A stretch of DNA of 64,000 bases from Octopus vulgaris (taxonomy: Eukaryota), in the NCBI GenBank assembly GCA_951406725.2, contig OX597815.1, forward strand, positions 73,036,001 through 73,100,000. The letters are read 5' to 3'. Positions 1 to 64,000 of the stretch are shown here, piece after piece; positions within the stretch are counted from its first letter, which is position 1, and each line of letters opens with the position of its first letter. The position numbers and the translations under genes are program-made. Below the pieces are notes generated by a model that saw nothing but the letters and a program-made list of their open reading frames with translations, made no database searches and had not been told where the DNA came from.

Positions 1-262
1 CACACGCACGCACGCACGCACACACACACACACACACTTTACACACACAGACATATATATTATATAGACATACATTATATATTACACACACATACACACA
101 CGCATTCACACACTCATATATTTACATATAGAGATAGATACATACATATATACATGCATACGTACATACATACATACATGCATATATTCATACATACATA
201 CATACATACATACATACATACATACATACATACATACATACATACATACATACATACATACA
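1..262. repeat. (CA)n/(TACA)n microsatellite
   Basis: Directly visible simple repeats. Confidence 0.95.
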
Positions 263-849
263 ATGTAGATATTATATCAATTCTTGCTGCCAAGCCTTCT
301 TCCTTTGTTTAGTTTCTTTGTATTGTCTCAGAGCTCCTTCAACAAAGACCACTTAACTGCAAACCGTCCTGCTTGAAATCTATATTTCTTAATTTGTGAA
401 GAACAACAGTTGTTGATTTGAAAAAAAAAATCCCACAAAAAGCAACCATTGTCATCTTCTACTTTTCTTTACAATTATGTGACTCATGAGCCGACGTGGC
501 TGGCTAGACGTGGGCCACTCAGTATGCTAGAAATAAAAACAAAATTTCCAAAAATGTCGAAATCACAATGCAGCGAATTGGTACGATTGTTAGAACATCA
601 TAATAGACAGTATCGCGTTATATGTTCCGACCTTCTGCGATCTGCGTTCAGATCCTGCTGGGATCAACTTTGCCTATCATCCTTTCGGGGGTCGATAAAG
701 AAAGTGAGATTCAGGGCGGTGAATTGACAGAACAAACTGGTACTCCGTCGGTTACGACGTTGAGTGTTTCAGTTGATCAGATCAACAGAACAATCTGCTC
801 GTGAAATTAACGTGCAAGTGGCTGAGCACTCCACAAACACGCGTCACCT

Positions 850-924
<75 letters not shown>

Positions 925-1539
925 CAGACAGACAGACAGAGAGAGACAGAGAGAGAGACAGATAGACAGATGTAACGAATAGCTTCGTAGATTCTAATCC
1001 AGGATTTGAAACAGAATCTAGATTTTTTTTCTACAAGTTCCTTTCCTACTGTTCTCGGCTTTTGCACATGGAAATTTATGAGAGTCAACTGGCACACTTA
1101 CTTAAGTTCTATTATTTAAGTGAACATTCTTGGTTTAAATAAAGTTCGAGAGAGGTAAACTCATTACATTCCATAAGTCTCTGACCTATATCCAGTTTTC
1201 CAGCATATATAAGTACTGTAACCAAATTCGACTGTTTCTTCTTTCTTTCGGTGCCGACAGAGGAAGCACCTTATGAGAGGAACTATACAGCTCTTACCTT
1301 CTCTACTTTTCTAGACTCTTTTGCTCTTACTCTTACTCTCCTTTTTTTCCCACCAGTCTTCTAGCAGTTACTCCCAGAGGAAGTTAACTACCTACAGAAT
1401 GGACAACTGAACGGCAAATAATTTGTGTACCACGATTTAAAGTACTTGTATCCTATATTATAACGATGAAAATAAAAGACAATTTCAATTAATAATGAAT
1501 TTTCTTCTGTCATTTATTTGCTACATATCATCGTTTTAT

Positions 1540-1562
1540 ACACACACACATATATATTTGAA

Positions 1563-1600
<38 letters not shown>

Positions 1601-1922
1601 TGTGTGTGTGCATGTATATATGTATGCATATATATGTGTGTATATGTATATATACATACATATATATATATATATACATACGTGCATACATATACATGTT
1701 CATAAATATATACATACACATATACATAAACACACATACATTTACATACACACACGTACATATGCATGTATGTATATGTATGTATGTATGTTTGTGTGTA
1801 TGTATGTATGTATGTATGTATGTATGTATGTATGTATGTATGTATGTATGTATGTATGTATGTATGTATGTATGTATGTATGTGTGCATGCATGTATGTA
1901 TGTATGTATGCATGTATGTATG
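1540..1922. repeat. (TA)n/(TATG)n compound microsatellite
   Basis: Directly visible; source of spurious YIYI/VCMY ORFs. Confidence 0.95.
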
Positions 1923-2947
1923 TCTTGAAAACGAGAGGTAGAGAGACTTTGCACCACACTAATTTGAGATTTGTTTTGCTGGTGTTCGAGTGTAAAAGAC
2001 GAGTAGTGAGGTAAGTGAGGGGGGTTTCCTTCATAGCTCCAAATATCAACTTTCACAAAGAACCCCGAATATATGAAACGACATATATATGTTTGAGACA
2101 TAGGACAAGAAGTTTGAGTTTTAGGGAAATTAATTTTATTCAGCAGAAAGTTACAAAAATATCACAAGTAAGATATGGGAAGTAATTATCGACTGGAAAA
2201 AGGATGAGGAGAAAGACTTGACAGAAAAACGAAGGAGCAGTTCACATATAAATAGAGGCATGCATCTCCAATCTGGAAAAGAGCAGACAGAGGGGAAAAT
2301 GTTAACGAGTGTGGAAGAAGTAGTAGAACTAGAGAAGACAGATTCCGCTCTAGAAGAAAAAGAAGAAACATTCCTTAAATATGGGAGGAATTCCAACCAC
2401 GTTTCGTGGTTCGCTATGTCAACTGCTTTTTTATTGGATCCAGTGGCTAAAGTCATCATCAGGTGGAACCACGTCCGGTTTCGGCCCCCACTCCTCTACC
2501 GTTTTCAACGTGACGCTCTCCCCCTTTTCGGAGGTGTCTTCAGCTCTTGTGTTGAGTGCGTTTTTTCTTTCTCCTTTCTCCTTTGGCATTTTGTTCTTTG
2601 GTCTCTTCGATGCAGCGTCAACGAATGTCAGCGGGCGGACGACCATCCTGCCAAACTTCCCTTAAAATACTCGCCGGTAGGCTCCAACACACCCAGCGCC
2701 AGCTAACTGTCACGTGACACTATCTAAGCTTCAAATGACCAATGGAGAGAAAGGACGCGTAGTTTTGGCCCGCGCCCTCTCTAAACATCCCTTCCAACAG
2801 CGTCATGTTAGTTTCAGTTCCAGCAGTCAGAGCCGACTAATTATTTGGTGGTACAAGCCTTCGAACAAGGATGAGAGCGCGTAATGAACGAGATCGCTCC
2901 CTTGGCCCACCTCTCAATCAACAATGCTGTTTAAGTATCAGCCAGCT

Positions 2948-3199
2948 TCACCTAGCGGCGCTATTTCCCAGTCGGCCTGTTATGGCTTCGAGCCATTTTT
3001 GGTCTTCTCGTTTTAGCCATATATAGAAGCTGGCTTTGTCGACTACCTCCTTTATCCTCCTTATTACTTTTCTCAGCTTTGAGCTCGAAAATGCAAACCT
3101 TCTTTTAAATAACGTCTCATTTTCTTTTAATGAAGTCTCTAGCCCCCACTGCCAGGTGGTAATACTCAACAATCGATCCCTGTTCTCAGCACTCTTCAA
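2948..3199 (-). mobile_element. Possible C-terminal fragment of an RLE-type (Hero/NeSL-like) non-LTR retrotransposon
   Basis: Translation KVIRRIKEVVDKASFYIWLKREDQKW resembles the C-terminal helix of RLE-encoding LINE proteins; short and degenerate. Confidence 0.35.
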
Positions 3200-3393
3200 T
3201 TAAGTGAAATACTATTTGAAGAATGTGTAGAACACAAAAAAAGAGAATATGAGGAAATATGGAAAACTAGAAATCAAAACTTTGAAGAGAAGTTTCATTC
3301 AGAGTTTTTCAAGAATCCAGTGAGATAAGGAGTAATAAGGAGAGCTGGTTATGGCTAAAGTAAAGGAGTTCTGAAGGCGGAAACAGAGGGAAT
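3200..3393 (+). mobile_element. Small fragment of an R4/Dong-like LINE
   Basis: Encodes a frameshifted WLWL..KGVLKAETEGII-like motif seen after the RT in R4-clade proteins. Confidence 0.4.
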
Positions 3394-4953
3394 AATCAAC
3401 CATCTCACAATAAGTAAATGTATATTTGTTCAAAACCAGTTGTTTTCCCACTGAGTGTTGGTAACACCTATCTGCGCACTTTCTGTTAATTGGATTAGCA
3501 CAGACGAAAACAAACGGCAGCCATCATCGTGTAGCAGCAACATTTCTGCTGTCCCAAATTATTAAGCAGATGCCCAATTTAAGTGTCAGTATGGGTCAGA
3601 AACGTGATCTTACTTTGAATGAGAAGTCTACCATCGTGTCAGAGCTTGAAAAGGGGAAAAAAGTCATAGAAATATCCAAAATACTGGGAAGAGATCACCG
3701 AAGAGTGAAGAAATTTGTACAGTCTCCTATTCCTGTCCTGTCTAGGGCAGATAAGGGCAAGTCGAAGGTTGCTTCGAACCGTACTTTGCCACGTGTGAAA
3801 AGCGAAGCTGTGCTGAAACCATGTCTGACAAATAGAGAAGTCTTCAAACGTTGTGGCAGGAAAGAGGTATCGAAAACTACCATGTGTCGCCTCTTGAAGC
3901 AGGTAGCTAGGCATATTAAATCTGTTACAAGGCCCCTTCTGAAAGCTGTTCATAAACAGAAGAGGCTTAAATGGGCAGAAGAATACATGAAGATATATTT
4001 TTCAACTGTTCTGTTCATTTATGAATGCCGTGCTACCCTTGACGGACCTGATGGCTGGAGTAAAGTTTGGGTATCAATCAGCGGGAATTGTCCTCATCGT
4101 TTGAGCCGCCAGGAGGGGGAGGTAGATTCACATTTTGGGCTGGCGTCGTTGGTGGTATGATGGTTGGGCTATAGAATGTCCCAGATGGCATTAAGATAAC
4201 ATAGAAAACATATGTTACCTTCTTAAAGGACAGTTTCCAACCGTGGTTCAAAAAGCAAAACTTTCATTCAAGAGAAAGCTGGTCTTTATGCAAGATAATG
4301 CCCCGTCTCATGCAGCGAAGGATTCTAAGGAATATCTGCAGCAAATATACTTCACTGGAGGCCGTTTGATGGAGTAGCCACCTTGTTTTCCTGACATAGA
4401 CCCGATCGAGAACCTGTGGAGTGTCCTGAAGAAACACATTTCCCAAGATGGACGGCAGTTTTCAAGTAAAGTTGCCCTCTGGGATGCTATCGTAGATGCT
4501 GCTGAAAGCATGACACAAGAGGATATCATTACCTTGACAAATTCAATGGATCAGTGCATAAGGAACGTTATTGCATGTAGAGGATCATACGTCAAACATT
4601 AAGAGCTGTATTATTTCCCATGATTATTTTCATTCGAACGTGTTAATATGTTTACCATTAAGTTCTTTATGAATATTTATTTTTGTTAAACCTTTACTGT
4701 TGAATTAAATAAATGTTTGTTCTGACACAATTATCATTCTTATTATACTTGCCTAATAATTTCTGATGGTAAAAATGTTGCCCAATCACAAAAATGGCCG
4801 CCATTTGTTGGATCTGCACAGATCCGATTTAAATTAACAGAACGTGTGCAGATAGGTATTGCCAACAGTCAGAGGGAAAACAACTGGTTTTCAACAAATA
4901 TACATTTATTTATTGGGATAAGGTTGATTTGCCTAATAATTTGGGAGGCAGTG
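3394..4953 (+). mobile_element. Degenerate Tc1-family DNA transposon with long IR/DR-type inverted repeats; outer left end missing
   Basis: 3394-3495 is an imperfect reverse complement of ~4830-4930; right end ...GGGAGGCAGTG|TA; the terminal motif recurs internally at ~3545-3570 and ~4749-4765; transposase remnant inside. Confidence 0.85.
3591..4602 (+). pseudogene. Tc1 DD34E-type transposase, disrupted
   Basis: N-terminal HTH region, HKQKRLKWA, VLFIYEC (first D lost), FMQDNAPSH, PDIDPIENLWSVLK; frameshift near 4115 and internal stops. Confidence 0.85.
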
Positions 4954-5204
4954 TAGATGAGAACAAACCTCGAAAAATTTTAGCTTTACCTGTAAGCTAT
5001 TTACTCGGTTCAGTAACAATTGCCCAGAAACTTCTCAGTACAAAGTATGAACTGACATACAGCGTAGAAAAACAAACGTTTATACAGAAGGACCAAAATG
5101 CTCACGTGTTGTGGTTTCATTGGAAACATAATTAAACCAGGCACAACACTAATTCCATGAAGAAACGGAATACAACAACAATAACAACAATAATAGTAAT
5201 AATC

Positions 5205-5365
5205 CTTTCTACTGCAGGCACAAGGCCTCAAATTTGGGGGAGATGATTAAATCGATTACATCGACCCCAGTGCATAACTGGTACTTATTTAATCGACTCC
5301 GAAAGGATGAAAGGCAAAGTCGACGTCGGCAGAATTTGAACTCAACATAAAGACGGACGAAATGC
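5205..5365 (-). mobile_element. tRNA-derived SINE (Nin/Deu-like core)
   Basis: Reverse complement contains GTTCAAATTC and TTTGCCTTTCATCCTTTCGG..GTCGAT..AAGTACCAG core; same family recurs many times in the window. Confidence 0.7.
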
Positions 5366-5399
5366 TGAATTTTGTATCTCATACCATGAAGCTCTGGAG

Positions 5400-6502
5400 T
5401 GGCCATAAATTCTCAATACTGGTGTAAACTCCCAAAGCGCGGGATAACTCAATATTAATTGTGGAATCTTTCAAGGTGGCTCATTATCTACTTTGTTGCT
5501 CTACTTAGCACTGTTTCCTTTAAGTAAACTCTTGAATGAAACAAATTATGGATACAGAGTGTAAGGAAAAACAGTCACCTCCTATATATAGATGATTTGA
5601 ATCTGTTCGCAAAAAATGACCAACTGCAAACGCTCCTACACACAGTCAAAAAGTTTTGTGATGATATCAAGATGGAATTTGGGATTGGCAAATGCGCCAA
5701 GGTTACATTTACCAAGGGAAATCTATCAAATATATACAACCGCACTCTCGATAGAGACACCGAGATAAAAGAATAAAGGAACTAGAACCTCAGGGCAATT
5801 ATAAATATCTAGGAGCATGTGAAGGAGACGAAATAAAACATAGTCAAACAAACCAGGCCTCCAACATGTTAAGAAAAAGTGGGAGCAAAGTCTAATGCAC
5901 GGCAAATACTCGACTAAAATCAGGAACCCTGATGTAGACTAAGCCCTTATACATCAATGGCTGTCATGCTCCGGTATCAAACCAAAATCTAATGGGTATA
6001 TCATTGCTACTTGGGTCCGGTCCTTTCTAGCTAGGAATTACTAAGGTAATGTCCTGAAATATTAAAGTAGTCCATTATGCCACATATGTGGAGGGCACCC
6101 TGAGACAATCTGCCACATAACCTGTCGATGCAGCAGACTGGCACTAACAGAATACTTGCAAAGGAATGACAGGGTATACACTGGTCAATATGCCGCACAT
6201 ACAACCACCTTTACGCAAGCCACCATAAGTTGCCCAGAATGCCGAGGCTACCATCCTTTGGAATTTCAATGTTCACATACAGGAAAACCGCTGACCTGAT
6301 CTCATTGTGAAACATCATATTGAAAAATTTTGTGTTCTGATTAATGTTGCAGCCCCAGCCGACAAAAACACATCTATGAAAATGTTTGAAAAACTTAGCA
6401 AATATGAGGAGCTGGAAATTGAAATTGGAAGAATGCGGCATCTCAAAACAACAATATTGCCAGTTATTATTGTGGTACTTGGAATGATATCAAGTATGTA
6501 GT
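5400..6502 (+). pseudogene. Degenerate R4/Dong-like RLE non-LTR retrotransposon (RT, CCHC, endonuclease remnants)
   Basis: GIFQGGSLSTLL, HLLYIDDLNLFAK, CHICGGHPETICHITCRC and INVAAPADKN..EKLSKYEELEIEIGR..PVII motifs in the correct order; many stops and deletions. Confidence 0.75.
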
Positions 6503-6996
6503 CCAAATACTTAGCAACCCCCAAATTTACATATTCTATGTAAATTCCTCTTCATATATATGTAACCGTACTCACTCTGTTTTTCATTTTGCGTCCCTCA
6601 AACATCAGTGTTTTCGATTGCATGGCACGTCAGCTGTTTACATCTTCAGATGCAAAACCTTGTCTTTTGATGCTTCTGGTTGAGACTTGGGTACAACATG
6701 TATCAATTACAGCAAATGTAAAACATATAATAATGATGGACTCTCTCGTCGAAACCGACGTATGAGCGTTCAACTTCATTTGTTTATAGAGATTAAATGT
6801 GTGTGCTGTACATTAACTCAACCCTTCCACGTACTTTAACTCAACTCTTCCGCGCTCGTATATTTCTGAGGCATGTGCCAAGTGTACCTCTATCAGACGG
6901 GTAATCATACTGGGCTTCGTATATTTGTACCCCAGCGTCACATGTGTGGTATGTGATGCTCTTTTACTCAATAACGATGACGATAATAATAATAAT

Positions 6997-7208
6997 GGCT
7001 TCAAATTTTGCCACAAGGGCAGCAATTTGGGGGAGGGGATGAGTCGATTACATCGTCCCCAGTGTTCAACTGGTACTTAATTTATCAACCCCGGAAGGAT
7101 GAAAGGCAAAGTTGACCTCCACGGAATTTGAACTCAGAATGTAAAAACGTGCGACATATCGATAAGTATTTCGTCCAGCGTGCTAACGATTCTGCCAGCT
7201 CACCACCA
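6997..7208 (-). mobile_element. tRNA-derived SINE within (AAT)n
   Basis: Same core as 5205-5365; flanked by (AAT)n. Confidence 0.75.
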
Positions 7209-7214
7209 ATAATG

Positions 7215-7274
<60 letters not shown>

Positions 7275-7276
<2 letters not shown>

Positions 7277-7480
7277 CCTTTCTACTATAGGCACAAGGCC
7301 TGAAAATTGGAGTAGTTGATTACATCGACCCTAGTACTCAACTAGAACTTAATTTATCGAACCCCAAAGGATGAAAGGCAAATTCGACATCGGCGGAATT
7401 TGAACTCAGAACGTAGCGACGGGCGAAATAACGCTAAGCATTCCGTCCAGCGTGCTAACAATTCTGCCAGCTCGCCACCT
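7275..7480 (-). mobile_element. tRNA-derived SINE within (AAT)n
   Basis: Same family, adjacent copy. Confidence 0.75.
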
Positions 7481-7491
7481 CAGTAACATTA

Positions 7492-7626
<135 letters not shown>

Positions 7627-8120
7627 GCAGTAGAAAACAAAGAATGAAAAATAGTTTGACATTCACTGAATTTGGTATTTTTAGCTATTTTTTTTTCTTT
7701 TTTATCGTTTATGTTTAGTTTCATATTCGTTTCCTACTTCATACATAGTATATGTGCGTATACATATATATACATGTAGATACATACATATACATACATA
7801 CACACATGAGTGTCTGTCTGTGTGTGTGCGCGCGCGCACGTGCGTGTGTGTGTGTGATATTGAATTACAGATGATGAGTCGTTCTCGTCCATTGTTTCCC
7901 CCAAATATTGATCAATGACCGTTAATAAAGACCCTTTTTGGCATTGTGATTCATTGTCTGTGGAGTTCTAGTGTGCTTTTTTTTCTTCTTTTTTTTTGCC
8001 TTACGAAAATATCATCATCAATATCAAAGACTTATGGAGAATGATTAGTAACCGAATATTGTTGAAATAAAAACAAACGAAAATAATACTGACATTTCAA
8101 AAAATATAATATTGCCCAAA

Positions 8121-8200
<80 letters not shown>

Positions 8201-8201
<1 letters not shown>

Positions 8202-8562
8202 AAACAAGTGGATGTATTCCACCGAAACTAGGTAAATAAAACCATCGAACAGAGATTGTCGGAAGCGACACCTACTGGCTGGCTACGCTGCATTGAAAAG
8301 GGGCAATACCCTGAAACGCGTCTGTAGCTGCCAGTCAAGTAGTGTGGAGCGACTGACCTCCCTTGTTCGAAGGTTATATGGATACAGTTTGTGTATCAAA
8401 TAGCTAACTTAAGGCGATGGCCTCATGGAGCTAATAAGCGGACAGCTTTTTTCTTATTTTTATAAGAATGCCATATTAGTATGGCGATAACTATTATTTT
8501 CCGGGAACGCTGCCGCTGTTCTCTTTTAGAGAGACTTAGTTATTTTAATATTTCTATTATTG
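8201..8562 (+). repeat. 362-bp hammerhead-containing tandem repeat unit 1 (retrozyme-like) with an empty LINE target site
   Basis: AAAACAAGTGGATG starts at 8201 and again at 8563 and 21916; uninterrupted AGAGATTGTC-GGAAGCGACACCTACTG-GCTGGC at 8251-8283; preceded by (TA)n. Confidence 0.9.
8274..8335 (+). ncRNA. Minimal type I hammerhead ribozyme, U3-A8 core variant
   Basis: Stem I GCTGCA(8287-92)/TGTAGC(8323-28); core TTGAAAA; stem II GGGG-caata-CCCT; GAAA; palindromic ACGCGT stem III; GTC triplet (predicted cut after 8322); outer stem I ACTGGC/GCCAGT. Confidence 0.8.
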
Positions 8563-8619
8563 AAAACAAGTGGATGTATTCCACCGAAACTAGGTAAATA
8601 AAACCATCGAACAGAGATT

Positions 8620-10630
8620 TTATTGTTGTATGCCAGACTTGTTCGGGGACATACTGGCAAGCGTCTAAGCAAACTGGCAACAGAATGGGAGGATTCCCAG
8701 TTCTGTGAGCCGGGGAGTTGTGACGCTGATCAAGAAAGACCCGAGCAAGGGGGATAATATTAGTAATTATAGGCCCATAACTCTACTTAATGTAGAGTTA
8801 AAGATTTTGGCCAAGGTGTTAGCAGAAAGGTTGAAGGTCGTCATGGAAAAACTTGTCGGAAAGGCACAGACATGTGCAATCCCAGGCAGGTCGATCGAAG
8901 ATAATCTTCACCTTCTACGCTACACTATAGACAGGGTTGGGCAATTAGCCGGCAAAGGAGGGGCATTGGTCCATTTAGACCAAAGTAAAGCATTTGATAG
9001 GGTAGATCATCAGTACCTGGCGACGGTTCTCGAAGCGGCTGGGCTAGGTCCTGACTTTCGCGGGTGGATATCAGCTATGTACAGCGGTATCAAGTCCACA
9101 GTCCAGATAAACGGTTACTTAACGGAACCATTTTCGATTAAGCGTTCAGTTCGTCAAGGATGTCCCTTGTCCCCTCTCCTGTACGTTTTGGCTCTTGAGC
9201 CATTGCTGCGGAAGTTGGAGACGGTGAGATGCAATCCTAATGAAATCGGATGCGGTAAGTCTGTTTCTGCGTATGCGGATGACGTCACCTTCATCGTGTC
9301 CAACGAAGCACAACTAACTCGTGTAGAAGGTGCTCTCCGAAGATACGAAGCGGTGGCTGGGGCAAAAGTTAACAAGGACAAGTCCACTAGTTTGCGCCTC
9401 GGCACCTGGAGGAACAAGCCGATATCGTCCAGTGTTGTTGGACACTGGACAGATGGTCCTGTTAAATTGCTTGGAGTTTGGTTTGGTTCAGACTCCCAGA
9501 CGGAGAAAAATTGGAGCGAGGTAGTGACCAAGGTAGAAGCCATAGTTCGGGAGTGGTCCGGAAGGCATCTTTCCTTGAAAGGGAGGGCGGAGGTGGTACA
9601 GGTGTTTATAGCATCTGTAATCACCTATCGCCTGACTGTCGTGCCTTGCCCCGATTTGTGGCTAAGCAAGTTGGATCGACTCCTTTTCCGCTTTTTGTGG
9701 AAGGGAGGAAAGCCACTTGTAAGGCGCTCCGTGTGTTGCCAGGAACCACTAAAGGATGGGCTGGGGATGCCTTGGTTAATGATGCGCAGGCATGCGCTGA
9801 GACTGAGACATCTCTGGTTTCACCTGGAAGGTGATAAGGTGTGGAGTCCGCTGGCAGATAATTTCTTCCCGCAACCGGACTCTATGGAGAGATTTAAACC
9901 CGGTTTCATTAAAAGACGGAACCTGACTTTATGGCAGAAAGAGTGCCGACAGGCACTCTGGCTGATCCACAAGATAGGCAAAGCCGGCTGCGGGAATACC
10001 ACCTCGACATTTTATAGAAGGATGGTAGAGGCAAAAAATGACGACGTCCTAAGAGGGTCTCTGGGGTTCGATGAGGATCAACTATCCGACCTGTTTAAGA
10101 AGACTTTCAAGCCGGGGTATTTGGACAATTACCAAAAATCCCTGACTTGGCAGTGCTATAGGAATGCTCTACCTGTTCGCGATAAGTTATATAGGCATGG
10201 AATGTCAGTGCCACCGACATGTCCAAGATGTGGGTTGGACGATGAAACCGTCCAGCACGCTTTTGTACATTGTCAGGAGCTGTCAGGCTTAATAAGTTAC
10301 GTAGAACACGTGTTGTCGCATCTGGGACGAGTACAGCTATCGGCTGGTTCTATAATAAAGATGATACCGCCAGCTGGACTCTCAAAGGAAGGTGAGGCTT
10401 GTTTTCACTGTACGGTGGCAGTACTGAAAGAGTGTGTGTGGAGAACTAGATTGGAAGGTTTGGTGTCAGGAACCTTTGTCTCTGGATATGGTATGTTAAA
10501 ATACTTCAGATACCATCTAAAGAGCAAAATGGATTTAGAGAAGAGGAACCTGACACAGAAAAAGTATGTGAATCGATGGAAGGATGTGATAAAAAAGGTG
10601 GGTGTGAGTAACCCTGCTTGGTCATCATGA
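8620..10630 (+). pseudogene. Truncated ORF2 (RT + C-terminal CCHC) of copy A
   Basis: Lacks the endonuclease; private TAC>TAA stop at 8666-8668; RT motifs LDQSKAFDRV, QGCPLSP, YADD present. Confidence 0.9.
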
Positions 10631-10866
10631 AGGGAGAAAATAGTCTCTGGGCTCTTAGGCTGTCGGGTAAGAATCCTGACTGTGATATATCTAGCTGGCC
10701 AAAATCATTTTTAATTTTAAAAAAAAAGGAGAAAAGTAAAGTCTAGTATCATAATCAATAATCAACATATGTAAATATCAAACGAACAACGTAAACTTTT
10801 TGTAATTATGTTTTGTATTGTAATGTACTATCTCTGTAAGATTTTTATAATCATAATAAAGATTTA
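8620..10866 (+). mobile_element. Tx1-clade LINE copy A, 5'-truncated
   Basis: Matches the 3' 2.25 kb of the full-length copies; joins the target unit at ...CAGAGATT via T microhomology; followed by the 17-bp target. Confidence 0.93.
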
Positions 10867-10883
10867 GGAAGCGACACCTACTG
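10867..10883 (+). repeat. 17-bp target-site duplication GGAAGCGACACCTACTG
   Basis: Identical copies at 8261, 10867, 16241, 21614, 21976, 27349 and 32723. Confidence 0.95.
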
Positions 10884-11100
10884 ATTTTTCCTTGGATTAC
10901 GTCGGATTATTTTACGCTGTAAGCTGTTATGTTAGTTCGTTCTGTTCTGGATTTACACGTACAATTTTTGGAGTATTAACTTGTGAAACAAAGTAATTTT
11001 CGCCCTTCGGGGTAGAAAATTTCTTTTTATATATGAACTTTAATTCAGTGTGGATTTAATTTTTATCTTGTCTCTTGTGACAAGTCACTTGCATTTTATT

Positions 11101-12582
11101 ATGGATCTTGACTTAACGTCAAATTCTGATTTTCCCGAGATGGGAGAAGTTATAAAGCAAAAGGATACAAAGGAGAAACAAAGTTTTTCGGAAGCCGTTG
11201 GAGGCAATGTTATAGAACTGGAAGTAACAATGGAGGATCTCTTCAAGTTCAGAAAGTTCATACAAAGGAATGGAGAAGAAACGAGAATAATACCGCCCCC
11301 TGACACCTTACAAGCAATCCGTGAGAAGACGGTAATTTATAAGGTATATAATATTAAGGAAAAAAAGATTGCAGATGTAAGAAATGAATTGGTAGAACGG
11401 TGCATGGCACCAATTTGGAACAAGGTTCGCTATGTTGGCCGAGGAGTGAGAAGCGCTACTATTGAAGCGCATTTCGAGTCGGCTAGCATAGCGAAGGAAA
11501 TTTCAACTCAAACGTTGAAGAGTGCAGACATCCTGTTGCTGCCCACGTACTTAGGGCGCAGAACAGCTAAGATAACAATAGAGGATATACCAACAGGTTA
11601 CGATGTAATGTGGGCAGCAACAGCGGTCGTATTCGACGTAGAAGAGAAATTAAACATTTTAAACATGAGGATGAAAGAGGCAAAATTTTGGAAAGGTCAG
11701 CAGCTTGAAATGATCGTTCAAGCTGACAATGCAACGCTGGAGAGTTTGCCAGACAGGGTCTTCGTGGGGGATGGACACACTGCGCGGGTATCGGTTGAGG
11801 GACGTAGGCCCAGATGTTTCAAATGTGGGCAGAAGGGTCACGTCCGCTCAGAGTGCAAAAAGAAAAAACCCGTTAATGCCCCCATTCAAACCGCTGTGGA
11901 GAACAAAGCAGACATCACAGCAACAACTAAAGAGAATACCCGGAAAAAGCAAAATGAAAGTCAAAAGGAGGAAAAGAAAATGAATGGAAAACAAAGCGAA
12001 AACGAAAACGAGGTGGAAAATATTTTATCAAATGGAAAAGAACTGGAAGTAATGGAATATACGACTGTAACCAACAAAAGGAAGAAATCCAATACCCCGG
12101 ACTCCCCACCCCAAACAAAAAGAAAAACAAACGCAGAAGAACAACACAAAAAAATTATCCAATCCCACCCCGCTGGCACTACTTTTGTAGGCCAGCATTT
12201 CATTAAACCCCAGCCCCCAACTTTAAAAGGATTCAAAAAAACCGATAGGTGCATTGCTTATAACATAAAAAACGAGAGAGTAGTTTGGTACATAAAGGCG
12301 AAACCAAACATAAAATGTTTCAAATCATCGGAAAAAAACCCGGATTGGAGGTATGCGAAGGTTGGAGAGGAGGAATGGAAGGAGAGACTCTTCCAACTAC
12401 ACGTGAGGGACAACCTGATTAAAGATGTCACACAAGAGGTGATAGCTGGAAAATTGAATATTAGCCCGGCAGCCACTCCATCCCAGAGCCCGGTGGCAAC
12501 GCCGGTTAAATGCCCAGCAACAACGGAGAGTGTGGGGGAGGCAGGCAGACAAAAGCTGCCATGCTCCCTCTCACAACCGTAA
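11101..12582 (+). CDS. ORF1 gag-like nucleic-acid-binding protein with CCHC zinc knuckle
   Basis: CFKCGQKGHVRSEC knuckle; first ATG at 11101 (ORF track starts at GTG 11050). Confidence 0.88.
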   Translation: MDLDLTSNSDFPEMGEVIKQKDTKEKQSFSEAVGGNVIELEVTMEDLFKFRKFIQRNGEETRIIPPPDTLQAIREKTVIYKVYNIKEKKIADVRNELVERCMAPIWNKVRYVGRGVRSATIEAHFESASIAKEISTQTLKSADILLLPTYLGRRTAKITIEDIPTGYDVMWAATAVVFDVEEKLNILNMRMKEAKFWKGQQLEMIVQADNATLESLPDRVFVGDGHTARVSVEGRRPRCFKCGQKGHVRSECKKKKPVNAPIQTAVENKADITATTKENTRKKQNESQKEEKKMNGKQSENENEVENILSNGKELEVMEYTTVTNKRKKSNTPDSPPQTKRKTNAEEQHKKIIQSHPAGTTFVGQHFIKPQPPTLKGFKKTDRCIAYNIKNERVVWYIKAKPNIKCFKSSEKNPDWRYAKVGEEEWKERLFQLHVRDNLIKDVTQEVIAGKLNISPAATPSQSPVATPVKCPATTESVGEAGRQKLPCSLSQP

Positions 12583-12606
12583 GTAACAAACTTTCTTCAT
12601 TCATCG

Positions 12607-15600
12607 ATGATTAAGTTGGGCTGTATAAATGTGCGTGGAATGGGGTCGAAATGGAAACAGGCTTGCTTGCTGGACGACCTCAGGACACACAGAATAGATG
12701 TAGCCATTGTCACCGAGTCCAAGATGAGAGGAACCCAAGCGTTCTCGCATCTTCTCAATGGTTACGAGAAATTTATTTCTCCTAGCCGAGGAGGAAGTGC
12801 AGGCGTGGCAGTCCTTATCAGGAAGAACTTGGACTTACAGGTAAGTACTGTCTTTATGGACCCAGAAGGTAGGCTGGTTGTCCTCGATGTAACTCACGTA
12901 AGTAAGCAGTCCTTCAGGTTGGTAGCTGTTTATGCTCCTAATGAGGGTAGGCAGACTGGTTTTTATCGGAACTTGGAGCACTTTCTAGTGACGTCTAAAA
13001 CGGTAGTATTGGTAGGGGATTTCAACACTATCATCGATGCGCGGATAGATAGTGTGGGCTCGTCTGATAGAAGGGGGAATCCTTGCCTTAAGGGTCTACT
13101 GACGAGCTTTAATCTAGTAGATCGGTTTCGAATGGATGAGCCGAGCATTCCACAGTGGACGTGGAGTAACAATGACGGCTCACGCAGATCGTATATAGAT
13201 AGGGTATTTGTTAAAGAACGAGATAGGAATAGCATTAGCTGTCCACAATTTTGTATTGTGCCTTACACGGATCACAAATTAGTGACGTGTGAGGTACATG
13301 TAGATAAATGCCATAGACAGGGACCCGGATACTGGAAAATGAACAAGTCTATTTTGGCTTGTGAAGCTTTCCGTAACCGGATTATGGAATTAGTCCAGAG
13401 GGCATTATGTGGAACCATCATTAATAATAGATGGTGGATCGCCCTCAAAAGAGCCATCCGTTTGGAGTCCATTAGATTTAGCAACCAGCTAAGTTTAGAT
13501 AGGACTAGAATAGAGGGCGATTTAGTTAAGAACTTAGACGAGGCAATGGGATCTGGCTGTGCATCTAGAGTGTTAGCAGAGAGAACGATCTTGTACCGTC
13601 ACCTCAATGCCAAGCATGAAGGATGTAGAGTCAGAGCTAAGCTACGTGCAGTGAAACGAGAAGGTATTAATGTTGCCGGATGGGCACGTCGTGTGGAGAG
13701 TCAGAAGGGCAAAAAGTCCTCTATTAAGTCTTTAACTGACGAACAGGGACGCAAAATCTATGGACAGGAGGAGATACAGAAGGTCTTTCAACAGCATTTC
13801 GCTCGGTTGTTTGGGGAGGGCGATCCACTCGAGCGAGGGGAGGACTTACAGAACTTCCTAGCTGGTGGGCCTCGGCTCTCGCCAAGCAGAGCTGAACGCT
13901 GTGAAGGACCGATTACTCCCGCGGAGGTAAGAGGGGTTTTGGCTGAATGCGCCCGGGAAAAGTCGCCGGGACTGGATGGTCTGCCCTATGAGTTTTATTG
14001 TTGTATGCCGGACTTGTTCGGGGACATACTGGCAAGCGTCTACGCAAACTGGCAACAGAATGGGAGGATTCCCAGTTCTGTGAGCCGGGGAGTTGTGACG
14101 CTGATCCAGAAAGACCCGAGCAAGGGGGATAATATTAGTAATTATAGGCCCATAACTCTACTTAATGTAGAGTTAAAGATTTTGGCCAAGGTGTTAGCAG
14201 AAAGGTTGAAGGTCGTCATGGAAAAACTTGTCGGAAAGGCACAGACATGTGCAATCCCAGGCAGGTCGATCGAAGATAATCTTCACCTTCTACGCTACAC
14301 TATAGACAGGGTTGGGCAATTAGCCGGCAAAGGAGGGGCATTGGTCCATTTAGACCAAAGTAAAGCATTTGATAGGGTAGATCATCAGTACCTGGCGACG
14401 GTTCTCGAAGCGGCTGGGCTAGGTCCTGACTTTCGCGGGTGGATATCAGCTATGTACAGCGGTATCAAGTCCACAGTCCAGATAAACGGTTACTTAACGG
14501 AACCATTTTCGATTAAGCGTTCAGTTCGTCAAGGATGTCCCTTGTCCCCTCTCCTGTACGTTTTGGCTCTTGAGCCATTGCTGCGGAAGTTGGAGACGGT
14601 GAGATGCAATCCTAATGAAATCGGATGCGGTAAGTCTGTTTCTGCGTATGCGGATGACGTCACCTTCATCGTGTCCAACGAAGCACAACTAACTCGTGTA
14701 GAAGGTGCTCTCCGAAGATACGAAGCGGTGGCTGGGGCAAAAGTTAACAAGGACAAGTCCACTGGTTTGCGCCTCGGCACCTGGAGGAACAAGCCGATAT
14801 CGTCCAGTGTTGTTGGACACTGGACAGATGGTCCTGTTAAATTGCTTGGAGTTTGGTTTGGTTCAGACTCCCAGACGGAGAAAAATTGGAGCGAGGTAGT
14901 GACCAAGGTAGAAGCCATAGTTCGGGAGTGGTCCGGAAGGCATCTTTCCTTGAAAGGGAGGGCGGAGGTGGTACAGGTGTTTATAGCATCTGTAATCACC
15001 TATCGCCTGACTGTCGTGCCTTGCCCCGATTTGTGGCTAAGCAAGTTGGATCGACTCCTTTTCCGCTTTTTGTGGAAGGGAGGAAAGCCACTTGTAAGGC
15101 GCTCCGTGTGTTGCCAGGAACCACTAAAGGGTGGACTGGGGATGCCTTGGTTAATGATGCGCAGGCATGCGCTGAGACTGAGACATCTCTGGTTTCACCT
15201 GGAAGGTGATAAGGTGTGGAGTCCGCTGGCAGATAATTTCTTCCCGCAACCGGACTCTATGGAGAGATTTAAACCCGGTTTCATTAAAAGACGGAACCTG
15301 ACTTTATGGCAGAAAGAGTGCCGACAGGCACTCTGGCTGATCCACAAGATAGGCAAAGCCGGCTGCGGGAATACCACCTCGACATTTTATAGAAGGATGG
15401 TAGAGGCAAAAAATGACGACGTCCTAAGAGGGTCTCTGGGGTTCGATGAGGATCAACTATCCGACCTGTTTAAGAAGACTTTCAAGCCGGGGTATTTGGA
15501 CAATTACCAAAAATCCCTGACTTGGCAGTGCTATAGGAATGCTCTACCTGTTCGCGATAAGTTATATAGGCATGGAATGTCAGTGCCACCGACATGTCCA

Positions 15601-16005
15601 AGATGTGGGTTGGACGATGAAACCGTCCAGCACGCTTTTGTACATTGTCAGGAGCTGTCAGGCTTAATAAGTTACGTAGAACACGTGTTGTCGCATCTGG
15701 GACGAGTACAGCTATCGGCTGGTTCTATAATAAAGATGATACCGCCAGCTGGACTCTCAAAGGAAGGTGAGGCTTGTTTTCACTGTACGGTGGCAGTACT
15801 GAAAGAGTGTGTGTGGAGAACTAGATTGGAAGGTTTGGTGTCAGGAACCTTTGTCTCTGGATATGGTATGTTAAAATACTTCAGATACCATCTAAAGAGC
15901 AAAATGGATTTAGAGAAGAGGAACCTGACACAGAAAAAGTATGTGAATCGATGGAAGGATGTGATAAAAAAGGTGGGTGTGAGTAACCCTGCTTGGTCAT
16001 CATGA
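12607..16005 (+). CDS. ORF2: APE endonuclease + reverse transcriptase + C-terminal CCHC (1132 aa), L1/Tx1 type
   Basis: CINVRG, VYAP, GDFN, YIDR, TDH (APE); GPGYWKMN; KSPGLDGL, NYRPITLLN, LDQSKAFDRV, VRQGCPLSP, YADD (RT); GGLG; CPRC..ETVQHAFVHC. Confidence 0.96.
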   Translation: MIKLGCINVRGMGSKWKQACLLDDLRTHRIDVAIVTESKMRGTQAFSHLLNGYEKFISPSRGGSAGVAVLIRKNLDLQVSTVFMDPEGRLVVLDVTHVSKQSFRLVAVYAPNEGRQTGFYRNLEHFLVTSKTVVLVGDFNTIIDARIDSVGSSDRRGNPCLKGLLTSFNLVDRFRMDEPSIPQWTWSNNDGSRRSYIDRVFVKERDRNSISCPQFCIVPYTDHKLVTCEVHVDKCHRQGPGYWKMNKSILACEAFRNRIMELVQRALCGTIINNRWWIALKRAIRLESIRFSNQLSLDRTRIEGDLVKNLDEAMGSGCASRVLAERTILYRHLNAKHEGCRVRAKLRAVKREGINVAGWARRVESQKGKKSSIKSLTDEQGRKIYGQEEIQKVFQQHFARLFGEGDPLERGEDLQNFLAGGPRLSPSRAERCEGPITPAEVRGVLAECAREKSPGLDGLPYEFYCCMPDLFGDILASVYANWQQNGRIPSSVSRGVVTLIQKDPSKGDNISNYRPITLLNVELKILAKVLAERLKVVMEKLVGKAQTCAIPGRSIEDNLHLLRYTIDRVGQLAGKGGALVHLDQSKAFDRVDHQYLATVLEAAGLGPDFRGWISAMYSGIKSTVQINGYLTEPFSIKRSVRQGCPLSPLLYVLALEPLLRKLETVRCNPNEIGCGKSVSAYADDVTFIVSNEAQLTRVEGALRRYEAVAGAKVNKDKSTGLRLGTWRNKPISSSVVGHWTDGPVKLLGVWFGSDSQTEKNWSEVVTKVEAIVREWSGRHLSLKGRAEVVQVFIASVITYRLTVVPCPDLWLSKLDRLLFRFLWKGGKPLVRRSVCCQEPLKGGLGMPWLMMRRHALRLRHLWFHLEGDKVWSPLADNFFPQPDSMERFKPGFIKRRNLTLWQKECRQALWLIHKIGKAGCGNTTSTFYRRMVEAKNDDVLRGSLGFDEDQLSDLFKKTFKPGYLDNYQKSLTWQCYRNALPVRDKLYRHGMSVPPTCPRCGLDDETVQHAFVHCQELSGLISYVEHVLSHLGRVQLSAGSIIKMIPPAGLSKEGEACFHCTVAVLKECVWRTRLEGLVSGTFVSGYGMLKYFRYHLKSKMDLEKRNLTQKKYVNRWKDVIKKVGVSNPAWSS

Positions 16006-16474
16006 AGGGAGAAAATAGTCTCTGGGCTCTTAGGCTGTCGGGTAAGAATCCTGACTGTGATATATCTAGCTGGCCAAAATCATTTTTAATTTTAAAAAAA
16101 AGGAGAAAAGTAAAGTCTAGTATCATAATCAATAATCAACATATGTAAATATCAAACGAACAACGTAAACTTTTTGTAATTATGTTTTGTATTGTAATGT
16201 ACTATCTCTGTAAGATTTTTATAATCATAATAAAGATTTAGGAAGCGACACCTACTGATTTTTCCTTGGATTACGTCGGATTATTTTACGCTGTAAGCTG
16301 TTATGTTAGTTCGTTCTGTTCTGGATTTACACGTACAATTTTTGGAGTATTAACTTGTGAAACAAAGTAATTTTCGCCCTTCGGGGTAGAAAATTTCTTT
16401 TTATATATGAACTTTAATTCAGTGTGGATTTAATTTTTATCTTGTCTCTTGTGACAAGTCACTTGCATTTTATT

Positions 16475-17955
16475 ATGGATCTTGACTTAACGTCAAATTC
16501 TGATTTTCCCGAGATGGGAGAAGTTATAAAGCAAAAGGATACAAAGGAGAAACAAAGTTTTTCGGAAGCCGTTGGAGGCAATGTTATAGAACTGGAAGTA
16601 ACAATGGAGGATCTCTTCAAGTTCAGAAAGTTCATACAAAGGAATGGAGAAGAAACGAGAATAATACCGCCCCTGACACCTTACAAGCAATCCGTGAGAA
16701 GACGGTAATTTATAAGGTATATAATATTAAGGAAAAAAAGATTGCAGATGTAAGAAATGAATTGGTAGAACGGTGCATGGCACCAATTTGGAACAAGGTT
16801 CGCTATGTTGGCCGAGGAGTGAGAAGCGCTACTATTGAAGCGCATTTCGAGTCGGCTAGCATAGCGAAGGAAATTTCAACTCAAACGTTGAAGAGTGCAG
16901 ACATCCTGTTGCTGCCCACGTACTTAGGGCGCAGAACAGCTAAGATAACAATAGAGGATATACCAACAGGTTACGATGTAATGTGGGCAGCAACAGCGGT
17001 CGTATTCGACGTAGAAGAGAAATTAAACATTTTAAACATGAGGATGAAAGAGGCAAAATTTTGGAAAGGTCAGCAGCTTGAAATGATCGTTCAAGCTGAC
17101 AATGCAACGCTGGAGAGTTTGCCAGACAGGGTCTTCGTGGGGGATGGACACACTGCGCGGGTATCGGTTGAGGGACGTAGGCCCAGATGTTTCAAATGTG
17201 GGCAGAAGGGTCACGTCCGCTCAGAGTGCAAAAAGAAAAAACCCGTTAATGCCCCCATTCAAACCGCTGTGGAGAACAAAGCAGACATCACAGCAACAAC
17301 TAAAGAGAATACCCGGAAAAAGCAAAATGAAAGTCAAAAGGAGGAAAAGAAAATGAATGGAAAACAAAGCGAAAACGAAAACGAGGTGGAAAATATTTTA
17401 TCAAATGGAAAAGAACTGGAAGTAATGGAATATACGACTGTAACCAACAAAAGGAAGAAATCCAATACCCCGGACTCCCCACCCCAAACAAAAAGAAAAA
17501 CAAACGCAGAAGAACAACACAAAAAAATTATCCAATCCCACCCCGCTGGCACTACTTTTGTAGGCCAGCATTTCATTAAACCCCAGCCCCCAACTTTAAA
17601 AGGATTCAAAAAAACCGATAGGTGCATTGCTTATAACACAAAAAACGAGAGAGTAGTTTGGTACATAAAGGCGAAACCAAACATAAAATGTTTCAAATCA
17701 TCGGAAAAAAACCCGGATTGGAGGTATGCGAAGGTTGGAGAGGAGGAATGGAAGGAGAGACTCTTCCAACTACACGTGAGGGACAACCTGATTAAAGATG
17801 TCACACAAGAGGTGATAGCTGGAAAATTGAATATTAGCCCGGCAGCCACTCCATCCCAGAGCCCGGTGGCAACGCCGGTTAAATGCCCAGCAACAACGGA
17901 GAGTGTGGGGGAGGCAGGCAGACAAAAGCTGCCATGCTCCCTCTCACAACCGTAA
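16475..17955 (+). pseudogene. ORF1 of copy C, frameshifted (possibly sequencing error)
   Basis: Split into 16424-16708 and 16762-17955 by C4 vs C5 run. Confidence 0.75.
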
Positions 17956-17979
17956 GTAACAAACTTTCTTCATTCATCG

Positions 17980-20900
17980 ATGATTAAGTTGGGCTGTATA
18001 AATGTGCGTGGAATGGGGTCGAAATGGAAACAGGCTTGCTTGCTGGACGACCTCAGGACACACAGAATAGATGTAGCCATTGTCACCGAGTCCAAGATGA
18101 GAGGAACCCAAGCGTTCTCGCATCTTCTCAATGGTTACGAGAAATTTATTTCTCCTAGCCGAGGAGGAAGTGCAGGCGTGGCAGTCCTTATCAGGAAGAA
18201 CTTGGACTTACAGGTAAGTACTGTCTTTATGGACCCAGAAGGTAGGCTGGTTGTCCTCGATGTAACTCACGTAAGTAAGCAGTCCTTCAGGTTGGTAGCT
18301 GTTTATGCTCCTAATGAGGGTAGGCAGACTGGTTTTTATCGGAACTTGGAGCACTTTCTAGTGACGTCTAAAACGGTAGTATTGGTAGGGGATTTCAACA
18401 CTATCATCGATGCGCGGATAGATAGTGTGGGCTCGTCTGATAGAAGGGGAATCCTTGCCTTAAGGGTCTACTGACGAGCTTTAATCTAGTAGATCGGTTT
18501 CGAATGGATGAGCCGAGCATTCCACAGTGGACGTGGAGTAACAATGACGGCTCACGCAGATCGTATATAGATAGGGTATTTGTTAAAGAACGAGATAGGA
18601 ATAGCATTAGCTGTCCACAATTTTGTATTGTGCCTTACACGGATCACAAATTAGTGACGTGTGAGGTACATGTAGATAAATGCCATAGACAGGGACCCGG
18701 ATACTGGAAAATGAACAAGTCTATTTTGGCTTGTGAAGCTTTCCGTAACCGGATTATGGAATTAGTCCAGAGGGCATTATGTGGAACCATCATTAATAAT
18801 AGATGGTGGATCGCCCTCAAAAGAGCCATCCGTTTGGAGTCCATTAGATTTAGCAACCAGCTAAGTTTAGATAGGACTAGAATAGAGGGCGATTTAGTTA
18901 AGAACTTAGACGAGGCAATGGGATCTGGCTGTGCATCTAGAGTGTTAGCAGAGAGAACGATCTTGTACCGTCACCTCAATGCCAAGCATGAAGGATGTAG
19001 AGTCAGAGCTAAGCTACGTGCAGTGAAACGAGAAGGTATTAATGTTGCCGGATGGGCACGTCGTGTGGAGAGTCAGAAGGGCAAAAAGTCCTCTATTAAG
19101 TCTTTAACTGACGAACAGGGACGCAAAATCTATGGACAGGAGGAGATACAGAAGGTCTTTCAACAGCATTTCGCTCGGTTGTTTGGGGAGGGCGATCCAC
19201 TCGAGCGAGGGGAGGACTTACAGAACTTCCTAGCTGGTGGGCCTCGGCTCTCGCCAAGCAGAGCGGAACGCTGTGAAGGACCGATTACTCCCGCGGAGGT
19301 AAGAGGGGTTTTGGCTGAATGCGCCCGGGAAAAGTCGCCGGGACTGGATGGTCTGCCCTATGAGTTTTATTGTTGTATGCCGGACTTGTTCGGGGACATA
19401 CTGGCAAGCGTCTACGCAAACTGGCAACAGAATGGGAGGATTCCCAGTTCTGTGAGCCGGGGAGTTGTGACGCTGATCCAGAAAGACCCGAGCAAGGGGG
19501 ATAATATTAGTAATTATAGGCCCATAACTCTACTTAATGTAGAGTTAAAGATTTTGGCCAAGGTGTTAGCAGAAAGGTTGAAGGTCGTCATGGAAAAACT
19601 TGTCGGAAAGGCACAGACATGTGCAATCCCAGGCAGGTCGATCGAAGATAATCTTCACCTTCTACGCTACACTATAGACAGGGTTGGGCAATTAGCCGGC
19701 AAAGGAGGGGCATTGGTCCATTTAGACCAAAGTAAAGCATTTGATAGGGTAGATCATCAGTACCTGGCGACGGTTCTCGAAGCGGCTGGGCTAGGTCCTG
19801 ACTTTCGCGGGTGGATATCAGCTATGTACAGCGGTATCAAGTCCACAGTCCAGATAAACGGTTACTTAACGGAACCATTTTCGATTAAGCGTTCAGTTCG
19901 TCAAGGATGTCCCTTGTCCCCTCTCCTGTACGTTTTGGCTCTTGAGCCATTGCTGCGGAAGTTGGAGACGGTGAGATGCAATCCTAATGAAATCGGATGC
20001 GGTAAGTCTGTTTCTGCGTATGCGGATGACGTCACCTTCATCGTGTCCAACGAAGCACAACTAACTCGTGTAGAAGGTGCTCTCCGAAGATACGAAGCGG
20101 TGGCTGGGGCAAAAGTTAACAAGGACAAGTCCACTAGTTTGCGCCTCGGCACCTGGAGGAACAAGCCGATATCGTCCAGTGTTGTTGGACACTGGACAGA
20201 TGGTCCTGTTAAATTGCTTGGAGTTTGGTTTGGTTCAGACTCCCAGACGGAGAAAAATTGGAGCGAGGTAGTGACCAAGGTAGAAGCCATAGTTCGGGAG
20301 TGGTCCGGAAGGCATCTTTCCTTGAAAGGGAGGGCGGAGGTGGTACAGGTGTTTATAGCATCTGTAATCACCTATCGCCTGACTGTCGTGCCTTGCCCCG
20401 ATTTGTGGCTAAGCAAGTTGGATCGACTCCTTTTCCGCTTTTTGTGGAAGGGAGGAAAGCCACTTGTAAGGCGCTCCGTGTGTTGCCAGGAACCACTAAA
20501 GGGTGGGCTGGGGATGCCTTGGTTAATGATGCGCAGGCATGCGCTGAGACTGAGACATCTCTGGTTTCACCTGGAAGGTGATAAGGTGTGGAGTCCGCTG
20601 GCAGATAATTTCTTCCCGCAACCGGACTCTATGGAGAGATTTAAACCCGGTTTCATTAAAAGACGGAACCTGACTTTATGGCAGAAAGAGTGCCGACAGG
20701 CACTCTGGCTGATCCACAAGATAGGCAAAGCCGGCTGCGGGAATACCACCTCGACATTTTATAGAAGGATGGTAGAGGCAAAAAATGACGACGTCCTAAG
20801 AGGGTCTCTGGGGTTCGATGAGGATCAACTATCCGACCTGTTTAAGAAGACTTTCAAGCCGGGGTATTTGGACAATTACCAAAAATCCCTGACTTGGCAG

Positions 20901-21377
20901 TGCTATAGGAATGCTCTACCTGTTCGCGATAAGTTATATAGGCATGGAATGTCAGTGCCACCGACATGTCCAAGATGTGGGTTGGACGATGAAACCGTCC
21001 AGCACGCTTTTGTACATTGTCAGGAGCTGTCAGGCTTAATAAGTTACGTAGAACACGTGTTGTCGCATCTGGGACGAGTACAGCTATCGGCTGGTTCTAT
21101 AATAAAGATGATACCGCCAGCTGGACTCTCAAAGGAAGGTGAGGCTTGTTTTCACTGTACGGTGGCAGTACTGAAAGAGTGTGTGTGGAGAACTAGATTG
21201 GAAGGTTTGGTGTCAGGAACCTTTGTCTCTGGATATGGTATGTTAAAATACTTCAGATACCATCTAAAGAGCAAAATGGATTTAGAGAAGAGGAACCTGA
21301 CACAGAAAAAGTATGTGAATCGATGGAAGGATGTGATAAAAAAGGTGGGTGTGAGTAACCCTGCTTGGTCATCATGA
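17980..21377 (+). pseudogene. ORF2 of copy C, frameshifted (possibly sequencing error)
   Basis: Split into 17980-18474 and 18504-21377 by G4 vs G5 run. Confidence 0.75.
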
Positions 21378-21613
21378 AGGGAGAAAATAGTCTCTGGGCT
21401 CTTAGGCTGTCGGGTAAGAATCCTGACTGTGATATATCTAGCTGGCCAAAATCATTTTTAATTTTAAAAAAAAAGGAGAAAAGTAAAGTCTAGTATCATA
21501 ATCAATAATCAACATATGTAAATATCAAACGAACAACGTAAACTTTTTGTAATTATGTTTTGTATTGTAATGTACTATCTCTGTAAGATTTTTATAATCA
21601 TAATAAAGATTTA

Positions 21614-21992
21614 GGAAGCGACACCTACTGGCTGGCTACGCTGCATTGAAAAGGGGCAATACCCTGAAACGCGTCTGTAGCTGCCGGTCAAGTAGTGTGG
21701 AGCGACTAGACCTCCCTTGTTCGAAGGTTATATGGATACAGTTTGTGTATCAAATAGCTAACTTAAGGCGATGGCCTCATGGAGCTAATAAGCGGACAGC
21801 TTTTTCTTATTTTTATAAGAATGCCATATTAGTATGGCGATAACTATTATTTTCCGGGAACGCTGCCGCTGTTCTCTTTTAGAGAGACTTAGTTATTTTA
21901 ATATTTCTATTATTGAAAACAAGTGGATGTATTCCACCGAAACTAGGTAAATAAAACCATCGAACAGAGATTGTCGGAAGCGACACCTACTG
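21614..21992 (+). repeat. One full period of the 362-bp hammerhead repeat between LINE copies C and D
   Basis: Nearly identical to 8261-8622; 17-mer to 17-mer distance is 362 bp. Confidence 0.93.
21627..21688 (+). ncRNA. Minimal type I hammerhead ribozyme (copy 2)
   Basis: Same motif as 8274-8335; GCCAGT>GCCGGT change converts a U-A pair to U-G. Confidence 0.8.
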
Positions 21993-22209
21993 ATTTTTCC
22001 TTGGATTACGTCGGATTATTTTACGCTGTAAGCTGTTATGTTAGTTCGTTCTGTTCTGGATTTACACGTACAATTTTTGGAGTATTAACTTGTGAAACAA
22101 AGTAATTTTCGCCCTTCGGGGTAGAAAATTTCTTTTTATATATGAACTTTAATTCAGTGTGGATTTAATTTTTATCTTGTCTCTTGTGACAAGTCACTTG
22201 CATTTTATT

Positions 22210-23689
22210 ATGGATCTTGACTTAACGTCAAATTCTGATTTTCCCGAGATGGGAGAAGTTATAAAGCAAAAGGATACAAAGGAGAAACAAAGTTTTTCGG
22301 AAGCCGTTGGAGGCAATGTTATAGAACTGGAAGTAACAATGGAGGATCTCTTCAAGTTCAGAAAGTTCATACAAAGGAATGGAGAAGAAACGAGAATAAT
22401 ACCGCCCCCTGACACCTTACAAGCAATCCGTGAGAAGACGGTAATTTATAAGGTATATAATATTAAGGAAAAAAAGATTGCAGATGTAAGAAATGAATTG
22501 GTAGAACGGTGCATGGCACCAATTTGGAACAAGGTTCGCTATGTTGGCCGAGGAGTGAGAAGCGCTACTATTGAAGCGCATTTCGAGTCGGCTAGCATAG
22601 CGAAGGAAATTTCAACTCAAACGTTGAAGAGTGCAGACATCCTGTTGCTGCCCACGTACTTAGGGCGCAGAACAGCTAAGATAACAATAGAGGATATACC
22701 AACAGGTTACGATGTAATGTGGGCAGCAACAGCGGTCGTATTCGACGTAGAAGAGAAATTAAACATTTTAAACATGAGGATGAAAGAGGCAAAATTTTGG
22801 AAAGGTCAGCAGCTTGAAATGATCGTTCAAGCTGACAATGCAACGCTGGAGAGTTTGCCAGACAGGGTCTTCGTGGGGGATGGACACACTGCGCGGGTAT
22901 CGGTTGAGGGACGTAGGCCCAGATGTTTCAAATGTGGGCAGAAGGGTCACGTCCGCTCAGAGTGCAAAAGAAAAAACCCGTTAATGCCCCCATTCAAACC
23001 GCTGTGGAGAACAAAGCAGACATCACAGCAACAACTAAAAGAATACCCGGAAAAAGCAAAATGAAAGTCAAAAGGAGGAAAAGAAAATGAATGGAAAACA
23101 AAGCGAAAACGAAAACGAGGTGGAAAATATTTTATCAAATGGAAAAGAACTGGAAGTAATGGAATATACGACTGTAACCAACAAAAGGAAGAAATCCAAT
23201 ACCCCGGACTCCCCACCCCAAACAAAAAGAAAAACAAACGCAGAAGAACAACACAAAAAAATTATCCAATCCCACCCCGCTGGCACTACTTTTGTAGGCC
23301 AGCATTTCATTAAACCCCAGCCCCCAACTTTAAAAGGATTCAAAAAAACCGATAGGTGCATTGCTTATAACATAAAAAACGAGAGAGTAGTTTGGTACAT
23401 AAAGGCGAAACCAAACATAAAATGTTTCAAATCATCGGAAAAAAACCCGGATTGGAGGTATGCGAAGGTTGGAGAGGAGGAATGGAAGGAGAGACTCTTC
23501 CAACTACACGTGAGGGACAACCTGATTAAAGATGTCACACAAGAGGTGATAGCTGGAAAATTGAATATTAGCCCGGCAGCCACTCCATCCCAGAGCCCGG
23601 TGGCAACGCCGGTTAAATGCCCAGCAACAACGGAGAGTGTGGGGGAGGCAGGCAGACAAAAGCTGCCATGCTCCCTCTCACAACCGTAA
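22210..23689 (+). pseudogene. ORF1 of copy D, frameshifted (possibly sequencing error)
   Basis: Small deletions in A-rich runs near 22970 and 23040. Confidence 0.7.
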
Positions 23690-23713
23690 GTAACAAACTT
23701 TCTTCATTCATCG

Positions 23714-26700
23714 ATGATTAAGTTGGGCTGTATAAATGTGCGTGGAATGGGGTCGAAATGGAAACAGGCTTGCTTGCTGGACGACCTCAGGACACACAGA
23801 ATAGATGTAGCCATTGTCACCGAGTCCAAGATGAGAGGAACCCAAGCGTTCTCGCATCTTCTCAATGGTTACGAGAAATTTATTTCTCCTAGCCGAGGAG
23901 GAAGTGCAGGCGTGGCAGTCCTTATCAGGAAGAACTTGGACTTACAGGTAAGTACTGTCTTTATGGACCCAGAAGGTAGGCTGGTTGTCCTCGATGTAAC
24001 TCACGTAAGTAAGCAGTCCTTCAGGTTGGTAGCTGTTTATGCTCCTAATGAGGGTAGGCAGACTGGTTTTTATCGGAACTTGGAGCACTTTCTAGTGACG
24101 TCTAAAACGGTAGTATTGGTAGGGGATTTCAACACTATCATCGATGCGCGGATAGATAGTGTGGGCTCGTCTGATAGAAGGGGGAATCCTTGCCTTAAGG
24201 GTCTACTGACGAGCTTTAATCTAGTAGATCGGTTTCGAATGGATGAGCCGAGCATTCCACAGTGGACGTGGAGTAACAATGACGGCTCACGCAGATCGTA
24301 TATAGATAGGGTATTTGTTAAAGAACGAGATAGGAATAGCATTAGCTGTCCACAATTTTGTATTGTGCCTTACACGGATCACAAATTAGTGACGTGTGAG
24401 GTACATGTAGATAAATGCCATAGACAGGGACCCGGATACTGGAAAATGAACAAGTCTATTTTGGCTTGTGAAGCTTTCCGTAACCGGATTATGGAATTAG
24501 TCCAGAGGGCATTATGTGGAACCATCATTAATAATAGATGGTGGATCGCCCTCAAAAGAGCCATCCGTTTGGAGTCCATTAGATTTAGCAACCAGCTAAG
24601 TTTAGATAGGACTAGAATAGAGGGCGATTTAGTTAAGAACTTAGACGAGGCAATGGGATCTGGCTGTGCATCTAGAGTGTTAGCAGAGAGAACGATCTTG
24701 TACCGTCACCTCAATGCCAAGCATGAAGGATGTAGAGTCAGAGCTAAGCTACGTGCAGTGAAACGAGAAGGTATTAATGTTGCCGGATGGGCACGTCGTG
24801 TGGAGAGTCAGAAGGGCAAAAAGTCCTCTATTAAGTCTTTAACTGACGAACAGGGACGCAAAATCTATGGACAGGAGGAGATACAGAAGGTCTTTCAACA
24901 GCATTTCGCTCGGTTGTTTGGGGAGGGCGATCCACTCGAGCGAGGGGAGGACTTACAGAACTTCCTAGCTGGTGGGCCTCGGCTCTCGCCAAGCAGAGCT
25001 GAACGCTGTGAAGGACCGATTACTCCCGCGGAGGTAAGAGGGGTTTTGGCTGAATGCGCCCGGGAAAAGTCGCCGGGACTGGATGGTCTGCCCTATGAGT
25101 TTTATTGTTGTATGCCGGACTTGTTCGGGGACATACTGGCAAGCGTCTACGCAAACTGGCAACAGAATGGGAGGATTCCCAGTTCTGTGAGCCGGGGAGT
25201 TGTGACGCTGATCCAGAAAGACCCGAGCAAGGGGGATAATATTAGTAATTATAGGCCCATAACTCTACTTAATGTAGAGTTAAAGATTTTGGCCAAGGTG
25301 TTAGCAGAAAGGTTGAAGGTCGTCATGGAAAAACTTGTCGGAAAGGCACAGACATGTGCAATCCCAGGCAGGTCGATCGAAGATAATCTTCACCTTCTAC
25401 GCTACACTATAGACAGGGTTGGGCAATTAGCCGGCAAAGGAGGGGCATTGGTCCATTTAGACCAAAGTAAAGCATTTGATAGGGTAGATCATCAGTACCT
25501 GGCGACGGTTCTCGAAGCGGCTGGGCTAGGTCCTGACTTTCGCGGGTGGATATCAGCTATGTACAGCGGTATCAAGTCCACAGTCCAGATAAACGGTTAC
25601 TTAACGGAACCGTTTTCGATTAAGCGTTCAGTTCGTCAAGGATGTCCCTTGTCCCCTCTCCTGTACGTTTTGGCTCTTGAGCCATTGCTGCGGAAGTTGG
25701 AGACGGTGAGATGCAATCCTAATGAAATCGGATGCGGTAAGTCTGTTTCTGCGTATGCGGATGACGTCACCTTCATCGTGTCCAACGAAGCACAACTAAC
25801 TCGTGTAGAAGGTGCTCTCCGAAGATACGAAGCGGTGGCTGGGGCAAAAGTTAACAAGGACAAGTCCACTGGTTTGCGCCTCGGCACCTGGAGGAACAAG
25901 CCGATATCGTCCAGTGTTGTTGGACACTGGACAGATGGTCCTGTTAAATTGCTTGGAGTTTGGTTTGGTTCAGACTCCCAGACGGAGAAAAATTGGAGCG
26001 AGGTAGTGACCAAGGTAGAAGCCATAGTTCGGGAGTGGTCCGGAAGGCATCTTTCCTTGAAAGGGAGGGCGGAGGTGGTACAGGTGTTTATAGCATCTGT
26101 AATCACCTATCGCCTGACTGTCGTGCCTTGCCCCGATTTGTGGCTAAGCAAGTTGGATCGACTCCTTTTCCGCTTTTTGTGGAAGGGAGGAAAGCCACTT
26201 GTAAGGCGCTCCGTGTGTTGCCAGGAACCACTAAAGGGTGGGCTGGGGATGCCTTGGTTAATGATGCGCAGGCATGCGCTGAGACTGAGACATCTCTGGT
26301 TTCACCTGGAAGGTGATAAGGTGTGGAGTCCGCTGGCAGATAATTTCTTCCCGCAACCGGACTCTATGGAGAGATTTAAACCCGGTTTCATTAAAAGACG
26401 GAACCTGACTTTATGGCAGAAAGAGTGCCGACAGGCACTCTGGCTGATCCACAAGATAGGCAAAGCCGGCTGCGGGAATACCACCTCGACATTTTATAGA
26501 AGGATGGTAGAGGCAAAAAATGACGACGTCCTAAGAGGGTCTCTGGGGTTCGATGAGGATCAACTATCCGACCTGTTTAAGAAGACTTTCAAGCCGGGGT
26601 ATTTGGACAATTACCAAAAATCCCTGACTTGGCAGTGCTATAGGAATGCTCTACCTGTTCGCGATAAGTTATATAGGCATGGAATGTCAGTGCCACCGAC

Positions 26701-27112
26701 ATGTCCAAGATGTGGGTTGGACGATGAAACCGTCCAGCACGCTTTTGTACATTGTCAGGAGCTGTCAGGCTTAATAAGTTACGTAGAACACGTGTTGTCG
26801 CATCTGGGACGAGTACAGCTATCGGCTGGTTCTATAATAAAGATGATACCGCCAGCTGGACTCTCAAAGGAAGGTGAGGCTTGTTTTCACTGTACGGTGG
26901 CAGTACTGAAAGAGTGTGTGTGGAGAACTAGATTGGAAGGTTTGGTGTCAGGAACCTTTGTCTCTGGATATGGTATGTTAAAATACTTCAGATACCATCT
27001 AAAGAGCAAGATGGATTTAGAGAAGAGGAACCTGACACAGAAAAAGTATGTGAATCGATGGAAGGATGTGATAAAAAAGGTGGGTGTGAGTAACCCTGCT
27101 TGGTCATCATGA
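23714..27112 (+). CDS. ORF2 APE-RT-CCHC of copy D (intact)
   Basis: 1132 aa, same motifs as copy B. Confidence 0.96.
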   Translation: MIKLGCINVRGMGSKWKQACLLDDLRTHRIDVAIVTESKMRGTQAFSHLLNGYEKFISPSRGGSAGVAVLIRKNLDLQVSTVFMDPEGRLVVLDVTHVSKQSFRLVAVYAPNEGRQTGFYRNLEHFLVTSKTVVLVGDFNTIIDARIDSVGSSDRRGNPCLKGLLTSFNLVDRFRMDEPSIPQWTWSNNDGSRRSYIDRVFVKERDRNSISCPQFCIVPYTDHKLVTCEVHVDKCHRQGPGYWKMNKSILACEAFRNRIMELVQRALCGTIINNRWWIALKRAIRLESIRFSNQLSLDRTRIEGDLVKNLDEAMGSGCASRVLAERTILYRHLNAKHEGCRVRAKLRAVKREGINVAGWARRVESQKGKKSSIKSLTDEQGRKIYGQEEIQKVFQQHFARLFGEGDPLERGEDLQNFLAGGPRLSPSRAERCEGPITPAEVRGVLAECAREKSPGLDGLPYEFYCCMPDLFGDILASVYANWQQNGRIPSSVSRGVVTLIQKDPSKGDNISNYRPITLLNVELKILAKVLAERLKVVMEKLVGKAQTCAIPGRSIEDNLHLLRYTIDRVGQLAGKGGALVHLDQSKAFDRVDHQYLATVLEAAGLGPDFRGWISAMYSGIKSTVQINGYLTEPFSIKRSVRQGCPLSPLLYVLALEPLLRKLETVRCNPNEIGCGKSVSAYADDVTFIVSNEAQLTRVEGALRRYEAVAGAKVNKDKSTGLRLGTWRNKPISSSVVGHWTDGPVKLLGVWFGSDSQTEKNWSEVVTKVEAIVREWSGRHLSLKGRAEVVQVFIASVITYRLTVVPCPDLWLSKLDRLLFRFLWKGGKPLVRRSVCCQEPLKGGLGMPWLMMRRHALRLRHLWFHLEGDKVWSPLADNFFPQPDSMERFKPGFIKRRNLTLWQKECRQALWLIHKIGKAGCGNTTSTFYRRMVEAKNDDVLRGSLGFDEDQLSDLFKKTFKPGYLDNYQKSLTWQCYRNALPVRDKLYRHGMSVPPTCPRCGLDDETVQHAFVHCQELSGLISYVEHVLSHLGRVQLSAGSIIKMIPPAGLSKEGEACFHCTVAVLKECVWRTRLEGLVSGTFVSGYGMLKYFRYHLKSKMDLEKRNLTQKKYVNRWKDVIKKVGVSNPAWSS

Positions 27113-27582
27113 AGGGAGAAAATAGTCTCTGGGCTCTTAGGCTGTCGGGTAAGAATCCTGACTGTGATATACCTAGCTGGCCAAAATCATTTTTAATTTT
27201 AAAAAAAAAGGAGAAAAGTAAAGTCTAGTATCATAATCAATAATCAACATATGTAAATATCAAACGAACAACGTAAACTTTTTGTAATTATGTTTTGTAT
27301 TGTAATGTACTATCTCTGTAAGATTTTTATAATCATAATAAAGATTTAGGAAGCGACACCTACTGATTTTTCCTTGGATTACGTCGGATTATTTTACGCT
27401 GTAAGCTGTTATGTTAGTTCGTTCTGTTCTGGATTTACACGTACAATTTTTGGAGTATTAACTTGTGAAACAAAGTAATTTTCGCCCTTCGGGGTAGAAA
27501 ATTTCTTTTTATATATGAACTTTAATTCAGTGTGGATTTAATTTTTATCTTGTCTCTTGTGACAAGTCACTTGCATTTTATT

Positions 27583-29064
27583 ATGGATCTTGACTTAACG
27601 TCAAATTCTGATTTTCCCGAGATGGGAGAAGTTATAAAGCAAAAGGATACAAAGGAGAAACAAAGTTTTTCGGAAGCCGTTGGAGGCAATGTTATAGAAC
27701 TGGAAGTAACAATGGCGGATCTCTTCAAGTTCAGAAAGTTCATACAAAGGAATGGAGAAGAAACGAGAATAATACCGCCCCCTGACACCTTACAAGCAAT
27801 CCGTGAGAAGACGGTAATTTATAAGGTATATAATATTAAGGAAAAAAAGATTGCAGATGTAAGAAATGAATTGGTAGAACGGTGCATGGCACCAATTTGG
27901 AACAAGGTTCGCTATGTTGGCCGAGGAGTGAGAAGCGCTACTATTGAAGCGCATTTCGAGTCGGCTAGCATAGCGAAGGAAATTTCAACTCAAACGTTGA
28001 AGAGTGCAGACATCCTGTTGCTGCCCACGTACTTAGGGCGCAGAACAGCTAAGATAACAATAGAGGATATACCAACAGGTTACGATGTAATGTGGGCAGC
28101 AACAGCGGTCGTATTCGACGTAGAAGAGAAATTAAACATTTTAAACATGAGGATGAAAGAGGCAAAATTTTGGAAAGGTCAGCAGCTTGAAATGATCGTT
28201 CAAGCTGACAATGCAACGCTGGAGAGTTTGCCAGACAGGGTCTTCGTGGGGGATGGACACACTGCGCGGGTATCGGTTGAGGGGCGTAGGCCCAGATGTT
28301 TCAAATGTGGGCAGAAGGGTCACGTCCGCTCAGAGTGCAAAAAGAAAAAACCCGTTAATGCTCCCATTCAAACCGCTGTGGAGAACAAAGCAGACATCAC
28401 AGCAACAACTAAAGAGAATACCCGGAAAAAGCAAAATGAAAGTCAAAAGGAGGAAAAGAAAATGAATGGAAAACAAAGCGAAAACGAAAACGAGGTGGAA
28501 AATATTTTATCAAATGGAAAAGAACTGGAAGTAATGGAATATACGACTGTAACCAACAAAAGGAAGAAATCCAATACCCCGGACTCCCCACCCCAAACAA
28601 AAAGAAAAACAAACGCAGAAGAACAACACAAAAAAATTATCCAATCCCACCCCGCTGGCACTACTTTTGTAGGCCAGCATTTCATTAAACCCCAGCCCCC
28701 AACTTTAAAAGGATTCAAAAAAACCGATAGGTGCATTGCTTATAACACAAAAAACGAGAGAGTAGTTTGGTACATAAAGGCGAAACCAAACATAAAATGT
28801 TTCAAATCATCGGAAAAAAACCCGGATTGGAGGTATGCGAAGGTTGGAGAGGAGGAATGGAAGGAGAGACTCTTCCAACTACACGTGAGGGACAACCTGA
28901 TTAAAGATGTCACACAAGAGGTGATAGCTGGAAAATTGAATATTAGCCCGGCAGCCACTCCATCCCAGAGCCCGGTGGCAACGCCGGTTAAATGCCCAGC
29001 AACAACGGAGAGTGTGGGGGAGGCAGGCAGACAAAAGCTGCCATGCTCCCTCTCACAACCGTAA
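27583..29064 (+). CDS. ORF1 with CCHC zinc knuckle (copy E)
   Basis: Intact, near-identical to copy B ORF1. Confidence 0.88.
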   Translation: MDLDLTSNSDFPEMGEVIKQKDTKEKQSFSEAVGGNVIELEVTMADLFKFRKFIQRNGEETRIIPPPDTLQAIREKTVIYKVYNIKEKKIADVRNELVERCMAPIWNKVRYVGRGVRSATIEAHFESASIAKEISTQTLKSADILLLPTYLGRRTAKITIEDIPTGYDVMWAATAVVFDVEEKLNILNMRMKEAKFWKGQQLEMIVQADNATLESLPDRVFVGDGHTARVSVEGRRPRCFKCGQKGHVRSECKKKKPVNAPIQTAVENKADITATTKENTRKKQNESQKEEKKMNGKQSENENEVENILSNGKELEVMEYTTVTNKRKKSNTPDSPPQTKRKTNAEEQHKKIIQSHPAGTTFVGQHFIKPQPPTLKGFKKTDRCIAYNTKNERVVWYIKAKPNIKCFKSSEKNPDWRYAKVGEEEWKERLFQLHVRDNLIKDVTQEVIAGKLNISPAATPSQSPVATPVKCPATTESVGEAGRQKLPCSLSQP

Positions 29065-29088
29065 GTAACAAACTTTCTTCATTCATCG

Positions 29089-32000
29089 ATGATTAAGTTG
29101 GGCTGTATAAATGTGCGTGGAATGGGGTCGAAATGGAAACAGGCTTGCTTGCTGGACGACCTCAGGACACACAGAATAGATGTAGCCATTGTCACCGAGT
29201 CCAAGATGAGAGGAACCCAAGCGTTCTCGCATCTTCTCAATGGTTACGAGAAATTTATTTCTCCTAGCCGAGGAGGAAGTGCAGGCGTGGCAGTCCTTAT
29301 CAGGAAGAACTTGGACTTACAGGTAAGTACTGTCTTTATGGACCCAGAAGGTAGGCTGGTTGTCCTCGATGTAACTCACGTAAGTAAGCAGTCCTTCAGG
29401 TTGGTAGCTGTTTATGCTCCTAATGAGGGTAGGCAGACTGGTTTTTATCGGAACTTGGAGCACTTTCTAGTGACGTCTAAAACGGTAGTATTGGTAGGGG
29501 ATTTCAACACTATCATCGATGCGCGGATAGATAGTGTGGGCTCGTCTGATAGAAGGGGGAATCCTTGCCTTAAGGGTCTACTGACGAGCTTTAATCTAGT
29601 AGATCGGTTTCGAATGGATGAGCCGAGCATTCCACAGTGGACGTGGAGTAACAATGACGGCTCACGCAGATCGTATATAGATAGGGTATTTGTTAAAGAA
29701 CGAGATAGGAATAGCATTAGCTGTCCACAATTTTGTATTGTGCCTTACACGGATCACAAATTAGTGACGTGTGAGGTACATGTAGATAAATGCCATAGAC
29801 AGGGACCCGGATACTGGAAAATGAACAAGTCTATTTTGGCTTGTGAAGCTTTCCGTAACCGGATTATGGAATTAGTCCAGAGGGCATTATGTGGAACCAT
29901 CATTAATAATAGATGGTGGATCGCCCTCAAAAGAGCCATCCGTTTGGAGTCCATTAGATTTAGCAACCAGCTAAGTTTAGATAGGACTAGAATAGAGGGC
30001 GATTTAGTTAAGAACTTAGACGAGGCAATGGGATCTGGCTGTGCATCTAGAGTGTTAGCAGAGAGAACGATCTTGTACCGTCACCTCAATGCCAAGCATG
30101 AAGGATGTAGAGTCAGAGCTAAGCTACGTGCAGTGAAACGAGAAGGTATTAATGTTGCCGGATGGGCACGTCGTGTGGAGAGTCAGAAGGGCAAAAAGTC
30201 CTCTATTAAGTCTTTAACTGACGAACAGGGACGCAAAATCTATGGACAGGAGGAGATACAGAAGGTCTTTCAACAGCATTTCGCTCGGTTGTTTGGGGAG
30301 GGCGATCCACTCGAGCGAGGGGAGGACTTACAGAACTTCCTAGCTGGTGGGCCTCGGCTCTCGCCAAGCAGAGCGGAACGCTGTGAAGGACCGATTACTC
30401 CCGCGGAGGTAAGAGGGGTTTTGGCTGAATGCGCCCGGGAAAAGTCGCCGGGACTGGATGGTCTGCCCTATGAGTTTTATTGTTGTATGCCGGACTTGTT
30501 CGGGGACATACTGGCAAGCGTCTACGCAAACTGGCAACAGAATGGGAGGATTCCCAGTTCTGTGAGCCGGGGAGTTGTGACGCTGATCCAGAAAGACCCG
30601 AGCAAGGGGGATAATATTAGTAATTATAGGCCCATAACTCTACTTAATGTAGAGTTAAAGATTTTGGCCAAGGTGTTAGCAGAAAGGTTGAAGGTCGTCA
30701 TGGAAAAACTTGTCGGAAAGGCACAGACATGTGCAATCCCAGGCAGGTCGATCGAAGATAATCTTCACCTTCTACGCTACACTATAGACAGGGTTGGGCA
30801 ATTAGCCGGCAAAGGAGGGGCATTGGTCCATTTAGACCAAAGTAAAGCATTTGATAGGGTAGATCATCAGTACCTGGCGACGGTTCTCGAAGCGGCTGGG
30901 CTAGGTCCTGACTTTCGCGGGTGGATATCAGCTATGTACAGCGGTATCAAGTCCACAGTCCAGATAAACGGTTACTTAACGGAACCGTTTTCGATTAAGC
31001 GTTCAGTTCGTCAAGGATGTCCCTTGTCCCCTCTCCTGTACGTTTTGGCTCTTGAGCCATTGCTGCGGAAGTTGGAGACGGTGAGATGCAATCCTAATGA
31101 AATCGGATGCGGTAAGTCTGTTTCTGCGTATGCGGATGACGTCACCTTCATCGTGTCCAACGAAGCACAACTAACTCGTGTAGAAGGTGCTCTCCGAAGA
31201 TACGAAGCGGTGGCTGGGGCAAAAGTTAACAAGGACAAGTCCACTGGTTTGCGCCTCGGCACCTGGAGGAACAAGCCGATATCGTCCAGTGTTGTTGGAC
31301 ACTGGACAGATGGTCCTGTTAAATTGCTTGGAGTTTGGTTTGGTTCAGACTCCCAGACGGAGAAAAATTGGAGCGAGGTAGTGACCAAGGTAGAAGCCAT
31401 AGTTCGGGAGTGGTCCGGAAGGCATCTTTCCTTGAAAGGGAGGGCGGAGGTGGTACAGGTGTTTATAGCATCTGTAATCACCTATCGCCTGACTGTCGTG
31501 CCTTGCCCCGATTTGTGGCTAAGCAAGTTGGATCGACTCCTTTTCCGCTTTTTGTGGAAGGGAGGAAAGCCACTTGTAAGGCGCTCCGTGTGTTGCCAGG
31601 AACCACTAAAGGGTGGGCTGGGGATGCCTTGGTTAATGATGCGCAGGCATGCGCTGAGACTGAGACATCTCTGGTTTCACCTGGAAGGTGATAAGGTGTG
31701 GAGTCCGCTGGCAGATAATTTCTTCCCGCAACCGGACTCTATGGAGAGATTTAAACCCGGTTTCATTAAAAGACGGAACCTGACTTTATGGCAGAAAGAG
31801 TGCCGACAGGCACTCTGGCTGATCCACAAGATAGGCAAAGCCGGCTGCGGGAATACCACCTCGACATTTTATAGAAGGATGGTAGAGGCAAAAAATGACG
31901 ACGTCCTAAGAGGGGCTCTGGGGTTCGATGAGGATCAACTATCCGACCTGTTTAAGAAGACTTTCAAGCCGGGGTATTTGGACAATTACCAAAAATCCCT

Positions 32001-32487
32001 GACTTGGCAGTGCTATAGGAATGCTCTACCTGTTCGCGATAAGTTATATAGGCATGGAATGTCAGTGCCACCGACATGTCCAAGATGTGGGTTGGACGAT
32101 GAAACCGTCCAGCACGCTTTTGTACATTGTCAGGAGCTGTCAGGCTTAATAAGTTACGTAGAACACGTGTTGTCGCATCTGGGACGAGTACAGCTATCGG
32201 CTGGTTCTATAATAAAGATGATACCGCCAGCTGGACTCTCAAAGGAAGGTGAGGCTTGTTTTCACTGTACGGTGGCAGTACTGAAAGAGTGTGTGTGGAG
32301 AACTAGATTGGAAGGTTTGGTGTCAGGAACCTTTGTCTCTGGATATGGTATGTTAAAATACTTCAGATACCATCTAAAGAGCAAGATGGATTTAGAGAAG
32401 AGGAACCTGACACAGAAAAAGTATGTGAATCGATGGAAGGATGTGATAAAAAAGGTGGGTGTGAGTAACCCTGCTTGGTCATCATGA
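29089..32487 (+). CDS. ORF2 APE-RT-CCHC of copy E (intact)
   Basis: 1132 aa, same motifs as copy B. Confidence 0.96.
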   Translation: MIKLGCINVRGMGSKWKQACLLDDLRTHRIDVAIVTESKMRGTQAFSHLLNGYEKFISPSRGGSAGVAVLIRKNLDLQVSTVFMDPEGRLVVLDVTHVSKQSFRLVAVYAPNEGRQTGFYRNLEHFLVTSKTVVLVGDFNTIIDARIDSVGSSDRRGNPCLKGLLTSFNLVDRFRMDEPSIPQWTWSNNDGSRRSYIDRVFVKERDRNSISCPQFCIVPYTDHKLVTCEVHVDKCHRQGPGYWKMNKSILACEAFRNRIMELVQRALCGTIINNRWWIALKRAIRLESIRFSNQLSLDRTRIEGDLVKNLDEAMGSGCASRVLAERTILYRHLNAKHEGCRVRAKLRAVKREGINVAGWARRVESQKGKKSSIKSLTDEQGRKIYGQEEIQKVFQQHFARLFGEGDPLERGEDLQNFLAGGPRLSPSRAERCEGPITPAEVRGVLAECAREKSPGLDGLPYEFYCCMPDLFGDILASVYANWQQNGRIPSSVSRGVVTLIQKDPSKGDNISNYRPITLLNVELKILAKVLAERLKVVMEKLVGKAQTCAIPGRSIEDNLHLLRYTIDRVGQLAGKGGALVHLDQSKAFDRVDHQYLATVLEAAGLGPDFRGWISAMYSGIKSTVQINGYLTEPFSIKRSVRQGCPLSPLLYVLALEPLLRKLETVRCNPNEIGCGKSVSAYADDVTFIVSNEAQLTRVEGALRRYEAVAGAKVNKDKSTGLRLGTWRNKPISSSVVGHWTDGPVKLLGVWFGSDSQTEKNWSEVVTKVEAIVREWSGRHLSLKGRAEVVQVFIASVITYRLTVVPCPDLWLSKLDRLLFRFLWKGGKPLVRRSVCCQEPLKGGLGMPWLMMRRHALRLRHLWFHLEGDKVWSPLADNFFPQPDSMERFKPGFIKRRNLTLWQKECRQALWLIHKIGKAGCGNTTSTFYRRMVEAKNDDVLRGALGFDEDQLSDLFKKTFKPGYLDNYQKSLTWQCYRNALPVRDKLYRHGMSVPPTCPRCGLDDETVQHAFVHCQELSGLISYVEHVLSHLGRVQLSAGSIIKMIPPAGLSKEGEACFHCTVAVLKECVWRTRLEGLVSGTFVSGYGMLKYFRYHLKSKMDLEKRNLTQKKYVNRWKDVIKKVGVSNPAWSS

Positions 32488-32722
32488 AGGGAGAAAATAG
32501 TCTCTGGGCTCTTAGGCTGTCGGGTAAGAATCCTGACTGTGATATACCTAGCTGGCCAAAATCATTTTTAATTTTAAAAAAAAGGAGAAAAGTAAAGTCT
32601 AGTATCATAATCAATAATCAACATATGTAAATATCAAACGAACAACGTAAACTTTTTGTAATTATGTTTTGTATTGTAATGTACTATCTCTGTAAGATTT
32701 TTATAATCATAATAAAGATTTA

Positions 32723-32998
32723 GGAAGCGACACCTACTGGCTGGCACGCTGCATTGAAAAGGGGCAATACCCTGAAACGCGTCTGTAGCTGCCGGTCAAG
32801 TAGTGTGGAGCGACTGACCTCCCTTGTTCGAAGGTTATATGGATACAGTTTGTGTATCAAATAGCTAACTTAAGGCGATGGCCTCATGGAGCTAATAAGC
32901 GGACAGCTTTTTTCTTATTTTTATAAGAATGCCATATTAGTATGGCGATAACTATTATTTTCCGGGAACGCTGCCGCTGTTCTCTTTTAGAGAGACTT
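32723..32998 (+). repeat. 3' remainder of the third 362-bp hammerhead repeat unit
   Basis: Matches 8261-8537, then runs into (TA)n. Confidence 0.92.
32736..32796 (+). ncRNA. Minimal type I hammerhead ribozyme (copy 3)
   Basis: Core and stems identical; 1-nt deletion confined to the stem I bulge (TGGCAC vs TGGCTAC). Confidence 0.78.
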
Positions 32999-33011
32999 AT
33001 TTATATTTCTA

Positions 33012-33148
<137 letters not shown>

Positions 33149-33305
33149 GAGGCGCAATTGCCCAGTGGTTAGGCCAGCGTACTCGCGGTCGTAGGATCGC
33201 GGTTTCGATTCCCAGACCGGGCGTTTTGAGTGTTTATTGAGCGAAAACACCTAAAAGCTCCACGAAGCTGCGGCAGGGGGTGGTGATCCCTGCTGTACTC
33301 TTTCA
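33149..33305 (+). mobile_element. tRNA-derived SINE 5' portion
   Basis: A-box-like GCCCAGTGGTTAGG and B-box-like GGTTTCGATTCCC. Confidence 0.7.
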
Positions 33306-34360
33306 TGTATATACATACATATATATGTATAAACGTATGTGTGTGTGCGTGTGTATGTATATGTATGTGTCACTGTGTGTGTGTGTGTTTGTGTATCTGT
33401 TACTGACTGTGAGACTGAAACTCTACCACTAGTTGGCCGCACCAGACCCTTCAGCGGTTGGTAGTCTGATGTAGCTAACCAGGGTGAAACTTCGATGTCT
33501 CTGTCAATAAAATCATTTAAAAACTTTTAATTCCAATCCCGTATTGAGTCCTTTCTCGCTTTAATGTTCACAGCTTTTATACTTATTTGAAAAATATATT
33601 CTTTAACTACATACGCATGTAAATACCTACACAACAAACAAACAAACACACACATACAAGCACACGTACATACAAACATACACACGCAGTTTTATTATCT
33701 TTTAATCAGTAGGGAAGGCAATGCCGATGACCTTCTTCAGAGCCTCCAAATTTGGTGGGAGGAAGAGAGGAAGGTGTCTTCAAACTAGGGTCGTGATTAA
33801 AAGAGTACGATCAAGAATACAATCATCCTCCAAAGAATCTGAGTGTGTAGCTCAGAGATCGGGGGTTACTTTTCTGCATTGAGAGGTGTTAGCTCTGGTT
33901 CTACGGACATGTGATTATAATGTCGCAGGAAAGAATCGCATGACAGATTTTTCGGGTCGAGCCAACCGGCTGAAACCCACAACGTGATGGTTAGATAATG
34001 TCCATAATTTCCGTCGGTCTCGTTTGGGAATCCAAATGACGGTTACTTCTGAAAGAACTCTATAGTGGAGGTGTCTGAGAACTCAGAAATCCACACGACT
34101 CTACCAGTAATAATGGACAGAGAAAATGGATGGAGGGATCGATCGATCAATGGATGCATGGATTGATGGATGGATGGATGACTGGATGATTGGATTGGAT
34201 TGGTGGATGGATGGATATATAGATGAATGAATGGATGCATGCATAGATGGACCTCATGATTGTGAAGCAGACTTTTTAACCATTCGGGCATGAAGTACAT
34301 GTTCATACATCAATATCAAACCAACACAAAGGAAAAGCGAGAAATACAATGCTAACATTA

Positions 34361-36000
<1,640 letters not shown>

Positions 36001-36983
36001 TATCCAAGACAATATTGTTTAGAAATTACTTGATTTATCTCTTTCTTAAATGGCTCTACCCTCCTGATCTTAGTATCTATAAGGGCCTTTATATTATATA
36101 ACCCTTCTAAACAAGTACCTCTAAGAAACTATAAATATCATGTAGGGAGCAACAATAATAACTTCTTAAACCTTTAATATAACCCTTATTTTAAAAAAAT
36201 TAGTGTAAAATATGAAAGTTTCATAATTTAAATATTCCTTTAGCTGATACCAGATATCAGTCTTTTATTGATATTAGCTAAATAAGTAAATATATAATAT
36301 ATTTTGAATTATTATACATTTTCTATACATTTTCTATAAATCTTCTCTACTGGTGTTAATAAGCTACATTTACTTTATCATAGAGATACTGCTCCTTTCT
36401 TCTATCAGCCTTAGATATACAAGGGTTTGATAAATTAGTCTATAAATTAAAACTTACTCCTTAAAAACAAAAAAAATCAATGACAGGCAGACTCTGTAAC
36501 AATGTATATCTTCTTGATACCTTAGTAGCTTCTATGCTGGAGTGAAGACAGCATGTTCTTTGTCTATCTCCTTAACTTCTTGGAGATTTTAGATATAATT
36601 ATACTAATGGGCCCATCCGTTCTAATTCAATTAAATTCTATGTCTTTGTGTAGCTGTGGATTGCTCTGCATTTTAAATTGATGTAATGATTGCATTGTTC
36701 AATTAAATAGGGTTGCAGGAAACAATCGTACTGCAATACATCTGGATATCCTTATTTTGATTTTAATCACCTTACTTTGAAATTGCATGGATAATACCGT
36801 ACTAAATTCTCGTGCCTCAACTTAAATACCATATTCATAATTTTTGCTGAAGTCATCTATACACACACACACACGCGCACATATATGTATAGATATGTAT
36901 ATATATCTGTATGTATGTATGTATGTTTGTATGTATGTATGTATGTATGTAGACAAGCTACTTACCACACAGCTACTCCTGCG

Positions 36984-37031
<48 letters not shown>

Positions 37032-37167
37032 TATATATATTTATATCACAATCAAGGAACGGCCATAATAGGCCATTCACCCACTAGAAATAACAGCCAA
37101 AAGCTTTAACCGCAAAATAACATTAGTACCGTAAACCAGGAGAAAATTGAAAAACTTTTACCCTGTA

Positions 37168-37274
37168 ATTTCTTAGACGATGCACCGTTTCATCTACCGT
37201 TTAATGGTAAACTAACCTGATTAAATTAAATCAAGCCAATCCACCATAGGCCCTTAGACTCATCAGTAAGAAAT
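37168..37274 (-). ncRNA. Type I hammerhead ribozyme with extended stem II (inverted copy)
   Basis: Reverse complement of 37428-37534. Confidence 0.85.
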
Positions 37275-37427
37275 AGCCAAATCGGAACAGATATTTATCA
37301 CGAGGCATTCCTCTTGCTACCTCGGCAATATCTGACCTAAAATTTTCAAATCGTCGCACTCGCGCCAAATTTATTGCCGAGGTAGCAAGAGGAATGCCTC
37401 GTGATAAATATCTGTTCCGATTTGGCT

Positions 37428-37534
37428 ATTTCTTACTGATGAGTCTAAGGGCCTATGGTGGATTGGCTTGATTTAATTTAATCAGGTTAGTTTACCATTA
37501 AACGGTAGATGAAACGGTGCATCGTCTAAGAAAT
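37428..37534 (+). ncRNA. Type I hammerhead ribozyme with extended stem II
   Basis: Stem I ATTTCTTA/TAAGAAAT; CTGATGA; stem II base GTCTA/TAGAT; GAAA; stem III ACGGTGCATCGT; GTC triplet. Confidence 0.88.
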
Positions 37535-37912
37535 TACAGGGTAAAAGTTTTCAATTTTCTCCTGGTTTACGGTACTAATGTTGATTTTGCAGTTAAAGCT
37601 TTTGGCTGTTATTTCTAGTGGGTGAATGGCCTATTATGGCCGTTCCTTGATTGTGATGTTGAACGTAAAAATGGTTTATGACTATTTAATTTTTTCCTAC
37701 TAGGCCGCTGGTGGCAAAAGAATTCTACAAAAATTTTTTTGTCACCCTATATTGATTAATTATGAATTTTCTGGTTAGTTCCGTAACGGAATCGGTGGTT
37801 TATTTGCTGCCGATAAATTTGGCGCGAGTGCGACGATTTGAAAATTTTAGGTCAGATATTGCCGAGGTAGCAAGAGGAATGCCTCGTGATAAATATCTGT
37901 TCCGATTTGGCT

Positions 37913-38019
37913 ATTTCTTACTGATGAGTCTAAGGGCCTATGGTGGATTGGCTTGATTTAATTTAATCAGGTTAGTTTACCATTAAACGGTAGATGAAAC
38001 GGTGCATCGTCTAAGAAAT
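37913..38019 (+). ncRNA. Type I hammerhead ribozyme with extended stem II (second direct copy)
   Basis: Same motif 485 bp downstream. Confidence 0.88.
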
Positions 38020-38239
38020 TACAGGGTAAAAGTTTTCAATTTTCTCCTGGTTTACGGTACTAATGTTATTTTGCGGTTAAAGCTTTTGGCTGTTATTTCT
38101 AGTGGGTGAATGGCCTATTATGGCCGTTCCTTGATTGTGATGTTGAACGTAAAAATGGTTTATGACTATTTAATTTTTTCCTACTAGGCCGCTGGTGGCA
38201 AAAGAATTCTACAAAAATTTTTTTGCCACCCTATATTGA

Positions 38240-38273
<34 letters not shown>

Positions 38274-38582
38274 TATATGTATCTTTGTATGTATGTATAT
38301 TGAGAAGTTACTGGAATCATTACAGTCTAGCTATATGCATGTAGAAAGCTAGGAATGGCTGGATTCTTCGTATTGATCGCACAGTAAACTAAAGCGAATC
38401 TTAGTTGATATTATATTGTAAGTATCTACACACACACGCGCACGCACACACACAGACACACACAGACAAAACATCTATCTATATATGTAAATATATACAT
38501 GGACGTAGACATATATACACAGGTACCGAATCCAATATAAATCGTTGATCCAATCCAGAGCTGGCTCCAGTTGTGGCGGATG

Positions 38583-38800
38583 TATAAAAGGAGAACACAA
38601 GTGGGGTTCAAAATCCACAACAGTTTTTCGGCAGCATTTTATGGATGCATTCTTCGGTAGCTGCTGAACTGGTCATCTTCTGTTTCTACGTTACCTGTTT
38701 ATGCGTTTAAAATTTACCCGAGGTTGACGGGATTTTGTATCAACAAAATGCTGCCGAAACAGCTGTTGTGAATTTTGAACGCAACCTGGTTTCTCATATA
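38583..38800. mobile_element. Decayed palindromic MITE-like element
   Basis: GTTCAAAATCCACAACAGTTTTTCGGCAGCATTTT pairs with AAAATGCTGCCGAAACAGCTGTTGTGAATTTTGAAC. Confidence 0.55.
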
Positions 38801-38806
38801 TGTATG

Positions 38807-38882
<76 letters not shown>

Positions 38883-38952
38883 CCTATAGTACACAGACAC
38901 ACACGCACAGAGACACACACATACACACACATACATACAATACATACATACA

Positions 38953-39036
<84 letters not shown>

Positions 39037-39119
39037 GGTCCCGGGTTGATTCGGGGTTAACCACAGTAAATAAGGTACTCAATACATAGCAGAGTAAAAT
39101 TAATTTATTATATAGAAGG

Positions 39120-39170
39120 AGCTTCTACAGGACTAGAACTGTTTCATTCAAGAGAAATCTTCAGGAAGCT
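39120..39170 (-). ncRNA. Type I hammerhead ribozyme in a probable Penelope-like 3' fragment (~39035-39400)
   Basis: Minus strand: AGCTTC-CTGAAGA-tTTCtcttGAAt-GAAA-CAG(ttctagtc)CTG-TA-GAAGCT. Confidence 0.7.
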
Positions 39171-39399
39171 AGTTAACAAGAATTGTATTGGCATTTATAC
39201 ATTTAGGCAGGTTTATAGGGGTGGTGGTGGGGGACTTTTTGGGGGTAGGCATAGCGCAAAAAAAAGCATACTTGGGGGAGTGGTCAAGGAGTCAGTGGTA
39301 AATTAGATAGAAGAATAAATAAAAGAATAAAAAAAGAGAGTAAAAAATAAAAAAATACATAGAAGAATAGAGTTTTAGGTAAATAAGGAAATTCTCACT

Positions 39400-39480
39400 T
39401 ATACCTATACACATATGTATACATATATACACACACACACGCACACATATATACATACACACATACATACACACACACCC

Positions 39481-39513
<33 letters not shown>

Positions 39514-39755
39514 TATACATACATATATCTACATATATATATATATATATATACATACATATACATACATACACATATACATGCATATACATATACACAC
39601 ACACATGTATATATACACACACACGACCACACATACAAATACACACAAAAAATATATATACATACACACACATACACACATACACACACATATCCACATA
39701 CACACATGCACACACAACACACAAGTCCCTATATACTCATATATACATATACACA

Positions 39756-39830
<75 letters not shown>

Positions 39831-40248
39831 GTGTACCTATTCATACCAACACATACACACATATACATACAAATACAAACCCATTCCCTAATTTTAATTT
39901 TATTATCTTCATTTATTACTTTTGTTATCTTTGACCGCTGGTCACAAGCATCTTGGCTAAGACAGCTAGTCCCTTTTATCTTTCTACTTGAGCACAAGCA
40001 CTCACTCACGCACGCACACTCATTAGCATGCACACACACTCATTCGTACACTCATACACATACACGCACGCACGCGTTATATTCATACATACATACATCT
40101 ACATACATACACGTATATACACATACGTACGCGTACCTACAGATTCATGTCTACAATCTTAGAAGACTAGTCTATACATATACACCAAATATATATACAC
40201 ACATACATATACACCTACATACAAATACATACATACATATATATACAC

Positions 40249-40279
<31 letters not shown>

Positions 40280-40320
40280 TACACACAGACATATATATAT
40301 ATATATATACACACATATAT

Positions 40321-40364
<44 letters not shown>

Positions 40365-40367
40365 CCG

Positions 40368-40399
<32 letters not shown>

Positions 40400-40890
40400 C
40401 ACACATACACACACCCACACGTATACATATACATACATATACGCGCATGCATACACATACAAATACATACACATACACATATACATATACATACATACAT
40501 ATATATATATACATACACATACATACATATACATACATACATATACATATATACACACACACATACATACACATATACACATACACGCACATACACATAT
40601 ACATGCGTACCCATACACACACACACACACGCTCATCCATATATACACATAAGTACACACATGCGTAAAAGTATACAAATATCTATGCTTACACATACAC
40701 ACACACACACGCCACTCCTTATGTTCATACTTACATGCATACTCAAAGAATAAGTAATAAAATATATATACGTGCAGTTATTCATACATGCATACTCAAA
40801 AAATAATAAATAATAAATAATAAATAATAAATATTAAGTATATATATGTGCAGTTACCTATTATACAGACGGATACATACATATAAACTT

Positions 40891-40951
<61 letters not shown>

Positions 40952-40958
40952 TACACAT

Positions 40959-41013
<55 letters not shown>

Positions 41014-41177
41014 CTTACACATATTTACATATACATACACACATACATAACTCTACGTACCTACATATACCTAAACACACGAGCGTACACGTATATGTAC
41101 ATATACACCTACACATACACACACATATATACATACATATACATACACGCACACATACACACACATATATATATATA

Positions 41178-41229
<52 letters not shown>

Positions 41230-41288
41230 CACATATACACACATACACACACATATATACATACATATACATACACACACATACACAT

Positions 41289-41333
<45 letters not shown>

Positions 41334-41430
41334 TGTATATACATATACACATACATACATACACATACATATACATATATACACACACACACATACATAT
41401 ACATACACACATACATACACACATATATAT

Positions 41431-41482
<52 letters not shown>

Positions 41483-41580
41483 ACACACACCCACATATAT
41501 GTACATACATACACATACACATACATATACATATACATATACATATACACATGCACATACGTATAACTCTACATACCCAC

Positions 41581-41625
<45 letters not shown>

Positions 41626-41766
41626 CACACACATATATATACATATACATATGTGTATATATACACACACATATATATACCCATCTACAATCTGTATATA
41701 CACACACATACATGCACATACACATAACTCTACATACCTACATATACATCGACATACTCGCGTACA

Positions 41767-41829
<63 letters not shown>
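39400..41829. repeat. Extended compound (TA)/(CA)/(TACA) microsatellite field
   Basis: Directly visible, with short unique interruptions. Confidence 0.9.
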
Positions 41830-41831
<2 letters not shown>

Positions 41832-42112
41832 ACAATTGAGGGTAAAGTTAATTAGTTATTAATCAATTTCACCAAGTATTCAGTATGTAAAAGGACCATT
41901 ATTTTTTTGAGTAAACATTGTCTGAGAGAAAATTTTCTTTAAGTAGTGGAAAAGGCTAAAAAACTTATTTGGCTGCTATTTCTAGAAAGTTCAGTATGTG
42001 GCAAAGTAATTTATTTTACTAAGCCCTAATTATATAATATTTTATATATACATACACATACATACACACATACATATACACATACATATGCATACACACA
42101 TATATACATATA

Positions 42113-42146
<34 letters not shown>

Positions 42147-42289
42147 TACATATATATATATTTTTTTACATACATACACACACACACACACACATAATAC
42201 ATGCGTATATTCCTACTATACCCATACATTTCTATACATATATACGATACACACATACAAGCGTGCACAAACAATATGTGAAAGGTCTT

Positions 42290-42548
42290 AGGAGAAAAGG
42301 TAGTCGGGGGTGCTAGGGGAACGGTGGGATTGGGGGGGTTTGTGGGTGGGGTGTCATCAATCTGGTTGCCGGGTAGGTCTATAGTTCTTGTAGTTTGCAT
42401 AATTCTTATGCCTGCAATTTGGGGAGTGTTCTGAAATCTTGTTAAAGAGAGGGCCTTTGGCGAACAAGATCTCAAGGCTCTCCGAAATGCAAAGGTCACA
42501 GCAGGTATGGCCTCCTGTGTACGAACGCGCCTTCTGTAGTAGTTTCCA
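42290..42548 (-). mobile_element. Penelope-like element fragment (endonuclease C-terminus)
   Basis: WKLLQKARSY....CDLCISESLEIL....LFNKISE....CRH pattern typical of the end of some PLE GIY-YIG domains. Confidence 0.6.
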
Positions 42549-42626
42549 ATATATATATATATATATATAAATCCTTAAAAAAAAATGTTTTAGCCCGAAG
42601 GCCGCGGCCATGCTGGGGCACCACCG

Positions 42627-42701
<75 letters not shown>

Positions 42702-43454
42702 CTTTAACAAGAATAGTATGGACAATAACTTAAAAATTTCGGCCATCTAATCCATCATTGGGCTCTAACCACCTACTTACATTCTTTGAAGCCCTACATC
42801 TATATATATATACATGCATGTACATACATACATACATACACACACACATATTTATGTGTATATGTATGTATGTAAGTATCTATGTATGTATGCATGTATG
42901 TATATATATATAAATATATATGTATACACACACATATACTTATATTTGTATATATGTGTGTGTGCATATTTGTATGTATGTATGTATGTATGTTTGTATA
43001 TATATATATATATATATATATGTACGTATGTATGTATGTATGTATGTTTGTATGTATGTATGTATGTATGTATGTATGTATGTGTGTGTGCATATTTGTA
43101 TGCATGTATGTATGTATGTATGTATGTATTCATGTATGTATGTGTATGTACTGGTATGTATGTATGTATGTATGTATGTATGTATGTATGTATGTATGTA
43201 TGTATGTATGTATGTATTCATATGCACGTATGAAAATTAGTTCCAGCAGCCTGTGTATGTACTGGTATGTATGTTTATTTGTGCTCACGTGTATGGGTGT
43301 AGGGACGGTTGGCTAGTGTTAGCTGTTGTGTTTTTAAAGAACCTTGCATCCTGAGCAAGAATTTGCAGCTGCATAAATTATTCGTTGTTGGATTTCAAAT
43401 GCAGCGCGGAGGAAGTAAAGCAACAACGAAATAGCCGAAAAGAATGCTTAGTAA

Positions 43455-43644
<190 letters not shown>

Positions 43645-43949
43645 AGCAACAGCAAAAGATAAAAGCGACTTTCCGACCGATGGGTCGGGGTGACATGATG
43701 TGTGGGTTGGGATGGGATGGGACGGGAAGTGTGGTTCGGTGTAGCGGCCGTAGCGGTGGCGGGGTTTAGTGGTAGAGGTGGTGAGAGGTAGATGAGTGAT
43801 TAGTGAAAAGAAAAAGGAGAAAGCAAAGAAAAAAAAAGAAAAAGAAAAGGCCTTCTGTATGATTAGAGCGTTAAATGACTGCAGGAGTGGTAAAGTCTGC
43901 GAATTTTTTTTAATACAAAAGAAGCAAGATTACGAAAATAAAATAAAAG

Positions 43950-43994
43950 ATATGTATACACATATCACACACACACACACACATATATATGTAT

Positions 43995-44070
<76 letters not shown>

Positions 44071-44139
44071 GCACACATACATGTACATGTGTATATATCT
44101 ATATCTCTATATATATGGAATCTATTCATATATCATACA

Positions 44140-44170
<31 letters not shown>

Positions 44171-44192
44171 CCATACTCTATATATCATACAC

Positions 44193-44238
<46 letters not shown>

Positions 44239-44277
44239 TATATATCATGCTCCATATATATATATATATCATACACC

Positions 44278-44309
<32 letters not shown>

Positions 44310-44325
44310 ATATATATCATGCTCC

Positions 44326-44373
<48 letters not shown>

Positions 44374-44387
44374 TACACCATATATAC

Positions 44388-44447
<60 letters not shown>

Positions 44448-44558
44448 ATATATATATTCATATATATATACATATATGCATATATATATATACATATATG
44501 CATATATATAATACATATATATATATACATATATGCATATATATATATACATATACAT

Positions 44559-44615
<57 letters not shown>

Positions 44616-44690
44616 ATACACGGTATACATACATTTGTACATACAAATATACATATACGTACATATATGTATGGATATGTAGTTATATAT
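43950..44690. repeat. Compound (CA)/(TA) microsatellite with TATCATACACCA sub-repeats
   Basis: Directly visible. Confidence 0.9.
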
Positions 44691-45774
44691 AAACAAAAAG
44701 CGCAATTCATTTATGTTTTATTTATTTAGTATATTTCCATATTTATTCCTTCATTTATTTATTATTCATTTATCATCATCATCATCATCATCATCGTTAT
44801 TATTACAATTATCATCATCAACATCTTTTTTTCTTTCTTTCATTTCTTTTTTGTTTTTGTTGTTCCTCAAGATAAAGAAATTTGAACTCTGATCAAAAGA
44901 AACATGGAAAAGCGATCAAGATAGGGATTTATTTGAAGTTGCGAAAGTCTGATTCTGAAGTTGGCGCCTCCTGGCGGTCTCAAGCTTACATCAATGACGT
45001 TGTGTTATCTAATACCGGGCTGCTGAGATATACAGAAAAAAGAAGGCTTACGACAAACGCCCACCTTCCAAAAGTCGATTGGCTAACCACTTTCAGTCCA
45101 TAATTTACGCTATCCCCTTCGTTAGTCGTCAAACACACACAAACACATGCGCGCACACGCACATCCATACACACAAACACTCAAAAAAGGGAATATTCTG
45201 TACCTCTTTTTTTTCCAACCAAATATAAAACTGCTTATAGTTTATCATTTCTTGCCTTTTATCTTCACCCTTTCTCGTGCTTTTTCTGTTTCTCCACTGT
45301 CTCTCCTTTTTCTCTCTCGCTCTTTGTCAATATTTTTGTATATACTAACACAATGTACCTTTGCTGTAAACCTGTCTCCTTTATCTCTATTTGTTTCGGG
45401 CTCTATTCCTCTATCTCCCAAAATGCCACTCTATTTCTTCGTACCAGTCTATCAGTTTGGCTATCTCCCTCTCTCTCTCTCTCTTACTCCCTTTCTCCCC
45501 CTTCTCCCTGTCATTATTTCTCTATCAATGTATCCATCTGTCTATCGTCGACTATAAAAACGTTTACACACTCCTTAGTTATACTTCCATTTACCTTTTC
45601 CACCTCTGTATACATTCGGAATTCTAAAATCCCATTGGAATCACCTGGGCCTTTAATCTCAACGGTGTCGATAATATAAATACCGAAGAATCGCTTCAGA
45701 AGATCATATTGCTGCATCCCACCCACTAACAAATAAATATATAAACAAAATAAAGATGGCCTATGTACCAACAA

Positions 45775-45978
45775 CTCTTTCTAATTTTAACACAAGGCCA
45801 GCAATTCTGAAGGGAGGTAGCTTGTCGATAACATCGATTTCGTACTTCACTGCTACTTTATTTTATTGACCGTGAGAGAGTAAAAAAGTAAAGTCGACCG
45901 CGGTGGAATTTAAGCTCAGAACGTAAAGACCTACAAGGAATGCCTCCAAGCATTAAGCGATTCTGCCAGCCCGCCGCT
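45775..45978 (-). mobile_element. Diverged tRNA-derived SINE
   Basis: Similar to 7275-7480. Confidence 0.6.
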
Positions 45979-46171
45979 TTTCAGTACTTCTACAATGGCA
46001 TCTGTTAATTCTGAGTAAATGGAGACTCACAGAATCGTTAGAGCGTAGAACAAATTACCTTGCAGTATTTTCTCATCTTTTAAACGTACCCAGTTCTAAT
46101 CCCACCGGGTTCAACTTTCCCTTTCATACTTTCGTGTCGATAAGATAAAGTACCAGTCAAATACTGGGATG

Positions 46172-46859
46172 GGATCTTTACCTTTTGACCTACAGATTTG
46201 AAAAATAATTTTTTGTAACTAAACACTTTCAAGCTTCGTATACTGGTAGAATGTGTCATATAAAGCACCTTTTACTCTTAGCATGTTTGAGAAAAGTTTA
46301 TGTTTAAAAAGTTATTTCGTGTTGAAGTTCTCTTATTTCGGTAATTTCAACCAATCAATGACGTGTATTCAGCTGAATAAAATTACTGCCGTTGTTTGTC
46401 AACAGCAACTATCAACGGTGCATTTTTCATTAGTCACTATTATTTATGACATCGTTCGTGCGTTTGTACTGGTTTTAGCTTTAAGGTTTTAGGGTTAGGG
46501 TTAGGGTTAGAGTTTTAGGCTTAGGGTTAGGGTTAAGGTTTTTGGGTTAGGGTTAGAGTTAGGGTTTTAGAGTTAGGGTTGTAATAAATAACAGTGACAA
46601 ACGAAATATATACTGCCGGAAGTTCTTGATGACAAACAACAGCAGTAATTTTATTCAGCTGAATACAAGTCATTGATTGGTTGAAATTACCGAAATACGG
46701 GAACTTCAACACGAAATAACGTTGTAAACATAAACTTTTCTCAAAAACGCTAAGAGTAAAAGATAATTTATATGATACATTTTACCAGTATACGAAGTTT
46801 GAAAGTGTTTAGTTACAAAAAAAGATTTTTTAAATATGTAGGTCAAAAGGTAAAGATCT
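46172..46859. mobile_element. Foldback MITE with GGATC termini, 8-bp TSD and central (TTAGGG)n; Merlin-like
   Basis: TSD CTGGGATG at 46164-46171 and 46860-46867; ~270-bp inverted arms; inserted into a SINE. Confidence 0.8.
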
Positions 46860-47959
46860 CTGGGATGAATATGATCGCCAGTTCAGTTAGCCCTAAAACT
46901 GAGTTGTTAATGAGTCGTTTGTAATTGTTTCCGACCTTTATATTCTGAGTTCAAATCCCGACATGATCAACTTTATCTTCAGTTCTTCTCGAATCGATAA
47001 ATAACGTACTGGAATCAATTTATATTCCCCCTATCTCGTGTGTGTGTGTGTGCGCGCGCAAGTGTATTTGTTTAACGCTCGGGAAAAATGGAATAGTCTT
47101 TTACGCTTCGGGCCTATGCTCTTCAACAGAAATAAAGAGGGAATGAAAAAAAAAAACGTGTTGAGTTCAGTGGTTGAACATAGCGAATGATTGGGGAAAA
47201 AGAGGTTGAATGAAAGGGAGATAATAATAATAAAGAGAGGCTGAATGAAGGGGAGACAATTCATGATGATCCTAACAAGAGGAGGTGCGCAAGCAGTACG
47301 TTCTTAACATTTCGATCGCACCACAAGATCCCTTTGAATAAACAGCTCATGGAATTTATGTCCCCACACTATTCATTTGTAATACCAAAATATGAAATCC
47401 TATCGGAATCTATATACCATGAACAAGAAGCATTTCTACCCATTCTACATAGCACTTTCCTTGGATAATGGAACTGCAACTGTAACATCCTACATATATT
47501 TTTACTTTTATTTTTGTTTTCTTATTTCCTTTTATACTTCCTATATATATATCCATCCTTTTTCAAAATAATTACTTATATTGAACTTTACTTTTTGAAT
47601 CAATCTAGCGAGTTAGACTGATATTTCTGCTAATGATAGACAAACGTCCGAAACCTTAATATATATTCATATAATATATAGAAATCAGGTATGATATCCA
47701 GTGCCTTATAGAAAATACACGGGTCTCATTAAAATGCCGAAAAGAGTTGCAGAAACATTATGCAATTTTGCAGTTTACCTCTTCGATATTCCACAATAAT
47801 TACAACGACAGATGTTGAAAGCTCCAAATATATACACTTTTCTCGTTATACAATTTATAATTGCATTTATAGTATTTATCTACATTGAGAAGGTAAAGTG
47901 CAAGATTACATAATGTTTCTTCAATTGTAATGTTAATGACATTTTGCTAAAACGCGTAT

Positions 47960-49291
47960 ATCTATCTATCTATATATATATATGATAGAGTTTGTATTCG
48001 TGTGCGTGAGCGCGCGTGTACGCGCATGTTCCTTATGGATTCGAAAATTGAGTTGCCGATTTTTACGTATGAGGTATCAAAAGATTCAGTAATCTTCCGG
48101 CTACCAAATAAAGTATGTTTTTTGCACAGCTCTTTTTTACTACAAAAATAACCTCGAAATCGAGGTCGGGTCGCACAATTTTGAGGTCTTTAGCTAAGGG
48201 AGGAAATTCTGCCTGAACAGTTTTCATGTCTTAGAGCCTAATGATGAGAAAATGTTTAAAATACAAATTTCAAAGATATACCGTCAACTTCATTAGTATT
48301 ATTTTGTAGATAATCTTTTAATGTGAAGTATATTTGTCTGTGTTTTGTTTAACCTAGAGTTGTTTCTAATGTAGCAGACCAATCGCATAGTTTATATATT
48401 TTTCTTCCTGAAATACTGTAAATCTGTCTTTCTTTATGAGAGATTTGACTGCTATTTCTAGTAGCTCAAGTTACCACAGAGACATCTTTGCGTATGTGTG
48501 TGTGTGTGTGTGTGTGTGTGCGTGCGTGCGTGTGTGCGCGCGCGAGTGTTTTGTTGTGTCAGAATATTTTGCACAATAATGTTTTAAGAAATCTAGACAT
48601 CTTTCATACTGCTAGCCATTCAACTTCAAATTACAATTATTAATTGTTGGAAGTCCAATAGACTGGGATGTACATATAGTGTTATCATATAGAGTGGAAG
48701 TTCAATACGAAGTTTTGAACTCATTATCTTGTGGTTAGTAATCCATTATCTTAAATTTGAAGCCATTAAGTTTTTAAGCATTATTTTACTGGGTTCAGTC
48801 TTTCGACTGTCGCCATGATGGGGTATCACCTTCTAAAATTTAATTGATCGTACAGATCTCAATACGTATTTCAGTCTGGCATTTATTTTATAGATCTCTG
48901 CTTGGTGAACTGCTAACTTTGAGACAGCAGGACACAACACTCGATTTAACTACAAATGTAATCACACACACACATATATATTAGGTGCAAAAATGACTGT
49001 ATAGTTAAGAAGCGTGCTTGCAAACCACATCACTCCACGTTCAGTCCCTTTGCATGGTATCTTCGGCAAGTATTTTCTGCTATAGCCCTAGGACAACCAC
49101 AGACTTGTGTCTGAATTTGGTAGACGGAAACTGCAGCGTTGTTCATCAGAAAATGGCCGAAAAACATGTTTATAAAGAAGAATTGTTTGCTTCATACTCC
49201 TCGTGTACCTATTCTGCCCATAAGAAAGGAACAAATAATACAATGTGACTGTAGGTCATAACACCCGGGCAACGCCAGGGTGCATTGCTAG
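47960..49291 (+). mobile_element. Putative non-autonomous Helitron remnant (3' end clear, 5' end tentative)
   Basis: GC hairpin CACCCGGGCAACGCCAGGGTG followed by CTAG|T at 49288-49292; candidate TC-TATATA start near 47960. Confidence 0.5.
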
Positions 49292-50139
49292 TATTCTATA
49301 AAGCATCGAATACCTATCTTTTGTATATTAGTATTATTATTTCTATTATTTGGCTCGTATTCCGCAGACTAATCCGACCTGAGGATGATGGATATTGGAG
49401 CAGAGTGTGACACCCACAACTGAATCAGATCTATGGTTTCGTGTTGCGTTTCACAGTGCCTTTTCACACAAACACACACACGCACAAGCACATTCACATT
49501 TACATATATATCTTTGTGTCTTTCAGAATTAGCTACGCAGCACTGGGGTACCAACTACTGTGTCACATTTCTCTAAGAAATAGGGAACCATTGAGTAAAG
49601 AGCCGAGCAACCTCTTCTTATCTATCGTACTCCATACGGGTAAACCATCCAGGGAAAAAATGCTAAAATAAGATCGGAGGAACAAGGGCTGGCGTGGACG
49701 TACGGATGTATTGTTATAAGGCTGCACCTCTTTACAGAAAGAATAATCCCTTTAGTTACCAGTGGTGGATCTTCGTCGACATATAATGAGGATTCAGTTG
49801 TTCGACCCACTGAATTATCTGTCCCTGAATTAAGGAGTAAGTGGCTGAGTATTCCACGGACACGTAACTTTCACATAATTCTCAGGCAGAATCAATGTGA
49901 CACAACTTGTGACAAGACACTACATTTTAAATTAAGGGTGCACTTCTTCCCAATGGGCTTTATTACAGTATCCTTGTACCCAATTACATTTGGTTTGACT
50001 CGAAGCTGTAGAAAATGACGTTCTGCCAAAATGCAATAGAACCGAACCCAGGTCTTCGTGATTGCGAAGGGAACTTCTTGACCATTCAGCCATACTGGAT
50101 CAACACTCGTAAATAATAAACAAATAAAGACAAAACATG

Positions 50140-50320
50140 ATATTGATTTCAAATTTTGGCACAAATCCAGTAATTTCGGGGTAGGGGTAAGTCAATTACA
50201 TCGATCGCTGTGTTCAATTGGTACATATTTTATTGGCCCCGAAGGAATTAAAGAATGCCGACATCGGCGGAATTTGAACTCGAAACGTAAAGATAGACGA
50301 AATACCGCTGAGCATTTTGG
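50140..50320 (-). mobile_element. tRNA-derived SINE
   Basis: Same family as 6997-7208. Confidence 0.65.
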
Positions 50321-50539
50321 TAGGGACGGGATGGTCCGCCCCGGGTGGCACTTTGGGTCTGCTATAGGCAATATGTGTTTTTTCGTGAGGTTCGGGAGCG
50401 GAAAGCGGAAGGGCCGCCTAGGGCGGCACACACTCTAGCTACGCTCATTGGATGGATGCAGATAATCAACAAAGCGGGGGTAAAGTAAAGGTGTGGTATG
50501 GGATTTGCCACAGTCAAGTTCTTGGACCATTTTATATCA

Positions 50540-51032
50540 AGGGCTCTGAGGTGATTCGCATCTGGACATGCTTGGCAACAAGATGATGCCTCACGTGCAT
50601 TCACTTGAAAGGGGAAATCCTGTCTGGTTTCTGCAGGATAGAGCTCCACCACATTATGTATTACAGGTTCGTGATTTTCTGAATGAACATTTTCCAGATA
50701 GGTGGCTTGGGCGTCGCGGGCCAATTGAATGGGCGCCACGATCGCCAGATTTAACTCCCAGGGACTTTTTCTTCTAGGGCTACATTAAATCCGTGGTGCA
50801 TTCTGAAAAGGTTCGTGACCAAGGACATCTTCAAAGAATTGGTGAAGCGTGTGAACAAGTCAACGGCAATGAAGAGCTATTTGAGAGGGTTCATCGCAGT
50901 TTCAAATTCCATATGAACACTTGTTTAGAGCTACATGGCCAACACTTCGAACATTTGTAATGGATTACCTACTTCATTGCTAATAAAGCATAATTGATAC
51001 TTCCCATGGTGCATGACTTTGTTGCCACCTGT
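50540..51032 (+). mobile_element. 3' fragment of a DD41D (rosa-like) Tc1/mariner transposon
   Basis: WFLQD...WAPRSPDLTPRD with 41 residues between second and third D; internal stop; ends ...GCCACCTG|TA. Confidence 0.75.
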
Positions 51033-51141
51033 ATATATCAATTTACCAATTTATACTTAACTCATTATTTCATTGTCTCTTCATTCTCTCTCTCATCCTG
51101 TTTCTCACTTTCGTTCAGTTTCTCTCTTTTTTTGCTTTTAT

Positions 51142-51193
<52 letters not shown>

Positions 51194-52949
51194 CTCCCTC
51201 TTCAACTGCTTATCACCTTTATTCTTACCAGTGTTCATGTGTACATCTGTGTTTTCATGTGAATGCTGAGCACGGCCATTTTAAGCGGCATTGTTGGTTG
51301 CTGAGCAAATAAATGCAGTAGGCCTTACAGTACTTATTTATTAGCAGCATGCCACTGCATACATAGATCCTAATTGAGTCTACAAACCTGAGAGGTACTC
51401 CGGTAGATCAATACACTAGTCCCATAGTATTTATTGACAGCAAACTGCGGCATATACAGATCGTAAAGACATTGGACATTGGACATTGCCCAGTGTACCT
51501 ATGTCTTAAGACAGAACTAGATACAATACGGGAGTGTGTGTGTGATTATGTGGAAGTGTGTGAGTGTGGGAGTATGTGTATGAGTGTATGTGGGAGTGTG
51601 TGTGAGAGTGTCTGTGAATGTGTGTGATTGTGTGTGTGAGAGAATGTGTGGGAATTGTGGGAGTATATATAGATGTAGGTGTGAGTGTGAGTTTTTCAGT
51701 GTGTGTGAGTGTGTGAGAGTGTGTGGAGTGTGTGAGAGAGTGTGTGTCAGTGTTTTTGGGGTATGTGACAGTGTGTGAGTCTGGGTGAGATAATTTGTGT
51801 GAGTATGTATGAGTGTGTGAATGTATGAGGGAGTGTGTATGAGAGGGTGTGTGAGTGTGTGTAGGAATGTGTATGAATGTGTGTGAGAGTGTGTCGGTGT
51901 GTGTATATGTGTGTATATGTGTGTCTTCTCGCGCGTATCTGTATGTATGTGCGTGTATGTGCATATGTATGGTGGTGTTATTTTCTGAGCGACCCAAGTT
52001 TTGCGACCCGATTTCAATCCCTGGTTCAGTTATCATAAATCTCTTACACCTTTACACTTACTATTTCAATAACTGTCGTCAATGGCCAGGAAAGAGAAGA
52101 TTCATCCTGAGATCAACTGGAGACCCTTACACTCCTCGTTCTACAAGCTAGAAGTAGCAGTAAAAAAATCTCTTTCAAATTTCACTCAGTCATCTTTAAA
52201 CAAAGTGAGCCCCATTAGATAATGTAGTCCCTTTGTCTCTAAAATGACCAGATGATCATGGTTAGAATACCTTTGATCACAGGATTGAACTGGGACTAAA
52301 CAACAAATGCAAAAACTATACCAAGAATAACAATCATCGATACAAGAAATAGCAATCAAATCTCCCCCAAATCACACGCTATTGTCTTTAAAAAATAAAG
52401 ATATACTGGATAATGTAGTTCTGATTAGGTTATGCCTAGCAAAAAAAATATTTCGATGGTTACAGCCAGAAACGTATCTACTTCTAAAGTTAAGACGTGC
52501 GAGCACATAAAAAATGGCACCGTGAAACATACCAAACAGTTTTTCACTCATATCTCTTATATCACGCAAAATATTCCATTAGTTATACATAATTGTATTC
52601 TACAATTTCATTATGTATGAAACTTACAACTACTAACTGTTATAGGTATTACGTGAAAAAGATGAAACTCCACGGAAGTGTCCAGTGTCGAGAGGTTATG
52701 ACGTCAGGGTTTGTTTTAGTTCTTCAGATGTCAGCGGCCACCAACACATAACAGGAGATTTCAGCAGACAGTTCAAAAACACTGAATGTTGGTCAAATAA
52801 AGAATTGATTCCAGTAAGTTCTTCCAAAGCCAGTCGATTAACAGCACAAAAAGAGATTCGACTTTTATCGCACAATTAAACTAAAGATTTAAAATTTTGA
52901 AAAATGTGCTCGGTATTTCCCTTGCGGTCTTTCCCCTTGCTCCCCTGTT

Positions 52950-53205
52950 GTGGAGGTGCGTGGCTTAGTGGTTAGGCTGTTGGACTCATGATCGTAAGAT
53001 TGTGGTTTCGATTCCTTGACCGGGCTACGCGTTGTATTCTTGAGCAAACACTTCATTTCACGTTGCGCCAGTCCACTCAGTTGACAAACGTGAGTAAACC
53101 TGCGACGGACTGGCGTCCTGTCCAGGTGAGGAATATATACGCCATGAAAACGGGAAACCGGCCCTTATGAGCCAGCATGACTTGAGAAAGTAACTTTACC
53201 TTTTG
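52950..53205 (+). mobile_element. tRNA-derived SINE, second family
   Basis: TGGCTTAGTGGTTAGG A-box, GGTTTCGATTCC B-box, TCTTGAGCAAACACTT core; relatives at ~53535-53770 and ~60455-60610. Confidence 0.7.
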
Positions 53206-53473
53206 CAACCCTATGAGCTCTGCAAACTGGTCATAGCTGGAACATTTCTGATCATATTTACAGCCTGCTTGGAGCTAAACAACCACAATAACAACAGCCC
53301 TCAATACAGTCAGTCGAGTCAGCGATGAGATCTTCATATGGTCAGTGAACCCTCTAGAAACAGCAGTCAAATCTACTTCAACTCACACCCTATCGTTTTA
53401 ATAATGAAGGGCACATTTGACGATACAGTTCTTTCTCTCCCGCGCTCTCTCTCTCTCTCCCTCTCTCTCTCCC

Positions 53474-53519
<46 letters not shown>

Positions 53520-53788
53520 CTCTCTCTGCGTGAATATGCATGACCTAGTGCTAAAGGTGTTGCACTCAATCACCAGATTGTGGTTTCGATTCCCGGACCA
53601 GGCGGATCGCTGTGTTCCCGAGCAAAATACTTCAATTCACGTTGCCACAGTCCACTCAGCTGCAAGTGAGTAACCCTGGCTCAGGGTAAATGTGGTAATA
53701 TTGGTCAATTATACGCTATGAAAACCAGGTAGAGAGGACCGATGAGTCCTAGGATACGACACTGTAATTCACTTTTTTTACTTATATA

Positions 53789-53859
<71 letters not shown>

Positions 53860-53881
53860 GCATGTATGTATATACATATAC

Positions 53882-53921
<40 letters not shown>

Positions 53922-53922
53922 T

Positions 53923-53961
<39 letters not shown>

Positions 53962-53965
<4 letters not shown>

Positions 53966-54489
53966 TTTTTTTCTCTTATCTGACTTTATGTTGGGTTTGC
54001 TGTCTCTTATATGTGAAAAAAGAGGCTCCAGAGTTGTTTAAGGTGTGCTTGGTTTCGCGCCTAAAATTTCTTGTGGACAATGGTCAATACAATTTTGATT
54101 GGTCATTATAAAGGGGTCACGTGAATGTTTGAATGGAAGTTGGTGTTGGGGTAAGAAAATAGGCTCAGAGATGTTAAAATTTGGCTAGTGTCGCGCCTAA
54201 AATTTCTTATTGGTCATAATAAAGAGGTCACGTGGATGTGGTCATAATAGAGAGGTCACGTGAATGTTTAGAATGAATGTTGGTGTGGGTGGTGTATGGA
54301 GTTTTCGAAAATAGCGTTGTTGAAAATTCTTATTGTTCAGGCTGGTCAGTAGACGTCATGTGGATATTTTAAATAGCTTTTTAGCGCGTAGTTAAGGAGT
54401 GTATTTTCCGCTTGACTGAATTTGAGCTGGATAAGTAAGTTCGTTTAGGACAGGAAGAGCTATATGTATGTATGTGCGGGTGCGCGCGC

Positions 54490-54528
<39 letters not shown>

Positions 54529-57032
54529 TGTATGTGTGTTTATATGTATGTTGGGGCGCGCGCGCGTGTATATATGTGTGCGTGTGTGGGTACAATTTTC
54601 AATATTTATAGTTCTGCTGGCCTTGTGCCTGTATCGGGAAGCAACGTGTTTGTGTGAAGTCAATATTTACAGTCATTTCCCAAAAATAGTGTTGGATGTT
54701 TTGCACCCGTATCAAATTATGTGTATGTGTGGAACCATATATTTGCGTGTGTCATGGTGTTAATATCTGGGTAAAAGTGTGTGTAGGGTGTGTGCAGGTG
54801 TAAGTGTGTTTGTTGTGGGTTCGTGTTAGGGGGATGTGTTTAGAAGTGGTCTGTATTTATTAATAAGGTGGGATCCTTATTAATAAGGAGACAGAATACT
54901 ATATCAACTTAGCACTCTCCACCTTAGAAAATGGAACATATTACGAAAAGGCTGAACACTACAATCAACAGAAAATTATGAGAAACTTAAAAACCCTGAT
55001 CAACCTCCACAAAGAAGAACTCACTAACAAAGAATTCAACTTCATCACAAATTTCACTAGTAAAACCAGCCTCTTCTACGGTATTCCCAAAATTCATAAA
55101 AGCGAATTAATAAGTAAGGCATGCAAGGAAGCCACAAACTCTGTAATCAATGTCCCCTCACCAAATGACCTCAAATTGAGACCTATAATAGCAGGTCCCG
55201 CTTGCGAAACCCACCGCCTTAGCAACTTCATTGATACCCTTCTCAAGCCCTTCCTCAAACACATTAAAAGCTACATAAGGGACGATCTAGATATGCTCAA
55301 CCACCTCCCCAATACACTTCTTGCTGAACAAACCCTGCTAGTAACATTCGATGTAGTTAATCTTTACTCCAACAACCCCCACAACCTAGGAATAGAAGCT
55401 ATCCAATTCTAGCTGGATAATTACTCCAACGAACTCCCACACCGCATCAAAAAGGAATTTATTTTAGAAGGACTCAAATTCATCTTAGAGAATAATTTCT
55501 TCACCTTCAACAACAAATTCTACGGACAGAAATCAGGGACGGCAATGGGAACGAAAACAGCTCCCACTTGCGCCAACCTAGTCATGGGATACCTGGAAAT
55601 CACCCTCTATAATAACGTTCTTAACCAATTTGGCACCACTCTCCACACACACATAGAGAAGAACTGGAAGAGATATCTTGATGACTGATTCATCCTTTGG
55701 CCCGAAACCATCGAGAAGCTTAAAGAATTTCACACCCTTATAAATGGGCTCAACACGAACATTATTTTCACAATAGAATACAGCCCTCAACAAATTCCCT
55801 TCCTCGACATCCTCATTAAAATTCACAACAAAAAAATAGAAACAGACATATACTACAAGCCCACAGACTCCAAGCAATACCTCCCTTTCAATTCATGCCA
55901 CCCTAGACACGTTAAAATTAACATTCCCTACAACTTAGCCAAGAGAATTTGCACTATAGTCTCCAATAAAAACACCCGTCTCTTACGTCTACAAGAACTT
56001 AAGGACACATTAACAAGCAGGGATTACCCCACGTCACTAATTGACAATGGGATCCAACGCGCCCTAAAACTCAGCACACAGGAACTTAGACGTCCTAAAC
56101 CTGTTACATCGAAACCCCATACTCTACCATACATCTCTACACACAACCCCCTCAACAATGAAGCTTTTGACACCATCCTCCAGAACATTTCTGTATTAAA
56201 AAAAGGACCATAGAATGAACCAAATCCTCCTAACACACGAAATCATAAAGAGCAAAAGGCAACCCAAATCATTGAAAACCATCCTAACAAATGCCAAAGT
56301 ACTGCCAACCACAACAACTAAACCCACAGTAAACAAATGCAATAGACCCAACTGTGGTATATGCATCAACCTAATAGAAGGTCCGGAATTCCTTTTTAAA
56401 CAAGGACAACGTTTCACAGTAAAACACAACTTCACATGCGCATCAGAAAACCTAGTATATGTCTTAACTTGCTCGGGTTGTAATGAACACTACATAGGCC
56501 AAACTAAAAATAGCCTCCGCCAACGCATGACTGTCCACAGATCCCAAATAAAAATACAGGAATACAGAAAAATAGCACTTAGTGCACATATTGATACCTG
56601 TGCCGCACAACTTCATCCCAATTTTAGAATCTTTCCCCTCTACAAATTTAAAGACAATGCCACTCATACCCAGCGAATAACCATGGAATCCCACCTTATT
56701 AATAAATACAGACCACTTCTAAACACATCCCCCTAACACGAACCCACAACAAACACACTTACACCTGCACACACCCTACACACACTTTTACCCAGATATT
56801 AACACCATGACACACGCAAATATATGGTTCCACACATACACATAATTTGATACGGGTGCAAAACATCCAACACTATTTTTGGAAATGACTGTAAATATTA
56901 ACTTCACACAAACACGTTGCTTCCCGAAACAGGCACAAGGCCAGCAGAACTATAAATATTGAAAATTGTACCCACACACGCACACATATATACACGCGCG
57001 CGCGCCCCAACATACATATAAACACACACACA

Positions 57033-57085
<53 letters not shown>

Positions 57086-57785
57086 GCGCACACATACATA
57101 CATATAGCTCTTCCTGTCCTAAACGAACTTACTTATCCAGCTCAAATTCAGTCAAGCGGAAAATACACTCCTTAACTACGCGCTAAAAAGCTATTTAAAA
57201 TATCCACATGACGTCTACTGACCAGCCTGAACAATAAGAATTTTCAACAACGCTATTTTCGAAAACTCCATACACCACCCACACCAACATTCATTCTAAA
57301 CATTCACGTGACCTCTCTATTATGACCACATCCACGTGACCTCTTTATTATGACCAATAAGAAATTTTAGGCGCGACACTAGCCAAATTTTAACATCTCT
57401 GGAGCCTATTTTCTTACCCCAACACCAACTTCCATTCAAACATTCACGTGACCCCTTTATAATGACCAATCAAAATTGTATTGACCATTGTCCACAAGAA
57501 ATTTTAGGCGCGAAACCAAGCAAATCTTAAACAACTCTGGAGCCTCTTTTTTCACATATAAGAGACAGCAAACCCAACATAAAGTCAGATAAGAGAAAAA
57601 ATCTATCAGAAAGGAACTCTATCTCTCTTTAAAAATATCTTTTGATAAGCATAACAAATGCGCAACCGGTAAAAAGAACTTTCACCTAATTAAATACACT
57701 CTCCCTTACTTAAATTATTTTGTCAGCATTTTCTTCATTTCCTTTTTTATATATCACAACTCGTGTTCCACATCTCCTTTTTTAA
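53962..57785 (+). mobile_element. Penelope-like element (Neptune-type), 5'-truncated, with inverted 5' pLTR, in (TA)n
   Basis: 53962-54875 is the reverse complement of ~56688-57605; RT + GIY-YIG remnant between; (TA)n flanks. Confidence 0.9.
54880..56736 (+). pseudogene. PLE reverse transcriptase + GIY-YIG endonuclease, disrupted by stops
   Basis: FYGIPKIHK, LRPIIAG, FDVVNLYSN, GTAMG, RYLDD, PFLD; CNRPNCGIC linker; NLVYVLTC..C..HYIGQT..LRQRM..H. Confidence 0.9.
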
Positions 57786-57811
57786 ATATATATATATATA
57801 TATACATATAT

Positions 57812-58310
57812 TATGTCAGGTCACTTTCGAGTGCTACTGGTAACATGTAACCCAGTACAACCTGTTGCATGGTCGGGTCGTCGGCGACTAAACCGGCAAC
57901 CCCACCAAGCTTGTTTGGTCAGGAGGGTGTTTATTGGACACCCTGCAGGATGAAAAACAAAACCCGTCAAAGGGCGGAGGAACTCTTGAGAGTCAACGGC
58001 CATCCAATAAATGTCTTATGGCTGTATCATGCGCGGGGACATAGAAATAATCGGACTGAATACCCGATCACGCGGTTAAACCATTGGGAGTGAAGGACTC
58101 CTAGCCGTTGTTAGGGCATCCTTCTAGGAGAAGGTAACTCACGTAACTGGCATAACTCCGACATAAAACCTGCGGCTTAGGGGTTACCGATGATGTTGAC
58201 TTGTTCTTCTTTTCGGATTATGGCTGCTGTTGCTTAGTGAGTGGGATTGACTCAGTGCACAGCCTTTCCTCACTTTAAAAAGAAATCTTCTTACACAGGC
58301 ATTGCACGAT
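57812..58310 (+). mobile_element. Possible 5' fragment of an RTE-like LINE between (TA)n tracts
   Basis: GC-richer block resembling RTE 5'UTRs (GGCGACTAAACC, ATGAAAAACAAAACCCGTCAAAGGGCGGAGGAAC); no diagnostic ORF. Confidence 0.3.
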
Positions 58311-58368
58311 AACAACATTGATTAAGCTTCGTGCAATGGCTATACTCGATAACGAGGGGGCAGCCACC

Positions 58369-58491
<123 letters not shown>

Positions 58492-58970
58492 AAAGAGAAT
58501 TTGAAAATGCAAAGGTCTTTTAAAGATCTTTATTGACTTGACCAGTTTCACTTTATTTAAAAAAAAAAAAAGATTTTCAAAAGTGAAGTGCAAGGCTTTG
58601 TGTAGTCTTTGTGGTGTTAAAAATTAGTTAACATAGATGTATTAAAATACGGTGATAGAATCTTTGACAATGATAAGAAAATGTTATGAGAGGCTTTGTG
58701 TTTAAACAGTTTACATAAAAGTGTTCAAAATAGGAAGTATTGTTTATAAGTTCATCAGAAATCATAATTGTTTACAAGCATATATATACAGAGAGAATTT
58801 GTAGACAGTATTTGATAGGAGAAAGCGTGTATTGCTTTGTCAAAAGTTCACCAGAAATTAATATTGTTTATAAGAATTTTAGAGGAATGGACAACCTTTT
58901 TTTTCATCTCCAGTTTTGTATGTATTACGTATGTGTGTGTGCGTGTGTGTGTGTGTTTGTATGTGTGTGT

Positions 58971-59010
<40 letters not shown>

Positions 59011-59160
59011 TAGATCAATCCATCCATCTTATCCACTCACTATTCCTGGAAGGGTCATGGGTTTAGTTTCCTCAGGTTCCTCCTCCATAGGATCTTATAA
59101 TTAACCATCATTAGACTTTCCAACTGGATTCCCAAGCATTATCAACTGAGACTATGGATA

Positions 59161-59960
59161 TCAGCCAACCATATCAAGCCGACTCTGGAACTGCTGATGT
59201 TTCAGTGATCGCACTTTCTTCGTAGGAATTTTATTTTCATTTTCGCTGTCAACATTGTTTTCTCCCTGGAACAAACTTCTGCAAATTTCAGAACGGAAAT
59301 CAACCGAAGAACCCTTATCTCTAAGTTGGCGGTAGGTGACAAATGCATTGACAACAGTTAACGAGATCACCTGAAAAGCAATCCCGTGATATCATTTCCT
59401 GGTACGCATCGTGGTTCGATAAAGTAAGAGGAGCATATCAGTTTTATCTACCTAACCCATGTAACGGTTGTAGATTTCGACATTTGCAGGAAGGGATATT
59501 TTCCACTCATTGCAATTTTTGCGGTCAAATCGGTTGGCCTCTGATACAGTATCTTTATCGACAAAGTCAGGATGCGGCGCTTGTCATACCATCCACAAAT
59601 AACAAGATTATCGTCTTTCTCAACAAACTTACAGATAGATCCACGCCCCTCCTTTCTCATTGCTGATTTTATACGTATATCATAACCTCATAACCTATGA
59701 ATTGTGAGTGTGACAAAAGCAAAAATTCTTTGATGTCTAAGCTGAGTCATAACTTCAGGACTTGCAAATAGATTATCAAAGAGAATTTAATGCTTATCTT
59801 TTTCAAGACCTTTGTAAGGCGTAGCATCACATTATCGCCCACTCCAAACTCATACAGAAGTCGAACATTTGCAGGTGGCTCTTTTGCATCTTTTCCCCTG
59901 AGGACTTCAAAATCGGAAATGTAGCCTGATATTCCTGCACAACACCATATCTTGTAAAAG
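59161..59960 (-). pseudogene. piggyBac (PGBD-like) transposase remnant
   Basis: YKIWCCAGISGYISDFEV, FDNLF, VICGWYDKRRILTLS, YNRYMG, MRTRK, VVNAFVTYR motifs in order across frameshifts. Confidence 0.7.
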
Positions 59961-61590
59961 GAATTGAGATCGAAAAAATATATCTTGCGGTAGAATATGT
60001 TGATGATAAAATATCTATGAAGACTCAGAAATAACTTACCTGTAAAGCTACATCGTCATTTATGTTCAATACATTCATTGAAACATCCTACACTTACAAA
60101 CAAAAAATGTAAACATTGATGTTCTGTATTCCTTATTTTCTTGATGTACACTTTTCATGATAATCTACACCCAGATATCAAAGAACCAAAACAAGAGCCA
60201 AAAATATAAACTAGAAAGAACGAACATATCTGAAGATAATCAAACAGAAAAAGATAACAACAGAAGCCTTCACTAGCCTATATTTTGAGGAAATACTGCT
60301 CAGCTGGCTGGAAACACTCCACAGCTTTCCCAGTTAAGGCTGCCATCTTCAAACAATTTCACGAATTAAAATTACGGCCTATAAAAAAAGAATGAACGTA
60401 TGCATTTGACACGGTTTTAGAGTGTACAACATTTATAATGTGTATACAAACATGGAAGGCACATATCCCAGTAGTTAGAGCGTCGGACTCGCAATCATGA
60501 GGTAGTGAGTTCGATTCCCAGACCGGGCTGTACGTTGTGTTATGTTCTTGAGCAAGGCACTTTATTTTCACGTTCCTCCAATTCATTCAGCTGCAGAAAT
60601 GAGTTGCCCAGGTTAAGGCTGCCATCTTCAAACAATTTCACGAATATCCCACAATGCATTTTGGTTGTAAACATTAAACTTCACGACCTAAAGAGGTCTT
60701 TACCATTTTTTACAAACATGGAACAGTACCAAGAAGGCTGTCTTAAGGCGTGGGCACATCGGGCAGTTGCCCAGAAGCCCAAATCTGAACTATGTATGCT
60801 GTGCGTTGCAGTGAATAAATAAATACTATAGAACCAACTGCATTGGTTTGCCCAGGGACTTACAATGCTTCTCAGGCGGCTCTGAGCACCAGCTGCAATT
60901 TGTCTCTGAGAGGCAACTCAAAGAGACTTATGTGTTAAAAACACATAGATTTACTCAGAACACCAGTGGATAGTAAGACAGTGTTTCGACATGATTTGGT
61001 CTCCTCAGTGACGAATGCCCTGGATGTGAGATGGGCCGGAAATATTTGTTCTGATACAGAAAGCAATAACAAAACATATACAATATGTATATACAAATAT
61101 GGAACGGACCTAACTATAAAATTTAGTTTCAGAAAAACTTCTTAGAGAGAGACTTTTGTTAGCTAAAAACTTAGTTTCGCTTTTCTCTGCTTCAAGAGAA
61201 TGTATCATAATAACTAAAAAGCAATTAAAACTAAGTTCACTTGATAAAACGAGATACTCTCAAGAATCAAGAATTTTCCAGAACTGATATAACGTTTTGG
61301 AAAAAGACTGGTTTATTGTTTGAAGATAAAAGATAGTCGTGGATACGTGTTTCTGGCTCAATAGTCATCATCGGCACGACAACTTATACAAGGAACTTAT
61401 ACAAGGAACTTATACAAAGAAAAAGAGTAACACACATTTATGGCCCAAGGTAATTTGCATAAATTTATAACTCAGTGGCCAGTAGCATGTATTAGAACAA
61501 CATAGATAAATACAGGTATAACAAACAACATACAACATAAATTCTTAATATATTTACATATAAATACATTCACACACACACACACACACG

Positions 61591-61652
<62 letters not shown>

Positions 61653-61684
61653 CACACTCTCTCTATCTTTCTTACACACACACA

Positions 61685-61895
61685 CACGAGTGGGTGCCGA
61701 AAAGTTCCTGGTTTTAAGGGTGTCGCGAAAGGCCTGGTAGGAGACCCAAACTTCCCAGTACTTTTACAGAGCTTAGAAAAACTGAAGAACCACTGCAACA
61801 AGTGTGTGAATCTGAGAGGAGAATATCATAATTATAATTAACTGATCCTCCTGTATTTTCTTTAAACCTAAAGCCAGAAACTTTTCAGCACCCCT
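61685..61895. mobile_element. Mariner-like MITE, right TIR interrupted by the next element
   Basis: GGGTGCCGAAAAGTTCCTGGTTTTA / TAAAGCCAGAAACTTTTCAGCACCC inverted repeats. Confidence 0.6.
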
Positions 61896-62322
61896 GGATC
61901 TTTTCTGTTTGAACGGCAGTTTTTTCTAGCGGTGTCATATGAAATTGTCACCCATAATTATGACCCTAGTATCGATCTATTGCATTTCAATGTTTTAGGG
62001 TTAGGGTTAGTTAGGGTTAGGGGTGGGGGGAAGGGTATCTTTTTTTTCTTCAGAAATGTAAATAAACCCAATGTGTTTCTTAAACGAGGAACATATTCAT
62101 AAGGCACACAATGTTTTCACCTCAATAAGACGTCATTGATTGGTTGAAATTGCAGAAATCGAAGAAAAAAAACAACAAATATCTTGCAAACTATAGAATT
62201 TTCTCAATAAAGCCAAGAGAAAAAGATGTTTTATAAACACACTCTACCAGTATACGAAGTTTAAAAGTGTTTAGTTACGTGGAAATTATTTTTAAAAACT
62301 GCCGTTCAAACCAAAATGATCC
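61896..62322. mobile_element. MITE with GGATC termini, 8-bp TSD and internal TTAGGG repeats; Merlin-like
   Basis: TSD GCACCCCT at 61888-61895 and 62323-62330; TIR GGATCTTTTCTGTTTGAACGGCAGTTTT / AAAACTGCCGTTCAAACCAAAATGATCC. Confidence 0.8.
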
Positions 62323-62332
62323 GCACCCCTTC

Positions 62333-62388
<56 letters not shown>

Positions 62389-62704
62389 ATAATCTTTTAA
62401 TTGTTTCAGTCATTAATTAGACTGCGGTCATGCTGGGGCACCGCCCTGAAGAATTATTAGTCGAATGAATCGACCCCCCCAAACCCAGTACTTAATATTT
62501 TTTAAAGCCTGGTACTTATTTTATCGGTCTATTTTTCCGAACCGTTATGTATTTTCGCTGATGAATTATATAATATTCACATAATTTGTGATGTAAAGAT
62601 GCATAGCAAACACCGAGTTGCACAAAGTAGCAACACAATATTTAGAGAAAAATTAAAAGGCGAAACAAGAAAAGGCGAAACAAGACCACTCTCTTACACA
62701 CACA

Positions 62705-62753
<49 letters not shown>

Positions 62754-62859
62754 ATTTGTAGATCAATCTGCAAGTATAGACACAAACCAACAGGCATATA
62801 ATGTCCGGAACTTCACTACCGCTGTTAATCGTAGCATCACCAAAACATCAACATTATCG

Positions 62860-63960
<1,101 letters not shown>

Positions 63961-64000
63961 GAGCCGTCAAACCGACCAAACTTAAAATCCTCTTAGAAGA

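Follow-up and report, generated by a model that had tools for sequence, protein, structure and literature searches.

LINEs of the Tx1 clade have two ORFs, the first of which bears a CCHC knuckle. How site-specific LINEs change target is an open question, and the usual comparisons are made between elements that are too diverged. That Tx1 elements target other mobile elements is already known: Tx1L of Xenopus sits in the piggyBac-type Tx1D and the crocodilian Tx1-Mar, Tx1-8_Crp, Tx1-4_AMi and Tx1-9_AMi also target mobile elements (PMC4494074), so that a parasite of a parasite by itself adds a target but no principle to what was known. The APE-type LINE described here (family A) resembles them in this respect, but while they go into DNA transposons or LTR elements, its target is a hammerhead retrozyme, entered at the predicted start site. 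snRNA genes are also known LINE targets, for which the accessible text of a 2015 account gives only Keno, Utopia, Dada-U1 and Dada-U6 (PMC4640811). Relative to the earlier note, what is new is the nesting of family A in U1-targeting sisters, the predicted +1 position of the targets and the presence of foreign target heads.

In the window, the whole 64-kb stretch of DNA that was analysed, five copies of a Tx1-like LINE (~5.36 kb) lie inside an array of 362-bp hammerhead units with pairwise identity of ~99%, bounded on both sides by (TA)n tracts. An exact search of the window finds the 17-mer GGAAGCGACACCTACTG at 8261, 10867, 16241, 21614, 21976, 27349 and 32723. The array reads as follows:

8127-8198, no strand: left (TA)n tract, array flank
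8201-8562, + strand: retrozyme unit 1, 362 bp, with an empty site (family target, 1207 exact sites genome-wide)
8204-8217, + strand: PSE-like element of unit 1, putative in function, core at -55 from the target start
8261-8277, + strand: empty 17-bp target, its first base the predicted transcription start
8270-8345, + strand: minimal type I hammerhead with extended stem I, core 8288-8327, predicted cut after 8322
8563-8619, + strand: 5' part of unit 2 (positions 1-57), PSE-like element at 8566-8579
8620-10866, + strand: LINE copy c1, 5'-truncated, 2.25 kb, without 5' duplication, 20-nt target loss
10867-10883, + strand: 17-bp target copy between c1 and c2
10884-16240, + strand: LINE copy c2, full length, ORF1 11101-12582 (493 aa) and ORF2 12607-16005 (1132 aa) both open
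16241-16257, + strand: 17-bp target copy between c2 and c3
16258-21613, + strand: LINE copy c3, full length, both ORFs broken by single-base indels
21614-21915, + strand: 3' part of unit 2, target copy and complete hammerhead, core from 21641
21916-21992, + strand: 5' part of unit 3, PSE-like element 21919-21932, target 21976-21992
21993-27348, + strand: LINE copy c4, full length, ORF1 interrupted, ORF2 23714-27112 open
27349-27365, + strand: 17-bp target copy between c4 and c5
27366-32722, + strand: LINE copy c5, full length, ORF1 27583-29064 (zf-CCHC), ORF2 29089-32487 (APE, RT, zf-RVT)
32723-32997, + strand: 3' part of unit 3, target copy and hammerhead, core from 32749
32998-33148, no strand: right (TA)n tract, array flank

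The earlier note had proposed that removal of the LINEs restores ~2.9 units of 362 bp, with an empty site in unit 1 and units 2 and 3 interrupted at the same 17 bp, overlapping stem I. The units and their (TA)n borders stand, but unit 2 comes back 3 nt short; the empty site at 8261-8277 is borne out by the exact 17-mer positions. Units 2 and 3 do share the 17-mer, but c1 lacks a duplication on its 5' side, where 20 target bases are gone. The 17-mer does overlap the extended stem I, but pairs by its last ~8 nt only, and the catalytic core starts 32 nt downstream of the 17-mer start.

The four full-length copies (c2-c5) differ at 7-11 aligned columns. Two SNPs are common to c1-c3 and two others to c2 and c4, all of them absent, where the sites are covered, from the 15 outside copies compared. 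Given these private SNPs, local re-insertion or recombination contributed to the array, whose five copies did not each arrive independently. For SINEU-3, insertions in tandem around a duplication have been reported (PMC4494074). Block duplication, with c2+c3 simply copied to give c4+c5, is unsupported alone, c3 and c5 having no private SNP in common and differing at 11 columns; on the other side, c2 and c4 do have two SNPs in common. An assembly artefact is unlikely because the copies bear distinct substitutions, and the ORF-breaking single-base indels of c4 may be errors because contigs from other sequencing runs have an extra base. The unit and the LINE are also present under three organism labels in contigs of four sequencing runs that are not on record as RNA; these contigs show no start, end or strand, and we do not count them as evidence.

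ORF2 contains Exo_endo_phos (the N-terminal APE), RVT_1 and a C-terminal zf-RVT Pfam domain, its endonuclease PDB matches being the L1 endonuclease and its chimeras (E 1.7e-10); ORF1 has a zf-CCHC at 238-254 (E 7.4e-5, above the Pfam cut-off). This is the architecture of an L1-group APE LINE (APE, RT and a C-terminal cysteine-rich zinc motif), and both ORFs are open in six copies of the window and outside. The 3' end of c5 reads AATAAAGATTTA and has no poly(A). The behaviour is Tx1-like as well, with a multicopy target, a fixed-length 17-bp duplication and distant relatives in (TC)n, as in Kibi. This architecture and this behaviour, rather than a tree that includes named Tx1 families, are the basis for membership of the Tx1 clade; no such named reference appears among the 120 listed homologues or the 10 clusters looked up.

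The repeat that hosts the LINE (unit A) is a non-coding tandem unit of ~360 bp with a type I hammerhead and is dispersed, which are the features of a non-LTR retrozyme (units of about 170-400 bp). It occurs in short tandem arrays with inverted truncated pieces next to (TA)n, and both orientations and (TA)n ends are found in most of 30 fetched loci, several of them overlapping. Non-LTR retrozymes and Penelope-like pLTRs share with it the ~360-bp tandem layout, the minimal type I hammerhead and the palindromic stem III loop, and further the inverted truncated pieces and (TA)n flanks (PMC7229834; PMC8557442; bioRxiv 10.64898/2026.07.22.740005); in the accessible text of the last, a 2026 retrozyme preprint, the words promoter, snRNA and Tx1 are absent. 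Judged by its sequence, the host is a young, dispersed, non-autonomous, Penelope-style retrozyme. Of the GIY-YIG loci (6136 candidates, 148 listed), eight were fetched in search of an autonomous Penelope partner, and none of the eight resembles unit A.

Genome-wide, where the target 17-mer has 1207 exact sites, each of the 19 places where a 30-nt piece of the LINE 3' end recurs exactly has the same target after it and, with two near-exact copies added, so do 21 of 21 family 3' ends. Sixteen of these lie outside the window, at 15 other loci on 10 contigs, and 12 of the 16 combine full length with an exact duplication of 17 bp, whose first base (G or A) is at each end that of the local unit variant. 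Family A is a young Tx1-like LINE family that is site-specific for a Penelope-style hammerhead retrozyme. The earlier note's site-specific LINE in a hammerhead repeat is upheld, and diverse unrelated flanks, for which it had suggested looking, were not met genome-wide. Its reading of the retrozyme as LINE target is supported but was incomplete, in that U1 ancestry and the predicted start-site position were missing.

One might instead suppose a single chance insertion, spread by local amplification or as a unit-LINE-unit composite moved by Penelope-like machinery. This would explain the private SNPs common to the window copies, the inversion junction at locus L082, which resembles Penelope-type insertions, and the tendency of younger LINEs towards younger unit variants. 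However, LINE and host-unit haplotypes are discordant: one unit haplotype (L081, L088, L089, L091) carries different LINE haplotypes, and different unit haplotypes are host to the near-identical LINE haplotypes of L089 and L094. Separately truncated copies also retain duplications (L081; a 69-bp copy in L090) and relatives show the same habit in other repeats, making this origin of the family very improbable. On the genome-wide flanks, discordant haplotypes and separate duplications, we reject local amplification and composite co-transposition as a general cause; they may apply to L082 and to part of the window array.

Relatives were sought by scoring 150 of 9340 endonuclease candidates and examining ~50 related loci. 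Among them are U1 snRNA-targeting sisters, ~97% identical to family A in ORF2 with unrelated targets, which makes them a close pair for studying a switch. Family A is nested among these U1-type elements, whose monophyly is rejected (p-AU 5e-5); it descends from a U1 snRNA-targeting lineage, by a switch whose mechanism we infer. Further relatives go into U2, at +1, or into several other hammerhead repeats, and insertions fall at Rfam model position 1 of both U1 (L102) and U2 (L209), leaving intact U1 or U2 snRNA sequence downstream. Keno (Tx1 clade) and Utopia (RLE) are likewise specific for snRNA genes, but insert inside U2, before nucleotide 39 (PMC4640811); family A is not in U2, and its U2-targeting relatives, at +1, differ from Keno in position. 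Duplication length follows the LINE lineage, 17 in U1 and A types and 14-15 in B, C and D.

What these targets have in common lies upstream. CAGTG or AAGTG is found at -55 to -59 from the duplication start in U1, U2 and hammerhead families A-E, and AGTG occurs in 5/5 unalignable upstream regions, which was equalled in 4 of 2000 shuffles. Held-out U4 and U5 genes have the motif at the same place (2/4 exact, 2/4 variant). With a matrix made from snRNA upstreams only (U1, U2, U4 and U5, anchored by eye), -55 ranks first of 698 positions in unit A; the expected position came first in 3/8 hammerhead units and not in L163, L169, L173, L176 and L179. The motif is clear in A, C and L170, and reduced to a seven-base core in D, E and some B units; that of unit A is the most divergent (ACAAGTGG vs ATCAGTGR). 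An snRNA-type (PSE/SNAPc) promoter has a conserved element about 50-65 bp upstream of +1, and we infer that unit A carries such a promoter, with the first base of the target as its start. Newt satellite 2, also a hammerhead repeat, has an snRNA-type Pol II promoter (PMC2220036); the promoter of unit A is predicted from sequence, and a LINE goes unmentioned for the newt in the accessible text of that paper. The likeness suggests that mollusc retrozymes are driven by snRNA-type promoters, as newt satellite 2 is. The motif is absent at -56 from four off-target U1-type insertions whose target can be recognised, so the promoter is not required for insertion.

Our preferred reading, to which we give a probability of about 0.58, is that the LINE would be a promoter parasite, inserting at +1 of snRNA-type promoters, with its specificity fixed by read-through RNA flanks. 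The retrozyme would be nicked at its transcription start and the first 17 transcribed bases duplicated, and the host promoter would then transcribe +1 to +17, the LINE and, by read-through, the regenerated downstream target. The tail of this RNA could pair with the nicked primer strand while its 5' head anneals at the second nick; together, the two pairings would give precise junctions and bring each lineage back to its repeat of origin. In line with tail pairing, the 3' flank starts with (T/C)ATAC, the U1 start, in 9/16 sister loci, mostly off target. For R1Bm, the downstream target is needed for accurate reverse transcription (PMC7265360), and cotranscription with targets can strengthen specificity (PMC4494074). 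Target-derived RNA flanks that aid precise priming, as proposed here, are known from R1Bm, SART1 and R2 (PMC7265360; PMC4494074), although R1, SART1 and R2 use rDNA or telomeres, unlike family A. A start-site bias, probably through contact with SNAPc or the initiation complex, could lead to rare landings at +1 of a different repeat, whose flanks would become the new address, and family A may have arisen by such a landing from the U1 snRNA-targeting lineage. Ty3 and TRE5-A are positioned near start sites by Pol III factors, but at Pol III genes rather than at Pol II snRNA-type promoters.

The classical view of Tx1L is that the endonuclease (or another domain) reads target DNA; a few substitutions would then have moved family A from U1 to the retrozyme, and the start-site match would reflect selection, only copies just past a strong promoter being transcribed. 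The Tx1L endonuclease does nick its target sequence-specifically in vitro (PMC1950540), family A is found in other PSE-bearing repeats in 0/21 insertions, and off-target U1-type sites look like the U1 start without having the motif. Three derived changes, at residues 23, 26 and 84, are the only places in the endonuclease where family A differs from both U1-type copies compared, which are dead copies; these substitutions, or ORF1 (93.5% identical between L098 and family A), could have changed specificity. The endonuclease of L098 shows no excess of amino-acid change (11 replacement, 8 silent), being like the other domains and decay-inflated. Yet U1 bases 1-17 and the A target have little in common beyond the terminal AC.G, and the endonuclease hairpin T185-S195 is identical in A, U1, C, D and some B targeters, unrelated as these targets are. 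The C-terminal 352 aa of L164 (target B) are the same as those of L166 (U2), with three positions that differ in the endonuclease, and promoter selection needs no exact +1, as Utopia and Keno show before U2 nucleotide 39 (PMC4640811). We consider the classical view unlikely, although the strongest of the alternatives to the origin of specificity in promoter position and RNA flanks.

Foreign target heads bear on the RNA side of the question. U1 bases 1-17 are present in L098 at a non-U1 site, and two U2-inserted loci have a 14-nt head that matches the hammerhead-D target at 13/14 positions; transcripts of both elements, that of L098 and that of the U2 loci, seem to start at the target start. 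The second switch, from retrozyme to U2, left a fossil head. No family-A copy was found that had carried its own 17-mer to a foreign site. Inheritance by RNA only, with no tethering, would have the junction of LINE end and +1 first form by a jump of the reverse transcriptase from an abundant host RNA 5' end (U1, U2 or retrozyme) to LINE RNA. Later, both junctions would be copied from flanks of the RNA, which would anneal to any homologous DNA that bears a nick; the tandem stacks might then be template-jump concatemers. It accounts for the +1 registration and the foreign heads, for the promoter-less off-target sites with U1-like starts and for the private SNPs of the stacked c1-c3. It needs, however, an extra step to put the first chimera in an intact promoter-bearing copy; duplication length tracks LINE lineage, which points to protein-set nicks, and the L166-type U2 insertion has a true U2 duplication next to the old foreign head. 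We regard it as improbable.

Returning to the promoter parasite, the downstream hammerhead, whole after duplication, might also cleave the read-through RNA at 62 nt beyond the LINE end and so provide a defined target-complementary tail. A two-tier address is conceivable, in which a protein's contact with the Pol II snRNA-type initiation machinery sets the +1 nick and hammerhead-trimmed, target-derived RNA flanks pick the promoter-bearing repeat, specificity being handed on with these flanks and reprogrammable by one insertion with the endonuclease unchanged; this is a tentative proposal, somewhat more doubtful than the general reading. On equally tentative terms, U1-to-retrozyme and retrozyme-to-U2 would be two such switches captured. 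Minimal type I hammerheads start at 8288, 21641 and 32749, and that of unit 1 has a U3-A8 variant, a one-pair stem III and a palindromic CGCG loop. Our own descriptor gave 52 matches in real sequences against 0 in 937,902 reversed bases (it missed L163, L164 and L174 by its first-match rule, and these three were read by eye), and the fold of 8261-8350 has z = -4.36. An Rfam scan of the array returned no hammerhead match at E<=1, only microsatellite-driven miRNA noise. Hammerheads with a one-pair stem III are reported to depend on dimers (PMC7229834), and cleavage by a single downstream copy may therefore be poor. Opinion can be evenly divided on whether the hammerhead is incidental or inactive, the repeat being an abundant promoter and the ribozyme having no part in the LINE cycle, which is compatible with the promoter reading: no hammerhead lies downstream of the sisters that target U1 and U2, and the core is off consensus (U3, A8) and unmatched in Rfam. 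But U3-A8 is a paired change, also present in a 74%-identical relative of unit A, and stem III loops are palindromic with differing letters in families A, B and D, which speaks for a ribozyme that is active in the retrozyme but not for one that serves the LINE.

The start-site habit of the relatives hints at target swapping with an almost unchanged enzyme. If RNA flanks and promoter position set the address, this would be a natural case of reprogrammable LINE targeting and, as copies with both ORFs open exist, the contributions of endonuclease, RNA tail and promoter are separable by simple swaps. Targets without a PSE-like motif occur in other relatives (the L204-207 and L217/218 repeats, and (TC)n). 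Kibi is a (TC)n-specific Tx1 family of fish (PMC4494074); family A itself makes no use of microsatellites, but 3/3 relatives of 62-63% identity have (TC)n at the 3' junction. In L181, a relative's insertion lies 30 nt downstream of TATAAA.

The family A array is a real feature of the window: five LINE copies, all on one strand, are divided by copies of a 17-mer target that occurs seven times (8261, 10867, 16241, 21614, 21976, 27349 and 32723), and excising them restores about three 362-bp retrozyme units flanked by (TA)n tracts. Copies 2-5 are 5356-5357 bp each, with 7-11 differing columns, and the remaining copy is shortened:

8620-10866, same strand as the other copies: LINE copy 1, 5'-truncated

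The earlier note had the units interrupted at exactly the same 17 bp; this stands for the five copies and the units left on their removal, but not for the 5' side of copy 1, which is without a duplication and where 20 target bases are absent. ORF1 (493 aa, with a CCHC knuckle) and ORF2 (1132 aa; APE endonuclease, RT and zf-RVT), whose best named homologue among those listed is from Argonauta hians (63% identity), are both open in copies 2 and 5; the LINE 3' end has no poly(A) tail. Two SNPs are common to copies 1-3 and two others to copies 2 and 4, and none of these occurs in the 15 outside copies set against them, wherever the sites were covered, indicating that part of the array arose locally.

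Across the genome (2.8 Gb, 227 contigs), a 30-nt segment of the LINE 3' end has 19 exact matches, each directly followed by the target. A 300-bp LINE search yielded 343 candidates (40 scored, 42 matches listed); among the 30 loci retrieved, 20 belong to family A, every one on target, and the remaining 10 are sister-type copies of greater divergence, none on target. Combined, 21/21 family A 3' ends abut the same 17-mer, five of them in the window and the other 16 spread over 15 loci and 10 contigs, which bears out the proposed site specificity for the retrozyme; the opposite outcome, diverse flanks and local amplification only, was not seen. Among the 16 outside copies there are 12 full-length ones bearing an exact 17-bp duplication and two truncated ones in which it is whole or partial; two lack it. 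At either end, the first base of the duplication tracks the unit variant present locally, and LINE haplotypes are discordant with host-unit haplotypes, so the insertions are independent. Exact target sites number 1207 genome-wide, versus 0 for a reversed control, and the filled-versus-empty count envisaged in the earlier note places a LINE directly upstream of 18 of them (1.5%). On the minus strand (8264-8277) the target reads CCAGTAGGTGTCGC, which resembles the CTCF motif; if CTCF bound it, the retrozyme family would distribute more than a thousand such sites.

By its structure, the host is indeed a hammerhead retrozyme-like retroelement. Each 362-bp unit (unit A) carries a minimal type I hammerhead (CTGCA / TTGAAAA / stem II / GAAA CGC GTC / TGTAG), with U3-A8 where a C3-G8 pair is usual. 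Stem III is a single pair beneath a palindromic loop, resembling the axolotl motif in PMC7229834. An Rfam scan of the array did not find the hammerhead; our own descriptor gave 52 matches in the retrieved sequences versus 0 in 937,902 reversed bases, and the hammerhead region folds at z = -4.36. The unit A family is young and dispersed, with matches at 98-100% identity over the whole unit, few exceptions aside (40 scored of 1229 candidate places). In most of 30 retrieved loci, short tandems come with a truncated piece in inverted orientation and are bounded by (TA)n, a structure that matches Penelope-like elements as described in PMC8557442; animal retrozymes are argued to be non-autonomous Penelope-like derivatives (bioRxiv 10.64898/2026.07.22.740005). 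No autonomous partner for unit A was found in 8 GIY-YIG loci examined of 148 listed.

A decayed Penelope-like element in the window (53962-57605) has broken frames (54867-56736) for RT, a CxxxxCxxC linker and a GIY-YIG-type domain, and a 920-bp inverted repeat of 97.7% (53962-54874 / 56688-57605); it is ~70% identical to a family with an open 781-aa frame and shows no unit A similarity and no hammerhead by our descriptor. A young Penelope-like family (loci L182, L183 and L189, on contigs C16, C5 and C6) has a separate 359-479-aa frame ahead of an open 781-aa RT/GIY-YIG frame; a hammerhead was not found within 5.2 kb. Another family (L185, L188) has a terminal repeat with a hammerhead-like motif (CCGAAGA core), and L185 a perfect inverted repeat of 766 bp.

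Family A descends from U1-type elements. Its nearest sisters share the 3' end AAAGATTT, followed by (T/C)ATAC in 9/16 loci, and one LINE (L102) is inserted at U1 snRNA position 1 (125 bits) inside a U1 cluster. The junction of U1 bases 1-17 with the LINE was found twice, once in the cluster region of L102, after a LINE-type end, and once at a non-U1 site (L098), in a LINE whose identity to family A is 97-98% over ORF2 and 93.5% over ORF1. In a rooted protein tree (C-terminal 352 aa, 21 chosen elements and 4 outgroups), family A is nested within five U1-type elements via starred branches, monophyly of these five is rejected (p-AU 5e-5), and DNA trees concur. A U1 cluster lies at G000:C18:48.98-49.07 Mb (L104, L119-L127), with nested broken LINE relatives in its central stretch; the U1-headed LINE of L098 is flanked by two convergent U2 genes (812-1005, 7396-7589) with downstream flanks that are inverted repeats of each other. 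Direct reading of the target sequence by the endonuclease seems an unlikely basis for specificity. The family A domain differs from both U1-type copies, themselves dead, which limits the comparison, solely at residues 23, 26 and 84; the hairpin T185-S195, unchanged between them, aligns to L1 T192-S202, examined as a specificity element in PMC1950540.

The wider radiation was sampled by an endonuclease search (9340 candidates, 150 scored), from which 20 loci at 78-89% identity were retrieved whole. Another hammerhead repeat lies directly past the LINE 3' end in 12/20 (nine by descriptor, three by eye) and upstream of a tandem junction in one; the remaining seven comprise U2, another LINE's 5' end and a TATA-box repeat (one each), unassigned sequence (two) and damaged loci (two). 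A further 13 junction pairs, of which two come from arrays in the first sample, comprise U2 at +1 (two), hammerhead family C (one), a retrozyme with 74% identity to unit A (one), (TC)n in 62-63% families (three) and other repeats (six); at L209, U2 runs from Rfam model position 1 (184.5 bits). Hammerhead families B, D and E are mutually alignable; neither A nor C aligns with any of the three. At L167 and L168, two LINE lineages with ~80% alike endonucleases are stacked on one family-B target.

Several of these targets share an upstream motif. With upstream sequences aligned on the first duplicated base, CAGTG lies at -55 to -59 in U1, U2 and hammerhead families A-E (AAGTG in A), and AGTG falls within 5 nt in all five unalignable upstreams, equalled by 4/2000 shuffles. 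U4/U5 genes, retrieved afterwards, carry ATCAGTG at the same position in 2/4 loci and variants in 2/4, identifying the motif as a PSE-like element of the Octopus vulgaris genome. A matrix built from six snRNA upstreams, anchored by eye (background fraction 0.0005 at 8 bits), puts -55 first among 698 positions of unit A (9.7 bits); the expected position is top-ranked in 3/8 hammerhead units (A, L170, L165) and not in L163, L169, L173, L176 and L179. Newt satellite II carries an snRNA promoter, according to PMC2220036. The L181 insertion lies 30 nt past TATAAA, and the positions of the L181, L202/L203 and L212/L213 relatives, ~30-37 nt past a TATA box in repeats, suggest that start sites of promoters other than the snRNA type are used as well. 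In one young family, arrayed in tandem on several contigs (L180, L204-L207, L217, L218), the target repeat begins TCTACTGAGTAC, and upstream of it the PSE-like motif is absent. The motif is also absent at four off-target U1-type sites, which counts against a strict promoter requirement.

Foreign 5' heads point to where transcripts may begin. At two U2-inserted loci, the U2 promoter and U2 bases 1-14 are followed by a 14-mer that agrees with the family-D target at 13/14 positions, and then by the LINE; these loci record a target switch in which the old address persists as a fossil. Together with the U1 head of L098 at its foreign site, this suggests that LINE RNA starts at the first duplicated base. 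On the 3' side, off-target U1-type copies sit at sites similar to the U1 start, and one insertion (L097) has two junction bases absent from its genomic target, as would follow from priming inside a read-through tail; R1Bm reportedly requires downstream target for accurate reverse transcription (PMC7265360). RNA-only template jumping strikes us as improbable. We favour, at a probability of about 0.6, a model combining promoter, RNA flanks and start site: the PSE-like element would act as promoter in the units, the LINE would be transcribed from this host-repeat promoter, its target-derived RNA tail would pair with the DNA primer, and the initiation machinery would bias insertion toward start sites. 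More speculatively, the hammerhead could trim read-through RNA 62 nt beyond the LINE end.

Known Tx1 targets include DNA transposons, LTR elements, U2, U5, 5S, satellites and microsatellites (PMC4494074), and the snRNA targeters listed as of 2015 are Keno, Utopia, Dada-U1 and Dada-U6, of which Keno and Utopia insert before U2 nucleotide 39 (PMC4640811). In the literature searched, mostly by titles and abstract openings, no Tx1 element was described inside a hammerhead retrozyme or at the +1 of an snRNA; Repbase Reports, Kojima and Fujiwara 2004 and the supplements of PMC4494074 may contain such families. The weight lies on the target switches caught and the start-site rule, more than on a new target alone.

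Elsewhere in the window, a 231-aa frame (3465-4160) looks by eye like a decayed, putative Tc1/mariner transposase; there is a 77% inverted repeat at 3394-3568 / 4750-4929, and a 279-bp inverted repeat of 88% (46173-46858) surrounds TTAGGG-like repeats at 46481-46580, with a further copy near 62116-62310.

Follow-up and report, generated by a model that had tools for sequence, protein, structure and literature searches.

The window analyzed here (64,000 nt of Octopus vulgaris contig OX597815.1) contains a trimer of a 362-bp hammerhead repeat that lies between two (TA)n microsatellite tracts and is interrupted by five copies of a 5.36-kb LINE, 99.8% identical to each other. The left tract (8127..8198) is both the flank and the target of the host repeat, and all features between it and the right tract (33021..33148) are on the + strand. 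Unit 1 (8201..8562) is a young member of what we call family A. It carries a PSE-like snRNA promoter motif (8204..8217, overlapping the GTGGA/TCCAC hairpin, with promoter function inferred), an empty LINE target whose 17 bp are the sequence duplicated upon insertion (8261..8277, where 8261 is the predicted transcription start), an extended stem I (8258..8351) around a type I hammerhead found by descriptor scan (8287..8328), and a chain of hairpins (8361..8533), four of which recur with compensatory changes in a sister family, B. Unit positions (q) are window positions minus 8200, which places the predicted cut after q122.

Unit 2 begins at 8563..8619 (q1-57), with the PSE-like motif repeated at 8566, and lost 3 target bases at its junction with LINE copy 1, which is 5′-truncated (8620..10866). 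Copy 2 (10883..16240) is full-length, with 17-bp duplications at 10867 and 16241 and open frames for ORF1 (11101-12582, zinc knuckle) and ORF2 (12607-16002, APE endonuclease, RT and zf-RVT); copy 3 (16257..21613) is full-length with interrupted frames. These three copies, one truncated and two full, entered unit 2 at q57/61, and its remainder (21614..21915, q61-362) holds hammerhead 2 (core 21646, predicted cut after 21675). Unit 3 starts at 21916..21992 (q1-77), with a PSE-like motif at 21919 and a predicted start at 21976 directly upstream of LINE copy 4. Its insertions, at q61-77, are two full copies: copy 4 (21992..27348, ORF1 frame interrupted, ORF2 open) and copy 5 (27365..32722, both ORFs open, duplication at 27349). 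The rest of unit 3 (32723..33020, q61-357) holds hammerhead 3 (core 32754, predicted cut after 32783) and stops at the q357-360 family end. The 17-base repeat is identical at every LINE junction of the locus except that of the truncated copy. We presume the LINE to be Tx1-like, a label based on its architecture and site specificity.

The three copies are not adjacent tandem units, since stretches of LINE DNA (13.4 and 11.1 kb) lie between one cleavage site and the next. Nor is 8201, where the original prediction starts the unit, a natural end: genomic copies end at q~297 or q~360. Because the LINE arrays hold the hammerheads this far apart, the window locus cannot yield a 362-nt monomer, and it lacks the closely spaced hammerheads of a non-LTR retrozyme. 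Four features described here go beyond that prediction: the splitting of the trimer by LINEs, an integration anatomy of the Penelope-like element (PLE) type, a motif resembling a promoter, and the site specificity of the LINE.

The hammerhead itself was borne out, with its core at 8293 and predicted cut after 8322. Stem I (8287-8292 paired with 8323-8328) leads into the core TTGAAAA (8293-8299, U3-A8), stem II (8300-8312), GAAA, the palindromic stem III ACGCGT that had been predicted (8316-8321), and GUC, which ends at 8322. The descriptor scan finds exactly three such motifs in the window (cores 8293, 21646 and 32754) and 0 in 10 mononucleotide shuffles. G5, A6, A9, G12, A13, A14, the A15.1-U16.1 pair and an NUH cleavage site are all present, positions 3 and 8 form a Watson-Crick pair, and the three stems covary; the pair closing stem II, usually G10.1-C11.1, is here G-C, G.U or A-U, with the window copies having the minority G.U form and G-C being commoner family-wide. 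By its sequence the window unit is thus a U3-A8 type I hammerhead, with self-cleavage predicted after 8322. A gathering-threshold Rfam scan of the 64-kb window gave 0 hits, and an E-value scan of 8201-8620 gave two chance hits, neither to a hammerhead model. The unit is non-coding, with a GC content of 0.41 and a fold z of -7.5, and the tandem locus L024 has 0 ATG ORFs of at least 40 aa.

Two structural claims held in part. All seven arm pairs of the proposed hairpin chain are present, but CCTT/AAGG is paired otherwise in the minimum-energy fold. The stem I difference among copies, read as structure-neutral, does exist, but copy 1 has a rare derived allele there, A at q133 (2/117 aligned pieces, otherwise G), a change of the kind that CpG decay gives. 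Taken by themselves, the three window copies thus give no sign of covariation.

Covariation had to be sought among genomic copies. The genome (2.8 Gb) is microsatellite-rich, and BLAST with the unit gave 167 matches from 40 scored of 1229 candidates. A family A motif, with positions 3, 7, 8 and the center of stem III left free, has 1481 genome matches versus 0 in the control. Among the 100 matches listed (allele tallies are hand counts) all have U3 and A8, both free in the pattern, and 99 have a palindromic stem III hexamer; 59 are young (ACGCGT 58, ACGTGT 1) and 41 old (ACATGT 40, ACTAGT 1). The pair closing stem II is G-C in 49 of these 100, A-U in 35, G.U in 14 and unpaired in 2, and among the 59 young copies listed it is G-C in 49, G.U in 9 and U-C in 1. 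In a family A alignment of 27 rows (23 distinct), parts of which are fixed by the search patterns, 91.9% of cells pair compared with 17-52% in slid controls. Five pairs are altered on both sides, two outer stem I pairs are broken in 12/23 and 17/23 rows, and the 3-8 pair is invariant. The canonical CTGANGA core combined with family A stems occurs 0 times in the genome. Family A is a young, dispersed family with hundreds of near-identical insertions, and its unit is a hammerhead in a non-coding tandem repeat within the 150-450 bp and <50% GC of retrozymes. Example loci with the features of a non-LTR retrozyme are L003, L005, L010 and L024. In four sequencing runs whose RNA origin is a guess, contigs span the whole unit and its head-to-tail junction and have mostly C at 11.1, though DNA or tandem read-through would look alike.

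Family B was found as the target of a related LINE. It has a ~355-bp period and 106 motif matches, and C3 in 27/30 loci, where G8 is fixed by the search pattern; a non-canonical C4 is found in 26/30. Its loci (L191-L220) show the core CCGATGA (U4C); stem II has a U.U at its base, and stem III is 3 bp long. Families A and B are about 55-60% identical (195/362 columns match) and align over the whole unit (z 9.8-13.2, and 7.1 downstream of the hammerhead alone). Between them 18 of 54 consensus pairs are changed on both sides, in hairpins that include GTGGA/TCCAC, GATACA/TGTATC, AGGC/GCCT, GCCATA/TATGGC and TCTCT/AGAGA, while G5, A6, A9, GAAAC and GUC are kept. The predicted joint change of both 3-8 partners is therefore supported between homologous families (U3-A8 in A, C3-G8 in B), and the conservation and covariation among genomic copies that had been set as a test are seen. 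Since the pair is invariant inside family A, 3-8 covariation rests largely on one A/B split; the stem covariation likewise mostly reflects that single split, not many events, and the change from ACGCGT to ACATGT is also expected from CpG decay on both strands. A tentative family C has two loci (z 4.6 and 3.6 to B) with a decayed core; these (L225, L227) have a strong PSE-like motif and are hosts of the most divergent LINE relatives.

U3-A8 cores, which the original prediction had said can be active, are indeed described in nature and active in vitro (PMC3088659), and schistosome PLEs carry them (PMC4209133); the accessible text of PMC3884650 adds nothing on U3-A8. For a transcript of L010 from q61 to the next q160 (1.3 units) the minimum-energy fold is a double hammerhead, in which the palindromic stem III pairs between cores have probabilities of 0.84-0.999, while the best fold of the monomer mispairs the hammerhead core. 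This palindrome-paired arrangement has been described for newt, viroid and PLE hammerheads (PMC4209133, PMC6155905). From the folding models we infer that the family A hammerhead would be active. The predicted cutting of tandem transcripts into 362-nt monomers is thus plausible for the family, as at L010, but not for the window locus with its LINE-separated hammerheads.

The insertions of family A look like those of PLEs. We compared 108 outer 3′ ends from 64 distinct loci: 99 of them map to q288-301 or q355-362, and 93 run into (TA)n; an inverted arm is found in 48 of the 64 loci. Insertions are 5′-truncated, and arrays have 1-4 units per arm over many contigs. The combination of 5′ truncation, partial tandems, inverted arm, one-sided tail and microsatellite bias is that described for PLE insertions (10.1101/2021.04.23.441226), here as a non-autonomous form; the one-sided tail is ~60 bp here versus 30-40 bp described there.

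Candidate sources of the enzymes are at hand. Intact 784-aa PLEs with RT and GIY-YIG domains and a linker zinc finger are abundant in the genome, and end in (TA)n with two alternative ends. Their hammerheads escape a strict descriptor (4-bp stem I) but not a looser one, by which 13/13 intact loci tested have U3-A8 motifs within their terminal repeats, with TTGAAAA and an ACCGGT palindrome at 9/9 loci of one kind and TTGATAA with GCAA for GAAA at 4/4 of the other. U3-A8 thus seems, on these sequences, to be the usual core of the (TA)n-targeting PLEs of this genome. Between the unit and the 13 autonomous loci (~three families; 150 of 6419 candidates scored) we found no similarity other than one 19-nt AT-rich flank match. 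A partner search with a looser core pattern gave 196 matches versus 67 in the control, and the 100 listed are decayed family A and scattered singletons with no clear partner family. No PSE-like site was found upstream of four autonomous PLE hammerheads. Young intact PLE families of 784/785 aa with U3-A8 minimal hammerheads and ACCGGT palindromes are found at L175-L183. Unrelated elements flanking two of these (minus strand near 5988 in L181 and near 5350 in L183) have hammerhead-like motifs, one U3-A8 with ACCGGT and one C3-G8. The window has its own PLE (53960-57800), which has broken RT and GIY-YIG, lies in (TA)n and has an inverted 3′ arm. Near 57642, in its terminal repeat, is a hammerhead-like motif of the U3-A8 kind in which GCAA replaces GAAA, just as intact members of the family have it.

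The motif at q4 resembles snRNA promoters. U1 and U2 genes have a common motif at -56 to -59 in 7/7 upstream regions, which represent few independent promoter types. When the U1/U2 matrix is run over family A, the best of 726 positions (score 9.5) is 57 nt upstream of the LINE insertion point; scores of at least 8 occur at 2.3e-4 per position in the window. An old family A copy with a 4-base deletion has the motif at -53, and the best matrix sites of both family C loci are at -58 and -59. In family B the site at -57/-58, or at -63 in a copy that has an insertion, matches the U1/U2 heptamer exactly but ranks second to third, with scores of 3.1-3.5; distinct true promoters left out of the matrix score 3.5-6.6. 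Since a U1/U2-type motif sits 57 nt upstream of it, as in snRNA-type promoters, q61 is probably the transcription start of the unit, and the T5-T6 runs in the unit favor Pol II. The 10 U6 upstream regions examined are without the U1/U2 motif; in several U6 genes (L231-L233, L235, L238) we see instead a TATA box near -30 preceded, near -77, by an octamer-like motif. Judged from sequence motifs, Pol II and Pol III promoters are thus markedly split.

The LINE has an ORF1 with a zinc knuckle and an ORF2 with APE, RT and zinc finger, the latter closest to LINE-1 ORF2p among solved structures. An exact protein look-up found no match, and an Atlas look-up returned generic APE-RT clusters only. Outside the window, 12 of 14 near-identical LINE 5′ ends are in the unit, with the 17-bp duplication in 12/12. 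The LINE 3′ end has 31 genome matches, of which 30 were fetched; one is a chance match and one a distant relative. Young-type 3′ ends fall at q61/62 in 21/21 cases (16/16 loci), older-type ends in 0/7 (Fisher p = 4e-6 by locus). Insertion is thus sequence-specific with target duplication, as in the Tx1 clade. Because 5′-truncated copies are found both in the unit (L184, with a perfect duplication) and at U1 (L187), the insertions into the unit are independent events, and the genomic copies demonstrate that the Tx1-like LINE inserts at q61 with a 17-bp duplication.

Relatives of this LINE use other sites. The older or intermediate type is found at ATAC-like or ATAT sites, including position +1 of U1 snRNA genes in a cluster confirmed by Rfam. 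This cluster, with its U1-type insertions, spans G000:C18:48.97-49.21 Mb (L090-L110). All nine more distant 5′ ends examined are at the aligned site of family B (seven, two of them seemingly one duplicated event) or C (two), and exact LINE-B junction matches number 8 versus 0 in the control. In A and B alike the LINE enters 32 nt upstream of the core, although only 4 of 17 target bases are common. A midpoint-rooted tree of ORF2 residues 730-1110, built from decayed copies with no outgroup and leaving out three loci without coverage, places C first, then B, then the U1-type grading into A. The subfamilies that target U1 +1 and the retrozyme are 95% identical in ORF2, and in the endonuclease residues 23, 84 and 146 alone differ consistently between the A-type and the two U1-type copies compared.

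One LINE (L044) lies between two U2 genes, at a non-U1 site, and its head is U1 nt 1-16, which implies that its RNA began at U1 +1. Pure promoter tethering was ruled out for U1-type LINEs, as the off-target sites L044, L188, L189 and L190 lack the motif. At L221 (4043-5760 and 6030-7617) and L224, old family A units have this site occupied, with a ~17-19-bp duplication, by 1.6-1.7-kb elements that have LINE-like 3′ ends and no ORF2 match and are possibly the non-autonomous partner of another LINE family.

We consider it likely that the unit is a kind of non-LTR retrozyme, a non-autonomous retroelement moved by PLE enzymes and parasitized at q61 by the site-specific LINE. The PLE-type insertions in (TA)n, the conserved U3-A8 fold and the mostly shared alleles of each insertion are established at the level of genomic sequence. 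The cycle that we propose starts with the snRNA-type promoter in each unit (motif q4), from which Pol II would transcribe from q61. In a tandem transcript, two hammerheads joined by their palindromic stem III would cleave after q122 and so release a 362-nt monomer, and the monomer, probably ligated to a circle, would be copied round by the PLE reverse transcriptase at (TA)n nicks, giving insertions of 1-4 units and inverted arms. The LINE at +1 would be transcribed from the host promoter, as its relatives would have been from U1, and the hammerhead could cleave its read-through RNA 62 nt beyond the end of the LINE.

The circle is the step with the strongest competitor: the hammerhead may be active while the PLE enzyme jumps repeatedly from one linear monomer template to the next, or copies uncut linear multimers. 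At 13 polymorphic sites (our choice from 35 listed) in 37 loci, there are 51 cases in which every unit of a locus carries the minor allele and 11 in which the units are mixed. The uniform cases fit repeated copying of one monomer-length template, as from a circle, although homogeneous linear sources or gene conversion could also produce them, and the 11 mixed locus-by-site cases favor a linear template. So may L185, where a 5′-truncated LINE is joined to an inverted unit arm through a 7-nt microhomology; this is either PLE copying of a LINE read-through RNA, as a linear template could explain, or a LINE insertion with target deletion. Linear copying sits poorly with the arms of 3-4 units, which persist though every insertion loses 5′ sequence, and circles have been found for the retrozymes of coral, mussel and axolotl (Cervera and de la Peña 2020, PMC7229834). 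Linear templates are a serious contender that we nevertheless think unlikely.

Further from the evidence is the idea that the hammerhead is a vestige, the unit being a detached PLE terminal repeat that moves for its structure with cleavage now irrelevant. PLE minimal hammerheads do cleave poorly in vitro even as dimers (PMC4209133), the GCAA-for-GAAA variant occupies all four loci of one autonomous PLE family, and family B has C4. Yet the catalytic residues listed above are kept between A and B where little more than half of the columns match, positions 3 and 8 change together and the stem III palindrome is kept, and we find a vestige quite improbable. It is more doubtful still that the unit belongs to the LINE, as a terminal part or SINE partner, or travels with it as a composite, so that the position would be inherited, not targeted. 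Young LINE copies always adjoin a unit, and LINE and host divergence are roughly parallel. Against this, ~1481 motifs compare with 16 LINE-bearing loci, unit ends are of PLE type and not LINE type, LINE-LINE junctions hold the duplication only, and duplications match the local host allele; 5′-truncated LINEs flanked on both sides by unit (L184, L186, window copy 1 and a 69-bp piece in L037) largely refute a composite. An ordinary satellite spread by unequal crossing-over with a chance hammerhead-like motif would explain head-to-tail units but hardly 1-4 units per arm over many contigs, inversions, fixed ends in (TA)n, motif controls of 0 and a covarying structure, and can practically be set aside.

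For the LINE we offer a proposal that is speculative and that we ourselves rate as rather improbable. Its lineage may home to the start of snRNA-type promoters and not to a fixed sequence; it would have followed hammerhead retrozymes through ~40% host divergence, and only about three shared endonuclease changes would have accompanied its switch to U1 +1 and its return to a sister retrozyme, at the aligned base. The host promoter would serve its 5′ end and the host ribozyme its 3′ end, and the site would be set by read-through RNA or by tethering through SNAPc.

Neither the hammerhead variant nor the retrozyme class is new, and the link to PLEs has been proposed, with limited life-cycle evidence acknowledged (Li et al. 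2026, 10.64898/2026.07.22.740005). Like metazoan non-LTR retrozymes, the unit is a 150-450 bp tandem repeat with a type I hammerhead, GC <50%, no ORF and a highly self-paired RNA, and it too co-occurs with PLEs; its size is near that of the mussel repeats (350-390 bp) (PMC7229834). It differs in its U3-A8 core, its dispersed inverted insertions of 1-4 units in (TA)n, its LINE parasite and the lack of a detected sequence link to a PLE terminal repeat, and is known here from sequence alone. With PLE minimal hammerheads, including the U3-A8 form of Schistosoma (PMC4209133), it shares U3-A8 covariation, a short palindromic stem III and predicted dimer cleavage, but its stem I is long and bulged, its stem II has 4 bp, and its 362-bp unit is non-coding and does not flank an RT ORF. 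Newt satellite 2, also a hammerhead repeat, has a Pol II promoter of the snRNA type (Coats, Zhang and Epstein 1994, cited in PMC2220036); the internal promoter and dimer cleavage, both predicted here, are similar, while the invertebrate host and PLE-type dispersal are not.

Known site-specific LINEs of the Tx1 clade, whose targets comprise other transposons, snRNA genes and satellites, include Tx1L in Tx1D, Tx1-Mar in Mariner-N4, Keno in U2, and Kibi/Koshi in microsatellites (PMC4494074). The octopus LINE is likewise an APE-RT LINE of the L1 group with a single site in another multicopy sequence, often in tandem. Unlike them it targets hammerhead retrozymes and U1 +1, at a site aligned across host families despite the few shared target bases, and with a change of target between closely similar subfamilies. 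Our literature searches, which did not extend to subscription journals or Repbase, turned up no LINE known to target hammerhead repeats or U1 +1; an unnamed "satellite" target in a tree legend of PMC4494074 may bear on novelty. What appears to be new, from the genomic copies, is promoter-start targeting by a LINE with a recent change of target. Young family A offers a direct view of PLE-type integration of a retrozyme, and the LINE is a natural target-switch experiment, with 95%-identical subfamilies at unrelated targets (U1 +1 or the retrozyme) and on-target insertions always 57 nt downstream of the promoter-like motif. Whether the site is chosen by the enzyme, by read-through RNA or by promoter-bound factors bears on site-specific retrotransposon tools.

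Elsewhere in the window are two adjacent SINE-like copies with long (AAT)n tails (7000-7626) and a degenerate interstitial TTAGGG repeat (46481-46580).

Follow-up and report, generated by a model that had tools for sequence, protein, structure and literature searches.

Site-specific LINEs of the Tx1 clade, such as Tx1L in Tx1D, Keno in U2 and Tx1-Mar in Mariner-N4, are APE-RT elements with multicopy targets, mobile elements included; tandem copies around one TSD, heads derived in some cases from U1 or U2, and a proposed transcription from the flank are described for them in the available passages of PMC4494074 and PMC4640811. R2, as treated in excerpts of PMC3774820 and PMC6530143, likely co-opts the transcription of its target, has uniform 5′ junctions and is aided in integration by target sequence at both RNA ends; it uses an RLE endonuclease, and its HDV-like ribozyme is encoded by the element itself and cuts ≤36 nt upstream of the junction (PMC3774820, same excerpt). 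Animal non-LTR retrozymes form dispersed short arrays of tandem units with one type I hammerhead per unit and a GC content below 50% (PMC7229834; 10.64898/2026.07.22.740005; in part). Newt satellite 2 is reported to be a hammerhead repeat that contains a Pol II promoter of snRNA type and cleaves in a dimer-dependent manner (PMC2220036, citing Coats et al. 1994; in part).

The window, i.e. the whole 64,000-nucleotide stretch of Octopus vulgaris DNA that was analysed (contig OX597815.1, 73,036,001 to 73,100,000), holds a LINE array at a hammerhead-bearing repeat. An initial annotation of this DNA had proposed that the LINE borrows both the transcription and the ribozyme of its target. We consider it rather probable (about 0.58) that the LINE captures an snRNA-type promoter and that its RNA is cleaved behind AATAAA inside the downstream TSD, the ribozyme being likely a bystander. 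Its observed parts are the site specificity, the TSD, the position of the promoter motif, the ends shared with relatives at U1 and U2, and the minority allele of the ribozyme.

The tandem array and its insertion site

The young 5.36-kb LINE is present in five same-strand copies (A to E) at 8620-32722, which are 99.6-99.9% alike and are arranged in the order unit, truncated A, TSD, B, TSD, C, TSD plus unit, TSD, D, TSD, E, TSD plus unit, (TA)n (Table 1). ORF1 carries a CCHC knuckle, and ORF2 carries APE endonuclease, RT and zf-RVT domains. An ORF1 zinc knuckle, an ORF2 with APE, RT and a C-terminal zinc motif, and target specificity are Tx1-type features, and the LINE is a putative member of Tx1; its protein atlas matches bear no clade name.

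Table 1. Features of the array in the window (positions of the 64,000-nucleotide stretch).
Feature	Position	Strand	Remarks
PSE-like motif	8204-8218	+	ahead of unit 8261..8619
Retrozyme-like unit	8261..8619	+	empty target site at 8261; hammerhead 8287-8328; 3′ end shortened where truncated LINE A joins
LINE copy A	8620..10866	+	5′-truncated; without 5′ TSD; 5′ junction approximate
LINE copy B	10884..16240	+	both ORFs open, 512 and 1140 aa stop to stop
LINE copy C	16258..21613	+	tail-less 3′ end; AATAAA 21602-21607
17-bp TSD behind C	21614..21630	+	equals the first 17 nt of the unit; 7-23 nt past AATAAA
One 362-bp repeat unit between C and D	21614..21975	+	dispersed, tandem, retrozyme-like
Type I hammerhead	21640..21681	+	helix I 21640-45/21676-81; predicted cut after 21675 (C17)
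PSE-like motif	21919..21933	+	-57 from first base of TSD at 21976
TSD ahead of D	21976..21992	+	predicted transcription start 21976
LINE copy D	21993..27348	+	ORF1 ATG 22210, frame broken in D; ORF2 23690-27112
LINE copy E	27366..32722	+	both ORFs open
TSD + last unit	32723..33020	+	hammerhead 32748-32789, cut after 32783; stops near unit position 297 in (TA)n

The geometry given in the initial annotation was confirmed: LINE C ends without poly(A), the hammerhead lies on the strand of the LINE, the distance from the predicted cut is 45 nt back to the TSD and 317 nt on to D, and the TSD restores the complete fold, since its bases 21622-21630 belong to the extended helix I. What lets the hammerhead survive is solely that the TSD stops 9 nt short of helix I. 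This arrangement is not due to chance, since all 18 non-tandem 3′ ends of the subfamily are followed by TSD and hammerhead. The further claim that an insertion which separates the hammerheads could hinder dimeric cleavage is a sound inference; by the map of the insertion, the hammerheads come to lie 5.7 kb apart and the promoter is parted from its unit.

Within the window a hammerhead follows only C and E and precedes only D. Copies A, B and D are each followed by a TSD and the next LINE, and B has TSD and LINE on either side with no adjoining hammerhead. Two ribozyme cuts would free A+B+C (13,353 nt) or D+E (11,108 nt), never one element, and no window copy is singly bracketed by two hammerheads. 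Two private changes are common to A, B and C, and two others to B and D, so recombination or assembly mixing contributed to the array. Among the 3′ ends found genome-wide, this is the sole tandem array of the subfamily; it would likely have grown by repeated insertion at the restored site plus recombination. Elsewhere in the window, an interstitial (TTAGGG)n tract of about 100 bp (46481-46580) and a SINE-like repeat, with a tandem pair and a diverged third copy (7042-7550 and 50149-50317), were observed.

An exact search with the LINE 3′ end gave 28 places, 21 of which belong to this subfamily. All 21 end at unit position +1, 18 before a hammerhead and three before another LINE (all three in the window); counted by locus, 16/16 are on target. 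Truncated copies occupy the same site, one of them with a TSD of 16-17 bp, which points to independent target-primed insertions. None of the 21 copies is located in U1 or U2, so promoter tethering alone does not explain the choice of site. The on-target share of the retrozyme-type LINE (16/16 loci) differs from that of its U1-type sister, described below (1/10; Fisher p=3e-6).

The hammerhead repeat

The target unit (362 bp, GC 41%) is a dispersed tandem repeat with one type I hammerhead per unit and at least 860 genomic copies, the sum of 784 and 76 exact hammerhead copies; the repeat survey started from 1180 first-look candidates, 40 of which were scored. Tandem units of 150-450 bp with one type I hammerhead each, GC below 50% and a multicopy state are the marks of non-LTR retrozymes, and by these marks the repeat fits an animal non-LTR retrozyme. 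A hammerhead belonging to the LINE, as a terminal repeat, was ruled out: units without LINE exist in hundreds of copies, and LINEs without units exist as well.

In the minimal type I hammerhead between C and D, helix I is followed by the core U3-U4-G5-A6-A7-A8-A9 (21646-52) with a U3-A8 pair and a GUC cut site, by helix II (21653-56/21662-65), in which the minority pair G10.1-U11.1 is found, and by a palindromic helix III of 2 bp (21669-74). Three helices thus surround a conserved core with a 3-8 pair and an NUH cut site. A scan of the window with Rfam gave no match at gathering score; the call is drawn from the fold, the covariation between copies and the U3-A8 variant, a covariant core published for Schistosoma PLEs (excerpt of PMC4209133). 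In an older repeat variant, N7 and the 10.1-11.1 pair change compatibly. An alternative register, with helix I from 21635 and the core taken for a damaged CUGAnGA, was dropped, helix I at 21640 giving a regular U3-A8 core. The 2-bp palindromic helix III belongs to a type for which efficient cleavage is reported only in dimers (PMC4209133, PMC7229834; in part).

All three hammerheads of the window carry U11.1 (21665 in the central one), which is found in 76 genomic copies against 784 with C11.1. By fold prediction, the catalytic register of helix II has a pairing probability of 0.11 with U11.1 and of 0.98 with the major allele; with U11.1, A9 would be pulled into a shifted helix II. Closure of helix II in the catalytic register, typically by G10.1-C11.1, is thus not predicted for the window copies, which have G-U. 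The ribozyme that had been annotated as intact is therefore complete in sequence, but carries an allele predicted to misfold, and its activity at this locus is doubtful on this model. The U11.1 allele is present as whole arrays at many loci (L002-L030), which implies that the allele itself was spread and that cleavage may either not be needed or be provided in trans.

Three of the 36 retrozyme arms have their start at unit positions 60-66, close to the cut at 63 (Poisson p=0.03), which hints weakly at cleavage of the target-repeat family in vivo. At LINE-free loci (n=19), 34 of 35 arm ends are near unit positions 237 or 300 and none is at the cut site; an inverted arm is present at many target-repeat loci. 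The PSE-like motif overlaps a small hairpin (21923-21937), and in 6/36 arms a 5′ break is located just past motif and hairpin, at unit positions 323-333.

Ends of the LINE RNA

The PSE matrix was built from eight non-redundant U1/U2 upstream regions only, the genes being chosen by their own shared motif. By this matrix the best score in the unit is at -57 from the first base of the TSD (rank 1 of 724 positions; 9.7 bits, next 4.4); 6/5000 shuffles reach it, and the top site is the same at three widths. The score is inside the leave-one-out range of real genes (8.6-16.6), at its low end, and the offset compares with -56 to -61 at U1/U2 genes, so that a PSE-like motif stands at a U1/U2-like distance from +1, as in an snRNA-type promoter. 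We infer that the motif is a working promoter; the likely start of the RNA would be at the TSD, 300 nt downstream of the cut, and an upstream ribozyme would then not be in the RNA. The motif is kept in 12/12 dispersed full-length copies, the upstream hammerhead in 7/12. Tandem copies B, C and E are without the motif at -57 (score -8.5), so B and E, the ORFs of which are open, would depend on read-through or on a promoter inside the element. A PSE-like motif also stands, within other repeats, 81-83 nt ahead of the heads of relatives whose 5′ UTR is about 70% alike (L081, L082, L084, L085, L086).

These 5′ ends bear on the full model of the initial annotation, in which two hammerheads cut the LINE from a retrozyme co-transcript, define both its ends and allow large circles. 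Retrozyme monomers are circularised in this manner (PMC7229834, in part), and the uniform 5′ junctions resemble those of R2s cut upstream in the target (excerpt of PMC3774820). Seven of the 12 dispersed full-length copies do have a hammerhead on either side, but the other five are without the upstream one, three of these with both ORFs open (C15, C5a, C11). Together with B, C and E, which also have none upstream, and with a distance of 317 nt where one is present, this differs from an R2-like release, for which each full-length copy should have a ribozyme close to or at its 5′ junction. The two ribozymes, 5.7 kb apart, would have to dimerise, and the resulting RNA would be uncapped and have six more upstream AUGs. 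Ribozyme processing of both LINE ends is, with no singly bracketed copy in the window, very improbable.

No DNA trace of LINE-containing circles was found in the upstream flanks examined. None of 13 flanks begins at the cut site, a sample too small to exclude rare events; 5′ duplications that begin at the cut site make up about 5-10% in R2 of some species. Flanking units carry the haplotype of their local array, and at 7/7 loci with more than one upstream unit the sequence runs on into another unit and not into the LINE 3′ end expected of a rolling circle, which rules out joint movement of LINE and unit as a circle for these seven; circle movement may still apply to five loci with less upstream sequence. 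A 69-bp LINE piece in the inverted arm at C11 is read here as an independent truncated insertion that has a TSD of 10 bp.

At the 3′ end, the TSD occupies positions +7 to +23 counted from AATAAA, and the predicted cut of the ribozyme follows at +68. Poly(A) cleavage usually falls 10-30 nt past AATAAA; here it would likely fall in or just past the downstream TSD and give a target-matching RNA end, alike in the retrozyme, tandem and U1 contexts. The same tail-less end is found in relatives. A sister group was drawn from the best 30 of 41 3′-UTR matches; its ten members are tail-less, have AATAAA 6 nt before the end and are without hammerhead. One of their 3′ ends abuts U1 +1 (Rfam) and nine are elsewhere, seven of these before ATAC. 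More distant relatives (74-83% aa) have a tail-less end at U2 +1 in three of 30 U2 loci examined (of 56). Because these relatives are tail-less without a ribozyme, the missing tail is a trait of the lineage and no sign of ribozyme use; because they end in the same way at the first base of U1 or U2, the LINE likely takes a promoter and does not need the ribozyme.

The sisters also bear on the 5′ end. Two sister heads equal U1 +1..+17, the same length as the 17-bp TSD at the retrozyme. One of the group, full-length L091 (C15:21147700-21156100), bears this head and lies outside U1, flanked by two U2 genes in inverted orientation; the U1-headed sister at a non-U1 site has 95% identity with D along its whole length, and the divergence of two truncated sisters from D is about 2%. 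As the non-U1 site shares only a short stretch with the head, the head came with the RNA. At an off-target sister (L100, junction C13:63954563), one extra A stands at the 3′ junction relative to the TSD, as if the first U1 read-through base had been copied. Inside a cluster of >20 U1 genes (C18:49.00-49.05 Mb; L092-L094), nested LINE fragments of several related families are piled up, and one 3′ UTR in the pile holds a U1 5′-like stretch.

A combination, in which the borrowed promoter sets the 5′ end and the downstream hammerhead trims read-through RNA to a 62-nt target-matching 3′ end, hence the precision, appears unlikely. Its best argument, and that of the initial annotation, is R2Ol: a 3′ end of target sequence only raised insertion from 12% to 98% and did far better than one that ran on into vector and a poly(A) signal (PMC6530143, in part); by analogy a trimmed end could beat a tailed one, and retrozyme RNA, being abundant, could act in trans as the dimer partner. 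A hammerhead stands behind 18/18 non-tandem 3′ ends, most dispersed copies have the well-folding allele, and the arm starts near the cut add their weak hint. The helix III is of the dimer-needing type, however, a second hammerhead is found ≤400 nt downstream at only 3/15 dispersed loci, and the cut is 45 nt beyond the expected action of AATAAA. The difference in on-target rate fits trimming, but the low rate of the sister is more simply accounted for by about 42 U1 starts against at least 860 retrozyme copies, and by selection against U1 insertions.

Transcript data were contigs of runs X1-X3 and X7, which are only guessed to be RNA. An X1 contig bridges unit to LINE (21963-22130, depth 9.8), and an X3 contig bridges LINE to hammerhead up to 41 nt past the cut (depth 4.6), the nature of both runs being guessed. 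The X3 contig best fits the copy at C4:57.33 Mb, the ribozyme of which is mutated in helix I and helix III (dimer duplex -2.3 vs -7.5 kcal/mol), and thus says nothing of intact ribozymes. One contig, from a run likewise guessed to be RNA, starts 13 nt upstream of the predicted start and enters the LINE; it may be read-through or DNA. Single-copy flank has zero cover in X1-X3 and 39-61 in X16; with a LINE/single-copy ratio of about 27 in X16, a small carry-over of DNA could suffice for the LINE signal. C at 21665 is near 100% in these runs, which matches the genomic majority and is uninformative. Among the matches listed from these presumed RNA runs, no poly(A) loose ends were found.

We return to promoter capture with cleavage behind AATAAA as the best explanation. 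An APE-type LINE would insert at the first base of the 362-bp hammerhead repeat, with a 17-bp duplication, 57 nt behind the snRNA-type motif. The borrowed promoter would start a capped RNA at the TSD, and the 17 nt of target at its 5′ end would help to join the cDNA. A putative element of this scheme is efficient use of AATAAA by an snRNA-promoter transcript; cleavage there would leave about 4-24 nt of target-matching RNA, which would pair with the nicked strand and prime reverse transcription at the last LINE base, so that no A-tail would be copied. The U1 head at a non-U1 site, the sister 3′ end that abuts U1 +1 and the relatives at U2 +1 count for it; the low-end motif score, copies B, C and E without motif, the 0/21 in U1/U2 and the contig start 13 nt upstream count against it. 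Of the earlier proposal, borrowed target transcription and a target-complementary 3′ sequence thus stay plausible, with indirect support, and the ribozyme probably supplies neither end.

Change of target and relation to known systems

Of most interest is that the target switched from U1 to retrozyme within a divergence of about 2-4%. Over the 161 endonuclease residues covered by both U1-type copies (numbered from the first codon of the ORF at 23690), the common differences from the retrozyme type are D31N, R34M and M92L; R154 differs in each U1-type copy. The loop aligned to the specificity hairpin of L1 is unchanged in the single, decayed U1-type copy that covers it; point mutants left the nicking pattern of L1 unchanged (excerpt of PMC1950540). 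The change of site from ATAC to RGAA with few protein changes suggests that RNA ends or promoter-bound factors may pick the site.

These comparisons tell on an ordinary site-specific LINE, with its own internal promoter and poly(A) signal, an endonuclease that picks the site and a repeat that is a harmless multicopy target. Targeting by the endonuclease is the default for such LINEs (PMC4494074, in part), truncated copies have hit this very site, in one case with a TSD of 16-17 bp, and an enzyme preference would also give the ATAC at 7/9 off-target sister sites. This account must, however, allow ATAC to become RGAA through three endonuclease changes with the specificity loop unchanged, a demand to be seen against the L1 mutants above, and it leaves unexplained both the U1 head at a non-U1 site and the common placement of the three kinds of site (retrozyme, U1, U2) some 57 nt downstream of one motif; we regard it, too, as improbable.

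Promoter capture might also extend to the inheritance of the target, through the RNA and not the protein. A chance insertion behind a retrozyme promoter would have created a master with retrozyme-matching read-through ends, and the family would have switched from U1 to retrozyme with almost no endonuclease change; the target hammerhead would trim a pure 62-nt guide and give near-perfect targeting. We put this forward tentatively, as a rather unlikely extension.

The two LINE subfamilies form a natural pair, only 2-4% apart, with unrelated targets (U1 start and retrozyme start) at equal distance behind an snRNA-type motif, which makes the shares of endonuclease, promoter-bound factors and RNA-end target sequence in targeting directly testable. 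If RNA ends dominate, LINE targeting could be reprogrammed by RNA. The position of the motif also suggests a site of transcription start in an animal retrozyme.

In the open-licence literature no paper was found on a LINE that targets retrozymes or snRNA-type start sites; related families could be listed in Repbase-type catalogues or in the supplementary target tables of Kojima. The present LINE resembles the Tx1-clade elements in its APE-RT make-up, its multicopy target, its tandem copies around one TSD and the U1-derived heads of its sisters, and it differs from them in that the target is a hammerhead repeat and the site a predicted transcription start placed like U1/U2 +1. With R2 it shares uniform 5′ junctions and, on the reading preferred here, the use of target transcription and of target sequence at both RNA ends; unlike in R2, the ribozyme is part of the target; it lies 317 nt off and is missing upstream of 5/12 copies. 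The target resembles animal non-LTR retrozymes in unit structure, GC content and dispersal, and differs in its U3-A8 core. Newt satellite 2 combines hammerhead, internal snRNA-type promoter and dimer-dependent cleavage as proposed for this target, and the relevant passages of PMC2220036 mention no LINE that targets it.
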